Assembly: GCA_030616085.1 (NCBI GenBank)
Contig: JAUWYA010000001.1
Location: forward strand, 8,692-72,691
DNA length: 64,000 nt
Direction of reading: 5' to 3'
From: Candidatus Nealsonbacteria bacterium
GTDB lineage: Bacteria > Patescibacteriota > Minisyncoccia > Minisyncoccales > GWA2-38-27
Shown: positions 1 to 64,000 of the stretch, in pieces
How positions within the stretch are numbered: the first letter of the stretch is position 1
Layout: the number at the start of each line of letters is the position of its first letter
Position numbers and translations under genes: made by a program
The notes under the pieces: model-generated
Seen by the model: only the letters and a program-made list of their open reading frames with translations
The model's database searches: none
Told to the model about the DNA's origin: nothing

Positions 1-491
1 GATTAAGTAAATGGTTTGTTTTGAAAAACCCTGATTTTTATTCAGGAAGATTTATTGAATTGAAGTTATTTAAAAATACAAATCTCTATTTTCTTAATAT
101 AAACCCAATTTTTCTTAATTTGATAATTGGAGCAGTATTATTACTGCTTGTTTTTTTGTTTTTTAAAACTTTAAAACAGGAAAACTTTTTATTTCAAGAC
201 CATATGTTTTACAATAGCGAATCAAGGTTCTGCCGAGCAAAGCGAGGCAGGTTCTTATTAACATTTGGTTTTTCTTTAATTATTTTGGGAGGATTTAGCA
301 ATCTTTTTGACCGTCTGTATTTTGGCTATGTTATTGACTGGATAAGAATTTTTATTCTTCCTATTTCTATTTTCAACATCGCTGATGTAATGATCATCGG
401 GGGAGTCGTGTGCCTTATTTTAGCGCTGGCGGTATCCGATACCGCCAGCACAAAAAGTGAGTTCAATAAATTAATTTATGTTAACCTGTAA
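1..491 (+). CDS. lspA: Lipoprotein signal peptidase II (LspA), 5'-truncated by window edge; carries an in-frame REP palindrome near the 3' end
   Basis: Translation contains LspA hallmarks 'GGFSNLFDRLYFGYVIDWI...FPISIFNIADVMIIGG' (cf. GNLIDR...VVDF...FNVAD). The visible part starts mid-protein, so the true start is upstream of the window. REP at 426-450 encodes 'LAVSDTA'. Confidence 0.7.
   Translation, partial: LSKWFVLKNPDFYSGRFIELKLFKNTNLYFLNINPIFLNLIIGAVLLLLVFLFFKTLKQENFLFQDHMFYNSESRFCRAKRGRFLLTFGFSLIILGGFSNLFDRLYFGYVIDWIRIFILPISIFNIADVMIIGGVVCLILALAVSDTASTKSEFNKLIYVNL
426..450. repeat. REP palindrome copy (GCTGGCGGTATCCGATACCGCCAGC) inside the lspA coding sequence
   Basis: Near-perfect palindrome identical to copies at 31691, 31901, 32481, 35681, 39278-39330 and 40164. 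Confidence 0.85.
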
Positions 492-555
492 TGTGTAGGT
501 TAACATAGAAAAGGTTGATAAAGGTATGGTTGACATCCGATATCAACAATAATAT

Positions 556-1329
556 ATGCCTTATTTTTCATTTGATAAAATCCAAATAGGACCGATTATT
601 CTTTATGTCTGGGGCGCATTCCTGGCTTTAGCTTTTTTATACGCTTTGTTTTTTGTTTCAAGAAAAGCAAAAAAACAAGGGATTGATACAGAAATAATTA
701 TTAGTTCTTTTTCCTGGTTAATAATCGGTACGATTATTGGAGCAAGATTAGGCTATATTATTCAGTTTTCAGATTATTATTTTTCAAAGCCAATTGAAAT
801 TCTAAAAATATGGCAAGGAGGAATGACTTTTCACGGCGGTCTTTTTGGTCTGCTGATTGCTGCTATTATTTATGCAAAGTTTGCCAAAGTTAGTTCAAGA
901 TTGTTTTTACAAATAGCAGATTTAGCTGTTTTAGCAGCTCCAATATCTATTGCTATTACAAGAGTCGGCTGTTCTTTAATTAATGATCATCAGGGAGCTG
1001 AAACATCTTTGCCTTGGGGAATTATGTGGCCAGATGGAACAATCAGGCATCCAGTAGCTGAATATCTGATTATCAGCGCATTAATTTTATATTTAATTCT
1101 AAGATTTTTAAAGCCAAAATTAACAAAACCGGGTCAATTATTTATTGTTTTTTTCTTCTTATATTCTCTTCTTCGCTTTTTCTTGGATTTTACCCGTTCT
1201 ACAGGCACTTCTTTGTCTGATCCCCGCTATTGGGGTTTATCCACAGCTCAGTGGTTATCTTTAGCTATAATTTTAGGTATAATAATAAAAAGTGTTTTTT
1301 TTAAAAAAAGCCCCGTAGAGAAAATTTGA
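556..1329 (+). CDS. lgt: Prolipoprotein diacylglyceryl transferase
   Basis: Polytopic membrane protein with Lgt-like motifs ('MTFHGGLFGLLIAAIIY', 'RFFLDF', 'TAQWLSL'), directly downstream of lspA. Confidence 0.75.
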   Translation: MPYFSFDKIQIGPIILYVWGAFLALAFLYALFFVSRKAKKQGIDTEIIISSFSWLIIGTIIGARLGYIIQFSDYYFSKPIEILKIWQGGMTFHGGLFGLLIAAIIYAKFAKVSSRLFLQIADLAVLAAPISIAITRVGCSLINDHQGAETSLPWGIMWPDGTIRHPVAEYLIISALILYLILRFLKPKLTKPGQLFIVFFFLYSLLRFFLDFTRSTGTSLSDPRYWGLSTAQWLSLAIILGIIIKSVFFKKSPVEKI

Positions 1330-1385
1330 CTGCTTACAGCATTTAGGTTTTCTTTAAGAAAACCTTGTCAAATTTTCTCTACGGG
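1311..1385. repeat. Long inverted-repeat element (CCCCGTAGAGAAAATTTGAC...GTCAAATTTTCTCTACGGGG), long variant of the CCCCGT(T)AGAGA family
   Basis: 20-bp perfect inverted arms around a ~35-nt spacer, overlapping the lgt stop. Paralogous copy at 6991-7065, related copy at 37437-37495. Confidence 0.8.
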
Positions 1386-1416
1386 GAAAGGTCGGAACTT
1401 AATTAAATTATTTATT

Positions 1417-1490
1417 ATGAACCCCGTTAGAAATTTATGTTAATTAGAATTTCTATTGGGGTAAAAATATATGAGAATTTCTAACGGGGT
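1417..1490. repeat. CCCCGTTAGAAAT inverted-repeat element (A / A'-degenerate / A' arrangement) overlapping the start of the downstream lipoprotein gene
   Basis: ATGAACCCCGTTAGAAAT ... AGAATTTCTATTGGGG ... ATGAGAATTTCTAACGGGGTG. The left arm carries a short uORF (MNPVRNLC*). The right arm overlaps the ATG of the 1471 gene and encodes 'ISNGV'. Confidence 0.8.
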
Positions 1491-1935
1491 GAAAAAAACA
1501 AAAATTTTTATTCTAATTTCGCTTTTAGCGGTTTTGGTTTTGGTTGGGGCAATGTGTACAAAAAGTCCTGAAGCTTTTTATAAGAAAGTTTGTAAAACTG
1601 CTATAGATTTTTCAGAGGAGCTGGATGATGTTCTTGACCAAGAATTTGCTCTATTAGACGGAGAAGATGATTTAGACGATTGTATGGATGATATGATTGA
1701 ACAAGAAGAAGACTTGTATGATGAATGCATGGACGAGGAGGATGATGAAGACGTATGCGATGAAGTGATTGAAAATTACCGATTAACCATAGAAAACTTT
1801 CTTACTCGTCAAGGATGTTTGATTATCTACACCTCTTATTGTTCTATGCATCAAGCAACTGGAGAGTATGAGGACTTTAATGAATGTGTAGACGATGTAG
1901 AGGAGGTCTGTAAAACACTTCCAAGGTCATTTTAG
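1471..1935 (+). CDS. Acidic lipoprotein (signal peptide + lipobox Cys 'LVGAMC'), function unknown
   Basis: N-terminus 'MRISNGVKKTKIFILISLLAVLVLVGAMC', followed by a highly acidic D/E-rich body. Paralog of 7155-7730. Confidence 0.5.
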   Translation: MRISNGVKKTKIFILISLLAVLVLVGAMCTKSPEAFYKKVCKTAIDFSEELDDVLDQEFALLDGEDDLDDCMDDMIEQEEDLYDECMDEEDDEDVCDEVIENYRLTIENFLTRQGCLIIYTSYCSMHQATGEYEDFNECVDDVEEVCKTLPRSF

Positions 1936-1937
1936 AA

Positions 1938-1978
1938 ACTAAACCCTTCATCTTTAGCTAAAAGTGAAGGGTAAAGAT
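1938..1978 (+). terminator. Hairpin after the lipoprotein gene (AAACCCTTCATCTTTA...AAAGTGAAGGGTAAAG), repeated element
   Basis: Stem CCCTTCA/TGAAGGG. A near-identical element lies at 8461-8505 after another gene. Confidence 0.4.
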
Positions 1979-1979
1979 T

Positions 1980-4601
1980 ATGAGAAAATTTAAAATTACC
2001 ATTCCGATTTTGCTTTTGGTTGTTTTGACTTTACCTGCAAATGCATTTGCTAGTACTTTATCTGAAGATATTTTCCCGAAAAACGTAAAAGGGCTTCCTT
2101 TAGCTGAGACTGAAGAGCAAAAGCCAGAAGGAGAAATTGCTGAGGCTTATTGGGCTTTTTACGGGACTGATGATTCAGAAACAGAGATTCTGGTTTTCTT
2201 TTCCAGAATAGAAGGTGAAGAATATCTTAGAACAGCAGTAGAGGATTTTATTGCAGGATTTGAATATGAGACAGTCCAGACATTTGACGGCGTTGAACGT
2301 GAAGATCCGTATGAAGTTTATGTAAAAGATTATAAAGCTACACTTGTTACTTATCGCTTTTATTACTTAGGAGTATATTTTGATGCCGGCCTTGCATTAG
2401 TAGTTGTGGATGATTATTTCATTGCTGTTGAGATGCTTAGTTATACTGGAGAACCTCCTTCTTTTTCAGACCTAAAAGATGTTTTAGGTCTTTTTATTGA
2501 TCAGGTTCCTGGAGAAAAGCCAATTTGCGGCAATACTTATTGTGAACAGGGAGAAACCTGTTCAAATTGTCCCCAGGATTGCAATGCTTGCCAAGAGCTT
2601 TTGCCTGATTTAGAAGTTTCATTTTCAGAAAAGAACATCAAGCTTGAATTAGGAGGAAGCACTACACTTAAGTTAAATATTAAAAATATTGGTCAGGGCA
2701 GGGCTGAAGATGTCTATTACAAAGTTCATGTTGACAAGCCAGAAGTTGTAGATGTTTATCCTCTTCAGGGAACAGTAGGGAATATAGATCCAGGCGAGGA
2801 ATTTTATGATTATATAGGTATTGCAGTTAAAGGTTCAGGCACTGCCTATTTAGCTATTCATATTAGAGGTGATAATATCGGCAGCATGATGAAGTTTATT
2901 CAGGTTAGCGTTCCTGAAGCAGCTGCTTTAGATGTGCCAGAGTCCTTGTTTTTACTGCCAGGTGAATCTCAAGGAATTAGTGTTTTCTTAACTAATGCCG
3001 GTGAAGAGCCAATTCTGGTTGAGGTTTTATCTTTAAAAAGCTTGGATCCTTCAGTAGTTTCTATTGAAGAAGGTTCAGAAATGACAGTAAGCGGCCAAAA
3101 AGGAGGAATTAGACAAGACCAGGTTATTAGCACTGAAAGCATTGATATTACTAACGCTATTTATCCAAAACCAAGAATTAAAGCTAATTCAATAGGAGAT
3201 ACTGAGCTCGTTTTCAAACTTTTATACTATTTTCCAGAGATTTCTATGCATGAAGGCAAGACATTGGAAAAGAGAGTAAAAGTAGGAGTAGGAGAGTCAG
3301 TAGGAGGGGAAAAGCCAGGATTAGAACTTAAGCTAAAGCCGTCTGGCCTGGCTGTAGAAAGGGATGAAGCCAGGAAAGTTGAAGTGATTTTAAACAATAC
3401 TGGAAGCGAGGTAATTAAACAGGGAAAGATTCTTCTTAGCGTTTCCAGAGAAGCTCCGTTTAATGCAACCAGAGAAATAACTTTTGGCTTTATTCGACCA
3501 GGCAGGGAAGCTAAGGCTGAAATTGAGATTATTGGCCATGCTCAATTTCCATCTGGCTTGCAGGGTGATGACTTAGTAGTTACCGGGACTTTAACTTTTA
3601 AAGGCCAGTTTACTACTTTGGATGACAGAGAATTTACTTTTGAAGAGGAGATGAAGGTTTCCTTGGTGGGAGAGAGAGAAAAATGCGACGTTGCAAATGC
3701 TGGATGCATGGAAACAGTTGATTGTTTTGTTTCTCTTTCCAATGAAATGGGCTGTGCTCTTGAGTTTGCTGATGTTGTTCCATATTTTGACAAACCAGTA
3801 GCTGTTGTCTTAGCTACTTCTGATGTATGCGAGATAAAAGACAGGGTAGAGGCAGGAGATCCTATTGGAGCTGCTGTATCCAGTCTTTTAATGACAGTTG
3901 ATTTAGGAGATAATGCTCTTGATGCAGTTCCCGGAGCAGGCAATATATTAGGTGTTTTAACAGATATAGTAGAAGGTTCAGCAGATTGCGTTGAAGGATT
4001 TATCTACGATGCAGTAAATGATTATTGCGCAGGAGGCAGAGGAGGTTATACTGGCTGCGCTAATCGTTTATTTGGATTAATTGCTGAAGAATCAGATAGA
4101 TGGAAAGAGTCGAGATCAGCTACGCATTCAGTAGTAGCTATTGGAGGTTCGCCAATAAGATTATCTGTGATTGATGATAATGGCCAGGAATTAGGTTTGT
4201 CTGACGGAGTCTTAGTTATAGAAAAAGAAGATTTGAAGCTGGTATTTATTAAGAATCCTGAAGAGTTGGACAATGGGTATAATTTCCAGATTAATGGAAT
4301 TGGCGAGGGTACTTACGATTTAGACATTGGCTTGATTTCTGATGGAGAGGTTGTTGAAACAGTTGAGCTTAGAGACCAGGAAATTAATTTAGATGAGGAA
4401 GTTTCAATTCCTTTGGCTGTTAAAGCAGAAGATGGTGAATTAACAGATCTATTTGTTGGTGATGAGGCAATAGAATTTAAAGAAGAGCAGGAAAGAAAAC
4501 CATTAATTCTTTATATAATAATTGGCATAGGTGCTGTTCTGGTTGTCATTATCGCTGTAGTAGTAGTTATAGTTTTAATCAAGAAAAGGAAAAAAACTTA
4601 G
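1980..4601 (+). CDS. Large secreted/surface protein (873 aa) with an N-terminal signal peptide and a C-terminal TM anchor followed by KKRKK
   Basis: Signal peptide 'ILLLVVLTLPANAFA'. Cys motif 'CGNTYCEQGETCSNCPQDCNAC'. C-terminal 'ILYIIIGIGAVLVVIIAVVVVIVLIKKRKKT'. N-terminal ~180 aa are paralogous to 26623-28194. Confidence 0.6.
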   Translation: MRKFKITIPILLLVVLTLPANAFASTLSEDIFPKNVKGLPLAETEEQKPEGEIAEAYWAFYGTDDSETEILVFFSRIEGEEYLRTAVEDFIAGFEYETVQTFDGVEREDPYEVYVKDYKATLVTYRFYYLGVYFDAGLALVVVDDYFIAVEMLSYTGEPPSFSDLKDVLGLFIDQVPGEKPICGNTYCEQGETCSNCPQDCNACQELLPDLEVSFSEKNIKLELGGSTTLKLNIKNIGQGRAEDVYYKVHVDKPEVVDVYPLQGTVGNIDPGEEFYDYIGIAVKGSGTAYLAIHIRGDNIGSMMKFIQVSVPEAAALDVPESLFLLPGESQGISVFLTNAGEEPILVEVLSLKSLDPSVVSIEEGSEMTVSGQKGGIRQDQVISTESIDITNAIYPKPRIKANSIGDTELVFKLLYYFPEISMHEGKTLEKRVKVGVGESVGGEKPGLELKLKPSGLAVERDEARKVEVILNNTGSEVIKQGKILLSVSREAPFNATREITFGFIRPGREAKAEIEIIGHAQFPSGLQGDDLVVTGTLTFKGQFTTLDDREFTFEEEMKVSLVGEREKCDVANAGCMETVDCFVSLSNEMGCALEFADVVPYFDKPVAVVLATSDVCEIKDRVEAGDPIGAAVSSLLMTVDLGDNALDAVPGAGNILGVLTDIVEGSADCVEGFIYDAVNDYCAGGRGGYTGCANRLFGLIAEESDRWKESRSATHSVVAIGGSPIRLSVIDDNGQELGLSDGVLVIEKEDLKLVFIKNPEELDNGYNFQINGIGEGTYDLDIGLISDGEVVETVELRDQEINLDEEVSIPLAVKAEDGELTDLFVGDEAIEFKEEQERKPLILYIIIGIGAVLVVIIAVVVVIVLIKKRKKT

Positions 4602-4643
4602 ACTTAGCCGGGTTAAGTTTTGTACATAATCTATTTTAAAAAT

Positions 4644-5282
4644 ATGAATAAATTAAAATATATTATTCCATTGCTTTTGGTGGCTTTGGTTTTGAATGGG
4701 GCGAGTTGTGGAGGCGGAAAGAAATCAACTGATTCTGAAGAGGAAGAAAAGGAAGAAAAAACGAATGTTGAAAAGAAATTAACCAGAGACCAGATGAAAA
4801 ATGTTTTACTGAAAACAGCAGCTGATTTGGGCTGGTCTGAAACTGATGTTAAGAGCGCTGGTAGCCAAGGATATGAGTTGAAGAAAGTATATGTTAAGGG
4901 CGAGGATAAAAGTAAATCTGTTATATTAGCAATTACTGAAGTTTCAGATTCTGATTTATCTTCAATACTATCTGGAACTAACAGAAAGACATTTATAAAG
5001 GAATATTGTGAAATACTTACTGATTATGAAGAGGGCAGGGGCGGCAGAACAAGCGATTTAATAGAAATATCAGGATTTGATGCTTGTCATACAATTGAAT
5101 ATATGAGTGTTTGGGGGGATTTGAAAGATTGTCTAGGCCATAGTGATACTATGAGCGTAATAGGACATTACTGGCTTCAGGTTATTTCAAATGCTCTTGA
5201 TGAAAGAGGAGAAGTATGTGATGCAACAGATTCATTGCCAATTGCTGAGATTTTAGTCAATAACCTGTTGGAAGCTTTTTAA
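4644..5282 (+). CDS. Lipoprotein, function unknown
   Basis: 'MNKLKYIIPLLLVALVLNGASCGGGKK' (lipobox), followed by an acidic linker. ATG at 4644 is preferred over the TTG at 4620. Confidence 0.45.
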   Translation: MNKLKYIIPLLLVALVLNGASCGGGKKSTDSEEEEKEEKTNVEKKLTRDQMKNVLLKTAADLGWSETDVKSAGSQGYELKKVYVKGEDKSKSVILAITEVSDSDLSSILSGTNRKTFIKEYCEILTDYEEGRGGRTSDLIEISGFDACHTIEYMSVWGDLKDCLGHSDTMSVIGHYWLQVISNALDERGEVCDATDSLPIAEILVNNLLEAF

Positions 5283-5297
5283 TTGTTGTAGATTAAA

Positions 5298-5744
5298 ATG
5301 GGTAATTTTTGTTCAAAGTGTAGGACTAAAATAGGAACAGAAGATAAGTTTTGTCCTTCCTGTGGAAAAGAAATAGGGATGCAGTCATCTCCGCAGTTGT
5401 CTGCAATAGGGCATTGGCAAGCCAAACAAATAGATACTGATGAAGCTGGATCCAGCAGCAAAGGAACTTTGTCTTTATCAAAAGATTACTTGATTTTTTA
5501 TGTATATGGTTTCTTTTCCAAAGAGCCAAAAGAACGTCGCAGAATAGTTATTTCAAGCATAAAGTCTATTGTAAGAACTCCTATTTTTAATATGTTAACA
5601 ATTAAGTATAACAGGGCGCCCACTGATGCAGGCGCTTTAAGAAGATTTGTAGGAATGCGCAGTGTTTCATATAAAATAAAGAATTGGGAATCATTTATTC
5701 AAAATATTAGAGCATTGAGTCCAAATATTAAAATAAAGGTTTAA
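5298..5744 (+). CDS. Zinc-ribbon protein with a possible bacterial PH-like C-terminal domain
   Basis: 'CSKCRTKIGTEDKFCPSCGKEI' is a CxxC...CxxC ribbon. Confidence 0.4.
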   Translation: MGNFCSKCRTKIGTEDKFCPSCGKEIGMQSSPQLSAIGHWQAKQIDTDEAGSSSKGTLSLSKDYLIFYVYGFFSKEPKERRRIVISSIKSIVRTPIFNMLTIKYNRAPTDAGALRRFVGMRSVSYKIKNWESFIQNIRALSPNIKIKV

Positions 5745-5771
5745 AACGAAAAATTAATTAATCTTAAATAT

Positions 5772-6983
5772 ATGTCTAAATTGAAATATCTTATTATTCC
5801 ATTAATGTTAATGGTTTTAGTTTTAGTGGGAGCAATGTGTGGAAAAGAAGACAAAGAAGGATCTCAATCAAGAGAAAGCACTCCTTTTCAGGGAAAAAAG
5901 GTAGTCACCCAAATTACTCAGAATAAAATTAGGGATTTGGGCCCTAGAGTTTCTGGCGACGGCAAGACAATTATTTTCTGGAGGGATACAGATGGAGATA
6001 ATTATTGGGATACTTTAGTCCTGACTGATCCTGAAGGAAAAGAAAAGAAAACAATTAAGATCAGAGGAGATGTTTTTACAGATAAATTTGGCATCAAACC
6101 CGAATCTTTAGATATTGACCATAAAGGCACTAAAGTTGTTTTTATAGGCACTCCTTTTGTTGAAAATTGGCGTTTGGTAGATCCTATGCCGAGTTATTTC
6201 TTTGTTCTAGACTTAAACGGAGAAACAGCAAGAAAAATAGACCCTCATGATCTTCCAGAAAAGTATTATCCTCCAGAAGTTGATGCTGAAAGGGCCTGGC
6301 CATCGTTTATAAAGATAAGTCCTGATGGTTCAAAAATAGCTTTTACAGCTAATGTTACTGGAGTTGAGTTTGGAGAAAGACATGATGTTCCAGAAGATGA
6401 TATAGTGGGCGTGGTTAATTCAGACGGTACGGGCTTAAAGGTTGTAGAAATGGGAATTAATGGGTACTGCTTGGCAATTGATGATTCTGGAAGAGTATTC
6501 TTTGCCAGAACAATAGACAACAAATATAAGTGGGTTTTAACTGTGGTTGATGCAGGCGGAGCTTTAGAAAGCGGGACAAGCCTTGGCATTGAAATAAAAT
6601 GTCCTACCAATAGAGAAGCGATTTCAATAAGCAAAAACGGAAAAAGAATTTCAGGTACTTTACTTTCCGAGGGAACAGTTTTTGTTGCTAGTGACCAGGG
6701 TGAAATTATAGCTCAAATGCATAATTTCACCTTTTCAATGATTACTGGAGACGGATCAAGATTATTAGGATTTGAAACAAAAATGGACTTAAAAGATGAA
6801 CAAAGAGGACTTATTTATTACGATATTGACAATAATTTAGAACAAGAAGGCCAGATTCTGGACATGTCTTATGGAATTCATAGCCCTGATATAGATGTTA
6901 ATTATTCCGGAGGAGTGGTGGCTACTGGAGTTTATGACAAAGAAGATGGCGACGAAGAAATCGTCACTATTACGTGGGAATAA
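5772..6983 (+). CDS. Lipoprotein with beta-propeller (TolB/PD40-like) repeats
   Basis: Lipobox 'LVLVGAMCGKED' and repeats such as 'KISPDGSKIAFTANV' and 'RVSGDGKTIIFW'. Confidence 0.45.
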   Translation: MSKLKYLIIPLMLMVLVLVGAMCGKEDKEGSQSRESTPFQGKKVVTQITQNKIRDLGPRVSGDGKTIIFWRDTDGDNYWDTLVLTDPEGKEKKTIKIRGDVFTDKFGIKPESLDIDHKGTKVVFIGTPFVENWRLVDPMPSYFFVLDLNGETARKIDPHDLPEKYYPPEVDAERAWPSFIKISPDGSKIAFTANVTGVEFGERHDVPEDDIVGVVNSDGTGLKVVEMGINGYCLAIDDSGRVFFARTIDNKYKWVLTVVDAGGALESGTSLGIEIKCPTNREAISISKNGKRISGTLLSEGTVFVASDQGEIIAQMHNFTFSMITGDGSRLLGFETKMDLKDEQRGLIYYDIDNNLEQEGQILDMSYGIHSPDIDVNYSGGVVATGVYDKEDGDEEIVTITWE

Positions 6984-6990
6984 TATAAAC

Positions 6991-7065
6991 CCTGTAGAAG
7001 AAATTTGACTGCCTTTGAGATTTAGGTTTTCTTTCAGAAAATCTTGTCAAATTTTCTCTACGGGG
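6991..7065. repeat. Long inverted-repeat element, paralog of 1311-1385
   Basis: CCCTGTAGAAGAAATTTGAC...GTCAAATTTTCTCTACGGGG. Confidence 0.8.
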
Positions 7066-7100
7066 TAAAGGTCGGGAATTTAGTAATTTTTGTTTAAGTT

Positions 7101-7174
7101 ATGAGCCCCGTTAGAAATCTTTGTTAATTAGAATTTCTATCGGGGTAAAAATCTATGGAAATTTCTAACGGGGT
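7101..7174. repeat. CCCCGTTAGAAAT inverted-repeat element (A / A'-degenerate / A'), paralog of 1417-1490
   Basis: ATGAGCCCCGTTAGAAATC...AGAATTTCTATCGGGG...ATGGAAATTTCTAACGGGGTG. uORF MSPVRNLC*. The right arm overlaps the ATG of the 7155 gene. Confidence 0.8.
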
Positions 7175-7730
7175 GAGGAAATTAAAGTTTATTATTATTC
7201 CGGTTTTGCTTTTAACAGCTTTAGTTTTAATTGGAGCTGATTGCGGAGAAGAAGATAGAAAAAGGTCCAGAGATAAAGATGACGAAGAAGAGAATTATCT
7301 GACTTATAAAAATGAGAAATGGGGATTTGAGATTAAATATCCTGAGGACTGGGAAAAAGAAGAAGAAGATTATAGTTACGACGAATTTACAGTATTTTTT
7401 ATTAGTCCGTTTGAAGATGAAGATGATGAAAATAGAGAAAATCTTCTTGTTTATGCATCAACAGCTGAGCCTGATGATTTTGATGAATTAATGACAGACT
7501 TGATAGCAGATTTGTCAGAGAGTACAACTTTGCTTGATTACGAGAAACTAATGGTATCTGGACATCCAGGATATAAAGCGAGTTATATTTATGATGAGAT
7601 TCAGTATCTGCACTATTTCGTAAATGCGGGCGATACTTGGTATCAAATACTTTATGTTGCTTTAGAGAGTACTTATTCTAAGTATGTAGATCAAGTTGAA
7701 ACAATGATTAATTCTCTTGAGATTAAATAA
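7155..7730 (+). CDS. Acidic lipoprotein, paralog of 1471-1935
   Basis: 'MEISNGVRKLKFIIIPVLLLTALVLIGADCGEED' with a D/E-rich body. Confidence 0.5.
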   Translation: MEISNGVRKLKFIIIPVLLLTALVLIGADCGEEDRKRSRDKDDEEENYLTYKNEKWGFEIKYPEDWEKEEEDYSYDEFTVFFISPFEDEDDENRENLLVYASTAEPDDFDELMTDLIADLSESTTLLDYEKLMVSGHPGYKASYIYDEIQYLHYFVNAGDTWYQILYVALESTYSKYVDQVETMINSLEIK

Positions 7731-7733
7731 TAT

Positions 7734-8456
7734 ATGCCTAAATTTTGTCCCAAGTGCGGGAAAAATTTAAAACCAGGCAAGAAGTTTTGTGCTGCTTGCG
7801 GTGCAAAGATGAGAACGAAACAAACTCGTAAAACAGCACCAGTATCAGTTCCGCGAACAGCACCGCCAAGACCAGTAGCACCTTTGCCACCTCCGCCAAA
7901 AGGAGGAGCAGGATGTGGAACAGGATGCTTAATTGGTTGTTTGATAGTAGCCTTAGTAGTTTTGTTGATTTTAGCTGGTTTAATTGGAACTGGTTATTAT
8001 TTTCTTTCCAGGATGAAGCAAGCAGATGCAGGAGATTATTTTGACATTGATCCAAAAAGCAAAAAGGAAAAAACAATTAAGTGCGGGGATTCTCTTGCTT
8101 GCTTGGAAGATAATCTTAAAAAATGCGCTCCAGCTAAAGGCGAAGCAGATTTAGGAGAGCTTGCTGAAGCTGAATTTGAAGTATTAGGTTTTGCTGAAGG
8201 CAGTGATTCATGCGTGGTTTTTGCCAAGATAACTGAATTAAAAGAACTTCCTGAAGGATTGGATGTGATTCCTAATTTTATTCTGGAAAAAATGTTTGAG
8301 GATTTATCTTTTGAATGTTTGATTCCAGAAAAAGTTTATCAAAAAGGAATAGAAGACGTTGGAGAATATATTGGAGATAATTTGGTTGAAGCTTGCGAAA
8401 GCCCATTGTTTGATTTAGCAGAAAAGTTTGGAGTTGACCTTGAAGACATTGAATAA
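7734..8456 (+). CDS. Zinc-ribbon / Pro-rich / single-TM protein with an acidic C-terminal domain
   Basis: 'CPKCGKNLKPGKKFCAACGAKM', then a Pro-rich linker and TM 'LIGCLIVALVVLLILAGLIG'. Confidence 0.45.
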   Translation: MPKFCPKCGKNLKPGKKFCAACGAKMRTKQTRKTAPVSVPRTAPPRPVAPLPPPPKGGAGCGTGCLIGCLIVALVVLLILAGLIGTGYYFLSRMKQADAGDYFDIDPKSKKEKTIKCGDSLACLEDNLKKCAPAKGEADLGELAEAEFEVLGFAEGSDSCVVFAKITELKELPEGLDVIPNFILEKMFEDLSFECLIPEKVYQKGIEDVGEYIGDNLVEACESPLFDLAEKFGVDLEDIE

Positions 8457-8460
8457 TTAA

Positions 8461-8505
8461 ACCCTTCACCTTTAATTTTAATCAAAGGTGAAGGGTAAAG
8501 GTCAA
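8461..8505 (+). terminator. Hairpin AAACCCTTCACCTTTAATTTTAATCAAAGGTGAAGGGTAAAG, repeat of the 1938 element
   Basis: 12-bp stem CCCTTCACCTTT/AAAGGTGAAGGG. Confidence 0.45.
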
Positions 8506-8534
8506 AAAAAAAAACATAAATTGTTGTATATTTT

Positions 8535-9125
8535 ATGACAGATATTTTTACTAGAACAAATCTTCTTGCCAAGTCAAATCTTCTTGCCAGAACTAGTGAT
8601 TATAGTGCTGCAAGTGGTCTGGATATTGGTCTTGGTCTTGGATTTGGTCTTGTTTGGGTTTTCTCTTATCTTGCTTTTTATATCTACCTTGCTATTACTC
8701 TAATGTTTATAGCTAAAAAAACAGGAACTTCAAATGCATGGATGGCTTGGATTCCTTTTCTGAATCTTTATTTAATGTGCAAAGCTGCTGGTAAATCTGG
8801 GATATGGATAATTTTACTATTGCTTCCTGTTGTTAATGTTGTCGCTATAATTCTTTTATGGGCTGGTATGGCTCAAAGATTAGGCAGACCTGGTTGGTGG
8901 GGACTTTTAATGTTAATTCCTGTGCTCAATCTTGTGCTAATGGGAATTTTAGCTTTTTCTAAAAGTCGTCAGGCCGTTGCTTCAGTTGCTGTTCCATCTC
9001 CTGTTCCGGCTGCTCCGGCTGCTCCTCCAGCAGTTCCGGCAGCAAAAGGGAAGTTTTGTTCTAAATGCGGAGCTAATATTATATCAGGTGATAAATTCTG
9101 TCCTGACTGTGGAAATAAACTGTAG
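8535..9125 (+). CDS. Polytopic membrane protein with a Pro/Ala-rich linker and a C-terminal zinc ribbon
   Basis: Four hydrophobic segments, then 'CSKCGANIISGDKFCPDCGNKL'. Confidence 0.45.
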   Translation: MTDIFTRTNLLAKSNLLARTSDYSAASGLDIGLGLGFGLVWVFSYLAFYIYLAITLMFIAKKTGTSNAWMAWIPFLNLYLMCKAAGKSGIWIILLLLPVVNVVAIILLWAGMAQRLGRPGWWGLLMLIPVLNLVLMGILAFSKSRQAVASVAVPSPVPAAPAAPPAVPAAKGKFCSKCGANIISGDKFCPDCGNKL

Positions 9126-9165
9126 GCACTTGACAAAGGTCTTTGAATATGATATATAGAAAGAT

Positions 9166-9525
9166 ATGAAACAAGAAACCATAAAATTAATAATTTTTTC
9201 AACAGTAATTGGCGTAGTTTTTATTGCTTCTTTGTTTTTGATTATTCAACAAGAGCAAGCATTAAGCAGACAATTAAGAGCTACGGTTTTTCCATCAGAA
9301 AAAATATTGGGAAAGCAAATTACTAAAGATTTAACAGGAAAACTTACAGGGCAGATAGAGAGAAAGATTTTATCAGATTGTCTTGATGAGGCCAAAAATG
9401 CTTTTGAGGATCTTTGGAATCAAGAATGCGAAGACAAAGGATTAGAAGAAAAGTGTGATTTGCCCAAAGATATTGCTTCTGATTTATTGAATGGATATCA
9501 GGAGCTTAAACAGGGGTGTTATTAA
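9166..9525 (+). CDS. Small signal-anchored protein, unknown
   Basis: N-terminal TM 'LIIFSTVIGVVFIASLFLII' and four Cys in the C-terminal part. Confidence 0.3.
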   Translation: MKQETIKLIIFSTVIGVVFIASLFLIIQQEQALSRQLRATVFPSEKILGKQITKDLTGKLTGQIERKILSDCLDEAKNAFEDLWNQECEDKGLEEKCDLPKDIASDLLNGYQELKQGCY

Positions 9526-9552
9526 AGATTGTTTATGCGTGATTCTTTTTAT

Positions 9553-9590
9553 TAAAATTCCCGGGAATTGTTTTCTCGGGTTTTTTATGT
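9553..9590 (+). terminator. Rho-independent terminator (CCCGGGAATTGTTTTCTCGGG + T-run)
   Basis: 8-bp stem, T-rich tail. Confidence 0.5.
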
Positions 9591-9604
9591 AATAATAAAC
9601 TAAT

Positions 9605-10684
9605 ATGAAACAAAAAGGGTTTACCCCGTTAGAGATCAACGAGGCAAAAAATAAATATAAGGCAAGACAATCTCTAACGGGGTTTATTTCCATAAAGCTT
9701 CAGTTAATAATATTGGCTGTGATTTTACTTATAATGTCATTAGAAATAACCGGGCTTGTTTTAGACAGCAAAGGAAAATTATTTCCTTTATTTCGTAAAA
9801 TTTCTTTAGTATTCGCAGGATATAAAGATGCGGGAGGAATTTCAGATGAAGAAGGAAACGGCTTAACTTTCAAACAGGGGCCTGAATACTCAGATGAAGA
9901 AATGGAGAAGAGAATTAAAGAATTAGAGAAAAAAATCAAGGATCTTGAAGAAAATCAGCAGGTTCCCTTTCCTCCTGAAGAATATTTTCTTCCCCCTTTA
10001 ACTCAAGAGCAGATTAGCGCTGTAGTTGAACTTTGGTGTCCTGATGACGATTATAATTACACAGGATATATTAGCATTGGGTCAGGCAGCATTGTCAGTC
10101 CAGAAGGAATTATCATTACTAATAGGCACGTTATTTCAAATGAAGACTGGAGCGTTATTAAATCTACGCCAACTTGTTATGTTGCTGTTACAGATGATAT
10201 CGCCTGGCCGCCCACAGTGAAATATGCGGCTAATTTAATTGCTTACGCGCCTGTAACAGATGATTATTTTGATTTTGATATCGCTATTTTATATATCAAT
10301 GACGTTTGCCGCGAATGTGAGGATGCGCCAAGTTCTCTTCCTTCAAGTTTTTCTTATTTAGATCTTGGTTATTCTGATATTCTTGCGCCTGGAGATTATG
10401 TGGCAATTGCTGGTTATCCTGAAATAGGGGCAGGGACTTTTAATTTTACTGATGGAATAATAAGCGGAAGAGTAGGAGAGTTTGTTTTGAAAACAGATGC
10501 TAAGATTGATTCTGGGAATTCTGGAGGTTCTGCTTTGAATAGCAAGAATCAACTTATCGGAGCTCCTACCTGGACAATTTCAGGCCGGGCAGAAAGCATG
10601 GGCTATGTTATTGGTATTGACCAGGTTGTAGAATGGTATGAAACAAAAGTAGTGCCTTCTGATTCAGTAATAGTGCCTTACTAA
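9605..10684 (+). CDS. Membrane-anchored trypsin-like (S1/S1C-type) serine protease; the 5' end contains an in-frame IR element
   Basis: 'ITNRHVI' (His), 'DIAILYI' (Asp) and 'GNSGGSALN' (Ser) in the correct order. The N-terminal 'TPLEINEAKNKYKARQSLTGF' is encoded by IR element 9624-9684. Confidence 0.6.
   Translation: MKQKGFTPLEINEAKNKYKARQSLTGFISIKLQLIILAVILLIMSLEITGLVLDSKGKLFPLFRKISLVFAGYKDAGGISDEEGNGLTFKQGPEYSDEEMEKRIKELEKKIKDLEENQQVPFPPEEYFLPPLTQEQISAVVELWCPDDDYNYTGYISIGSGSIVSPEGIIITNRHVISNEDWSVIKSTPTCYVAVTDDIAWPPTVKYAANLIAYAPVTDDYFDFDIAILYINDVCRECEDAPSSLPSSFSYLDLGYSDILAPGDYVAIAGYPEIGAGTFNFTDGIISGRVGEFVLKTDAKIDSGNSGGSALNSKNQLIGAPTWTISGRAESMGYVIGIDQVVEWYETKVVPSDSVIVPY
9624..9684. repeat. 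CCCCGTTAGAGAT...ATCTCTAACGGGG inverted-repeat element inside a CDS
   Basis: TTACCCCGTTAGAGATC (spacer) AATCTCTAACGGGGTT. Confidence 0.8.
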
Positions 10685-10685
10685 T

Positions 10686-10796
10686 ATGAAAAGCAAAACA
10701 ACAACAATATTAACAGGAACATTAGTTTGCTTAGCAGTTTTTCAAATTATAATAGCAATATTACAGGTTGTAATAATGCTGTTGAAATTAAATTGA
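10686..10796 (+). CDS. Small hydrophobic peptide (36 aa), possible membrane peptide/type I toxin-like; not in the supplied ORF track
   Basis: ATG AAA AGC AAA ... translates to MKSKTTTILTGTLVCLAVFQIIIAILQVVIMLLKLN*. Confidence 0.25.
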   Translation: MKSKTTTILTGTLVCLAVFQIIIAILQVVIMLLKLN

Positions 10797-10849
10797 CATG
10801 TTATTGTTAATATATTAAGATTAAAAAAGAAAATTAATTTTATTATTTT

Positions 10850-11104
10850 GTGATTCATTTTACTAAACATGCCAGAGAAAAATTTGATATATTAAAAGAG
10901 CACAAATTTGAAGTTTCCAGAGAGCAAGTAATTAAAACAATAAATAATCCAGAATTAATCGATCGCTCCCGTTTCCCTCTTTTAATTGCCCAAAAGAAAA
11001 TTAGCAATAGTCATGTTTTAAGAGTAGTTTATAAAAAGGAAAATAGTAATAAAATTATTATTACTTTTTATCCAGGAAGAGTAAAACAATATGAACAGCA
11101 ATAA
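10850..11104 (+). CDS. DUF4258-like small toxin-type protein
   Basis: 'MIHFTKHAREKF...' resembles DUF4258, which pairs with DUF2283. Confidence 0.45.
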   Translation: MIHFTKHAREKFDILKEHKFEVSREQVIKTINNPELIDRSRFPLLIAQKKISNSHVLRVVYKKENSNKIIITFYPGRVKQYEQQ

Positions 11105-11327
11105 AAAAACCAAAATTAGTTATGATCTTGAGTCAGATGTTTTAAGAGTAGAGATTTCTAAACAGCCCATTGATTATGCAAAAGAGATGGGAAATATTGT
11201 AGTCCATTTTACCAAAAAAGGATTACCTGTTTATCTTGAATTTCTGGAAGCAAAAAGATTTTTAACTAAAACTAAAAAAGTTTTAGAAAAAGCCAGAGTT
11301 CCTGAATTTGCAGAAAAACCCGCTTAA
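11091..11327 (+). CDS. DUF2283-like protein, overlapping its partner by 14 nt
   Basis: 'ISYDLESDVLRVEIS...' resembles the DUF2283 'YDxEADxLYI' motif. Confidence 0.45.
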   Translation: MNSNKKTKISYDLESDVLRVEISKQPIDYAKEMGNIVVHFTKKGLPVYLEFLEAKRFLTKTKKVLEKARVPEFAEKPA

Positions 11328-11359
11328 AAACAACAGAAACCCCGGTCTCTGTCAATTTA

Positions 11360-11388
11360 GCAATCGCCAAAAGGGCGATTTTTTGTTT
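11360..11388 (+). terminator. Rho-independent terminator ATCGCCAAAAGGGCGATTTTTTG
   Basis: 6-bp GC stem plus T-run. Confidence 0.55.
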
Positions 11389-11421
11389 GCTTTGAACGAA
11401 GCGAAGGGGTAGAATGAAAAT

Positions 11422-11739
11422 ATGGATTTTATTTTTGTATATATAACCAATTCGACGAAGAAAGAGGCAAAAAAGATAGCTGAATGTTTGCTTAAAAAGA
11501 AGTTAATTGCTTGTGCTAATATTTTTCCAATAAATAGTTTATGTTGGTGGGCAGGAAAGATTGTTGATGAGAATGAGTTTATTTTGATTGCTAAAACAGT
11601 TGAATCTAATTTTGAAAAGGTTAAAAAAGAAGTTGAGAAAATTCATTCATATAAAATTCCTTGCATTGTTAAAATCCCTGTAAGTTCAAATAAAAAATAC
11701 TTTGACTGGTTGAAAAAAGAAATTAGAAAAAACACATGA
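11422..11739 (+). CDS. cutA: Divalent-cation tolerance protein CutA
   Basis: ~105 aa. 'IACANIFPINSLCWWAGKIVDENEFILIAKT...KIHSYKIPCIV' matches CutA1 conserved blocks. Confidence 0.7.
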   Translation: MDFIFVYITNSTKKEAKKIAECLLKKKLIACANIFPINSLCWWAGKIVDENEFILIAKTVESNFEKVKKEVEKIHSYKIPCIVKIPVSSNKKYFDWLKKEIRKNT

Positions 11740-12071
11740 AGAAATTTAAAGTTGATGAAAAAAATTGGTATTGTGGTTTTTGGAACAGCTCTCCTTTAGA
11801 AATTGGCTTGTTTAGGGGTTTTTCACGAAAAGAACTTTATGCACGTGAAAAGCTGCATTTTCACAAAGATTTTCGCGAATATTATTTAATTATAGATGGC
11901 AAAATGACTTTAATTATAAATAAAAAAGAATTACTTCTTAAAAAATATGATTTACTAATGGTAGAGCCAGGAGAAATACATAGAGTAACAAGTTTGGGGC
12001 CGAATGGATGTAGTTATGTTGTTATAAAAGAGAAATCATATGAAAATGGCACAATGCCTGTAAAAATATGA
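11736..12071 (+). CDS. Cupin-domain protein
   Basis: 'HFHKDFREYYLIIDGKMTLII...LLMVEPGEIHRV' has the cupin motif arrangement. Confidence 0.5.
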   Translation: MKKFKVDEKNWYCGFWNSSPLEIGLFRGFSRKELYAREKLHFHKDFREYYLIIDGKMTLIINKKELLLKKYDLLMVEPGEIHRVTSLGPNGCSYVVIKEKSYENGTMPVKI

Positions 12072-12391
12072 AGTACACAGATTTTAGAGATATTCTAAAG
12101 ATTATTGCAAAAGCTGCCAGAAAAATGGAAACAGTAAAGATTTATTATCCTAAAACAGAAAATACTGCTGCAGGATGGCGGGAAGTAGAACCATATAGTT
12201 TAACAACAGATATAGGGAGGGAAGGGGAGCATTTGGTTTATGGAAAAGATCGTTTAAGCCCAGGGCATATTTTTAATGGATATACTGTGGCAAGCAAAGA
12301 CGATCATTGCGATTCATTTATTATTGGAAAAATTAAAGCAGCTAAATTAACTAATAAAGAATTTAAGCCAAAATGGTCAGTAGAGTTTTAG
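12068..12391 (+). CDS. Hypothetical protein, possible WYL-like domain
   Basis: 'GWREVEPYSL...' gives a weak resemblance only. Confidence 0.3.
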   Translation: MKYTDFRDILKIIAKAARKMETVKIYYPKTENTAAGWREVEPYSLTTDIGREGEHLVYGKDRLSPGHIFNGYTVASKDDHCDSFIIGKIKAAKLTNKEFKPKWSVEF

Positions 12392-13158
12392 TTGAGAAAA
12401 ATTTAAAAAAAGCGGTCCTGAAAGCTGTGAATGAATTAGGTGGTTTTAAGAAGTTTATTAAAAAAGGAGATGTAGTTTTATTAAAGCCAAATTTCAACAC
12501 AGCAGATCCTTTTCCAGGTTCTACTGATTTTGAATTTTTAAAGACAATAGTTGAATTAGTTTATGAATGTGAGCCTAAGATGGTAATACTCGGAGATTCC
12601 TCTACTATGAGCTTGAATACTAGGAAAGTAATGGAAAAGCTTAAAATTTTTGATTTGGAAAAGATGAAGCAGCCTCCCCGGGTTTACGTTTTTGACGAAA
12701 GGTCTTGGGTAAAAAAAGAAATACCTAATGGTAAATATTTAAAAAAGGTTTGGCTTACTCATTATTTAGATAAAGCTGATAAGTTAATTCTTCTCCCTTG
12801 TTTGAAAACCCACTTTTTATCTCAGTTTACTGGAAGTTTAAAGCTTTCTATGGGTTTTATTAAACCTTTCCACCGAGTACATTTTCACATGAAACATCTT
12901 CAAGAGAAGATAGCAGAATTAAATAAGATCATTCACCCCGATTTAATCATTATGGATGCCAGAAGATGTTTTATTAATAAGGGTCCTGATAAAGGAAAAG
13001 TTGCTAATCCAGATTTAATTTTAGCTTCCAAACATAGAGTGGCTATTGATGTTGAAGGAATAAAAATAATTCAGAGCTTTAAAGGCAGTTCACTTAAAGA
13101 TATTAATCCTTTGGAAATACCTCAGATTAAAAAATCAAAAGAATTTGGTATTTCTTGA
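12373..13158 (+). CDS. DUF362-domain protein
   Basis: 'KKGDVVLLKPNFNTADPFPGSTD...ILLPCLKTHF' matches DUF362 blocks. Confidence 0.5.
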   Translation: MVSRVLVEKNLKKAVLKAVNELGGFKKFIKKGDVVLLKPNFNTADPFPGSTDFEFLKTIVELVYECEPKMVILGDSSTMSLNTRKVMEKLKIFDLEKMKQPPRVYVFDERSWVKKEIPNGKYLKKVWLTHYLDKADKLILLPCLKTHFLSQFTGSLKLSMGFIKPFHRVHFHMKHLQEKIAELNKIIHPDLIIMDARRCFINKGPDKGKVANPDLILASKHRVAIDVEGIKIIQSFKGSSLKDINPLEIPQIKKSKEFGIS

Positions 13159-13188
13159 AAAGGTCGATGTTATTAATATATTATTAAT

Positions 13189-13386
13189 ATGGAAGAATTT
13201 ATATTACAAAATTCATGGATTCTTTTGCTGATAACTCTTTGGACTGTTCCTTGGAAAGGAGTGGCTTTGTGGAAATCAGCCAGCAATAAACAAACAGGAT
13301 GGTTTATTGCTATGCTGATTTTGAATACTCTAGCTATCTTAGAGATTATCTACATCTTCTGTTTCAGTAAAAAGAAAAAATCCTAA
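13189..13386 (+). CDS. Small membrane protein
   Basis: Two hydrophobic helices. Confidence 0.3.
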   Translation: MEEFILQNSWILLLITLWTVPWKGVALWKSASNKQTGWFIAMLILNTLAILEIIYIFCFSKKKKS

Positions 13387-13400
13387 ACACAAGAATAAAA

Positions 13401-14570
13401 ATGAGAAAATTAGTTTACATATTTTTATTATTGTTTTTTTTATTTAATGCTTTTGATTTTGCCTTGCCCGTCAAAGCTTTTAGCGAAGACGGGTTAGCTC
13501 AGGAAAATCAAATAGAGATTGATTTCTTTTATAGTCCGACTTGTCCTCATTGTGCTGAAGAAGAGAAGTTTTTAAATAGATTAGAAGAAGAATATCCAGA
13601 GATTAAAATTAACAGATTCTCTGTTTTTGATAGAAACAACCTTGAATTATTAAAAGAATCTTACAAAGAATATGAAGTTCCTGTTGAGTATTATGGTATG
13701 GTTCCAGCTACTTTTACCAATGAGAGATACTTTGTAGGTTTTAATAAAGAAATTGGGGAAGCTATTGAAAATTGTATTTTAGAGTGCAAGGCAGGTAAAA
13801 CATCAGAAGATGTTAGTATTATTGACCTTGAAGGCAATATTGATATTCCTATTATAGGAAAGATTAATATTAGAAAATATTCTCTTCCTGTTTTAGCCGT
13901 TGTTTTAGGAGCTTTAGATGGTTTTAATGTTTGTTCTCTCGGCGCTTTGATTTTGATTCTGGGCTTGGTGTTAGCTATAAAATCAAGGAAAAAGACCTTG
14001 CTCTTTGGAGGTCTTTTTATTGTTACTACAGCCGTTGTCTATGGATTATTAATAGTTATTTGGTATCATATTTTCTCTTTTCTTGTTCCATATATGAGAA
14101 CAATGCAGATTTTAATAGGGCTTTTAGGAATAGGAGGGGGAATTTATTTCTTAAGGCAGTTTATCAGATTTAAGAAGTATGGACCAGCTTGTGAGATAAG
14201 TGCAGGAGACGGCATAGTCTCAAGATTTTCTTCAAGATTTCAGCAATCTTTTAAAGAATCAGGAAATATTATTTTACTATTGGGAAGCGTATTTTTATTT
14301 GCTGGAATAATTACTATTGTAGAATTTCCTTGTTCAGCTGTTGTGCCAGTGGCTTTTGCAGGCGTTTTAGCTCAAGCAGGGCTTTCCACCTTTTCTTATC
14401 TTTTATACATTTCTCTTTTCCTTGTTTTCTATATGTTAGATGAGATTATTGTTTTCTTGATTGCTTTTTTCACAATGAAGATTTGGCTTGCTTCCAGCAA
14501 AGCTATTACCTGGATAACTTTATTAGAAGCAATAATCCTTTTAGCTTTAGGATTTTATTATCTTTTTTAA
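13401..14570 (+). CDS. Thiol:disulfide oxidoreductase: secreted thioredoxin-fold domain (CPHC) fused to a CcdA/DsbD-like polytopic membrane domain
   Basis: 'FFYSPTCPHCAEEEKFLNRL', then a membrane domain with conserved Cys in TM segments ('FNVCSLGAL', 'EFPCSAVVP'). Confidence 0.5.
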   Translation: MRKLVYIFLLLFFLFNAFDFALPVKAFSEDGLAQENQIEIDFFYSPTCPHCAEEEKFLNRLEEEYPEIKINRFSVFDRNNLELLKESYKEYEVPVEYYGMVPATFTNERYFVGFNKEIGEAIENCILECKAGKTSEDVSIIDLEGNIDIPIIGKINIRKYSLPVLAVVLGALDGFNVCSLGALILILGLVLAIKSRKKTLLFGGLFIVTTAVVYGLLIVIWYHIFSFLVPYMRTMQILIGLLGIGGGIYFLRQFIRFKKYGPACEISAGDGIVSRFSSRFQQSFKESGNIILLLGSVFLFAGIITIVEFPCSAVVPVAFAGVLAQAGLSTFSYLLYISLFLVFYMLDEIIVFLIAFFTMKIWLASSKAITWITLLEAIILLALGFYYLF

Positions 14571-14573
14571 TTT

Positions 14574-15323
14574 ATGACCTTGGTATATATTTTAATTGCT
14601 ACTTTTCTGGTTAGCATTATTTCTTTTATAGGAGCTTTGACTTTGTTTCTTAAAGAAAAACTGCTTAATAAAATACTTTTGATTTTAGTTGCTTTTTCTG
14701 CCGGCGCTCTAATTGGAGGAGCGTTTTTGCATTTAATCCCGGAAGCAATTGAAGAGGCGGGATTAGATGAAGGCGGGATTCTGAAAATATTCTTATATCT
14801 GCTTTTAGGTTTTTGCATCTTCTTTGTCTTAGAGCAGTTTATAAACTGGCACCATCATCATGCTGCTTCTCATCCAGAAATAACATCTTTTTCTTATTTG
14901 ATTTTAGTTTCAGATGGAGTTCATAATTTTATTGATGGATTTATCATAGCAGCTTCTTTTGTCATTGCCTTACCGGTTGGGATAGTTACTGTTTTAGCAG
15001 TTGCCTTGCATGAAATTCCTCAGGAATTGGGAGATTTCGGTGTTTTAATCTATGGAGGATTTAAAAAGTCAAAAGCCTTGTTTTTAAACTTTCTAACAGG
15101 CCTTATTGCAGTTTTTGGCGGAATTGCCGGCTTTTTCCTCTCAGAGAGAATAGGCGATTCAATTGTTTTTCTTTTGCCTTTTGCAGCAGGAAACTTTATT
15201 TATATTGCTTGTTCAGATTTAATTCCTGAAATAAAAAATAAAGAAACTTCTAAAAAATCTCTACTTTATTTCTTTGTTTTTCTGCTTGGAATAAGCTTGA
15301 TGCTGTTGCTTAGATTTATCTGA
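14574..15323 (+). CDS. zupT: ZIP-family metal (zinc) transporter
   Basis: 'HNFIDGFIIAASF' and 'HEIPQELGDFGVLIYGG' are ZIP/ZupT signatures. His-rich loop 'WHHHHAASH'. Confidence 0.8.
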   Translation: MTLVYILIATFLVSIISFIGALTLFLKEKLLNKILLILVAFSAGALIGGAFLHLIPEAIEEAGLDEGGILKIFLYLLLGFCIFFVLEQFINWHHHHAASHPEITSFSYLILVSDGVHNFIDGFIIAASFVIALPVGIVTVLAVALHEIPQELGDFGVLIYGGFKKSKALFLNFLTGLIAVFGGIAGFFLSERIGDSIVFLLPFAAGNFIYIACSDLIPEIKNKETSKKSLLYFFVFLLGISLMLLLRFI

Positions 15324-15332
15324 TGTAATAAA

Positions 15333-15365
15333 AAAGCCCCTTGATAAAATCTTAGGGCTTAATAA
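15333..15365. terminator. Bidirectional hairpin between convergent genes (AAGCCCC...GGGCTT)
   Basis: 6-bp stem with a 15-nt loop in the convergent intergenic gap. Confidence 0.4.
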
Positions 15366-15382
15366 GTTTTTGTCTTTTTCTT

Positions 15383-15799
15383 TTATTCAAAAGGTGAACG
15401 CACGGATTCTTCTTCTTTAAGGCCGAGTAAACCGGGTGCCCATTCGAATGGACTAGTATCCTTGTTTTTCTTAATTAACTGATTGAACTCTTGTTCTAAT
15501 AAAATATGAACGGGCTTTACGTTCTCTTTGTTCTCATTTCGGACATCAAATCCGAAAGATCCTTCCATGCTCACTAAAACAATAGCTTCTACAACTTTTG
15601 CCTTTTTCCTGGGCAAACGACTCCATACTTTTTTCAGTAATGATTTGTCTAGACAGACCATCATCTCTTTGTCTTTTTTGAAAATAGCTGGGAAGAATCC
15701 CATAAGGCCATGGCTTAACTCCAAGAAGTAAGCTTCTGCCAGCTTGAATCCTGCCAAGTCTTCATCCATTACATCTGCTAATTTCATAGGATTTTCCAT
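15383..15799 (-). CDS. Hypothetical protein
   Basis: Intact 138-aa ORF, no recognisable motif. Confidence 0.4.
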   Translation of the reverse strand: MENPMKLADVMDEDLAGFKLAEAYFLELSHGLMGFFPAIFKKDKEMMVCLDKSLLKKVWSRLPRKKAKVVEAIVLVSMEGSFGFDVRNENKENVKPVHILLEQEFNQLIKKNKDTSPFEWAPGLLGLKEEESVRSPFE

Positions 15800-15998
15800 T
15801 AAATTCTCCTTTTTTTAAAACGGGGTTATTTAAACGAAATGAACTAATACGATATTTTATATTAGCATGCTCTTCTCTTTGAGTCAATAATGCCTGAAGA
15901 ATATGTTTCAAGGAAGGCATTCGAACATATTTCTGTAAAACAATTTCTATAATTAACACTTTTTATTATTATTTTGGATCTTTTTCTTCTTTTCAGCT

Positions 15999-16385
15999 TT
16001 ACTCTGGAGCTTCATCTGATATTTTTTCAATAGCCTCAGAAGTTTCAATTATTTCTTTAGACTTCTCTTGAAGCTTGTTTGGCATTTCTTTAAGGGCCAT
16101 TTTGAGAATAATGAAACGAGGATCTGTTGGATTTTCAGTAAATTCTTCCAAAAAAGCCAAACAGAATTCTTCGCCAAATTCTTCAAAAAGACGATCAATT
16201 AATCTGCCACAGCATTCTTCCACGAGTTGGAGTCCGAGAAAACGATCTATAATAGAACTTTGGTCTTCAGACGCATTGGTGCCACATACCTCACATAAAA
16301 CATCTCTATCGCTGGACGAACTTTGGTTATTCCATTTTCGTTCGCTTGGTCCTGCTGGCTTTTGAACTATTTTACCTTTTGCCAT
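15999..16385 (-). CDS. Hypothetical Cys-containing acidic protein
   Basis: 128-aa ORF with 'CEVCG' and 'ECCG'. Confidence 0.4.
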   Translation of the reverse strand: MAKGKIVQKPAGPSERKWNNQSSSSDRDVLCEVCGTNASEDQSSIIDRFLGLQLVEECCGRLIDRLFEEFGEEFCLAFLEEFTENPTDPRFIILKMALKEMPNKLQEKSKEIIETSEAIEKISDEAPE

Positions 16386-16485
16386 TTTATTTCCTTTCTA
16401 AAAATATTGTTAAAGTGCTGTTTTGTTTAATATTTGAACATAAACTATTTTACTTTCTTTGTCAATTAAGATATAATGAAATAAT

Positions 16486-18111
16486 ATGTTAAAGAAAATA
16501 TTAACTAAAAAAGTAATTATAATAATTATTGTTATTACTGTTTTGGGTTTCATTATATATAGCTTCTTTGTTAAAAACGGAGAGCCTGAATATATTTTAG
16601 AAAAGGTTTCTTACGGAACAGTTATTAAAGAAGTTTCAGAAACCGGAGCAGTTAAGATTTCAGGAGAAATAAATCTTAGCTTTAAGAACTCAGGAAGAAT
16701 TGATGAGATATATGTCAAAGTAGGAGACAAGGTTGAGCTAGGCCAGGAATTGGCTAAGCTTGATACAAGCCAGATGTATATTGAACTAACCGAATCTCAA
16801 GCTGCTTTGGAAGTAACCCAGGCAGATTATAATAAGCTTTTGGCTGGTTCTTCTGCTGAGGAGATTAAAGTTGCTGAAACGGAAGTTTTAAATGCTCAAG
16901 TTGTTCTTGATAATGCTGAACAAAGCTTAAAAGATATTAAAGCTGATGCTGAAGAAGATTTAAACCAGGCATATGAAGATGCTCTTGATGTTTTAGATGA
17001 TGCTTATTTAAAACTCTATAATGCATACAACGTAGTAGATGATATCAGACGTACATATTTTAGTTCAAGCGATCAAATATCACTCGTAGTTAAAGATAAT
17101 AAAGACAAGATTAAGAATGCTGTGGATAGCGCAAAAGTATATATTGATGAAGCAAAAGCAGATTCTATTGATGAAGATATTGATACAGCTCTTTCTGAAA
17201 CAAAAGATGCTCTTTCAGATACCAAAGAAGCTTTGGAAGCAGTTAGAGATGCAGCAGAAGCAATAGCTTATCGTGATACTGTTTCAGATTCTGATAAAAC
17301 CTCTTTAGATAATCAAAAAACATACATTAATACTGTTTATACTGATCTTGTTGCTGCTCAGCAAAATATTTCATTAACCAAGATTACCAATGAAACAAAT
17401 ATCAATACTGCTGAAGCAACAATGTCTACGGCTGAAGCTAAATTGCAGAAAGCTCAAGATCAGCTTGATTTGAAAAAAGCCGGACCTACCCAGGAAAATA
17501 TTGATTTGTATTTGGCTAAGATAAAGCAGGCGCAGGCCAATGTTTCTCTTCTATACAATAAAATAAATGAAGCTGTTTTAAAAAGTCCTATTCAGGGACA
17601 AGTAACAGAGATTAATAAAAGGGAAGGAGAGACAGTTCAAACAACTGATTCAGTGATTTCTTTTATGCCAGAAGGTCCATTTCAAGTGGAAGTAGACATA
17701 TATGAGGAGGATATTGTTGATGTTAAGGTAGATAATTTTGTTAGAATTGACTTGCCTGCCTTTCCTGATGAAACCCTAGAAGGCAGAGTGATTTCAATTG
17801 ACCCGGCAGAAAAATTGATTGACGGAGTAGTATATTATGAAGTAAATATTATTTTTAGCACTGGAAAAGAAAACATTAAGCCGGGCATGACAGCTGATGT
17901 TGTCATTGAAACAGATAAAAAAGAAAATGTATTAATCATTTCCAGAGCAGCTTTAAAAAAGATAAATGGAGAAAAAATAGTTAGAGTTTTCAAAAAAGGA
18001 AAAGCTGAAGAGAGAAAAATAGAGATTGGCATGGAAGGAGATGAATATATTGAAGTTATTTCTGGATTAGCAGAAGGTGAAGAAATTATCATCGGCGAAA
18101 AACAGGAATAA
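16486..18111 (+). CDS. Efflux periplasmic adaptor (HlyD/membrane-fusion protein family)
   Basis: N-terminal TM, biotin-lipoyl-like 'IYVKVGDKVELGQELAKLD', long coiled-coil region, C-terminal beta-barrel. Confidence 0.7.
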   Translation: MLKKILTKKVIIIIIVITVLGFIIYSFFVKNGEPEYILEKVSYGTVIKEVSETGAVKISGEINLSFKNSGRIDEIYVKVGDKVELGQELAKLDTSQMYIELTESQAALEVTQADYNKLLAGSSAEEIKVAETEVLNAQVVLDNAEQSLKDIKADAEEDLNQAYEDALDVLDDAYLKLYNAYNVVDDIRRTYFSSSDQISLVVKDNKDKIKNAVDSAKVYIDEAKADSIDEDIDTALSETKDALSDTKEALEAVRDAAEAIAYRDTVSDSDKTSLDNQKTYINTVYTDLVAAQQNISLTKITNETNINTAEATMSTAEAKLQKAQDQLDLKKAGPTQENIDLYLAKIKQAQANVSLLYNKINEAVLKSPIQGQVTEINKREGETVQTTDSVISFMPEGPFQVEVDIYEEDIVDVKVDNFVRIDLPAFPDETLEGRVISIDPAEKLIDGVVYYEVNIIFSTGKENIKPGMTADVVIETDKKENVLIISRAALKKINGEKIVRVFKKGKAEERKIEIGMEGDEYIEVISGLAEGEEIIIGEKQE

Positions 18112-18149
18112 AAACTAAAAAGCCCCTTGAAAATTAAGAGACCTTTTAG

Positions 18150-18322
18150 CGTGGACCCGGCGGGACTCGCACCCGCTTCACTGGGTACCAACACCAGTAT
18201 GTTACATATATACACCACAGGCCCAGATCCACGATTATATTATAAAACAAAAAGAGTTCTTTTAAAAGAACTCTTTTTGTGGTACCCAGTTTAGCTCGTA
18301 GTGTACGAACCATACTAGCGTT
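18150..18322 (-). ncRNA. Candidate small RNA with a tRNA-like 3' end (T-arm GCGGG-TGCGAGT-CCCGC plus acceptor strand CGGGTCC-A), preceded by a consensus promoter; not a canonical tRNA
   Basis: Minus-strand promoter TTGACA(18356-18351)-16 nt-TATACT(18334-18329). The minus-strand 3' part reads GGATCTG...GCGGGTGCGAGTCCCGCCGGGTCCA (18230-18152). A 10-bp long-range pairing CTGGGTACCA/TGGTACCCAG (18181-18190 with 18280-18289) is present. No D-arm or anticodon arm could be folded. Confidence 0.35.
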
Positions 18323-18360
18323 TATATCAGTATAGCAAACCATAAACTCTTGTCAAGAGC

Positions 18361-18389
18361 TTGACGTAAATAATCTATCATGATATACT
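18361..18389 (+). promoter_or_regulatory. Sigma70-like promoter TTGACG-17-TATACT for the 18482 gene
   Basis: -35 at 18361-18366, -10 at 18384-18389, divergent from the minus-strand promoter. Confidence 0.5.
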
Positions 18390-18481
18390 AAAATAGTTAA
18401 AGTACCTTATATTATTGGTGAGTCTGAGGCCTTGTTGCGTTAACAAGGTGCGGGACAAACTAAAAGAAAGGAGAAACAAAA

Positions 18482-28194: not shown

Positions 28195-28290
28195 ACCCCG
28201 TTAGAGATTATGGGGCAAGATAAGAAAATAATATTTATTATTAATTATGGTTCAAATAAAAAAACAAAGAGAAAGAATCTCTAACGGGGT
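28191..28290. repeat. CCCCGTTAGAGAT...ATCTCTAACGGGG inverted-repeat element spanning the start of the 28247 gene
   Basis: ATGAACCCCGTTAGAGATTATGGGG...GAAAGAATCTCTAACGGGGTG. uORF MNPVRDYGAR*. The right arm encodes 'RISNGVK'. Confidence 0.8.
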
Positions 28291-28732
28291 GAAAAACAAG
28301 GTAATAAAGATCATAGTTCCTATCGTACTTGGTTTAGCTGTTTTAGCAGTTATTGTTTTAGCCGTTGTTCTCGGTTTTAAGCTTTTTGGCAGGACATGCG
28401 ATCCTCTTACGCCTCTTGCTTTGAAAAAGTTTGAAATAGCTGGAGGAGTAAGGCCTATTAAGGGTGATAAGTGCGAAATATCTAAAAACAGCTATTTATT
28501 AAGATTATTTTATGATAGTTCTGATCAAGCAGAAACAGCTAAAACAGGATTAGAGCTGGCAACAGTCGGAGATATGGATGAGATTGAAGATCTTGATTGG
28601 ATAACTAATGACGGCGCTTCTTCGGTTTTCTGGACTAATAAAAAGAAATTAGGGATTTTGGTCATTCCCGGCGAGGATTCAAAAAAAGCAGTTGAAAAAG
28701 AATTAGATAAAGCATTCAAAAAATTAGAATGA
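28247..28732 (+). CDS. Signal-anchored hypothetical protein
   Basis: 'MVQIKKQRERISNGVKNKVIKIIVPIVLGLAVLAVIVLAVVLG'. Confidence 0.4.
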   Translation: MVQIKKQRERISNGVKNKVIKIIVPIVLGLAVLAVIVLAVVLGFKLFGRTCDPLTPLALKKFEIAGGVRPIKGDKCEISKNSYLLRLFYDSSDQAETAKTGLELATVGDMDEIEDLDWITNDGASSVFWTNKKKLGILVIPGEDSKKAVEKELDKAFKKLE

Positions 28733-29100
28733 TTGAAGAATATCATTTTGGTTCCATAACTATTAATGGAAAGACATATAACAATGATGTAGAAGTTCGT
28801 TCCATGTTTTCAAAAACAGAAGTTTTAGATTGGCAAAGAGACGAATCTCATGATATTAATGTTGATGCTGTTAAAAGGGCAGTAGAACAAAAGCCAGATA
28901 CTATTGTAATCGGAACAGGCGAAGCAGGAGCAGCTAAAGTAACAGAGTCGGCCAAGCAGTTTGTTTATGAAAATAAAATTAAGCTGATTATTGATATCAC
29001 AGGCGAAGCTATAAAAACATTTAATGTTATTAAGCAGGACTCTGTAGAAGAAGAAGGAGAAGAAGCTGATATAATCGGTTTATTCCATTTGACTTGTTAA
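28729..29100 (+). CDS. Mth938-like domain protein
   Basis: 'PDTIVIGTGEAGAAKVTESAKQFVYENKIKLIIDITGEAIKTFNVI' matches the Mth938/DUF498 core. Confidence 0.5.
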   Translation: MIEEYHFGSITINGKTYNNDVEVRSMFSKTEVLDWQRDESHDINVDAVKRAVEQKPDTIVIGTGEAGAAKVTESAKQFVYENKIKLIIDITGEAIKTFNVIKQDSVEEEGEEADIIGLFHLTC

Positions 29101-29458
29101 TTTTTTAAAAAATGTTAAAATAAAGATAATCTTGTTTTGGCGGGAAGAGAGAGTTATAAAGGACTACCGCTTTTTTGTCTGCAGACCCGCAGAGTTTTTA
29201 TGCTCTCTTTTCTCTATTTCTTGTTCTTTACGCATTTCAGGATAAACCCATATCTCTGTTTCAGGTTCTATCCTTTAAAGCCCAGTAGTTTTTTCTACTG
29301 GGTTCTCTTTTTTCTGCAAAGTTTGCATTGATTCGTTAAAAAGATTAGAATAGGAATATAAGCAGAGCTTGAAATTTCGTCGGGCTTCGCAAGTAAGAAA
29401 ATAAATTCTCTTACTTGGCTCGTCCCTAGAAATTATAATAAATTAATCGCATAAAGAT

Positions 29459-30256
29459 ATGAAACAAAAAAACATTCATAATCATATGAAAGGCAAGAAG
29501 AAGATATTTCTTGTTTTATTAAGCGTATTGATTGTCTTTTTTATCGTTCTTATTCTTTCAACAGCAGTTGATGTTGTGAATAAGATAAAAGAAGGAAGAT
29601 ATATTAGCCAGAATGTCAGAATAAGAAACTCTATTATAGTTTCAGAAACAGGAGAAGTTTATGCTAAGCCTGACCTGGCTGTTATAACTTTTACTGTTGT
29701 GAAGGAAGCAAAATCAGTTGCTGATGCAATGGATGAAAACAGCGCAACAATGAATAATGTAATTGAAGCAGTAAAAGAGCAGGGGGTTGAAGATAAAGAC
29801 CTAAAAACAACTTCTTTTAATATTAGTCCCCGTTATGAATATTCAGAAGGAACTTATGGCAAGAGAATACTTGTTGGATATGAAGTTGTTCAAGCTCTTC
29901 AAGTAAAGATTAGAGATTTAGGAAAGATTGGAACGATTATTGAAAGAGCTACAAGCTCCGGCGCAAATGAAGCAAGCGATTTGCAAATGACCATTGATAA
30001 TCAAGATGAGTTGAAGAAACAGGCAAGAGAACAGGCAATTACAGGAGCTAAAGTAAAAGCAGAAGAATTAACTTCTCAGCTCGACGTTAAATTAGGAAAG
30101 ATAGTCAGTTTTAATGAAAGTTTTTATGCTCCTTACTATGACAGCAGGGTTTACATGATGGAAGAAGGAATAGGAGGCGCTGGAGTAATTCCTGATATTC
30201 AGACAGGAGAAAACAAAATCTCTGTCTCAGTTGTAATAACCTATGAAATATATTAA
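29459..30256 (+). CDS. SIMPL-domain (DUF541) secreted protein
   Basis: N-terminal TM, then 'ETGEVYAKPDLAVITFTV...' and 'QAITGAKVKAEELTSQLDVKLGKIVSFNE' match SIMPL/YggE-like blocks. Confidence 0.65.
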   Translation: MKQKNIHNHMKGKKKIFLVLLSVLIVFFIVLILSTAVDVVNKIKEGRYISQNVRIRNSIIVSETGEVYAKPDLAVITFTVVKEAKSVADAMDENSATMNNVIEAVKEQGVEDKDLKTTSFNISPRYEYSEGTYGKRILVGYEVVQALQVKIRDLGKIGTIIERATSSGANEASDLQMTIDNQDELKKQAREQAITGAKVKAEELTSQLDVKLGKIVSFNESFYAPYYDSRVYMMEEGIGGAGVIPDIQTGENKISVSVVITYEIY

Positions 30257-30258
30257 AA

Positions 30259-30924
30259 ATGTTTAGGATTTCACCAACAACTGGTTTAAATTTGTTTAAA
30301 GAATGTCCTCGCTGTTTTTGGCTCCATTATAATGAAAAAGTTCACAGGCCTAGAGGTATTTTTCCGTCATTGCCCAGTGGAATGGATTTAGTTATTAAAA
30401 AACACTTTGATAAGTTTCGCAATTCTTTGCCTCCAGAGATTGATGGTAAAGTGGAAGGGCAGTTAGTGCCGGATCTCGGGCTTTTGAATAAATGGAGGGA
30501 CTGGAGAACAGGCTTGGAATATTATGACAAAGAGCGGGACGCTGTTTTATTCGGTGCTTTGGATGATTGTTTGATAAGCGATAATCAGTATATCCCTGTT
30601 GATTACAAGACAAGAGGATTTCCTCCAAAAGAAGGCGACTCTGAAAGATATTATCAAACGCAGATTGATACTTATGCATTGCTTTTGAACGAGAACGGCT
30701 ACAAGGTTAAAGACTTTGCTTATTTGATTTATTATTATCCAGAAGAAGTAAGAGAAGACGGAATAGTTAAGTTTAATATTAAGCCGGTTAGAATTAACAC
30801 GGACTTAGAAAGAGCGAAAAAGACCCTTGAAAACGCAGTTGATTTTCTCAAAGGTCCAATTCCTAAAGAACACAGCAATTGTGAATATTGCTGTTGGATT
30901 AATGACAGGCTTGGCTTTGAATAA
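30259..30924 (+). CDS. PD-(D/E)xK nuclease, Cas4/RecB-like with four Cys (Fe-S type)
   Basis: N-terminal 'CPRCFW', 'ALDDCL', 'IPVDYKT' (D...D/ExK arrangement), C-terminal 'CEYCCW'. No CRISPR array or cas genes in the window. Confidence 0.65.
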   Translation: MFRISPTTGLNLFKECPRCFWLHYNEKVHRPRGIFPSLPSGMDLVIKKHFDKFRNSLPPEIDGKVEGQLVPDLGLLNKWRDWRTGLEYYDKERDAVLFGALDDCLISDNQYIPVDYKTRGFPPKEGDSERYYQTQIDTYALLLNENGYKVKDFAYLIYYYPEEVREDGIVKFNIKPVRINTDLERAKKTLENAVDFLKGPIPKEHSNCEYCCWINDRLGFE

Positions 30925-30933
30925 TTAAGAATT

Positions 30934-31125
30934 GTGGAGTGTAAAAAAGAAGAAAATTTAAAAGATTGTCCGTGTACATATGCTGGATGTCCCAGGAAAG
31001 GGATGTGCTGTGAGTGTTTAAAGTATCATTTGGCAAGCAAAGAGTTGCCAGCTTGTTGTTTTTCAAAAGAGGCAGAAAAGACCTATAACAGGTCATTTAA
31101 GAAATTTATTGAAGATCAGAAATAA
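30934..31125 (+). CDS. Small Cys-rich protein (9 Cys in 63 aa)
   Basis: 'CPCTYAGCPRKGMCCECLKYH...ACC'. Confidence 0.35.
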   Translation: MECKKEENLKDCPCTYAGCPRKGMCCECLKYHLASKELPACCFSKEAEKTYNRSFKKFIEDQK

Positions 31126-31130
31126 AGGTA

Positions 31131-31345
31131 TTGACAAGGGTCTGTGCTTTTTTTATACTTAAAATAGATCTTTCATGTATAACGATTCTGTTTTTTTGAT
31201 TATCCTATTCGGGAGAAAGGAGGAAAAATGAAAAACAAAGCGATTTAATTAGCTAAATCTTGTTAGCCGATTGTGTCAAAAAGATGTTTAAGCCTGATGA
31301 GGATTAAATTCTTCATCAGGCCTTTTTATTTTTGTCCTTGACATA
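31131..31345 (+). ncRNA. Candidate sRNA / micro-ORF locus: consensus promoter, SD + 6-codon ORF (MKNKAI), strong terminator
   Basis: TTGACA(31131-31136)-17-TATACT(31154-31159). AAAGGAGGAAAAATGAAAAACAAAGCGATTTAA. Terminator GCCTGATGAGGATTAAATTCTTCATCAGGC + TTTTTATTTTT. Confidence 0.4.
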
Positions 31346-31460
31346 GTTTTTTAATAAGTTAAAATAAAGATAGTACGTTATTTTATAAGAGTTCCTACCC
31401 CTCCCTAACTCCGGAGCCGAATTCTGTCTTATAGGAATTCGGCTTTATTATTTTATATTA

Positions 31461-31510
31461 AAGTTTTCCACAGATTGTAGTTTACAAACAGAGTGTTTTT
31501 TATTTAATTG
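31461..31510 (+). repeat. Repeat X (GTTTTCCACAGRTTRTRGTTTACAAAS...TGTTTTT) copy 1
   Basis: Three copies (31461, 31629, 32511) flank the RAYT gene. Confidence 0.7.
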
Positions 31511-31690
31511 GTTCGAGTCCTAGCCCCTGAGCTACGATCAGAGGGTTAATAGCCCTCCTTTATTTTAAAACTCTTGATATCCATAAATATTACAACTTTA
31601 TAGGTTTTTTCTATTTGACAAGCTTTATAAAGTTTTCCACAGGTTATGGTTTACAAAGACAGCCCTTTTCCTTTAAAATAAAAGATGATA

Positions 31691-31716
31691 GTCTGGCGGT
31701 ATCGGATACCGCCAAC
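31691..31716. repeat. REP palindrome (GTCTGGCGGTATCGGATACCGCCAAC)
   Basis: Upstream flank of rayT. Confidence 0.85.
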
Positions 31717-31725
31717 TTCAATTTT

Positions 31726-32481
31726 ATGCGAAAACAACCATTTACAATAGATAGTTATGTTCATGTTTATAATAGAGGGAATCGAAAGACAGAGATAGTT
31801 CGAGCTGTCGCAGATAATTGGCGATTTTTACAAAGCCTTCGATTTTTTAATGATTCTCATTCTTCCACTCATATTTTACGTCAATTGGAGCTAGCTGGTC
31901 TGGCGGTATCCGATACCGCCAAGCCTACTATATCAAGAGAGTTTGAGTCTGTGTTTGAGATGGGATGGCCTCCGAATTGGCCAGAAAAAGATCCTCTAGT
32001 AAAAATTTTATCTTATTGTTTAATGCCAAACCATTTTCACCTGCTATTAAAAGAAATTAGAAAAGGTGGGATTAGTAAATTTATGCAAAAACTCGGCATA
32101 GGTTACACAAATTATTTCAATCTCAAATATCAAGAAGTAGGTAAAGTTTTTCAGGGAGGTTATAAAGCAAAATTAGTAAACGAAGAAATGTATTTGAAAT
32201 ACTTGTGTATTTATATTCAAGTAATAAATGTTTTAGAATTATTTCCGGGCGGTCTTAAAACGGCTCTTAAAAGCCCTAAAGATGCGATGAAATTTGTAGA
32301 CGATTATCCTTTTTCAAGTCATCTAGATTATGCTGGATTGCGAAAGTCTTTAATTATTGATAAAGACGTATTGGGTGAGTTTCTTCCCACATCAGAAGAT
32401 TACAGAAAATTTGCTCATGATTCAGTGATAGCAAAAGACTTTTATCAGATATTAGAAAAAGAAGACTTAAGGCTCGAATAA
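31726..32481 (+). CDS. REP-associated tyrosine transposase (RAYT) / IS200-IS605-family Y1 transposase-like; carries an internal in-frame REP
   Basis: 'YVHVYNRGNRKTEIV' (IS200-like N-terminal block), HuH motif 'YCLMPNHFHLLLKE', C-terminal 'FQGGYKAKLVNEEMYLKYLCIYIQ' (Tyr region). Confidence 0.6.
   Translation: MRKQPFTIDSYVHVYNRGNRKTEIVRAVADNWRFLQSLRFFNDSHSSTHILRQLELAGLAVSDTAKPTISREFESVFEMGWPPNWPEKDPLVKILSYCLMPNHFHLLLKEIRKGGISKFMQKLGIGYTNYFNLKYQEVGKVFQGGYKAKLVNEEMYLKYLCIYIQVINVLELFPGGLKTALKSPKDAMKFVDDYPFSSHLDYAGLRKSLIIDKDVLGEFLPTSEDYRKFAHDSVIAKDFYQILEKEDLRLE
31901..31924. repeat. REP palindrome inside the rayT reading frame (encodes 'LAVSDTAK')
   Basis: CTGGCGGTATCCGATACCGCCAAG. Confidence 0.85.
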
Positions 32482-32513
32482 CTGTCTGGCGGTATCCGAT
32501 ACCGCCAGACAGT
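32481..32513. repeat. REP palindrome, extended 33-bp form (ACTGTCTGGCGGTATCCGATACCGCCAGACAGT)
   Basis: Immediately after the rayT stop. Confidence 0.85.
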
Positions 32514-32600
32514 TTTCCACAGGTTGTGGTTTACAAAGAGGGTGTTTTTCCTTTAAAATAAAGAAACAAATTCAATAAGCCTGGCTTATCAAGCAAAACT

Positions 32601-33227
32601 ATGGATAGAAAATTCACTATTTTTATTCTTATTCTTTTACTCCTCGCTGTTATAGGAGTTTTTTGGTGGTGGACCGCAAAGGAAAAGGAGTCCGAAGAAG
32701 GGAAAAGTGTCTGGAAGATAGAGTTAGTTCGGGAGGGCTATGAGGTCATAGAAACGTCAGAAGGAAAATTTTTAGAAAATAAAAAGTATGGGCTAGAAGT
32801 TAAAGTGCCAGAGGGGTGGATTGTTAAAGATTATGGGACTGAAATAGATCTTTTAAGTCCAGAAACAGAATTTGATGAATATGGTGGGGTTTCTATGGAA
32901 AGTATTAGGGAAAAAGGTGCTTGTGGAGTAAGTGTTGAGATAATAAAATGTGAAAAAGTAGACCCTGAAATAGAAACTGATGCAGAAGAAATTGAGTTTT
33001 TAATTTCCGAAACCCAAAAGAATCCTGCACAAATGGAAGAAAAAGGATATGAGCTTATAGAGATAGGCGACCATTTAGCATTGAAAAAAGTTTCGGCAAA
33101 AGGAAAACGTATTTCAGTCAATATAGTTATTAGTAATATAGTGTATTCTTTTGATACTTATGTTTTTTTTGAAAAATGTTCTCAAGAATTTGATAAGGTT
33201 TTACAAACAGTTGAAATTAGGAAATAA
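32601..33227 (+). CDS. Signal-anchored acidic hypothetical protein
   Basis: 'FTIFILILLLLAVIGVFWWW', then an E/K-rich body. Confidence 0.4.
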   Translation: MDRKFTIFILILLLLAVIGVFWWWTAKEKESEEGKSVWKIELVREGYEVIETSEGKFLENKKYGLEVKVPEGWIVKDYGTEIDLLSPETEFDEYGGVSMESIREKGACGVSVEIIKCEKVDPEIETDAEEIEFLISETQKNPAQMEEKGYELIEIGDHLALKKVSAKGKRISVNIVISNIVYSFDTYVFFEKCSQEFDKVLQTVEIRK

Positions 33228-33233
33228 GATATT

Positions 33234-37193
<3,960 letters not shown>

Positions 37194-37221
37194 ATAATAA
37201 GCTTAGCTTGCTTTTATTTGA

Positions 37222-37290
37222 CCCCGTTAGAAGCCGCCCTGCCGAAGGCACGGCTACGGCCGCCTCGGGGCGATCTGCTTCTAACGGGGT
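37222..37290. repeat. CCCCGTTAGAAG...CTTCTAACGGGG inverted-repeat element with a GC-rich internal hairpin; the 3' arm supplies TTGACA
   Basis: ACCCCGTTAGAAGCCGCCCTGCCGAAGGCACGGCTACGGCCGCCTCGGGGCGATCTGCTTCTAACGGGGTTGACAAGGG. Confidence 0.75.
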
Positions 37291-37392
37291 TGACAAGGGT
37301 TTATGATATTTAGTAAAATAGAATTAGGTTAGTTCTTTTCATTCTTCTTTTTGTATTTTTACACTCTCCTCCATGCAAAAAGAGAATGTATG

Positions 37393-37432
37393 GACCCGTT
37401 GAAGCTGCATAGTTTTTACGGGTCCTTTTTCT
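37393..37432 (+). terminator. Hairpin GGACCCGT...ACGGGTCC + TTTTTC
   Basis: 8-bp stem. Confidence 0.45.
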
Positions 37433-37436
37433 TGAC

Positions 37437-37495
37437 CCCGTAGAGAAAATTTGACTTGCTTCGCAAATGAATATTTGTCAAATTTCTTCTACGGG
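37437..37495. repeat. Long-variant inverted-repeat element (CCCCGTAGAGAAAATTTGAC...GTCAAATTTCTTCTACGGGG)
   Basis: Same arms as 1311 and 6991. Confidence 0.8.
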
Positions 37496-37497
37496 GT

Positions 37498-37525
37498 TTG
37501 ACCCGTTTGTTTGATTGTGTATAAT
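37498..37525 (+). promoter_or_regulatory. Promoter TTGACC-16-(TG)TATAAT whose -35 abuts the IR element
   Basis: -35 at 37498-37503, extended -10 GTGTATAAT at 37517-37525. Confidence 0.55.
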
Positions 37526-37531
37526 GAAACA

Positions 37532-37996
37532 ATGAACAAAGATTTTATTTTCTTGATTTTGCTTTTGGTTATTGTATCTGGAGTTTTATTCTGGCAGAAT
37601 CCTGAGACCGTTGGCTTTTATTTTGATAAAGTAAAAGCAGGAATATCTCCAAAATTGGAGTTATCTGAAGATTCTGGTTTGGATTTATCCGAAGTTAATA
37701 TTGAAAGTTTGTTTGAGCAGGATGAAAAGAAAGAAGAATCCGCCTTTGCCCTTGAGAGAGTTACACTGGATGAGGAACCCGTCCTCACTGAAGTTTCGGC
37801 TGACGAGGATGGGATTGGAGGTCCTTTGATTGGAGAATTACTAGAAATGGAAGAAACCTTAGAGAAAGAGGTTGTTGTTTTGGAGAAGAAGCTGACTTTA
37901 GAAGAGATAGAACAGGAAGTTAACAAAGTTGCTGAAGAGGTTGAAAGAATAGATAAAGAAGTCCAAATTCTGGTTGCTTTGGATAAACCCAATTAA
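37532..37996 (+). CDS. Signal-anchored acidic protein, unknown
   Basis: 'MNKDFIFLILLLVIVSGVLFW', then an E-rich body. ATG at 37532 sits after the promoter, the 37511 ATG does not. Confidence 0.4.
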   Translation: MNKDFIFLILLLVIVSGVLFWQNPETVGFYFDKVKAGISPKLELSEDSGLDLSEVNIESLFEQDEKKEESAFALERVTLDEEPVLTEVSADEDGIGGPLIGELLEMEETLEKEVVVLEKKLTLEEIEQEVNKVAEEVERIDKEVQILVALDKPN

Positions 37997-38067
37997 ATAA
38001 AATTCCAAAGGAATTTTAGCCCAAAGGGCTATTTAATCGGGATAAAGCTCAATAAAAGGCTAAAAAT

Positions 38068-38151
38068 GCCCCGTAGAGAAATTTCGAAAAACCCCTACAG
38101 GGTAATAATAAGAATTTCGGAGAAATTCTTAATTCGAAATTCTTCTACGGG
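38068..38151. repeat. Long-variant inverted-repeat element (CCCCGTAGAGAAATTTCG...CGAAATTCTTCTACGGGG)
   Basis: Lies directly upstream of the ATG at 38153. Confidence 0.75.
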
Positions 38152-38152
38152 G

Positions 38153-38671
38153 ATGGATAAAAATAACCTTGTTGAACTTACAAATAAAGTTTATAAACTG
38201 ACTTTGCTTTTTCCTAAAAAAGAACCTTTGAGGTATAAAATAAGGGAAGTTGCTGATGATATTTTAGCTTGTAATTCAAGTTCAAAGAAATTGCAGGAGA
38301 ATTTAGGCGTTCTTAAAAAGTACTTTGAAGTAGCTAAATGGCAGAATTGGGTAAGTTATTTTGATATTTTGGAGATTGAAAAGAAATATGATAAAATTGA
38401 GAAAGGTTTATTAAAACATGCAGAACTTCAGAAAGGTCCGACCTTTGCCAAGATTGACGGGAGTCAGACCTTAGTTAAAACTTTAGATAATAGAAAAGAA
38501 AGGATTTTAGAGATTTTGAAAGAAAAAGAAAGAATTCAGGTTTGGGAGGTTAATGAGATTTTATCTGATGTATCTAAAAGAACCTTGCGAAGGGATTTTG
38601 AGCAATTATTAAAGCAGGGCTTGGTTGAAAGAATAGGAGAGAGAAACAATACTTTTTACCAATTAAAGTGA
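38153..38671 (+). CDS. Four-helix-bundle ('23S rRNA intervening-sequence'-type) protein fused to a C-terminal winged-helix DNA-binding domain
   Basis: 'LVELTNKVYKLTLLFPKKEPLRYKIREVADDILA' resembles the TIGR02436 family. C-terminal 'ILEILKEKERIQVWEVNEILSDVSKRTLRRDFEQLLKQGLVERIG' is DeoR/HTH_11-like. Confidence 0.55.
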   Translation: MDKNNLVELTNKVYKLTLLFPKKEPLRYKIREVADDILACNSSSKKLQENLGVLKKYFEVAKWQNWVSYFDILEIEKKYDKIEKGLLKHAELQKGPTFAKIDGSQTLVKTLDNRKERILEILKEKERIQVWEVNEILSDVSKRTLRRDFEQLLKQGLVERIGERNNTFYQLK

Positions 38672-38717
38672 AAAAAGTGGAAGAGAGCAGGTCTCTTCTG
38701 TTCTAGGTAGGACATAG

Positions 38718-39269
38718 ATGTCCTACCTTAATACTATTTTGTCCTACCTAAAAATGAATAATCATAGAAAAATCTTTACACAAATATACGATGATTATGT
38801 AGATAAAATCTATCGTTTTATCTTTTTTAAGGTAAATTCCGAGGAAATTGCTCAAGATTTGTGTTCAGAAACCTTTTTGCGCGGATGGCAGAGTTTTAAA
38901 GCTAAAAAAGAGAATAATAAGCAAGAAATTGAAAACCCTCAGGCCTTTTTATATCAAATTGCCCGTAATTTAGTAATTGACCATTACAGGGAAAAGGGTA
39001 GGACACAGACAGTTTCGGCAGATTATGTTTCAATTACTGACCCTGGACAAGATTTAGAAGAACAAGCTTTATCCAGATCAGACCTTGATACAATTAAATT
39101 AGCTTTAACTGATTTGAAAGATAATTATCAGGAATTAGTTGTTTGGCATTACATAGATGATTTATCAATTTCTGAAATAGCCAAGATGCTTAAAAAACCA
39201 GAAGGAACAGTCAGAGTAATGCTTCATCGGGCTTTAAAATCCCTTAGAAATAATTTGAAAGAAACCTAA
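38718..39269 (+). CDS. ECF-subfamily sigma-70 factor
   Basis: Region 2 'KIYRFIFFKV...EEIAQDLCSETFLRGW', region 4 'LSISEIAKMLKKPEGTVRVMLHRALKSLR'. Confidence 0.8.
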   Translation: MSYLNTILSYLKMNNHRKIFTQIYDDYVDKIYRFIFFKVNSEEIAQDLCSETFLRGWQSFKAKKENNKQEIENPQAFLYQIARNLVIDHYREKGRTQTVSADYVSITDPGQDLEEQALSRSDLDTIKLALTDLKDNYQELVVWHYIDDLSISEIAKMLKKPEGTVRVMLHRALKSLRNNLKET

Positions 39270-39277
39270 AGATAAAG

Positions 39278-39330
39278 GTGTTGGCGGTATCGGATACCGC
39301 CAGAGCCTGGCGGTATCCGATACCGCCAAC
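39278..39330. repeat. REP doublet in opposite orientations (TTGGCGGTATCGGATACCGCCAGAGCCTGGCGGTATCCGATACCGCCAAC)
   Basis: REPIN-like pair between the sigma factor gene and the downstream gene. Confidence 0.85.
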
Positions 39331-39405
39331 AAGGGATATCCGATAAGTGTAATATAAGTGTAATATAGGTGTAACAAAAGGCCCATTTTCTCGTCTTAAT
39401 TATAT

Positions 39406-40152
39406 ATGGCTAAATTCACTGAAAAACAGCTTATTAGCAAACTTCAGGAACTTAGACAGATTAAGCCCAGCAATGACTGGGTTGTTTTTACTAAAGAACA
39501 GGTATTGGGAAAAGAAAAAACAGGGCCTGAATTTTCTTTTATTTCATTTATTAGAGAGATTCAAAAAGGAGAAAGATTTGTTTTTCAACACAAGCCAGCT
39601 TTTGCTTTTGCTTTAGCTATGGTAATTTTAATCGGGGTTTTTGGTTTTGCGCAGAATTCAATGCCTGGCGATTCACTCTTTCCTTTAAAAAGGATTGCTG
39701 AAAAAGGTCAGGCAGTTTTTGTTTCTGAAAAAGACCAGGCAAAGCATAGCTTTGAGTTGGTTAATAAACGTTTGGATGATTTGACTAAAATCGCTGAAGA
39801 AAATGAAGTAAAGAATTTAGCCCCAGCAATAAATGAATATCAGGAAAGCGTTTCTAAAGCGGCTGAAAGCTTAGCAACAATGGAGAGTGTAAAAGAAATC
39901 GTTGAAGAGATTAAAAAATTAGAGAAAAACGAAGAAAAGGTAAAGTCATTAGGCATAGAAATAGGAGAAAGCGAAGAAATGCATAGCGCTTTGGCTAAAA
40001 TAGTGGAAAGCGAAATTGAGGATTTGGAAAGGAAAACTCTATCTGAAGAGAAACAGGAAGTTTTAGCTGAAGTAAAACAGGATTATGAAGCAGGAAATTA
40101 CTTCCAAGCCCTTGTAAAAATTTTACTTTTAATCAATAATAATAATAATTAA
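39406..40152 (+). CDS. Single-pass membrane protein, anti-sigma-factor-like (DUF5667-like extracytoplasmic domain)
   Basis: ~70-aa cytoplasmic N-terminus, TM 'FAFALAMVILIGVFGF', then 'LFPLKRIAEKGQAVFVSEKDQAKHSFELVNKRLDDL'. Immediately follows the ECF sigma gene. Confidence 0.45.
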   Translation: MAKFTEKQLISKLQELRQIKPSNDWVVFTKEQVLGKEKTGPEFSFISFIREIQKGERFVFQHKPAFAFALAMVILIGVFGFAQNSMPGDSLFPLKRIAEKGQAVFVSEKDQAKHSFELVNKRLDDLTKIAEENEVKNLAPAINEYQESVSKAAESLATMESVKEIVEEIKKLEKNEEKVKSLGIEIGESEEMHSALAKIVESEIEDLERKTLSEEKQEVLAEVKQDYEAGNYFQALVKILLLINNNNN

Positions 40153-40163
40153 ATAACAAAAGT

Positions 40164-40192
40164 GTTGGCGGTATCCGATACCGCCAACACAA
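40164..40192. repeat. REP palindrome (GTGTTGGCGGTATCCGATACCGCCAACAC)
   Basis: After the anti-sigma-like gene. Confidence 0.85.
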
Positions 40193-40364
40193 ATCCATAT
40201 CATCGTTAATCTTAGTTTTTTGAGTGGTTGACGCCAAGTCACCCCAATTAGAAATTGAAAATTTCTAACGGGACAAATAAAATTTTTATGCTCAAAAGAC
40301 CAAGACAGAAAAGTCGATTAATGATTAAGTAAATTATTAATTAACAAAAACACAGATTAAAAAA

Positions 40365-43300
40365 ATGAAAAAGAAAATAATTCTATGTATAACTGGATTA
40401 GCAATTGTTGCTATGATTGTTCCTTCTTCAGCTCAGGCTGTAACAGCTGCTGAACTGCAAGAGCAAATTAATGCCTTAATGGCTACATTAGCTGAATTGC
40501 AGTCACAATTAGCTGACCTTACAGGCGAGCCAGGAGGAGGCGTTGGAGTTTCCTGCACATTTACCAGAAGTCTTTATCCAGGAATGACTGGTACAGACGT
40601 TAAGTGTTTGCAGGAATATTTGAATGACGCTGGATATACTGTAGCTGCGAGCGGTTATGGTTCTGCTGGTAATGAGACCCAATATTATGGTTCTCTTACT
40701 AAGGCGGCTGTAGGCGCGTGGCAGGATGGTAATGGCGTTGCGTATGGAAACTATAAGGGTTATTTCGGCCCTATTTCTCAAGCTAAATACGATGCATTAG
40801 CAGCCGGAGGAGTAACTGCGGTTTGCGGTAATGGAGTTTGTGAAAGTGGTGAAACAGCCACTTCTTGTCCAGCAGATTGTGAAACTGTTACTCCAATAGC
40901 TTCTGGATTGAAAATTAGCTTAGCTTCTGATACTCCGGACTCAGCCAGTATTGCTGATGATGCTATTGCCAACTTTACCAAGTTTAAATTGACAGCTGGT
41001 TCTGAAGGAGATGTTAAAATCTCTAAGATTTATGTAACCAGAACAGGTTTGTCAGCTAATTCTGATGTGCTAAACATTAAAATTGTTGACGCTGCAACAG
41101 GAGAATATAAAGGAAGTATTGGTTCCTTGAACGTTGATAACCGAGCCATGATTTCCATTATTCCTAGTTTGGTAATTCCTGCTGGCACAACAAAGACATA
41201 CTTTATCAGAGCTGCTATTAAAAATGCTGCTACTGCTGGCAAGACAGTAAAGTTGGGTATAGCTGCAAACAGTGACATTGTTTCTGACGCTTCAGAGGTT
41301 ACTGGCGCTTCAGTAACTGGAAATGCCATGAATGTGGTTACTTTAGACATTGGAGGACTTACAGTTTCTGAAATCGGCAGCACTATTGATTCCCAGCCAT
41401 ATGTTGGGGACACAGATGTTATTGTTCTTAACTGGAAAGCACAAGCAGGCGCTACTGAACCAGTTACTATTGAAACAGTAACAGTGAAGAGAACTGGAAC
41501 TGCTGATGCTTCTGACACAGTTAACATTGAACTTTACAATGTTACTAACAGTGTAAGTTTGGGCACAGTGGCTGAATGGAGCGCTGACGACAAAGCTACC
41601 TGGTCTGATTTAGGCATTGTAATTGGAAAAGGTGAAACAAGAAGGTTTAAGATAATGATAGATGTAGTTGGCGGTGTAAGCTCAACACCTCAAACTGTTA
41701 ACGTTGACATGGTTGACGGCAGTGATTGTTTGGTAGTTGCAAAAGGCAATACTTATGGCTTTTATGTAGCTCCTACAAGCGCTATTACAGATTGGGGAGG
41801 TGGTGATGCTGCTTCACGAGGTAAAGCTGACAATGACCAGACCATTCAGGCAGGCGCTTTGAATGTTTCCAAGTCATCATCTACTCCAGCTACTGGTAGT
41901 ATTGCTGCAGGAGATGACATTGTATTGGGCGTATTTGATTTAGAAGCCAAAGGTGAAGATATTAGGATTACAGCTTTTGGTATTGACTTTACTCTTACTA
42001 GCGGCGGACCAATGACTTATGATGAAATAACTAATGTGGCGTTAGTTGACGAAGACGGCGACATAGTTGCAGGACCTAAAGATGCTTCACAAGGTATAGC
42101 TGACAGAGGAGGTGCTAGTGCCCATGGATATCTTGACTTTAGCGACACATTTATTGTGCCAGTTGGTATTCACTCATATACAGTAAAAGCAAAAATTGCT
42201 GATGCTGTTTCTGGTGATGATACTATAATCGCTACTGTTGACAGACCGGGAACAAGCATTACTGCTGTTGGAATGACTAGCAATGACGACATTACTCCTA
42301 CTCCAGCTGGTGATGTATCTGGTAATACTTTAACAGTAGCTGGCGCTGCCTTAAATGTTGTGACTTTGGCTGAGCCTTCTGGTAGAACCGTGGCTGTGGG
42401 AGCTAATGACTTTGTTTGGGCAACATTCAGCTTAGACGCTGGGACTTCTGGCGAGGATATTAATGTTACTGCTATAACTGTAACTGACACTACAAGTAGT
42501 GCTACAACAGCTGGCCACATTAATAATGCTGCGCTTTGGGCTGACTTAACCAGTGAAAACAGCGACCGGGGAGATGTGTATGAAACCAGAATTACTGATC
42601 TTGAGCAGCCTCCTTCAAGCACAACTATACAGGCATATGTCTTTAATCAGACAATTACTGTTCAAGCAGGTTACTTTATTAAGATTGCCTTAGTTGCTGA
42701 TTTGGATGCTGGAGCAACAGCAGTCACTCACGTCTTTACTATTGCTGATGATGTTACTCACATTACAAGCATTGGCGCTGACACAGGAAGTTCATTTGAT
42801 GAAGGCATTACTGCTGTTGGTCAAACAATGACTGTAAGTACTGTTGGCGGCGTTGTAACTGTTACACAAGACGCTTCCAAACCAGACCCCGACATTATAA
42901 TTGGCGGCGAAATAGCTACTTTGAATGTATTCAGATTAGCTGCTACCAATGTTGAGGACTTAGACCTTAATGATATGACCCTTTATGTTACTGGCGGCGA
43001 TGATGTTGACACTTTCTACTTTTATCACGGAGATACATTAATAGGTCAGAGACCAGGAGGCACTGGACCAAGATTTGATCTTGCTGACGGCACAGTAACT
43101 GTTCCGGCTAATGGCAATGTTAAGATTACGGTTAAGGCAAAGATGCTTCCTGTTGATGATACAGGAACTGCTGCTGGAGAGGTAGACAATAACACAGACG
43201 TAGGAGTTGCTATTAACGCTGCTGCTACTGTTAATCTTACTGGTTTGTCTTCAGGTGCTGCAGTAGCTTCAAGTGAACCTAGTGTAGCAGGCGTTGTCCA

Positions 43301-43838
43301 TCAGTTGTACGAATCCAGGCCTTACTTTGCGCTTAATTCAGGTTCACCTTCTGGAACTATTGTTGCTCCAAGCTCTGTTTTTCTGTTGGCTATATTTGAT
43401 GTAACAGCAGAAGACACAGAAGATATTACCTTTGAAGGCACTGGAGACCAATTAATTGTTCAGATTGAAGCCAGTGTATACGACAGCAACAACGTAGCTG
43501 GCATTTGGTATCTTAAAGATGAGTCCGGCACCTTGCTTGCGTCTGAATCAGTGGCAGATACTAGTTTGGTCAGCGCGAGCAGTGTTACTTTCACCTTTGA
43601 TGAGAGCACCTTTACTGTTCCTGCTGGTCTAACCGAGAAACTCTATGTTTACGGCGACCTTTCTGACTTTGAAGACGAAGGCACTAGCGGCAACAACTCT
43701 ATTCAGGTTTGGTTAGATGATGATTCTGTTGACAATTGTCAATTTGGAATTGATGGTGAGAGTTATGGATCAACAGGTTATGCAGAAGGTATAATAATCT
43801 TCCGCGGTGAAATCTGGGGTGGCACGTTCAACAATTAG
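40365..43838 (+). CDS. Giant secreted protein (1157 aa) with a peptidoglycan-binding-like domain, Cys motif and Ig-like/beta-sandwich repeats
   Basis: Signal peptide 'AIVAMIVPSSAQA'. 'LYPGMTGTDVKCLQEYLNDAGY' (PG_binding_1-like). 'CGNGVCESGETATSCPADC'. Long T/V/A/G-rich repeats. Confidence 0.6.
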   Translation: MKKKIILCITGLAIVAMIVPSSAQAVTAAELQEQINALMATLAELQSQLADLTGEPGGGVGVSCTFTRSLYPGMTGTDVKCLQEYLNDAGYTVAASGYGSAGNETQYYGSLTKAAVGAWQDGNGVAYGNYKGYFGPISQAKYDALAAGGVTAVCGNGVCESGETATSCPADCETVTPIASGLKISLASDTPDSASIADDAIANFTKFKLTAGSEGDVKISKIYVTRTGLSANSDVLNIKIVDAATGEYKGSIGSLNVDNRAMISIIPSLVIPAGTTKTYFIRAAIKNAATAGKTVKLGIAANSDIVSDASEVTGASVTGNAMNVVTLDIGGLTVSEIGSTIDSQPYVGDTDVIVLNWKAQAGATEPVTIETVTVKRTGTADASDTVNIELYNVTNSVSLGTVAEWSADDKATWSDLGIVIGKGETRRFKIMIDVVGGVSSTPQTVNVDMVDGSDCLVVAKGNTYGFYVAPTSAITDWGGGDAASRGKADNDQTIQAGALNVSKSSSTPATGSIAAGDDIVLGVFDLEAKGEDIRITAFGIDFTLTSGGPMTYDEITNVALVDEDGDIVAGPKDASQGIADRGGASAHGYLDFSDTFIVPVGIHSYTVKAKIADAVSGDDTIIATVDRPGTSITAVGMTSNDDITPTPAGDVSGNTLTVAGAALNVVTLAEPSGRTVAVGANDFVWATFSLDAGTSGEDINVTAITVTDTTSSATTAGHINNAALWADLTSENSDRGDVYETRITDLEQPPSSTTIQAYVFNQTITVQAGYFIKIALVADLDAGATAVTHVFTIADDVTHITSIGADTGSSFDEGITAVGQTMTVSTVGGVVTVTQDASKPDPDIIIGGEIATLNVFRLAATNVEDLDLNDMTLYVTGGDDVDTFYFYHGDTLIGQRPGGTGPRFDLADGTVTVPANGNVKITVKAKMLPVDDTGTAAGEVDNNTDVGVAINAAATVNLTGLSSGAAVASSEPSVAGVVHQLYESRPYFALNSGSPSGTIVAPSSVFLLAIFDVTAEDTEDITFEGTGDQLIVQIEASVYDSNNVAGIWYLKDESGTLLASESVADTSLVSASSVTFTFDESTFTVPAGLTEKLYVYGDLSDFEDEGTSGNNSIQVWLDDDSVDNCQFGIDGESYGSTGYAEGIIIFRGEIWGGTFNN

Positions 43839-43879
43839 AACTGTTTGTATTTGCTAATCGGTTATCCTTGTGTAACCAA

Positions 43880-43912
43880 ACAAAAAACCGCCAGTTGGCG
43901 GTTTTTTGTTTT
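43880..43912. terminator. Bidirectional Rho-independent terminator AAAAAACCGCCAGTTGGCGGTTTTTTG
   Basis: Perfect 7-bp GC stem flanked by A-run and T-run, between convergent genes. Confidence 0.7.
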
Positions 43913-43922
43913 AAGGTTTTTT

Positions 43923-46274
43923 TTAAGGCAAAGTTTTAAGAAAGTCCTCTATATTTTGACGTGATTCGGGTGATAATTCCAAAACAATCATTGCTTGTTC
44001 CCTGGCTTTGTCATATTCTCCCAATTCTCTATAAATGTATGCTAAAGAAGCATGATATTGGAAATTCTCTGGGTTTACATGTATTATTAATCTTTCATAA
44101 ACATCAGCTAATCTTTGATAACATTCTATCTTGTCTTTAATATCTTCAATTGTTTCAAGCGCTTTTATATAAGCTTGCTGCAATTGAACAAGAGATTTGC
44201 CTGAGTTAATATTGTATTTCATTTTAATTGATATAGCTATATTTTCATCAGCTTGTTCAAGTTCGCCTAAATAAATATGAGCCAGAGCTTTTTTCCACCA
44301 ACAATGGGTTAGTTTCGGATTTAAATTAATACATTGTTCTGCTTTGAGCTTAACTCCTTGATAGTTTCCAGAAAGAAAGTCATTTTCTATCCAGCCAAGA
44401 AAGACTTCTTCGCGTTTAGGGTTTAATTCATAAGCTTTTTGATAGCAAGCATCAGCTTCTTTTATTAATTCTTCAACATTTTCTATTTTGAAAGCTTCTT
44501 TGTTTTCAATCAAAACATTTAAATAGTTTCCAAGAGAAATCCAGGTTCTGGTATGATAGGGTCTCATTTCTTTTACTTCTCTTAAGATTTCAACTGCTTT
44601 TGGCGCTAAGACATATTTTCTCTCTATATTTTCTCTAAGGCAATTTCTAATAACATTAATATACTGTAATCTTACATAAGCATCTATATTGCTGCGCAGA
44701 GACAAAACATTATCTATTCTTTCTAAAGCTTTTTCGCATTGGTTATTTTCTGAATAATGATTAGCCCAATTTATTTCCTTATTAACGCTTAATGGTTTTA
44801 AACCAGCAAACCAAATAAACAAAATTAATACGCAAAACAAACCAAGCATAATCCCATATTTCCATAATCTAGAGCTATCCGAGACCCGGTCTTTGCAAGT
44901 TAACAGAGACCCGGTCTCTGTAAGCTCATTATTTTTTCTAATAAGAAACAAAGAATAAGCAATTATTAAAAACAAAATAAGGTAAGTAGAAAAACTATCA
45001 AAGCTGAAGAAATTAGCTGTTAAATAACCAACAAAAACAGCTTGAATCCCATGATAGATTAATTTATCATCAGGATTTTTCTTCTTAAGTTTTTGCAATT
45101 GCCAAAATAATGTAGCAAAAAGCGAAAGATAGATTATTAAAGCGGGAATACCTGCTGTAACTGCAGTTTCAAGCATAAAATTATGAGCCCTGTCCCACCA
45201 AGTCCCGCTTTCTCTATAAATATTAGGCAAAGAGGGGTCATAATATTTATCAAAAGCAATTGATATGTTTTCCGGGCCATAGCCAAGAATAGGCCTTTCT
45301 TTCAGCGATTCCAAAAGTATTCGCCAGCCAGAAAATCTTGGGTCTTCTAAAACTAAATTAATTGAAAGACGAGAGGAAACCTGTTCGACTATTTTATTTT
45401 CTTGCAAATAATCAGGAAGTTTAGGGTTAGTATTTAAATAGTAAACTCCATAAGCGCTTATGATTAATAGAATTCCGAGTAAAATTTTCACCAATAGAAA
45501 CAAGGTTTTTCTTTTTGCATGAACCAAATTTACAGAGTACAAGAAAAAAAAGTAAAAAGAGCCAACTAATAAACCAAAATAAGCTGCTCTGGTTCCAGTG
45601 ATGAGAATAACATAAAGAAACATTAAAAAAGCAGAAAAATAAAAAATTCTTTTTAAAAGATTTTTTTCTTTAATTGCAAAAACTAAGACCAAAAAAACAA
45701 GAAGGATCAAATAAACGGCCAAAAGAATAGGCGAGCCCATTGTTGCCGGAGGTCTTCCTGTGTGGGGGATAAGATATTCTTTGAAAACCTCAAAATATTG
45801 AAAGATGGCCATAATTGAGGCTAAGACGCCGATAATCAAAGTAAAATCCCAGATTTTCTGCCAATCTTTCTTTTTAATAATCAAAAAAGCTAAAATAGCA
45901 AAAATTATATAAAGAGAAAAGTTTAAAAACCCGCCTGCCCTATAAGGTGAGCCCCAGAAACTAAAATAAGGATTCAAAGAAAAAATGGTTGCTAAGAGGA
46001 AAATTCCCCAAAGAGCGAGCAAAAGCCACCAGGTCATTCGACCTGGTGCCCCGTCGGATGACGGGGCAAAAACTGAAGAAATTTTAAAGTTTATCTGAAT
46101 TTTCCCAGAAATAATCTTCCAAATAAGAAAGAAAAGCAAAATAGAAACTATAATTCTAAAAACAAGAGCTTTTCCCCATGGAGCTGGATGAAACCAAGGA
46201 GGAGCAGCAAGCAAGGGCAAAGCTAAAATCACGAAAAAGGCAATTAGAAAAAAATTATAATTTTTATTATTCAT
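43923..46274 (-). CDS. O-antigen ligase/polymerase (Wzy_C) family membrane protein with a C-terminal TPR domain
   Basis: Polytopic N-terminal domain ('WGIFLLATIFSLNPY...RAGGFLNFSLYII'), periplasmic-loop 'WWDRAHN', C-terminal TPR repeats. In-frame mini-palindromes at 44891-44935 and 46040-46057. Confidence 0.6.
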   Translation of the reverse strand: MNNKNYNFFLIAFFVILALPLLAAPPWFHPAPWGKALVFRIIVSILLFFLIWKIISGKIQINFKISSVFAPSSDGAPGRMTWWLLLALWGIFLLATIFSLNPYFSFWGSPYRAGGFLNFSLYIIFAILAFLIIKKKDWQKIWDFTLIIGVLASIMAIFQYFEVFKEYLIPHTGRPPATMGSPILLAVYLILLVFLVLVFAIKEKNLLKRIFYFSAFLMFLYVILITGTRAAYFGLLVGSFYFFFLYSVNLVHAKRKTLFLLVKILLGILLIISAYGVYYLNTNPKLPDYLQENKIVEQVSSRLSINLVLEDPRFSGWRILLESLKERPILGYGPENISIAFDKYYDPSLPNIYRESGTWWDRAHNFMLETAVTAGIPALIIYLSLFATLFWQLQKLKKKNPDDKLIYHGIQAVFVGYLTANFFSFDSFSTYLILFLIIAYSLFLIRKNNELTETGSLLTCKDRVSDSSRLWKYGIMLGLFCVLILFIWFAGLKPLSVNKEINWANHYSENNQCEKALERIDNVLSLRSNIDAYVRLQYINVIRNCLRENIERKYVLAPKAVEILREVKEMRPYHTRTWISLGNYLNVLIENKEAFKIENVEELIKEADACYQKAYELNPKREEVFLGWIENDFLSGNYQGVKLKAEQCINLNPKLTHCWWKKALAHIYLGELEQADENIAISIKMKYNINSGKSLVQLQQAYIKALETIEDIKDKIECYQRLADVYERLIIHVNPENFQYHASLAYIYRELGEYDKAREQAMIVLELSPESRQNIEDFLKTLP

Positions 46275-46294
46275 AGATCCTGTCGGGCTAAGGG

Positions 46295-49036
46295 CTAAGG
46301 AAGAGATTCTAAGAATTCATCTATTTTTTCTCGCCCATGTGTTTTTGGTATTGAATATTGCCAAGCAATGAGGGCTTTTTGTTTTGCTTGGTCATATTCT
46401 TTTATTTCGTAATGAAGATGCGCTAAATTAAAATATAAAGTTCTTAAAAAATTATTTGCTTTTTCTCGAGATTTGGTGTCCGGTGTTGAATATTGCCAAG
46501 CAATTAGACCTTGTTGTTCTGCTTGTTTGAAGTTTTGTGTTATATTATAAGCTTGAGCCAAATAAAAATGATATTGGAAATGGTCATTGTCTAAATCTAA
46601 TATTGATTTAAAGAACTCTTCCGCATCTCCTAATAAGTCCGGAAACAATCTTACTATGTTTAAGGCTCGGTCTCTAGCTTTATCATATTCTCCTATTTCT
46701 TTATAAATGTATGATAAAGAAGCATGATATTGGAAACTTTCTGGGTCTGCCCACGCTATTAATCTGTCATAAACATCAGCTAATCTTTTGTAGATTTCTA
46801 TAAAAAGTTCTTCGTTTTTATCTTCATTTTCAATTGATTCAAATAATTTCATATAAGCTCTTTGTAATTTAAAAAGATTTTTGTCTGAGTTAATATTGTG
46901 CCCCATTTTAATTGATATAGCCATATTTTCATCAGCTTGTTCAAGTTCATTCAAATAAATATGAGCCAGAGCTTTTTTCCACCAGCAGTGTGCTAATTTC
47001 GGATTTAAATTAATGCATTGTTCTGCTTTTTCTTTTGCTGTTTGGTATTTTCCAGAAATAAAGTCACTTTCTATCCAACCAAGAAAGACTTCTTCACGTT
47101 TAGGGCTTAATTCGTGAGCTCTTTGATAGCAAGCATCAGCTTCTTTTTCTAATTCTTCAACACTCTCTATTTTAAGGATGTCTTTGTTTCCAATCAAAAT
47201 ATTTAAATAGCTTCCAAGAGAAATCCATGTTCTGGTATAATTAGGCCTTAGGTCTTTTAATTCTCTTAAGATTTCAACTGCTTTTGGGGCTAAGACGTAT
47301 TTTCTTTCCATATTTTGTTCTAGGCAATCTTTAATAATATCAAGATATTGAAGCCGGACATAAGTGTCTACAATGCTATGCGAAGAAAGAATACTGTCTA
47401 TTTTTTCTACTGCTTTTTCACACTGTTTTCTTTCTGAATAATAAATAGCCCAATTTAATTCTTTATTAATCTCCAAGGGTTTTAAAGCTCCAAGCCAAAT
47501 AAACAAAACTAATACACAAAATAGTCCAAATATTAATCCAGATTTCCACAGAGGACTATCAGAGACTGGGTCTCTGTTGATTAACAGAGACCGGGTCTCT
47601 GTAAGCTCATTATTTTTTTGAATAAGAAATAAAGAATAGCCAACTAAAAGAAAGAAAATTAGATAAGTAGAAAAACTATCAAAACTGAAAAAATTAGCTG
47701 TTAAATAACCAATAAAAACAGCTTGAATTCCATGGCAGATTAAAGCATCATTAGGATTTTTTGTTTTTAGTTTTTGTAATTGCCAGAATAATGCGGCAAA
47801 AAGAGAAAGATAGATTATTAAAGCGGGAATGCCTGCTTCAATTGCAATATCAAGTATAAAATTATGGGCTCTATCCCACCAAATGCGGGATAATCCTGGA
47901 AGACGAGGGTCATAATGTTTATCAAAAGCTACTGAAAAATTTTCTGGACCCCAACCAAGAATAGGTCTTTCTTTTATTGCCTCAATACTAACTTTCCAGG
48001 CAGAGAAACGCGCTTCTTCAAAGATTAATTCAAACGAAAGCCGAGGGGCAATTGTTTTTAATGTTCTGTTATTTTCAACAAATTCAGGAAGCTGGTCTTG
48101 TGTATTCACAAAGTAAATACTGCCAACAATTAAAAATAAGGCAATGACAGTTATAATTTTTAGTAAAAGTATTTTTTTTGAGCGGTTTTTTACCCCGTTA
48201 GAGATTTGTTTATTTTGTGGTTCTTCTTTTTTTTGGTAACCTCTAACGGGGTACAAGAGAAAGAAATAAAGAAAACCAATTATTAAGCCGAGATAAACAG
48301 CTCTGGCTTTTATGATTAGAATAACAAAAATAAACAATGCGATTACTGAAAAATAAAAGAATTTTTTTAGATATTTTTTTTCTTTTACCCCGTTAGAGAT
48401 TTGTTTATCTTGTGCTTTCTCTTTATTCTCAGAATCTCTAACGGGGTTTAAACCAAAAGATAAAGCTAAAAATACTAAGAACAAAAGATACATAGCTAAG
48501 AATATTGAATTTCCAAAACTTGCTGCAGGTCTTCCTGTAGAGGAGATAAGATATTCTTTGAAAACCTCAAAATATTGAAAGATGGCCATAATTGAGGCTA
48601 AAGCACCGATAACTAAAGTAAAGCCCCAGATTTTTTGCCAATCTTTTTTTCTGATAATCAAAAAAGCCAAAATAGCAAAAATTATATAAAGAGAAAAGTT
48701 TAAAAACCCGCCTGCTCTATATGGAGATTCCCAAAAACTGTAATAAGGGTCTTTAGAAAAAATAGTTGCTAAGAGGAAAATTCCCCAGAGGGTTATCAAT
48801 AACCAGAAAGGCCAGAAAACCTTATTTTTTCTATCTAATAAATCCTTAAAATTTATCTTGATTTTTTTAGAAATAATCTTCCAAATAAGAAAGAAAAGCA
48901 AACTAGAAACTATAATTCTAAAAACAAGAGCTTTTCCCCAGGCAGCTGGATGAAACATAGGAGGAACAGCAAGCAAGGGCAAAGCTAAAATCACAAAAAA
49001 AGCAATTAGATAGATTTTATAGGACTTGTTATCCAT
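46295..49036 (-). CDS. Paralogous O-antigen ligase (Wzy_C)-TPR protein, with two in-frame IR-element insertions
   Basis: ~70% identity to 43923 in the membrane core. IR elements at 48192-48252 and 48388-48446 encode 'KQISNGVK...'. Longer TPR tail. Confidence 0.6.
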   Translation of the reverse strand: MDNKSYKIYLIAFFVILALPLLAVPPMFHPAAWGKALVFRIIVSSLLFFLIWKIISKKIKINFKDLLDRKNKVFWPFWLLITLWGIFLLATIFSKDPYYSFWESPYRAGGFLNFSLYIIFAILAFLIIRKKDWQKIWGFTLVIGALASIMAIFQYFEVFKEYLISSTGRPAASFGNSIFLAMYLLFLVFLALSFGLNPVRDSENKEKAQDKQISNGVKEKKYLKKFFYFSVIALFIFVILIIKARAVYLGLIIGFLYFFLLYPVRGYQKKEEPQNKQISNGVKNRSKKILLLKIITVIALFLIVGSIYFVNTQDQLPEFVENNRTLKTIAPRLSFELIFEEARFSAWKVSIEAIKERPILGWGPENFSVAFDKHYDPRLPGLSRIWWDRAHNFILDIAIEAGIPALIIYLSLFAALFWQLQKLKTKNPNDALICHGIQAVFIGYLTANFFSFDSFSTYLIFFLLVGYSLFLIQKNNELTETRSLLINRDPVSDSPLWKSGLIFGLFCVLVLFIWLGALKPLEINKELNWAIYYSERKQCEKAVEKIDSILSSHSIVDTYVRLQYLDIIKDCLEQNMERKYVLAPKAVEILRELKDLRPNYTRTWISLGSYLNILIGNKDILKIESVEELEKEADACYQRAHELSPKREEVFLGWIESDFISGKYQTAKEKAEQCINLNPKLAHCWWKKALAHIYLNELEQADENMAISIKMGHNINSDKNLFKLQRAYMKLFESIENEDKNEELFIEIYKRLADVYDRLIAWADPESFQYHASLSYIYKEIGEYDKARDRALNIVRLFPDLLGDAEEFFKSILDLDNDHFQYHFYLAQAYNITQNFKQAEQQGLIAWQYSTPDTKSREKANNFLRTLYFNLAHLHYEIKEYDQAKQKALIAWQYSIPKTHGREKIDEFLESLP
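48192..48252. repeat. CCCCGTTAGAGAT...CTCTAACGGGG inverted-repeat element inside the Wzy-TPR CDS
   Basis: TACCCCGTTAGAGATTTGTTTATTTTGTGG...GGTAACCTCTAACGGGGTAC. Confidence 0.8.
48388..48446. repeat. CCCCGTTAGAGAT...ATCTCTAACGGGG inverted-repeat element inside the Wzy-TPR CDS
   Basis: TACCCCGTTAGAGATTTGTTTATCTTG...AGAATCTCTAACGGGGTT. Confidence 0.8.
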
Positions 49037-49060
49037 ATTTTTTTATGATATATTAAATTT

Positions 49061-49825
49061 ATGAAATTGTCTAATTACAAAGCAGTTATTTTGGCTGGGG
49101 GAAAAGGGACACGTCTTTATCCAGTAACAAAAGAAATTCCCAAACCTTTGCTTCCAGTAAAAGGAAAACCGATTATTAATTATTTAGTTGATTTGTTTAG
49201 AGAGGAGGGAATGAAAGATATTGCTGTTTTAATCAATAAGGATTTTAGAGAAGATTTTGATTGGTGGAAGAAAAGGTATTACCCTTCGGATTCCTCAGGG
49301 CAAGTCCCTAATATTAAATTAGTAGAAGAAAAAGAACCATTAGGTACTTTTGGAGGTCTTTATCTTTTAAAAGATTGGCTCTTCCCTCCTTCATCGGGAC
49401 AAGCTGAAGCATTTTTTATGACTAACGGTGATGAGTTAAAAAGAATTGATTTAAAAAAAATGGCAGGATTTCACCAGAAATTAAAGACGCCAGCCACAAT
49501 AGCATTAGTAAAGGTTCCTGACCCTCAGCATTATGGAGTAGTGGTGTGTGAAAATGGCAAAGTAAAGAATTTCCTAGAAAAGCCAGACAATCCCGTATCA
49601 AACTATATTAATTCAGGTCTTTATTTATTAAAGCCAGAGATTTTGGAAGACCTGCCTCGCGGCAAGGCGGGCTATCCCGGACCTAAATTCTTAATGATAG
49701 AAAAAGATATTTTTCCAAAATTAGCTAAAGAAAATAAATTAGCAGGTTTTAAATTTCAAGGAAAATGGACAGATTGCGGCACCTGGGAACGATATGAAAA
49801 GGCGCTAAAGGGTTGGAACTCTTGA
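49061..49825 (+). CDS. Sugar-1-phosphate nucleotidyltransferase (NTP_transferase family)
   Basis: 'AVILAGGKGTRLYPVTKEIPKPLLPV' is the G-rich pyrophosphorylase motif. Has short GC-rich inserts. Confidence 0.7.
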   Translation: MKLSNYKAVILAGGKGTRLYPVTKEIPKPLLPVKGKPIINYLVDLFREEGMKDIAVLINKDFREDFDWWKKRYYPSDSSGQVPNIKLVEEKEPLGTFGGLYLLKDWLFPPSSGQAEAFFMTNGDELKRIDLKKMAGFHQKLKTPATIALVKVPDPQHYGVVVCENGKVKNFLEKPDNPVSNYINSGLYLLKPEILEDLPRGKAGYPGPKFLMIEKDIFPKLAKENKLAGFKFQGKWTDCGTWERYEKALKGWNS

Positions 49826-49850
49826 CAATGTATTCAAATAAAGATAATAT
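49822..49850 (+). promoter_or_regulatory. Promoter TTGACA-17-TAATAT upstream of the cobalamin riboswitch
   Basis: -35 at 49822-49827, -10 at 49845-49850. Confidence 0.55.
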
Positions 49851-49856
49851 ATATTA

Positions 49857-50030
49857 AAGCATTTTAAAAATGGATGGGAAAGTTCGGTGAAAATCCGAGA
49901 CTGTGCCGCAACTGTTAAAGTCAGAATACCATCCGCACAATATTAACTTCTTTTCTTCGAGCTAAAGAGAAAGATTAACCCGCCAAAATTTAGGCGGGAT
50001 AATCTCTTTCACTCGAAAAGAGATTTTTTA
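49857..50030 (+). ncRNA. Cobalamin (B12) riboswitch with a terminator-type expression platform
   Basis: GGATGGGAAAGTTCGGTGAAAATCCGAGACTGTGCCGCAACTGTTAAAGTCAGAATACCATCC matches the cobalamin aptamer core (GGGAA, GGTGAAAATCC, CCGCAACTGT, B12-box-like AGTCAGAATACCATCC). Downstream hairpin AATCTCTTTCACTCGAAAAGAGATTTTTT ends 5 nt before the ATG. Confidence 0.7.
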
Positions 50031-50034
50031 ATTC

Positions 50035-51858
50035 ATGAAAATAAAAAAGAAAATTTTAATTGTTTATTTAGCCATACTTTTAGCTGTCTTAATTGGATTG
50101 GGTAATTTTTTTGAAGTTTGGTCAGAAAGCCAATCAGAAATTGATAAAGCTATAAACTATCTTAAAGCTCAGCCTCAAACCGCCTGGGCCACTATGGCTT
50201 TGGCCGGAGCTGGAGAAACCGAGATTGATTTAAATCATCTAAAATCTGTTCCTTCTGGCCAAGAGTCAGCTACTACCTATGCAAAGTATATTTTAGCTTT
50301 AGTAGCAGTTGGCAAGAATCCCTCTAATTTTGGAGATGAAAATTATGTAGAGAAACTAAAAAGTTTTTATCAAGATGGGCAATTCGGTGAGAAAAATTTT
50401 ATTAATGATGATATTTGGGCAATTTTAGCCTTGGCTTCAATTGGTCAGAAAAATTTAGCAATAGTTCAGGATGCCAAAGATTATATTTTGAGCTATCAAA
50501 ATTCAGACGGAGGATGGAGTTATGATATTTCTTTTTCCTCTTCTGATACCAATGATACTGCTGCTGCCATTATGGCCCTGCTTGAAGCAGGAGTTTCTTC
50601 TTCTTCATCAGCTATCCAGAATTCTATTAGTTTTTTGAAATCTCAACAAAATGATGATGGTGGATTTTCTTATCTTGCAGATTCGCTTTCCGATTCTTGC
50701 TCTGATGCCTGGGTAATTTCAGCTATTTATAAATTGGGACAGGATCCTTTCAGCTCAAATTGGACAAAAAATGGGAAAAACGCTTTAGACCATCTCAAAT
50801 CTTTACAAGATGAAGATGGCGGTTTCTGGTGGCAATCTGAAGGGGATAACAAATTTTGCAGTTCTTATGCTTTGGTTTCCTTATTAATGAAGTATTATCC
50901 GATTGAAACAATTTATAATAAGCATCACTTAAGAATTGAAGATCAGGATAGCACTATTTGTGATACTGAGATTAATGGCGGCACTGCTATGGATTTGATA
51001 ATTAGAGGTTCGGAGATATGTAATTACGATTACTTAATTAGTGAGTATCCTGGAATAGGTCTTTATTTGGCAGAAATAAATGGTCAGGCCAACTGGATGT
51101 ATATGGTAAACAATATTTCTCCTATGATAGGAGCAGATAGCTATTACTTAGAAACTGGAGATGAGGTTTTATGGTTTTCTGGAGCATGGTTAGAGAAAGG
51201 TTGGTTTCCAACTAAGCTTGAATTATTTAAAACCGAAAATTTAGCCACTTTTCAAGTAAAATATTACGATTCCGCAGCTAATAATTGGCAAAATTTAGAA
51301 ATACAAGGAATAAAAGTAAAGATTGGCGAGTCAGAATTTATTACTAATGATACAGGACAAATTGAAGTTTCTTTAACAGGTTTAGAAGCTGGTTTTTATC
51401 AGGTATTTGTTGAAACCCAGATTATTGATGAAAAAGGTTATATTAGAAGTGAAAAAGTAAATTTAACAACTGGAGAAGTTCCTAAAGAACATGGAGTGGG
51501 ATTAAAAGTAGAGATTGAAAAAATAGAAGTTCCTCCTGGAGGAGAACAAGAAGCAATTAGTTTTTCAGTAAGTTCAGATAGTTTGGATTTCGGAAAATTA
51601 AAACCAGGAGAAAGCTCTACTCAAAATTTGACCATTGACAATGGAGAGAGTAGAATTTATTTAGAAGCGGAAGTAAATGGAGCTAGTGTTTTTCAAGACA
51701 ATTTAGAAATAGATGAAAAATTTTGGCAATTTTTCTCAACTGAAATTGAGAAAAACCAAGAGAAGTCTTTCCCAGTCAAATTAACTATCCCATTTAATTA
51801 TGATGGAGATTTTGGCCAACAAGAGGGGGAATTAACTTTTTGGGCAATTAAAAAATGA
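50035..51858 (+). CDS. Secreted alpha/alpha-toroid (prenyltransferase/terpene-cyclase-like repeats) + DUF4430 protein; transcobalamin-like architecture, candidate extracellular B12-binding protein
   Basis: N-terminal TM. Repeats 'SDGGWSYD', 'NDDGGFSYL', 'DEDGGFWWQ'. DUF4430-like 'INGQANWMYMVNNISPMIGADSYYLETGDEVLWFSGAW'. C-terminal beta-rich region. Confidence 0.55.
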   Translation: MKIKKKILIVYLAILLAVLIGLGNFFEVWSESQSEIDKAINYLKAQPQTAWATMALAGAGETEIDLNHLKSVPSGQESATTYAKYILALVAVGKNPSNFGDENYVEKLKSFYQDGQFGEKNFINDDIWAILALASIGQKNLAIVQDAKDYILSYQNSDGGWSYDISFSSSDTNDTAAAIMALLEAGVSSSSSAIQNSISFLKSQQNDDGGFSYLADSLSDSCSDAWVISAIYKLGQDPFSSNWTKNGKNALDHLKSLQDEDGGFWWQSEGDNKFCSSYALVSLLMKYYPIETIYNKHHLRIEDQDSTICDTEINGGTAMDLIIRGSEICNYDYLISEYPGIGLYLAEINGQANWMYMVNNISPMIGADSYYLETGDEVLWFSGAWLEKGWFPTKLELFKTENLATFQVKYYDSAANNWQNLEIQGIKVKIGESEFITNDTGQIEVSLTGLEAGFYQVFVETQIIDEKGYIRSEKVNLTTGEVPKEHGVGLKVEIEKIEVPPGGEQEAISFSVSSDSLDFGKLKPGESSTQNLTIDNGESRIYLEAEVNGASVFQDNLEIDEKFWQFFSTEIEKNQEKSFPVKLTIPFNYDGDFGQQEGELTFWAIKK

Positions 51859-51940
51859 GCCCCGTTAGAAATCCAAAAAAGATTCTAAAGGGGAAATATT
51901 ATGCTTCAAAAACTCAGAAATTCTAAAATTTCTAACGGGG
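51855..51940. repeat. CCCCGTTAGAAAT...ATTTCTAACGGGG inverted-repeat element overlapping the stop of 50035 and the start of 51901
   Basis: ATGAGCCCCGTTAGAAATCC...AATTCTAAAATTTCTAACGGGGTG. The right arm encodes 'KISNGVRK'. Confidence 0.8.
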
Positions 51941-52485
51941 TGAGAAAAATTCTATTAATCTTAATAATAATTTCTTTTTTAGCTGCTAATTCTGTTCAAG
52001 CGGTGGCAGTTAAAGTTAAGCCATCTGAAATAAAAATTGAAGCCAATGCAGGAGTTTTGATTGAACATGAAATAATAATAGAAAATCCGGGTGAAAACGT
52101 AGCTTTGTTTGAAGTTTATTTAGACAATTTTTCTGATTGGATCAAAGCAAAACCAGAAAGTTTTGTTTTAGAAAGTGGAGAAATGCAAAAAGTAATTTTA
52201 GAAATTAAAAATGAAGAGATAGGGGTCTTTTCTACTATGATTTCAGTAGTAGCTAAATCTTTATCTGAAAGGAAGTTTAAAGCCAATTCCGGAGTGAAAA
52301 TCCCCTTGGAAATTAGAGTTATTCAAAGAGAGGAATCAAATTTTTTAGCTGCTGTTTCCCAAAACATTAAAAGATTTTTGGATTCAAGGAGCTTAATTTT
52401 TGTTTTTAGCATAATTTTAGTTTTGGTTTTAGCCATAATTTGCATAAAGAGGCGTAAGAGCATATTAAAAGATGAACCCCGTTAG
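51901..52485 (+). CDS. Bitopic membrane protein (N-terminal and C-terminal TM), unknown
   Basis: 'ILLILIIISFLAANSVQA' and a C-terminal 'LIFVFSIILVLVLAIICIKRRKS'. Confidence 0.35.
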   Translation: MLQKLRNSKISNGVRKILLILIIISFLAANSVQAVAVKVKPSEIKIEANAGVLIEHEIIIENPGENVALFEVYLDNFSDWIKAKPESFVLESGEMQKVILEIKNEEIGVFSTMISVVAKSLSERKFKANSGVKIPLEIRVIQREESNFLAAVSQNIKRFLDSRSLIFVFSIILVLVLAIICIKRRKSILKDEPR

Positions 52486-52755
52486 AGATTAGCGATATGT
52501 TTTATACTTACGTAATACAAAGCAAAAAAGACAGAAAATGGTACACTGGCTATACTGAAGATTTACGGAAACGCTTTAATCAACATAACTCTAATGAGGT
52601 TTATTCAACAAAAAATAGAGGACCGTTTGAGCTAATTTATTATGAAGTATGTTTAAATTCACAAGATGCAAGGTCAAGAGAAAAATATTTAAAAACTGGG
52701 ATGGGAAAGCGCTATCTTAAAAATAGATTAAAGCGTTTCCTATCTCTAACGGGGT
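52472..52755 (+). mobile_element. Candidate full-length member of the CCCCGTTAGAGAT IR family: the IR arms bracket a GIY-YIG nuclease gene exactly
   Basis: Left arm ATGAACCCCGTTAGAGATTAG (52472-52492). Right arm CCTATCTCTAACGGGGTG (52738-52755), which encodes the protein C-terminus 'FLSLTG*'. Confidence 0.4.
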
Positions 52756-52757
52756 GA
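52497..52757 (+). CDS. GIY-YIG nuclease-family small protein (YhbQ/UPF0213-like)
   Basis: 'FYTYVIQSKKDRKWYTGYTEDLRKRFNQHN' is the GIY-(x10)-YIG + R...E/N arrangement. 86 aa. Confidence 0.7.
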   Translation: MFYTYVIQSKKDRKWYTGYTEDLRKRFNQHNSNEVYSTKNRGPFELIYYEVCLNSQDARSREKYLKTGMGKRYLKNRLKRFLSLTG

Positions 52758-53248
52758 AAAAAAATATTAAAATAATTATATGGATTGGAATATTTCTAAT
52801 TTTAGTTGCTGGAATAATTTTTACCCCGTTTAGAGATTATATGACAGGGCTAAAAAACAGAGCAGACAAATCTCTAACGGGGTTTATCTTTCAAGACAAA
52901 GTTGATCTTGAAGAGGAATCTAATAATCAAGTATTAGAAGAAAGCACAATAAGCGTAATTTTAATTATTGATTATGGCGATGGAATCTCTCAAGACTTTG
53001 ATATTGAGTTTGTTGAAGGAATGACCGCCTTTGATTTGTTAAATGATAGGGCAGAGGAATTAAGCTTGGAAACAAAAGCATATGACATTGGAATTCTTAT
53101 AGAGGCAGTTGGGGATAAAAAGAATGGACAAGATGGAAAATATTGGCTATATTATATAAATGGAGAGATGCCTATGGTTTCAGTTGATAATCTGAAAATT
53201 AACCCTGACGATAAAGTAGAATTTAAATTTGAGAAATCACCATTTTAA
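52754..53248 (+). CDS. Signal-anchored DUF4430-domain protein, with an in-frame IR-element insertion
   Basis: 'GKYWLYYINGEMPMVSVDNLKINPDDKVEFKFE' is DUF4430-like. IR element 52823-52883 encodes 'TPFRDYMTGLKNRADKSLTGF'. Confidence 0.5.
   Translation: MKKNIKIIIWIGIFLILVAGIIFTPFRDYMTGLKNRADKSLTGFIFQDKVDLEEESNNQVLEESTISVILIIDYGDGISQDFDIEFVEGMTAFDLLNDRAEELSLETKAYDIGILIEAVGDKKNGQDGKYWLYYINGEMPMVSVDNLKINPDDKVEFKFEKSPF
52823..52883. repeat. CCCCGTTTAGAGAT...ATCTCTAACGGGG inverted-repeat element inside a CDS
   Basis: TTACCCCGTTTAGAGATTATATGACAGGG...CAAATCTCTAACGGGGTT. Confidence 0.8.
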
Positions 53249-53280
53249 TGTATAATAAATGTATAATAAGTGTATAATAT

Positions 53281-53826
53281 ATGTCTAAAAAATTAGAATT
53301 TGCTATTGCTATAATTTTTATTTTGGTAGGAGTTAGTTTGCGGCTTCTTCCTCATGCTCCTAATTTTGCGCCAATTGCTGCAATAGCTCTATTCGGAGGA
53401 GTTTATCTTTCAAGAAAAACAGCTCTTATTCTGCCAATAGCAGTAATGATGATTTCAGATATTTTTATTGGCAGTTATGGAATTAAATTAATGGTTTTTG
53501 TTTATGCCAGTTTTTTAATTTGCGTGCTTTTGGGTTTTTGGTTGAAAAAACATAAGAAGTGGCAAATAATCTTAGGAAGTTCTATTTTATCTGGTATTAT
53601 CTTTTTCATTTTGACTAATTTTGCTGTTTGGATTTTTACTCCCTGGTATGCTAAAACTCTTTCCGGCATAGTCCAATGTTATGCAATGGCTCTACCATTT
53701 TTCAGAAACACTTTATTGGGAAATATATTTTATGTAGGCGCGTTTTTTGGAAGTTACGAGATAATAAGAGTTTGGATTAAAAAGAAGTTTGAAAACGAAG
53801 AAAAAGCCCTTGTTCACCCCGTTTAG
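53281..53826 (+). CDS. Small polytopic membrane protein (5-6 TM), possibly an ECF-type S-component-like substrate-capture protein
   Basis: 181 aa, all hydrophobic helices. 'LRLLPHAPNFAPIAAIALFGGVYL'. Last gene of the riboswitch-led cluster. Confidence 0.35.
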   Translation: MSKKLEFAIAIIFILVGVSLRLLPHAPNFAPIAAIALFGGVYLSRKTALILPIAVMMISDIFIGSYGIKLMVFVYASFLICVLLGFWLKKHKKWQIILGSSILSGIIFFILTNFAVWIFTPWYAKTLSGIVQCYAMALPFFRNTLLGNIFYVGAFFGSYEIIRVWIKKKFENEEKALVHPV

Positions 53827-53905
53827 AGAGTGTTCGACACCGAGTGTCGAACATTTCTAATGTCTAACGAAATATGAAGGTTCGACCTTCATATTTTTTT
53901 CAATC
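53816..53905 (+). other. Degenerate IR element with a perfect internal palindrome (GTGTTCGACACCGAGTGTCGAACAT), followed by terminator ATGAAGGTTCGACCTTCAT + T7
   Basis: ACCCCGTTTAGAGAG...TTTCTAATGTCTAACG, then hairpin + TTTTTTT. Confidence 0.5.
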
Positions 53906-54025
53906 ACGGGAAAAGGTCGCTCCTTGAGAAGGAGTGGAGCGAAGCGAAACGACGGGAAAGGTGCGACCTTGAGGAGTGATTTGATTTTAGGTTAAAAAAG
54001 AGTTAACCTGAAAGTAGATAAATCT

Positions 54026-54403
54026 ATGAAAAAGAAATTTATAACCTTAAAAAAATATCAAAAAATTATAGAACCGGGGGAGGAATTAAGTTATGGTAAC
54101 AAGTCTCCATTTGATTCAATAAATCTTCCATCTTGCAAGGGTGTTTTTATTGCTTGGCATGGGCCACAGGTCTTAGTTAATGGTAATACTGGTACAGCTT
54201 ATGTTTGTAGATCAGATGTCAAAGATCCAAAACCTTTAAACTTTGATGTTTATTCTATCCGCCAGACTAAAGATCCGGGAATTATTGAAATCACAACTTC
54301 TCTCAAGCAAAAATATCATTGGGCAGATGATGTCCCAGATATCATGAAAGGATCTGTTCCAGAATGGGTAAAAGAGAAAATCGCGAAAATTAAAAAGATA
54401 TAG
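54026..54403 (+). CDS. Hypothetical protein
   Basis: 125-aa ORF. Confidence 0.3.
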   Translation: MKKKFITLKKYQKIIEPGEELSYGNKSPFDSINLPSCKGVFIAWHGPQVLVNGNTGTAYVCRSDVKDPKPLNFDVYSIRQTKDPGIIEITTSLKQKYHWADDVPDIMKGSVPEWVKEKIAKIKKI

Positions 54404-54479
54404 ATTGCGTTAAGCTTAGCTTAACGCAAAACTAGGCTCGGCCTCTCTAATTTAAGTTTGATACTCATTGATACCTATT

Positions 54480-54538
54480 GACCCCGTTTAGAGATAAATC
54501 TCTAACGGGGTTGACACCCTCTCTTGGGTGTTTTAATA
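54480..54538 (+). promoter_or_regulatory. Minimal IR element (two 15-bp arms, 2-nt spacer) whose 3' arm supplies the -35 of promoter TTGACA-17-TAATAT
   Basis: GACCCCGTTTAGAGATAAATCTCTAACGGGGTTGACACCCTCTCTTGGGTGTTTTAATAT. -35 at 54510-54515, -10 at 54533-54538. Confidence 0.55.
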
Positions 54539-54551
54539 TGGAAGAAGAAAC

Positions 54552-54800
54552 ATGGATAAAGAAATAAAACCAAATAAAGTTTATACTACTGAAGAGGCCC
54601 AAGATTATTTAAGAGTGAGTAACAGCACTATTAAACGTTTTCTTAAAAATGGAATGATCCATGCAAATAAAGTTGGTGGAAGATATAAGATTTTAGGCAA
54701 TGAGCTTTTGAGATTAGTTTCTCCAAGAAAAGAAACCAAGGTCGAAAAAATATATTATCACATCAAAGATAGAACAAAAAAAACTATTGAGAAGTGGTAG
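54552..54800 (+). CDS. Excisionase-family (MerR-like) HTH DNA-binding protein
   Basis: 'YTTEEAQDYLRVSNSTIKRFLKNGMIHANKVGGRYKI' matches the Xis/HTH_17 signature. Confidence 0.65.
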   Translation: MDKEIKPNKVYTTEEAQDYLRVSNSTIKRFLKNGMIHANKVGGRYKILGNELLRLVSPRKETKVEKIYYHIKDRTKKTIEKW

Positions 54801-54812
54801 TTTTTTATTTTT

Positions 54813-55583
54813 ATGAATGATAAAAAAATAGATTTTAGCGAAAAAAGAACAAAAAATTGTGAAGAACTAATGAGGCCGGAGGTCAGGCCGCTATTGGATT
54901 TACCTTTAGACGAAAAAGTGGCCAAGTCAAAAGAAGTTATAAAAGAAGCTATAGAAAAATACCCTAAGATAGGTTTAGGATTCAGTGGCGGAACAGACAG
55001 TTTGATTTTGTTGCATTTAGTTCTCCCGCTTATTCCAAAAGATATGCCGGTTATTTTTGTAGACACCCAGCATGAGTTTCCGGAAACGTATGTCTATATT
55101 GATAAAATAATAAAAGAGTGGAATATCAAGAATTTTATTACAGTAAAAGCGGATGAAGATAAACTGCAAAAACTTATAGATAGATTTGGTCTCAAAACTC
55201 CTGAGTTTACTGAAATATGCTGTGGCTATCATAAAATAGCTCCAATGATGAAAATTATCGGAGATTTAAACCTTGATGCATTTTTTGTTGGCTTAAGAGG
55301 AGTAGAACACGAAGAAAGAGCAAAAGAATCTTTCTTTTCTCCAAGAATAAACCCAGACCATATAAGAGTTCACCCTCTTTTATTTTGGAGAAAGCCGGAT
55401 GTTATGGAGTATGTTAAAAAGAATAATATGGAGTGCAATCCTATTTATGCCAGAGGATATACTTCTCTGGGCTGTATAGTTTGCACAGAAAAAAATACTG
55501 ACCCGAATGCGCACGAAAGAGCTGGAAGAGGAGCTGTAAGAGAAGAGATTATGAAGAGATTGAGGGATCTCGGATATACCTAA
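54813..55583 (+). CDS. Phosphoadenosine-phosphosulfate (PAPS) reductase-family protein (CysH-like PP-loop)
   Basis: PP-loop 'GFSGGTDSLILLHLV', 'FVDTQHEFPETY', C-terminal 'GCIVCT' redox Cys pair. Confidence 0.7.
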   Translation: MNDKKIDFSEKRTKNCEELMRPEVRPLLDLPLDEKVAKSKEVIKEAIEKYPKIGLGFSGGTDSLILLHLVLPLIPKDMPVIFVDTQHEFPETYVYIDKIIKEWNIKNFITVKADEDKLQKLIDRFGLKTPEFTEICCGYHKIAPMMKIIGDLNLDAFFVGLRGVEHEERAKESFFSPRINPDHIRVHPLLFWRKPDVMEYVKKNNMECNPIYARGYTSLGCIVCTEKNTDPNAHERAGRGAVREEIMKRLRDLGYT

Positions 55584-55597
55584 TAAGTAAGTTATTT

Positions 55598-56932
55598 ATG
55601 AAGCCAAACATTATTTTAATTACTGTTGATGCCTTAAGAGCAGGTCATCTTGGCTTTATGGGTTATAAAAATAGCATAACCCCGAATATTGATAGTTTGG
55701 CAAAACAAAGTATTGTTTTTAATAATGCTTTTAGCGTAGGGCCTACTACTCCTTATTCTTTTCCCTCTATTTTAACTTCTACTTATCCTTTGGATTATCA
55801 AGGACCTAAAGAGATCAAAGCTCCAAGAGTATTTATTAGTGAGGTTTTAAAAAAACAAGGCTTTACAACCCTTGCCTTTCATTCTAGTCCTTATCTTTCA
55901 GATTATTTTGGCTATAATAAGGGCTGGGATTTTTTCCAGGATATAACTTTTCCTATGAATTCTTCTTCTTCGCAGGGTTTTTTAGGAAAACTGATTAAAA
56001 AAATACTTATTTTTGTTTCACCCAAACTTTTCTTCCGTTTAGCTTATTTAAAATATAGAATAAAAGGACCGAAAAATGTTAAAGTTAAAGCTTCGTTTGT
56101 AAATAAACTTGTAAAGGATTTTGTTTATTCTTTAAAAAACCAAGAAAAACCTTTATTTATCTGGATTCATTATATGGATACTCACACTCCTCCGCTTTGT
56201 TATTCTGAAAATAGGGTTTGTTCTTATTCAGAGCTGATTGGGGATTATGTCGGTTCAGCAGTATGGAGTTATGGCAACAAAGGAGCGTTAAAAAGATTTA
56301 TTAAGAATAATTTTAAAAAATATATCAAAGAAACAACGTCCTGTTATAATCAAGCAATTCAATACGTAGATGAGCAAATAGGGGATTTATTAAATTTTTT
56401 AAAAAAGGAGAATATTTATCAAAACTCTATTGTTTGTCTTGCTTCTGACCATGGTGATGAATTTTTAGAGCATGGAGGATTAGGCCATAACACTCAACTT
56501 TATAACGAAGTTTTGCATATTCCATTATTAATTAAAATTCCTGGATTAGAAAATAAAATAGTAAATAAAAAAGTGTCATTGATTGACTTGGCTCCAACTT
56601 TATGCGATTTAGCAGGAATAGAAACAGATGTTTTTAAGGGCAGGACCTTGTTTGGACAAAATAAAGATTATATTTTTCATCAAGCAGGTTTTTCAAAAAA
56701 ACAGGGTCATCATATAGGAATAGAGAATTTAAGCGAATGCAGGATAGCTTGTCAATCAGATGCTTGGAAATATATTTTAGATTATGATACTGGAGCAGAA
56801 GAACTTTATAATCTTTTTAAAGACCCAGGAGAACAAAATAATCTTTCTGACACGGAGGTAAAAATTCTTTTTCAAATGAGAAAAAGAATTCAAGAATTTG
56901 AGAAAAAAAATCCTTTACTTTCAAAAGTATGA
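55598..56932 (+). CDS. Sulfatase / alkaline-phosphatase-superfamily protein
   Basis: 'ILITVDALRAGHLGFMGY...TPNIDSLAKQSIVFNNAFS' is the type I phosphodiesterase/sulfatase N-terminal metal-binding block. 'LASDHGDEFLEHG'. Confidence 0.6.
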   Translation: MKPNIILITVDALRAGHLGFMGYKNSITPNIDSLAKQSIVFNNAFSVGPTTPYSFPSILTSTYPLDYQGPKEIKAPRVFISEVLKKQGFTTLAFHSSPYLSDYFGYNKGWDFFQDITFPMNSSSSQGFLGKLIKKILIFVSPKLFFRLAYLKYRIKGPKNVKVKASFVNKLVKDFVYSLKNQEKPLFIWIHYMDTHTPPLCYSENRVCSYSELIGDYVGSAVWSYGNKGALKRFIKNNFKKYIKETTSCYNQAIQYVDEQIGDLLNFLKKENIYQNSIVCLASDHGDEFLEHGGLGHNTQLYNEVLHIPLLIKIPGLENKIVNKKVSLIDLAPTLCDLAGIETDVFKGRTLFGQNKDYIFHQAGFSKKQGHHIGIENLSECRIACQSDAWKYILDYDTGAEELYNLFKDPGEQNNLSDTEVKILFQMRKRIQEFEKKNPLLSKV

Positions 56933-57909
56933 ATTTTAACAACAAAACAATTTTAATAACTGGAGGTGGAGGTTTTATCGGCACCTCTATTGCAAGAAAT
57001 TTAGTAGCCAAAGGCTTAAAAGTTAGGCTCTTTGATTTGGATTTTACTAATCATACATTATTTTTTAATAAACAAGGAAATTTTCCTGAAGTTGAAAAAG
57101 TACGAGGGAGTATTCTTGATAGCAATGCTCTTTGTAATGCAGTGAGTGGATGTGATTATGTAGTTCATCTGGCGGCAATGTTAGGAGTAAAAAAAACTGA
57201 GTTGAAAAGAGTTAGATGTTTGGATATTAATATTCTTGGTACCATAAATGTGCTTGAAGCTTGTTTAAAAGAAAAAGTAGAGAAAATTCTCTTCACTTCT
57301 TCTTCAGAGATATATGGAGAAACAGATGGAACGCCTATTAAGGAAGATTTTCCCCAAAATCCAGTTTCTATCTATGCGATAACTAAACTTGCTGGAGAAG
57401 AATATATCAAGGCGTATGCAAAGAGATATGGCTTGAAATATTCAATTATCCGCCTTTTCAATGTTTATGGACCTGCTCAGGTTGCTGAGTTTGTTATACC
57501 CCGATTTGTAAAAAGAGTTCTGAATAATAAATCTCCAATTATCTATGGAGATGGTTCCCAAATAAGGGCTTTTTGTTTTATTGAAGATGCTGTAAAAGGA
57601 ATAAGCGCGGCTTTACTAAACTCAAATAGTAACAATCAAATTTTTAATATTGGTAATAATAAAGAGCCCATATTAATGAAAAACTTAGCGAATAAAATTA
57701 TAGAAATAGCAGGGAAAAAATTAGAACCTGAATTTATTCCAATGAGTAAATCGGACCGGGATTCTTCCAGGGAAATCAAAAGAAGAATTCCTTGCATAGA
57801 TAAAGCCAGTAATTTATTAAACTATCAACCACAGATTTCTTTGGAACAAGGCGTAAGGATAATTATGCAAGCTGGTGAAATTCCTGAATCATGGGTTGAG
57901 AGTTTATAA
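56929..57909 (+). CDS. NAD-dependent sugar epimerase/dehydratase (extended SDR)
   Basis: Rossmann 'ILITGGGGFIGTSIARNL', catalytic 'YAITKLAGE' (YxxxK). Confidence 0.85.
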   Translation: MNFNNKTILITGGGGFIGTSIARNLVAKGLKVRLFDLDFTNHTLFFNKQGNFPEVEKVRGSILDSNALCNAVSGCDYVVHLAAMLGVKKTELKRVRCLDINILGTINVLEACLKEKVEKILFTSSSEIYGETDGTPIKEDFPQNPVSIYAITKLAGEEYIKAYAKRYGLKYSIIRLFNVYGPAQVAEFVIPRFVKRVLNNKSPIIYGDGSQIRAFCFIEDAVKGISAALLNSNSNNQIFNIGNNKEPILMKNLANKIIEIAGKKLEPEFIPMSKSDRDSSREIKRRIPCIDKASNLLNYQPQISLEQGVRIIMQAGEIPESWVESL

Positions 57910-57913
57910 AAAA

Positions 57914-59029
57914 ATGGAAAAATATATTCCATACGGACATCAATGGATAGATGATGAAGATATTAATGAAGTTGTTAAAGTTTTGAGGGGTGATTGGATA
58001 ACCCAAGGGGGGAAAATTGAAGAATTTGAAAAAGCAGTTGTTGACTATTGCGGAGCAAAATATGGCGTAGCAGTTTGTTCGGGAACAGCTGGTTTACAAG
58101 CTGCCTATTTAGCAGCTGGAATTAATTCAGGAGATGAAGTAATTGCCACTCCTTTAACTTTTGCAGCTACTGCTAATACTGTGGTTTGTTGTGGAGCTAA
58201 ACCAGTTTTCGCTGACATTGATGAAAATACATTGAATATTGATCCAGAAGAGATTAGAAAAAAAATAACAGATAGAACAAAAGCAATAGTTTCTGTTGAT
58301 TTTGCTGGTCACCCCTGTGAATACGAGGAAATTTTAGAAATTGCTAAACAAAATAATCTTTTAGTAATTGAAGATGCTTGTCATGCTTTAGGCGGGGAGT
58401 ATAAAGGGAAGAGAATTGGTAGTTTCGCTGATATGACAATTTTAAGCTTTCATCCAGTAAAAGCGATTACCACTGGAGAAGGGGGAATGGTATTAACAAA
58501 CAACAAAGAGCTTTATGAAAAATTAAAAAGAATCAGGCATCATGGAATAATAAAAAGACCAGAAAAAGGCAATTGGTATTATGAAATAGAAAGTCCAGGA
58601 TTAAATTTAAGAATTACTGATTTTCAATGCGCTTTAGGTTTGAGCCAATTAAAAAAATTAGACAAATTTATATCAAGAAGAAGAGAGATTGCAGAAATGT
58701 ATAATAACGCGTTCCAAAACATTAAAGAGATTATAATTCCCAAAGAAAAAGATTATGTAAAATCAGCCTGGCATATATATCCAATCCAAGTGCAAGGAAA
58801 TGACAGAAGAAAAGTATTTGAACATTTGCAAGAGCAGGGAATAGGTGTTCAAGTTCATTATATGCCTGTTCATCTTCATCCATTTTATAGAAAAAGATTT
58901 GGCTACAAAGAAGGGGATTTTCCAAAAGCTGAAAAATATTATCAAAGAGCAATTAGTTTGCCTCTTTTTCCAAAGATGAGCAATCAAGACGTTGAATATG
59001 TAATCCAATCAGTAGAGAAAATAATATGA
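57914..59029 (+). CDS. DegT/DnrJ/EryC1/StrS-family PLP-dependent sugar aminotransferase
   Basis: 'IPYGHQWIDDEDINEVVKVL...GGKIEEFEKAVVDYCGAKYGVAVCSGTAGLQ' and 'SFHPVKAITTGEGGMV' (PLP Lys). Confidence 0.85.
   Translation: MEKYIPYGHQWIDDEDINEVVKVLRGDWITQGGKIEEFEKAVVDYCGAKYGVAVCSGTAGLQAAYLAAGINSGDEVIATPLTFAATANTVVCCGAKPVFADIDENTLNIDPEEIRKKITDRTKAIVSVDFAGHPCEYEEILEIAKQNNLLVIEDACHALGGEYKGKRIGSFADMTILSFHPVKAITTGEGGMVLTNNKELYEKLKRIRHHGIIKRPEKGNWYYEIESPGLNLRITDFQCALGLSQLKKLDKFISRRREIAEMYNNAFQNIKEIIIPKEKDYVKSAWHIYPIQVQGNDRRKVFEHLQEQGIGVQVHYMPVHLHPFYRKRFGYKEGDFPKAEKYYQRAISLPLFPKMSNQDVEYVIQSVEKII

Positions 59030-64000: not shown

Follow-up and report, generated by a model that had tools for sequence, protein, structure and literature searches.

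Several kinds of small, dispersed DNA elements invite comparison with the repeats described here. Rickettsia palindromic elements (RPEs) are selfish palindromes of small size that settle in frame in protein genes, to which they add a tolerated peptide segment. Correia elements have 26-bp terminal inverted repeats and a TA duplication, and the known bacterial MITEs derive, to our knowledge, from IS elements with DDE transposases. Homing GIY-YIG enzymes carry added DNA-binding domains, act on one conserved target allele, and spread by gene conversion without target-site duplications (TSDs). Finally, the Ssn nucleases cut ssDNA beside hairpin repeats, copies of which bracket the nuclease gene itself (Chenal et al. 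2025, Nat Commun, PMC11893778). For Neisseria SsnA and its NTS (dRS3/NTS), a role in the control of incoming or replicating DNA has been proposed; the same authors noted an IS-like architecture and an analogy with REP/RAYT, and Rickettsia is among their SRM-rich genera (PMC11893778).

The window, that is, the whole 64-kb stretch of DNA that was analysed, contains 24 arms of CCCCGTTAGAGAT on both strands (at most 2 mismatches), against 0.65 expected and a maximum of 4 in 100 shuffles, so that the dense inverted-repeat family announced in the original prediction is real. Pairing of the arms yields 17 elements, which together occupy 1307 bp, or 2.0% of the window. They had been lumped into one family and are in effect two related ones: Fam1 (13 elements), with termini ACCCCGTTAGAGAT...ATCTCTAACGGGGT, and Fam2 (four), with 20-bp arms of CCCCGTAGAGAAAATTTGAC. 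The terminal inverted repeats of full elements measure 13-14 bp (N-CCCGTTAGAGAT), the spacer between arms ranges from 2 to 252 nt, and the short copies (29-94 bp) have only their termini in common. When folded as single-stranded DNA, the elements form stems of 14-20 bp (z-scores from -2.9 to -10.8), and none of these stems has a T-run 3′ of it. The copies listed beforehand were all recovered except that at 53816, at the end of the DUF6580 gene, a single arm-like stretch where relatives read ACGCCGAATAG and which is probably no copy, while the two supposed copies at 52472 and 52738 proved to be the ends of one 278-bp element with a GIY-YIG nuclease gene. The density, which had been called unusual, is not peculiar to this genome, as other MAGs also carry many copies. 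The elements are the following (strand where assigned; L numbers are contigs of relatives):

52477..52754, plus strand: Fam1, full-length, 278 bp; 13-bp arms CCCCGTTAGAGAT / ATCTCTAACGGGG around the nuclease gene; flanks TGAA / TGAA; inserted on the DUF4430-gene start codon, ATGA(A/G); missing from the orthologous contigs L001-L003, where the site is a single TGAG.
52497..52757, plus strand: GIY-YIG nuclease ORF, 86 aa (Pfam PF01541, 2.7e-16).
1422..1489: Fam1, 68 bp; TSD TGAA; third, degenerate internal arm at 1449-1461; lipoprotein-gene start codon, with the new N-terminus MRISNGVKK; the empty site (L242), TTATTTATGAAAACAAAAG, encodes MKTKVF.
7106..7173: Fam1, 68 bp; TSD TGAG; internal arm at 7133-7145; start codon of a PsbP-like lipoprotein gene (MEISNGVRK); missing in L242 and L243 (site ATGAAAAAATTAAAG), present in L247 and L248.
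9624..9682, plus strand: Fam1, 59 bp; TSD TTTA; in frame in the N-terminus of a trypsin-like protease, adding 21 codons (KGFTPLEI...SLTGF); exactly 63 bp missing in L242 and L244, present in L246 and L247; the protease has 337 aa without the copy and 359 aa with it.
24141..24198: Fam1, 58 bp; intergenic; TSD TTGA (TTGAC...).
28196..28289: Fam1, 94 bp; TSD TGAA; at an ATGA where stop and start overlap; an in-element ATG, 28247, has become the start of the downstream ORF (...ISNGVKNK).
37222..37289: Fam1, 68 bp; variant arms (..AGAAGC); GC-rich nested-hairpin spacer of a type also found in other phyla; TSD TTGA, right side TTGACA.
40243..40273: Fam1-like, degenerate short hairpin; no clear TSD; counterpart missing in L004.
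48193..48251, minus strand: Fam1, 59 bp; in frame in the Wzy-TPR gene; imperfect flanks TTTA/TACA, by which it is probably an older copy.
48388..48446, minus strand: Fam1, 59 bp; TSD TTTA; in frame in the Wzy-TPR gene (LNPVRDSENKEKAQDKQISNGV), whose ORF, with both copies, reads NPVRD...ISNGV twice; exactly 63 bp (21 aa) missing from the paralogue 43923-46274 and the L004 orthologue.
51860..51940: Fam1, 81 bp; TSD TGAG; ATGA stop/start overlap inside a B12-riboswitch operon; 85 bp missing in L001-L003, whose genes overlap by ATGA.
52824..52882, plus strand: Fam1, 59 bp; TSD TTTA; in frame in the DUF4430 gene (FTPFRD...SLTGF); 63 bp missing in L001-L003, where DUF4430 has 145 aa, against 164 aa here.
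54482..54510: Fam1, minimal, 29 bp; arms about 2 nt apart, fold energy -11.5 kcal/mol; TSD TTGA; within a pre-existing TTGACA -35-like box; 33 bp missing in L001-L003 (empty site CCTATTGACACCC).
1311..1386: Fam2, 76 bp, 20-bp arms; TSD AAAG; inside the lgt 3′ end, rewriting the Lgt C-terminus; empty site (L242) AAAAAAAGGTCGGAAC.
6990..7065: Fam2, 76 bp; TSD TAAA; missing in L242 and L243.
37436..37497: Fam2, ~62 bp; TSD TTGA once the boundary is adjusted by 1 nt.
38069..38152: Fam2, 84 bp; at the ATG of a DeoR-HTH gene, an ATG being present on either side of the element.

Direct repeats of 4 bp flank 14 of the 17 copies, with a chance of about 0.006 each. Precise empty sites were found for ten copies (1311, 1422, 6990, 7106, 9624, 48388, 51860, 52477, 52824 and 54482) in the metagenome contigs L001-L003, L242-L244 and L004 and in the Wzy paralogue, and all ten keep one copy of the 4-mer. 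These precisely missing insertions include the nuclease-bearing copy and the two Fam2 copies that were tested. Where they align with the window, the contigs without insertions share, by reading of the alignments, ~90% or more of their nucleotides with it; L001-L004 and L242-L245 contain no arms at all, and the copies at 7106 and 9624 are common to relatives L246-L248. The claim of a MITE-like mobile family had been tied beforehand to such a comparison, and it stands because relatives show presence/absence polymorphism together with target-site duplications. Thus, it is strongly supported that the repeats are real miniature elements that have moved recently in this lineage, inserting with a 4-bp target duplication, preferentially at T-N-N-A.

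The same termini extend far beyond this lineage. Identical ones flank short elements and nuclease copies in Patescibacteria, Omnitrophota, Planctomycetota and Nitrospirota, and short elements that carry them were counted in over 113 GTDB genome stretches from at least 6 phyla. A perfect 4-bp TSD surrounds 83 of 118 short elements (9.8 expected), inverted flank matches number 3 (8.4 expected), and 74 of the 118 have lengths divisible by three. A nuclease gene lies within 8 kb at only 1 of 113 short-copy loci.

Copies survive mainly at three kinds of site. Some sit on an ATGA(A/G) start codon or a stop/start overlap; here the duplication preserves the stop upstream, and an ATG or GTG start arises anew at the junction. 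Others occupy TTGA in boxes that resemble promoters. A third group lies inside genes, where the four in-frame copies predicted in intact ORFs (one in the protease, two in Wzy-TPR and one in DUF4430) were borne out: each adds exactly 63 bp (59 bp plus the 4-bp duplication), which is open in two of the three frames, and the hydrophilic strand is coding. The elements had also been credited with donating start codons, uORFs and signal-peptide n-regions. As a consequence of insertion this holds, since the replacement start is an in-frame ATG from the element and/or a GTG at the GGGG+TGAR junction, and the orphaned host start codons open uORFs of 6-23 codons. The ATGA(A/G) before left arms, by contrast, is the original host start codon, often overlapping the upstream stop. 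Nor does an arm create the -35 box at 54510: TTGACA is already present in the relatives' empty sites and is regenerated by the 4-bp TTGA duplication. By analogy, this presumably also applies at 24141 and 37222. For the most part, then, the start codons and the -35 box that the elements seem to create were there before and were regenerated by duplication.

The GIY-YIG nuclease is the sole gene carried by the family and the sole GIY-YIG in the window, beside 16 short copies. The last five codons of its ORF (L-S-L-T-G) come from the right arm, and its TGA stop from the flanking duplication. It has more than 6,462 homologues, and in the best 120 of these the arm-encoded C-terminus RFLSLTG is nearly invariant; some N-extended homologue gene calls open with MNPVRD, which is the left arm. 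The protein is 76-90% identical across phyla. Its AlphaFold model (pLDDT 93) has a GIY-YIG fold, predicted with confidence, whose best structural matches are UPF0213 and Slx1/HIGLE, with UPF0213 proteins as the nearest solved relatives and I-TevI as a weak structural match only. In a metagenome scan of at least 120 stretches, 116 of the 121 matches listed were nuclease ORFs. As a rule, the nuclease copies are placed precisely at host start codons: in 57 of 103, the junction codon is itself the first of an ORF of 60 codons or more, compared with 3 and 6 in the other frames, and the independent loci L005-L007 read ATGAA|TCCCGTTAGAGAT...ATCTCTAACGGGA|TGAA. A perfect TSD is found in only 40 of 109 nuclease-bearing copies (14.5 expected); in many of the 109, the left flank is TTTA and the right flank TGAA. 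The right TGAA of TGAA-flanked copies can also be read as the element's own stop codon rather than a duplication.

These observations make it fairly probable that the short repeats are non-autonomous miniature derivatives of a compact element, made of two terminal inverted repeats and one 86-codon stand-alone GIY-YIG gene, and that they are mobilised by the nuclease. Sequence comparison suggests the link, in that the nuclease ORF and both termini travel together across phyla; the 278-bp copy would then be a nuclease-driven jumping gene of extremely small size, with start codons and in-frame positions within genes as its landing sites. As the driver of mobility, the nuclease would recognise the termini, most likely as a hairpin or cruciform of the paired arms, which would recall the action of Ssn nucleases on ssDNA hairpins and the structure selectivity of the Slx1/UPF0213 branch, to which the protein is similar. 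Its breaks would mobilise its own element, as well as short copies in trans, and joining may be finished by host repair or ligation. Nuclease-bearing copies also parasitise the translation signals of the host, with the host RBS and ATG opening a short uORF or the nuclease ORF itself, and the nuclease stop overlaps the regenerated host start. GIY-YIG enzymes act by hydrolysis and are not known to carry out strand transfer; consequently, the joining step and the origin of the 4-bp duplication are not explained by the nuclease.

This missing strand-transfer chemistry is a reason to consider that the short repeats are ordinary MITEs moved in trans by a conventional transposase from another part of the genome, the GIY-YIG gene being a passenger or a homing-type selfish gene in one MITE lineage. 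IS5- and IS701-type DDE enzymes typically give 4-bp duplications, and such duplications with terminal inverted repeats are the classic DDE signature; in addition, more than half of the nuclease-bearing copies have no perfect TSD, and there is one nuclease gene in 64 kb for 16 short copies. We consider this explanation unlikely, however. Pfam scans of about 50 of the window's ORFs found no DDE transposase, and their sole transposase-like match is a Y1 HUH domain, a type that leaves no TSD. Furthermore, conservation across phyla takes in the nuclease ORF together with both termini, the right one of which contains the end of the ORF, and no larger element with these termini came to light in the course of these comparisons.

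Another explanation is a domesticated, Ssn-like host system, in which an ssDNA endonuclease controls incoming or replicating DNA at hairpins that serve as its recognition sites and whose spread is a by-product or historical. The architecture matches that of NTS-ssnA-NTS, in that hairpin repeats are dispersed and the nuclease has a single domain; the protein is very strongly conserved, and the window holds one nuclease copy. Nevertheless, ten insertions missing from such closely similar contigs indicate ongoing mobility rather than fossils, insertion in ORFs and on start codons is parasitic behaviour, and one 9.8-kb metagenome contig carries two nuclease copies, all of which renders this explanation improbable as well. 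A host system of this kind and a nuclease-driven element are not mutually exclusive readings. Lastly, that the palindromes are conserved regulatory sites (operators of one regulator, terminators or attenuators) might be thought from their stable hairpins and frequent position between genes, near promoter-like TTGACA boxes, but it is effectively refuted by the empty sites with their target duplications, and copies inside ORFs, the widely varying spacers, the lack of T-runs and identical termini in at least six phyla leave it hardly any probability.

The nearest known counterpart of the element, judged by analogy, is the Ssn/NTS nuclease-repeat system, which likewise combines a stand-alone GIY-YIG protein of ~90 aa with a gene bracketed by a dispersed hairpin-forming repeat. 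Here, however, the gene lies between the two arms of one inverted repeat, whereas in Ssn/NTS it lies between two complete hairpins, and the window motif is unrelated to the published SRM consensus of Ssn (0 matches). The 4-bp duplications, empty sites, in-ORF insertions and start-codon targeting shown here are not mentioned in the main text of that study, nor are Patescibacteria (PMC11893778). REP/BIME repeats with RAYT (Y1 HUH) are similar in joining a hairpin repeat family to one small nuclease gene flanked by repeats, but REP/RAYT and IS200/IS605 use another enzyme class and lack target duplications and terminal inverted repeats. A probable REP/RAYT-type system is present in the window at 31615-32481. 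Free-standing GIY-YIG homing genes (I-TevI, Seg proteins) are, like the nuclease gene here, selfish and inserted between or within host genes, although without inverted-repeat termini or miniature derivatives. RPEs have in common with the window family that they are short palindromes inserting in frame in coding genes; by description the two are set apart, since sequence and hosts differ and the window family has 13-14-bp termini, a 4-bp TSD and a candidate nuclease gene. Finally, Correia elements (Neisseria), RUP and MITEAba12 resemble the family in that they are small and numerous, have terminal inverted repeats and a target duplication, and affect the expression signals of neighbouring genes, while the only coding relative of the window family is the 278-bp GIY-YIG element.

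Seventeen inverted-repeat elements are found in the window when reading of the sites is combined with computational pairing of arms. Together they cover 2.0% of the window (1307 bp). The genome, of about 34% G+C, belongs to Patescibacteria, and Candidatus Nealsonbacteria are its nearest named relatives. The inverted repeats of the original prediction are confirmed, but what it treated as a single repeat family had pooled two:

Fam1: 13 copies of 29-278 bp, with termini (A)CCCCGTTAGAGAT / ATCTCTAACGGGG(T) and arms of 13-14 bp
Fam2: 4 copies, with 20-bp arms CCCCGTAGAGAAAATTTGAC; related to Fam1 but distinct

Counting both strands of the 64-kb window and allowing up to two mismatches, we find CCCCGTTAGAGAT 24 times, compared with a mean of 0.65 and a maximum of 4 in shuffled sequences. 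When single-stranded, the elements fold into stems of 14-20 bp that are far stabler than those of shuffled controls. The AdoCbl-II riboswitch is the only known RNA family detected in the window, and none was found at the repeats. One of the predicted copies, at 53816, is probably not an element; it consists of a single arm-like stretch, and in alignments with relatives it matches ordinary C-terminal coding sequence. An alternative genetic code in which TGA is a sense codon was also considered and rejected, as table 11 gives a normal ORF structure.

The flanks of these elements and the corresponding loci of related genomes bear on their mobility. A 4-bp target-site duplication (TSD) is present at 14 of the 17 copies, at a fixed offset in 11 and after a 1-nt boundary adjustment in 3. 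The duplicated 4-mers are TGAA, TGAG, TTTA, TTGA, AAAG, and TAAA, and the chance of identical flanking 4-mers is about 0.006 per copy. Orthologous metagenome contigs were retrieved via neighboring proteins, and ten precise empty sites were observed in these relatives or in a paralogue, each with a single 4-mer left. Contigs L001-L003 are syntenic with 49-57 kb of the window and lack four elements, while contigs L242-L244 are syntenic with 0.5-15 kb and lack five.

Elements of the window and their empty sites
51860-51940: 85 bp, TSD included, missing in L001-L003
52477-52754 (nuclease copy): 282 bp missing in L001-L003
52824-52882: 63 bp missing in L001-L003
54482-54510: 33 bp missing in L001-L003
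1311-1386, 1422-1489, 6990-7065, 7106-7173, and 9624-9682: missing in L242-L244
copy at 48388: exactly 63 bp missing from the window's Wzy paralogue and from its orthologue in contig L004

Neither Fam1 nor Fam2 arms were found in L001-L004 or L242-L245. The copies at 7106 and 9624 are shared with a third lineage (contigs L246-L248) and, therefore, presence and absence vary between relatives. Such polymorphism had been set by the original prediction as decisive, and its outcome favors mobility. In effect, the elements end in inverted repeats, duplicate 4 bp of their target, and have moved recently. [quoted passage not shown]

Other differences are seen between the window and its relatives. A stretch of about 640 bp (about 53830-54465), which begins directly after the arm-like sequence ending the DUF6580 gene, is missing in L001-L003; it holds a 125-aa ORF (54026-54403) without a Pfam match and two terminator-like hairpins. 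Relative to the same contigs, the spacer between the DUF4430 and DUF6580 genes carries a 16-nt tandem duplication of a TATAAT-like unit, TGTATAATAA (53249-53280). In addition, both Fam2 copies tested stand directly 5′ of one shared leader of about 40 nt, (A)AAGGTCGG(A/G)A...ATGA, which relatives carry at both loci without the element:

1387-1421 and 7066-7105 of the window: leader following the Fam2 copies
around 4160-4200 and 9370-9400 of contig L242: the leader in a relative

This arrangement suggests that Fam2 prefers AAAGGTCGG as a target or, alternatively, that the two loci have undergone gene conversion with each other.

The longest Fam1 element differs from the others in its content. 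Its arms, 52477-52489 and 52742-52754, had been taken for two separate copies and are in fact both ends of one 278-bp element. Its interior ORF (52497-52757, 86 codons) starts 8 nt past the left arm and encodes a GIY-YIG domain (Pfam 2.7e-16) with PF01541 alone; a second GIY-YIG domain was not found in the window. The right arm forms the last codons of the nuclease, L-S-L-T-G, and the flanking TGAA supplies the stop (TGA). An AlphaFold model (pLDDT 93) predicts nothing beyond a GIY-YIG fold and a C-terminal helix. Among solved structures, the closest are UPF0213 BH0048 (E 7.6e-8) and Slx1 and At-HIGLE, both structure-selective nucleases; I-TevI is a much more distant match. The gene belongs to a stretch dense in insertions: an AdoCbl-II (B12) riboswitch (49861-49941) lies upstream of a prenyltransferase-like/DUF4430/DUF6580 operon (50035-53826) that has received three insertions in 1.1 kb, the nuclease gene among them, and a fourth, at 54482, is just downstream. 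Consequently, transcription of the nuclease may be controlled by the riboswitch.

Among 5.8 billion proteins, more than 6,462 homologues of the nuclease were found at E<=1e-5. The best 120 of these are 76-90% identical to it, nearly all are 86 aa long, and almost all end in ...GMGKRYLKNRLKRFLSLTG. In some homologue gene calls, an N-terminal extension, MNPVRD, is the translation of ATGAACCCCGTTAGAGAT, that is, of the left arm and its flank. Independent loci found via the protein (contigs L005-L007) have the form ATGAA/TCCCGTTAGAGAT...ATCTCTAACGGGA/TGAA, where the slashes mark the element boundaries. When metagenomes were scanned for termini 240-270 nt apart, at least 120 stretches were recovered, and 116 of the 121 matches listed contain nuclease ORFs. 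Among plasmids, the sole match (tblastn) is B. subtilis yazA. No nuclease-bearing copy was found among 2.9 million viral contigs, and among the contigs of the viral collection just one, L241 (IMG/VR UViG_3300031898_000117, 556-609), carries a short copy; thus, nothing points to phages as vectors.

Short copies, which lack the gene, are widespread. With one genome per species and termini 25-55 nt apart, a scan of GTDB found them in at least 113 stretches. The matches listed come from many Patescibacteria classes, Omnitrophota, Planctomycetota (including Ca. Scalindua rubra), Nitrospirota (on a 1.7-Mb contig), Elusimicrobiota/Endomicrobia, Cloacimonadota, and one gammaproteobacterial MAG. Identical 4-mers flank 83 of the 118 listed copies, whereas 9.8 are expected if the two flanks are drawn independently from the observed flank distributions, and the favored duplications (TTTA, TTCA, TCAA, TAAA) follow a T-N-N-A pattern. 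The possibility that these flanks merely extend the inverted repeats was rejected (3 inverted matches compared with 8.4 expected). The spacers are of unrelated types, such as purine-rich ones of 33 nt, GC-rich double hairpins, and AT-rich ones of about 53 nt. Conservation is thus restricted to the termini, as expected if these are recognized by a trans-acting enzyme; the short derivatives are trans-compatible, and the nuclease gene travels along. High density is not unique to the window's organism, because an Omnitrophota MAG carries a local cluster of three copies in 530 bp (L054, 5948-6473) and one Saccharibacteria MAG carries copies on five separate contigs (L017, L032, L043, L051, and L070).

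The length of the elements is compatible with insertion in coding sequence. Element and duplication together are divisible by three in 74 of the 118 listed copies, where one third would be expected, and nearly all of those within long ORFs have multiple-of-three lengths. The 57-bp type is read within ORFs as hydrophilic peptides (xPVRD...ISNGV or TPLEI...SLTG). From reading of the sequence, the arms are open in two of the three frames, and a 63-bp insert keeps the same two open at both ends. In the window, four copies lie within ORFs and each adds 63 bp, which agrees with the in-frame insertion originally proposed. The Fam2 copy at 1311 lies within the 3′ end of lgt and has replaced the C-terminus of Lgt. 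A further short palindrome pair, CAGAGACTGGGTCTCTG / CAGAGACCGGGTCTCTG, is found inside the Wzy-TPR gene (47560-47601), where the paralogue and L004 encode similar sequence (ETGSLL/ETRSLL region).

Start codons are also affected. Five Fam1 copies, the nuclease copy among them, lie at ATGA(A/G), a position checked directly for three of the five. The motif serves in relatives as the start codon of a host gene (MKTKVF, MKKLKF, MRK...), in places overlapping an upstream stop. The insertion orphans the left ATG, which opens a uORF of 6-23 codons, and the right junction, GGGG+TGAR, provides a GTG in the original frame. Each of the four short ATGA(A/G) copies also has an in-frame ATG within the element, and it is because of this codon that N-termini of the form M(R/E)ISNGV(K/R)K start inside the repeat, as predicted. 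At the junction, 48 of the metagenomic nuclease copies have ATG as the codon and 18 have GTG. An ORF of at least 60 codons begins exactly at the junction codon in 57 of 103 nuclease copies, compared with 3 and 6 in the other frames. Therefore, the nuclease element typically sits on a host start codon and has a stop that overlaps the regenerated start (ATGA). In practice, gene callers give many CPR genes a wrong start, at codons derived from the element (MNPVRD..., M.ISNGV...), and the nuclease itself gets annotated as 'excinuclease ABC subunit C'.

The -35 box that the repeat was thought to create at 54510 does not originate from it. The TTGACA is already present in the empty sites of relatives; insertion took place within TTGA, whose duplication then restored the box. 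An existing box was probably restored in the same way by the TTGA-flanked copies at 24141 and 37222. Directly upstream of the former, at 23432-24072, lies a toxin-antitoxin pair formed by an MNT-type nucleotidyltransferase and a HepT ribonuclease.

A mechanism can be proposed for the movement of these elements. The nuclease would recognize the paired termini and make breaks, and joining would be done by host functions. Alternatively, a conventional transposase may mobilize the elements in trans. Strand transfer is not known for GIY-YIG enzymes, and a perfect TSD is present in just 40 of 109 nuclease copies (14.5 expected), both of which lend weight to this alternative. Many nuclease copies carry TTTA at the left end and TGAA at the right. 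A shift of the duplication by the TGAA stop was rejected as an explanation, since other offsets are not enriched. Nevertheless, no conventional transposase is found among the roughly 50 ORFs of the window scanned against Pfam, and the sole transposase-like match, a Y1 HUH domain, is tied to a different palindrome. In its fullest form, mobilization by the nuclease would make the 278-bp unit a fully autonomous transposable element whose sole enzyme is an 86-residue GIY-YIG nuclease. It would represent a new class of DNA transposon in prokaryotes and the smallest one known, present in six phyla or more, hijacking host translation signals by start-codon targeting and having spawned frame-neutral MITEs tolerated inside proteins. 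This proposal is tentative, and we give it somewhat less than an even chance.

The Y1 domain itself is IS200-like (Pfam 8.3e-9), and its ORF is bracketed by a palindrome, TGGCGGTATC(C/G)GATACCGCCA, that recurs elsewhere:

31615-32481 (+): ORF with the Y1 (HUH) transposase domain
418-456, 31694-31714, 31901-31921, 32480-32514, 39279-39331, 40163-40192: TGGCGGTATC(C/G)GATACCGCCA palindromes

This ORF and its palindromes resemble REP/RAYT and probably form another hairpin-repeat system, independent of the first.

Patescibacteria (CPR) are regarded as having streamlined genomes with little mobile DNA. This view is contradicted by a window that devotes 2% of its length to recently inserted palindromic elements, which rewrite start codons, signal-peptide N-termini, C-termini, and internal protein loops. 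If the nuclease is the mobilizing enzyme, the element would offer a new transposition chemistry on 278 bp and a compact sequence-specific DNA tool.

Several known systems share some of these features. REP/RAYT relies on a Y1 HUH transposase and produces no TSD; here, TSDs are present, and the window's Y1 gene is bracketed by another palindrome. The Correia element has 26-bp TIRs and duplicates TA, while Fam1 has TIRs of 13-14 bp and a 4-bp TNNA duplication. No earlier description of the family was found in the literature consulted on GIY-YIG enzymes with MITEs, TSDs, or IS, or on CPR MITEs, and the motif gave no relevant report; the sole relevant work found is on the Ssn family (PMC11893778). 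Ssn proteins (CDD cd10448) are stand-alone GIY-YIG nucleases of about 94 aa; they bind the hairpin repeats on either side of their own gene and cleave the adjacent ssDNA (PMC11893778). The authors of that work noted an IS-like architecture and reported neither duplications nor empty sites (PMC11893778); that proposed nature had been without evidence of mobility. Ssn is the best analogy for the proposed role of the nuclease, which is likewise a single GIY-YIG domain (86 aa here, about 90-100 aa in Ssn). The gene lies here between the two arms of one inverted repeat and not between two self-contained hairpins. The Ssn repeat (SRM) consensus HGTCWY...RNCYNB has 0 matches in the window, and the nearest characterized relatives in sequence and fold are UPF0213 and Slx1. 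Within genes, the likeness is to Rickettsia palindromic elements, which also insert in frame into ORFs without disrupting them. The family joins three separate topics, MITEs, Rickettsia-like in-frame selfish DNA, and Ssn-type GIY-YIG hairpin nucleases, and by analogy it would work like a MITE family with an Ssn-type nuclease that behaves, inside genes, like the palindromic elements of Rickettsia.

Follow-up and report, generated by a model that had tools for sequence, protein, structure and literature searches.

A GIY-YIG nuclease gene enclosed by the terminal inverted repeats of a family of small hairpin-forming insertions in Candidatus Nealsonbacteria and other bacteria

In the stretch of Candidatus Nealsonbacteria DNA analyzed here (64 kb, hereafter the window), an ORF encoding an 86-aa GIY-YIG nuclease (52497-52757, plus strand) is bracketed by the 13-nt terminal inverted repeat CCCCGTTAGAGAT (52477-52489, plus strand) and its complement (52742-52754, minus strand), which reads ATCTCTAACGGGG on the plus strand. 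The left arm, a 7-nt spacer, the ORF and the right arm make up an element of 278 bp (52477-52754, plus strand). The ATG is located at 52497 and the ORF ends in F-L-S-L-T-G; its last codons, for the C-terminal S-L-T-G, are supplied by the right arm, while its stop codon, TGA (52755-52757), falls outside the element, within a duplication of the target. The two copies of this duplication, TGAA, are found at 52473-52476 and 52755-52758 (duplications and short elements are given without strand), and the right copy, joined to the final G of the arm, creates the start codon (GTG, 52754) of the DUF4430 gene downstream. An earlier note on this DNA had described the gene as bracketed by both arms of an inverted-repeat family, with the right arm forming the last codons of the same ORF ('FLSLTG'), and both observations were confirmed. 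The left arm had been placed at 52472-52492; an arm is present there, but only 13 nt of this span are paired, the rest being the target duplication and some unpaired bases.

We compared the window with L081, a relative that is 91% identical. The whole block is absent from the orthologous site of L081, which carries a single TGAG where the window has TGAA on both sides, and clean empty sites were also found for two neighboring short elements. One of them (51860-51940; arms CCCCGTTAGAAAT, in a three-arm L-R'-R form) lies between a prenyltransferase-like gene and the next gene and is flanked by TGAG; its empty site in L081 reads AAAAGA-TGAG-AAAAATTC. The other (52824-52882, flanked by TTTA; z = −5.1 when folded as ssDNA) lies within the DUF4430 ORF, to which it adds 21 in-frame residues, since the homologues are 143-147 aa long versus 164 aa here and align with a 21-column gap. 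Each filled site differs from L081 by an insert and carries an exact 4-bp duplication (TGAA, TGAG and TTTA, respectively). These empty sites and duplications show that both the gene-bearing unit and the short elements were truly inserted, and that they have their ends and the length of their duplication in common; three insertions within 1.2 kb since the split from L081 show recent activity.

The 4-bp duplication was also evident in larger sets of elements. Exact 4-mer matches flanked 20 of 59 gene-bearing units (permutation mean 6.5, maximum 15 of 2000 permutations) and 20 of 65 short elements (permutation mean 3.7, maximum 11), an excess that is significant across the 124 elements; the duplication was present in 80 of 103 arm pairs of metagenome loci. 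About half of the units have no clean duplication, which we tentatively attribute to recombination between copies or to decay. Several hallmarks of a transposable element are therefore observed: a terminal inverted repeat of 13 bp whose positions 1-13 are paired in at least 93% of the units, a target duplication of fixed length, and a precise empty-site polymorphism at three sites between the window and L081. None of the recognized transposase classes (DDE, HUH, serine, tyrosine or Cas1) is encoded by the element, whose sole ORF is the GIY-YIG gene.

We then searched for further copies of the gene between the same arms. Using strict anchors, both arms were found at 72 of 81 homologous genes, in genomes of Patescibacteria, Omnitrophota, Planctomycetota, Nitrospirota, Clostridia and other groups. 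In most of the other nine, the arms are degenerate or differ by small indels. Among 71 unique gene units, arm positions 2-9 are invariant, whereas positions 1 and 13 vary in concert with the right arm, being paired in 66/71 units (permutation mean 33) and 68/71 units (permutation mean 29), respectively; from position 14 onward, pairing is no better than chance. The left arm is located 1-14 nt upstream of the ATG across units, and across phyla the right arm always supplies the final codons, with the stop coming from the target. The gene and its arms thus constitute one conserved unit. The earlier note had offered chance flanking as an alternative. In that case, two copies of an abundant repeat would enclose a single-copy housekeeping GIY-YIG gene by coincidence, and the density of arms in the window, about one per 2 kb, is indeed high. 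Nevertheless, both arms recur at the same distances at 72/81 homologues in unrelated genomes, they covary, and the block is missing as a whole from the L081 site; on these grounds chance flanking was rejected as extremely improbable. The covariation by itself could also be accounted for if the arms paired in the mRNA and set the translation or stability of the nuclease message: covariation would look the same for pairing in DNA or RNA, and the left arm occupies the place before the ATG where a ribosome-binding site would sit. However, we consider this explanation very unlikely, given that it does not account for the target duplications, the empty sites or the identical arms on gene-free insertions in intergenic and coding regions, and that no family in Rfam covers the elements.

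Protein identity within the family is 70-90% across phyla and the genomic context is unrelated in each genome; the insertion sites of the gene-bearing units are likewise many and unrelated. Both the identity and the unrelated contexts point to horizontal spread of a selfish unit. The situation that the earlier note had named as fatal to its proposal, a single-copy gene kept in synteny in relatives lacking the arms, was not what we found: L081 lacks the gene at this site, and in other genomes gene and arms occur together in unrelated contexts. Flanking genes are co-oriented with the nuclease gene in 48 cases and opposed in one, and several copies can lie near each other (three in L076, two in L025 and a nest in L027). 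A clade 45% identical to the family carries its own, different flanking hairpin repeat; gene and repeat hence co-evolve. Not every copy appears to be active, since an identical protein (P0064) was found in many samples always at one conserved site, which suggests that some copies are stable and gives, for this one, no evidence of recent transposition. A close-pattern scan of IMG/VR revealed no phage relatives, and the sole match of a plasmid search was yazA of B. subtilis.

Regarding the protein, residues 1-68 match the Pfam profile PF01541 of the GIY-YIG domain with 60.1 bits (gathering threshold 22.6, E = 2.7e-16), and this is the only domain detected; in agreement, the AF2 model is confident (pLDDT 92.9) and single-domain, with the order strand-strand-helix-strand-helix-helix. 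An alignment of 41 sequences, 69-100% identical, shows no variation at Y5, Y16, G18, R26, H30 and E50. We take these to be the counterparts of the catalytic Tyr (GIY), Tyr-x-Gly (YIG), Arg and His/Asn residues and of the metal-binding Glu of I-TevI and UvrC; the active site is intact. Differing codons comprise 298 synonymous versus 226 nonsynonymous cases, and the nuclease is conserved and under purifying selection. The nearest relative of solved structure is the UPF0213 protein BH0048 (E = 7.6e-8), which was also matched by Foldseek (E = 4e-4) along with HIGLE/SLX1 (TMq 0.6-0.67) and, weakly, the catalytic domain of I-TevI; SLX1 and HIGLE, among the nearest solved neighbors, are structure-specific nucleases. 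The match to TIGR01453 is far under its cut-off (22.5 versus 56 bits).

The gene-bearing unit is accompanied by many short elements. A scan for ACCCCGTTAGAGAT with up to two mismatches gave 20 matches in the window, versus 0.16 expected from shuffles, and about 17 paired elements can be delimited in it, versus one GIY-YIG gene. Some of them are located at gene boundaries. The element at 28196-28289 (TGAA) sits on an ATGA stop/start overlap, and that at 1422-1489 (TGAA), a three-arm element of a GAAAT subfamily, supplies the gene downstream of it with an SD-like GGGG and with an ATG in frame; a second three-arm member of this subfamily lies at 7106-7173 (TGAG). Others are in frame within genes: one at 9624-9682 (TTTA), behind a short leader (MKQKG/FTPLE...SLTG/FISIK), and two in the same minus-strand membrane-protein ORF, at 48193-48251 and at 48388-48446 (TTTA). 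The remaining ones include a GC-rich element with arms CCCCGTTAGAAGC (37222-37289, TTGA), whose interior is conserved in other genomes; a minimal element of 29 nt consisting of two arms and almost loopless (54482-54510, TTGA); and an element at 24141-24197 with TTGA on the left and GTTG on the right, which has a TTGA duplication only if the right arm gains one G. Long-stem relatives with CCCCGTAGAGAAAATTTGAC arms are present at 1311-1386 (AAAG) and, in the same subfamily, at 6990-7065 (TAAA), and two further long-stem relatives occur at 37436-37496 and 38069-38152. When folded as ssDNA, the arms paired in 7 of 8 elements (z from −5 to −9.8); in the three-arm element (51855-51945), they paired only in the centroid structure (z = −2.7).

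The earlier note had proposed the GIY-YIG gene as the autonomous parent of these MITE-like elements, which would be its internally deleted copies. The short elements keep YCCCGTTAGA, and their own inner stems covary; however, their similarity to the gene-bearing unit stops at the outer 10-13 bp of the stem. Their interiors resemble neither the nuclease gene nor, except within a few subfamilies, one another, and the loop tolerates any sequence of 2 to more than 100 nt. The variable arm positions of the short elements did not match those of the resident gene unit in excess (mean of 10.3 versus 10.05 of 13 for random pairing), which counts against the mechanism proposed below. Comparison of the interiors thus gives no sign of internal deletion, and such an origin is unsupported rather than disproved. 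The other part of the proposal stood: the gene-bearing unit is inserted with the same ends as the short elements, and in 1.46 Mb no other recurrent coding cargo and no transposase was found between matched arms. Among arms 400-4000 bp apart, there were chance pairings between separate elements and, in L027, a single nested GIY-YIG composite, but nothing else. The conserved DNA of the family is only the 13-bp terminal inverted repeat N-CCCGTTAG-AGA-N, and its sole protein is the 86-aa single-domain GIY-YIG nuclease.

These results bear on whether the gene is simply a passenger, or a homing-type selfish gene, lodged in the hairpin loop of elements that are moved by another enzyme encoded elsewhere or by host replication and repair acting on hairpins. 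The permissive loops agree with this idea, as does the rarity of the gene relative to the hairpins, with one gene in 681 kb of pilin-associated loci. In addition, integration is not explained by GIY-YIG chemistry alone, and DDE transposition (IS5 and IS701 types) typically leaves a target duplication of 4 bp. Even so, we regard a passenger role as unlikely. No transposase or other recurrent gene accompanies matched arms, the nuclease is under purifying selection with an intact active site, and a distant clade has different, co-evolved repeats. Moreover, the recurrence across phyla of a unit whose right arm is always in the last codons and whose stop comes from the target fits an autonomous unit that works in unrelated hosts.

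The closest precedent is the Ssn/SRM system described in 2025, so the picture of known GIY-YIG proteins as homing endonucleases, drawn in the earlier note, is outdated. In the NTS-ssnA-NTS arrangement of Neisseria, whose IS-like architecture was noted by the authors, single-domain Ssn proteins recognize the hairpin repeat next to their gene in its single-stranded form, cleaving adjacent to it, and a stem made of two oligonucleotides suffices (Chenal et al. 2025, PMC11893778). Members of the Ssn group are characterized by assignment to CDD cd10448, or homology to N. meningitidis SsnA at E < 1e-10, and by sequence-specific cleavage of ssDNA, and not of dsDNA or RNA, next to the repeat. The unit studied here resembles this system in its single-domain GIY-YIG protein of about 90 aa (86 aa here) without a DNA-binding domain, in the cognate hairpin-forming repeat on both sides of the gene (both arms at 72/81 loci here), in the multicopy nature of the repeat (about 17 elements in 64 kb here) and in the co-evolution of gene and repeat between clades. 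It differs in that the repeat sequence is unrelated and the arms have no CGTC/GTC tag. Each Ssn flank is a self-contained hairpin of about 28 nt with a CGTC tag, whereas each flank here is half of one stem, which places the nuclease gene inside the loop. The SRM consensus HGTCWYN(0-2)YYVSBRHN(0-5)WNVSBRGN(0-2)RNCYNB gave no matches on either strand of the window; shuffles gave none either, so in AT-rich DNA this search has little power. The Ssn paper neither reports target duplications or empty sites, the direct evidence of transposition documented here, nor mentions Patescibacteria (PMC11893778).

This precedent raises the alternative that the unit serves its host by cutting hairpin-bearing ssDNA, for instance incoming transforming DNA as in Neisseria, mobility being ancestral or incidental. 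The repeats would then be kept for the function of the nuclease, or as terminators or mRNA stabilizers. Patescibacteria are believed to rely on taking up DNA with type IV pilus-like machinery, pilin genes frequently contain the hairpins, and some gene copies are stable at one locus in many samples, all in keeping with such a role. Nonetheless, we find it improbable as the main explanation in view of the three insertions in 1.2 kb since the divergence from L081, the 70-90% identity across phyla with an unrelated context in each genome, and the landing of elements within coding sequences. An Ssn-type role and mobility are not mutually exclusive.

Other systems share part of these features. As in REP/REPIN-RAYT systems, a small, low-copy enzyme gene lies between inverted short palindromic repeats, and gene-free, hairpin-forming repeat doublets populate the genome (PMC2817692, PMC3116915). 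RAYTs, however, are HUH/Y1 enzymes of IS200/IS605 type and are mostly inherited vertically, in contrast to the GIY-YIG enzyme and its 70-90% identity across phyla; REPs are GTAG-tagged and extragenic, whereas the arms here have no unpaired GTAG tag, and REPIN insertion is not characterized by 4-bp duplications. With IS200/IS605 elements, the family has in common hairpin DNA at the ends and a tetranucleotide target, and the 48:1 co-orientation with host genes makes a strand-biased, probably single-strand-dependent mechanism plausible. IS200/IS605 elements nonetheless produce no target duplication, have subterminal imperfect hairpins instead of terminal inverted repeats, and use a Y1 transposase with a covalent intermediate. 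Rickettsia palindromic elements (RPEs), reportedly described by Ogata et al. in 2000, offer another parallel. Like the CGTC-tagged REPs, they are short palindromes inserted in frame in protein-coding genes, so that the protein gains a stretch of peptide; RPE-4 and RPE-6 fall into the CGTC class (PMC3733652), which was later tied to Ssn. RPEs are of another sequence family and had no assigned enzyme in the 2013 study (PMC3733652), whereas the present family has defined termini, a defined duplication and a copy that carries the enzyme. Mobile genes encoding a GIY-YIG nuclease are also known among homing endonucleases, such as I-TevI and the free-standing Seg genes of T4. Homing enzymes, however, have a separate DNA-binding domain, spread by double-strand-break repair into one cognate site, and lack terminal inverted repeats and target duplications; the unit departs from them in these respects, and Rfam revealed no intron family. 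Finally, classical DDE-derived MITEs (e.g., Correia elements) likewise have terminal inverted repeats, a short target duplication of fixed length, a small size and many copies. Here, in contrast, no parent IS with a DDE transposase was found between matched arms in 1.46 Mb, and the interiors are not conserved between copies, with only 10-13 bp of the termini being shared and having to pair mutually.

Considering this evidence, we propose that the region 52477-52754 probably belongs to a family of small transposable elements as its protein-coding member; the nuclease would cut at the base of the stem and move the short hairpins in trans. According to this proposal, the two ends would pair, either in ssDNA or in an extruded cruciform, so that the base of the stem is the boundary of the element. 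The nuclease would read the conserved outer ~10 bp of the stem irrespective of the loop (2 to ~250 nt) and cut at the stem base; by analogy with Ssn and with the SLX1-like fold, its substrate is presumably a hairpin or ssDNA. We infer that cutting is carried out by the GIY-YIG nuclease itself and that the short elements depend on it, those with the same stem base being mobilized in trans. Integration would take place at T-K-D-R tetranucleotides through a 4-nt staggered break, with host repair leaving the 4-bp duplication. To our knowledge, a hydrolytic GIY-YIG nuclease has no strand-transfer chemistry, hence integration must lean on host functions. The GIY-YIG enzymes I-TevI, Eco29kI and Hpy188I leave overhangs of 1-2 nt, and we know of no precedent for a 4-nt stagger by an enzyme of this fold.

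Copies that have survived harm the host little: they lie on stop/start overlaps with both codons regenerated, or in frame inside genes. A bolder reading, which we advance tentatively as a possibility, is that the unit is an autonomous prokaryotic transposon of an unclassified kind, made of an 86-aa GIY-YIG nuclease and a 13-bp stem, spreading across phyla and evolved to be translationally transparent. Such an element would dispense with its own stop codon and have arms that are open in two reading frames, and at ATGA junctions its insertion would regenerate both the upstream stop and a GTG/ATG start. In type IV pilin genes, it would insert repeatedly at the G/FT site of the prepilin peptidase and recreate the cleavage site (leader-G/FTPLE...LTG/FTLIE), so that the host peptidase could free the pilin and, in gene-bearing copies, the nuclease.

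If the GIY-YIG protein mobilizes these elements, a nuclease fold would be added to the short list of transposase chemistries, and the 278-bp element would be among the smallest autonomous mobile elements known. That a single-domain GIY-YIG unit between hairpins behaves as a genuine transposon is a link absent from the Ssn work (PMC11893778), and the empty sites and target duplications reported here supply it. The finding also bears on the long-standing question of what spreads the enzyme-less CGTC REPs, dRS3 and RPEs. A nuclease that reads a 10-bp stem base whatever the loop could serve as a tool specific for ssDNA or for DNA structure. In the tiny genomes of Patescibacteria, the elements sit in operons and coding sequences, where they alter start codons, C-termini and leader peptides, and gene calling and protein annotation are consequently affected.

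The earlier note had placed a GIY-YIG gene exactly between the two arms of the inverted-repeat family, and this layout can be read off the window sequence. The unit spans 278 bp (52477-52754, boundaries CCCC…GGGG): the left arm CCCCGTTAGAGAT (52477-52489) is followed by a 7-nt spacer and an ORF of 86 codons, which starts at the ATG at 52497 and ends in codons (...S L T G) that themselves constitute the complementary right arm ATCTCTAACGGGG (52742-52754). A TGAA tetranucleotide lies on each side (52473-52476 and 52755-52758); the second copy supplies the stop codon of the ORF and, with the final G of the right arm, forms the GTG start of the next gene. A profile search identified the ORF as a GIY-YIG domain (PF01541, E=2.7e-16). 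The gene is single copy in the window, where the arm motif occurs 20 times against 0.16 expected and boundaries can be assigned to about 17 paired elements, 29-94 nt long.

A protein search revealed that the DUF4430 protein encoded downstream has 164 aa in the window versus 143-147 aa in its homologues, which lack 21 residues exactly at the site of the short element 52824-52882. The contig of the closest homologue (L081), with the same gene order and 91% identical flanks, contained no arm at all. Its alignment with the window showed three clean empty sites, including one for the arm-flanked gene, of the kind that the earlier note had proposed to seek in relatives. For the short element 51860-51940, the empty site reads …AAAAGA-TGAG-AAAAATTC…, and in the window the element lies between two copies of TGAG. 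For the GIY-YIG unit, …TTAAAAGA-TGAG-AAAAAATATT… corresponds to TGAA on both sides of the 278-bp element, the same A being present in both copies where L081 has G. For 52824-52882, …GTAATT-TTTA-TCTTTC… corresponds to a TTTA on each side. From these filled and empty sites, the gene-bearing unit and the short elements both insert with a 4-bp duplication. The operon that received the three insertions encodes prenyltransferase-like/DUF4430, unknown 181-aa, DUF4430 and DUF6580 proteins and lies downstream of an AdoCbl-II (cobalamin) riboswitch (49861-49941, 54.1 bits, E=2e-10); the riboswitch and the encoded proteins suggest a B12-uptake operon.

The excess of exact 4-mer matches between flanks was significant over all data. 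Such matches were found in 20 of 59 gene units (permutation mean 6.5, maximum 15), 20 of 65 short elements (mean 3.7, maximum 11) and 80 of 103 arm pairs from metagenome loci, and the reconstructed targets follow (A)-T-[G/T]-[A/T/G]-[A/G]. A clean duplication is absent from about half of the units. The commonest mismatched flank pairs, TTTA with TGAA and TTCA with TAAA, join the commonest duplications, and we read such pairs as probable products of recombination between copies.

The window protein had more than 6,400 homologues in a 90%-clustered collection, the best 120 of which were all 76-100% identical, many on very short contigs; in a 50%-clustered library, 1,081 clusters matched at E≤1e-10. 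When one genome per GTDB species was scanned, at least 429 relatives were confirmed. The best 80 of these loci (69-90% identity) belonged to many Patescibacteria classes as well as Omnitrophota, Planctomycetota, Nitrospirota, Thermodesulfobacteriota, Clostridia, Bdellovibrionales and Elusimicrobiota, and the genes neighbouring the unit varied between genomes. One study includes a GIY-YIG protein in its list of genes that Patescibacteria passed on to other bacteria (PMC12455944).

The motif xCCCGTTAGAGAx was almost always present 1-14 nt upstream of the GIY-YIG ATG, with the complementary arm at the gene end, and strict anchors located both arms in 72 of 81 units. Among 71 unique units, arm positions 2-9 (CCCGTTAG) were invariant, position 1 (C/T/G/A) was complementary in 66 (permutation mean 33) and position 13 (T/C/A) in 68 (permutation mean 29); from position 14 onward, pairing did not exceed chance. 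Position 13 of the right arm falls on the third position of a Leu codon and therefore drifts freely, and the left arm tracks it; in locus L073, both arms were altered jointly, to GCCCGTAAGTAG/CTACTTACGGGC. The conservation of the arms across unrelated genomes and the covariation of positions 1 and 13 exclude the alternative that, given the density of elements, the gene was flanked by chance. The element itself contains no stop codon for the nuclease ORF; the flanking tetranucleotide provided it directly in 57 of 84 units. In 48 loci the gene had the same orientation as both of its neighbours; in 1 it was opposed to both.

The protein is under selection, with 298 synonymous versus 226 nonsynonymous changes among differing codons, and Y5, Y16, G18, R26, H30 and E50 are invariant among the aligned homologues. 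Its AF2 model is confident (pLDDT 92.9); among solved structures, those nearest to it were BH0048, a UPF0213 protein, and two structure-specific nucleases, HIGLE and SLX1, with the I-TevI catalytic domain matching less well.

The earlier note had regarded this unit as a candidate autonomous parent of the short elements, which might be internally deleted derivatives of it. The short elements have in common only YCCCGTTAGA…TCTAACGGGR; further in, every element has a complementary stem of its own, and the loops are unrelated. When compared, these interiors did not resemble the GIY-YIG gene, so their origin by internal deletion is unsupported; the family is better accounted for by a stem base that is recognised in common. 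The unit itself is real and mobile, and it is the obvious candidate for an autonomous partner. In the 1.46 Mb of sequence analysed, matched arms enclosed no transposase or other recurrent gene, and no Rfam family matched the elements. Folded as ssDNA, 7 of 8 elements paired their arms (z-scores -5 to -9.8), and the three-arm element 51855-51945 did so only in the centroid structure (z=-2.7).

Elements with GAAAT arms (1422-1489, 7106-7173 and 51860-51940) possess three arms (L-R'-R). They also bring an SD-like GGGG and, after it, an ATG in the reading frame of the gene downstream, so that the element provides a new translation start with a short N-terminal extension. A long-stem family with arms CCCCGTAGAGAAAATTTGAC, whose core is one T shorter (1311-1386, 6990-7065, 37436-37496 and 38069-38152), has its own 4-bp duplications, AAAG and TAAA. 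The interior is common to the copies at 1311 and 6990, both of which precede a GAAAT three-arm element by about 35 nt; a composite module therefore appears to have been duplicated. A GC-rich subfamily, with arms CCCCGTTAGAAGC and interior GCCGC...GGCACGGCTACG...GGGCGATCTGC, stands out against DNA of 33% GC (ssDNA fold -28 kcal/mol); the copy at 37222-37289 is nearly identical to one in an unrelated MAG (L022:6340-6407), and related forms exist in three other genomes (L060:4283, L072:1600 and L024:2436). In the decayed element 53817-53870, which overlaps the DUF6580 stop codon (product end ...HPV*), the left arm CCCCGTTTAGAGA is intact and an internal hairpin is present, and the right arm reads, in degenerate form, TCTAACGAAA; beyond the element, at about 53873-53900, comes a terminator-like hairpin with a T-run. 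The same single-base bulge of one arm relative to its partner, an extra T (CCCCGTTTAGAGA) or an extra A on the opposite arm (TCTCTAAACGGGG), was present at 52824-52836, 54482-54494, 53817-53829 and 24185-24197, and these stems fold with one bulged base. In a nested composite from another locus (L027:145-908), a degenerate GIY-YIG fragment and a second complete unit both lie within a T-variant element that has matching arms TCCCGTTAGACCT and TSD TGAA.

In loci L076 (2294-5702), L011 and L013 and the metagenome loci L095-L214, type IV pilin-like genes carry elements inserted precisely at their prepilin-peptidase site, which the insertion recreates. L076 carries three consecutive pilin genes with one GIY-YIG unit each, in frame on both sides (leader-G/FTPLETT-GIY-YIG-SLPLTG/FTLIE...), downstream of a gene for a 356-aa product that is presumably PilC/GspF-like, judging by its appearance. 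A metagenome scan that required TTTAC and L[IV]E after an arm end gave at least 120 matches; the 82 resolvable cases among them contained a short hairpin element, giving leader-G/FTPLE...xLTG/FTLIELLVV. The left-arm peptide FTPLE is similar to the pilin motif FTLIE.

The earlier note had considered a GIY-YIG enzyme of mobile repeats unusual; a precedent now exists in the Ssn proteins, single-domain GIY-YIG nucleases of about 94 aa (CDD cd10448; Chenal et al. 2025, PMC11893778). Ssn bind the single-stranded DNA form of a hairpin repeat, known as NTS/dRS3 in Neisseria and more generally as 'SRM', and cut beside it, and ssn genes have the cognate repeat on both flanks; the authors remarked on this insertion-sequence architecture and compared it with RAYT/REP, with no mention of Patescibacteria or of the term 'target site' in the text (PMC11893778). 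CGTC-tagged REPs, including dRS3 and RPE-4/6, had earlier been noted as having no dedicated transposase (PMC3733652). Our literature search found no paper describing the element seen in the window, and the published SRM consensus occurred 0 times in the window, as in shuffled sequence.

In a clade that shares 45% identity with the window protein, the genes are flanked by a different repeat, CCGCGTAAAAGGCTTCGCCTCACGCGG, copies of which precede the gene, cover its 3′ coding end and follow it in inverted orientation. Since this clade has its own flanking repeat, the broader GIY-YIG family conforms to the situation in Ssn, where cognate repeats differ from clade to clade. The CCGCGTAAAAGGCTTCGCCTCACGCGG hairpin is self-contained, whereas in the window's clade the gene lies inside a single split hairpin. 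On four different contigs of the distant clade (L088:2115-3345, L092:3001-4825, L093 and L094:2062-3369), the GIY-YIG gene adjoins a 5'-3' exonuclease gene (PF02739/PF01367), an adjacency that could reflect a functional link or an insertion hotspot; in L092 the GIY-YIG gene is duplicated.

The data directly establish the insertions with their duplications, the ends common to gene-bearing and short elements, the conserved gene-arm unit, the arm covariation and the selection on the protein. By analogy with Ssn biochemistry, and from the SLX1-like fold and the strand bias, we infer that the nuclease acts on the stem and that its substrate is single-stranded. The nuclease would recognise the stem of the two ends at its conserved base and cut there; insertion at TKDR would proceed by a 4-nt staggered break and host repair, and gene-free hairpins would be mobilised in trans. 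We favour this mechanism as a whole with moderate confidence. Its weaknesses are that we know of no joining chemistry for GIY-YIG enzymes and, to our knowledge, a 4-nt stagger is without precedent among them. Single-domain GIY-YIG nucleases flanked by hairpin repeats were already known from Ssn; the clade in the window represents a variant of this arrangement, with the gene placed within the split hairpin.
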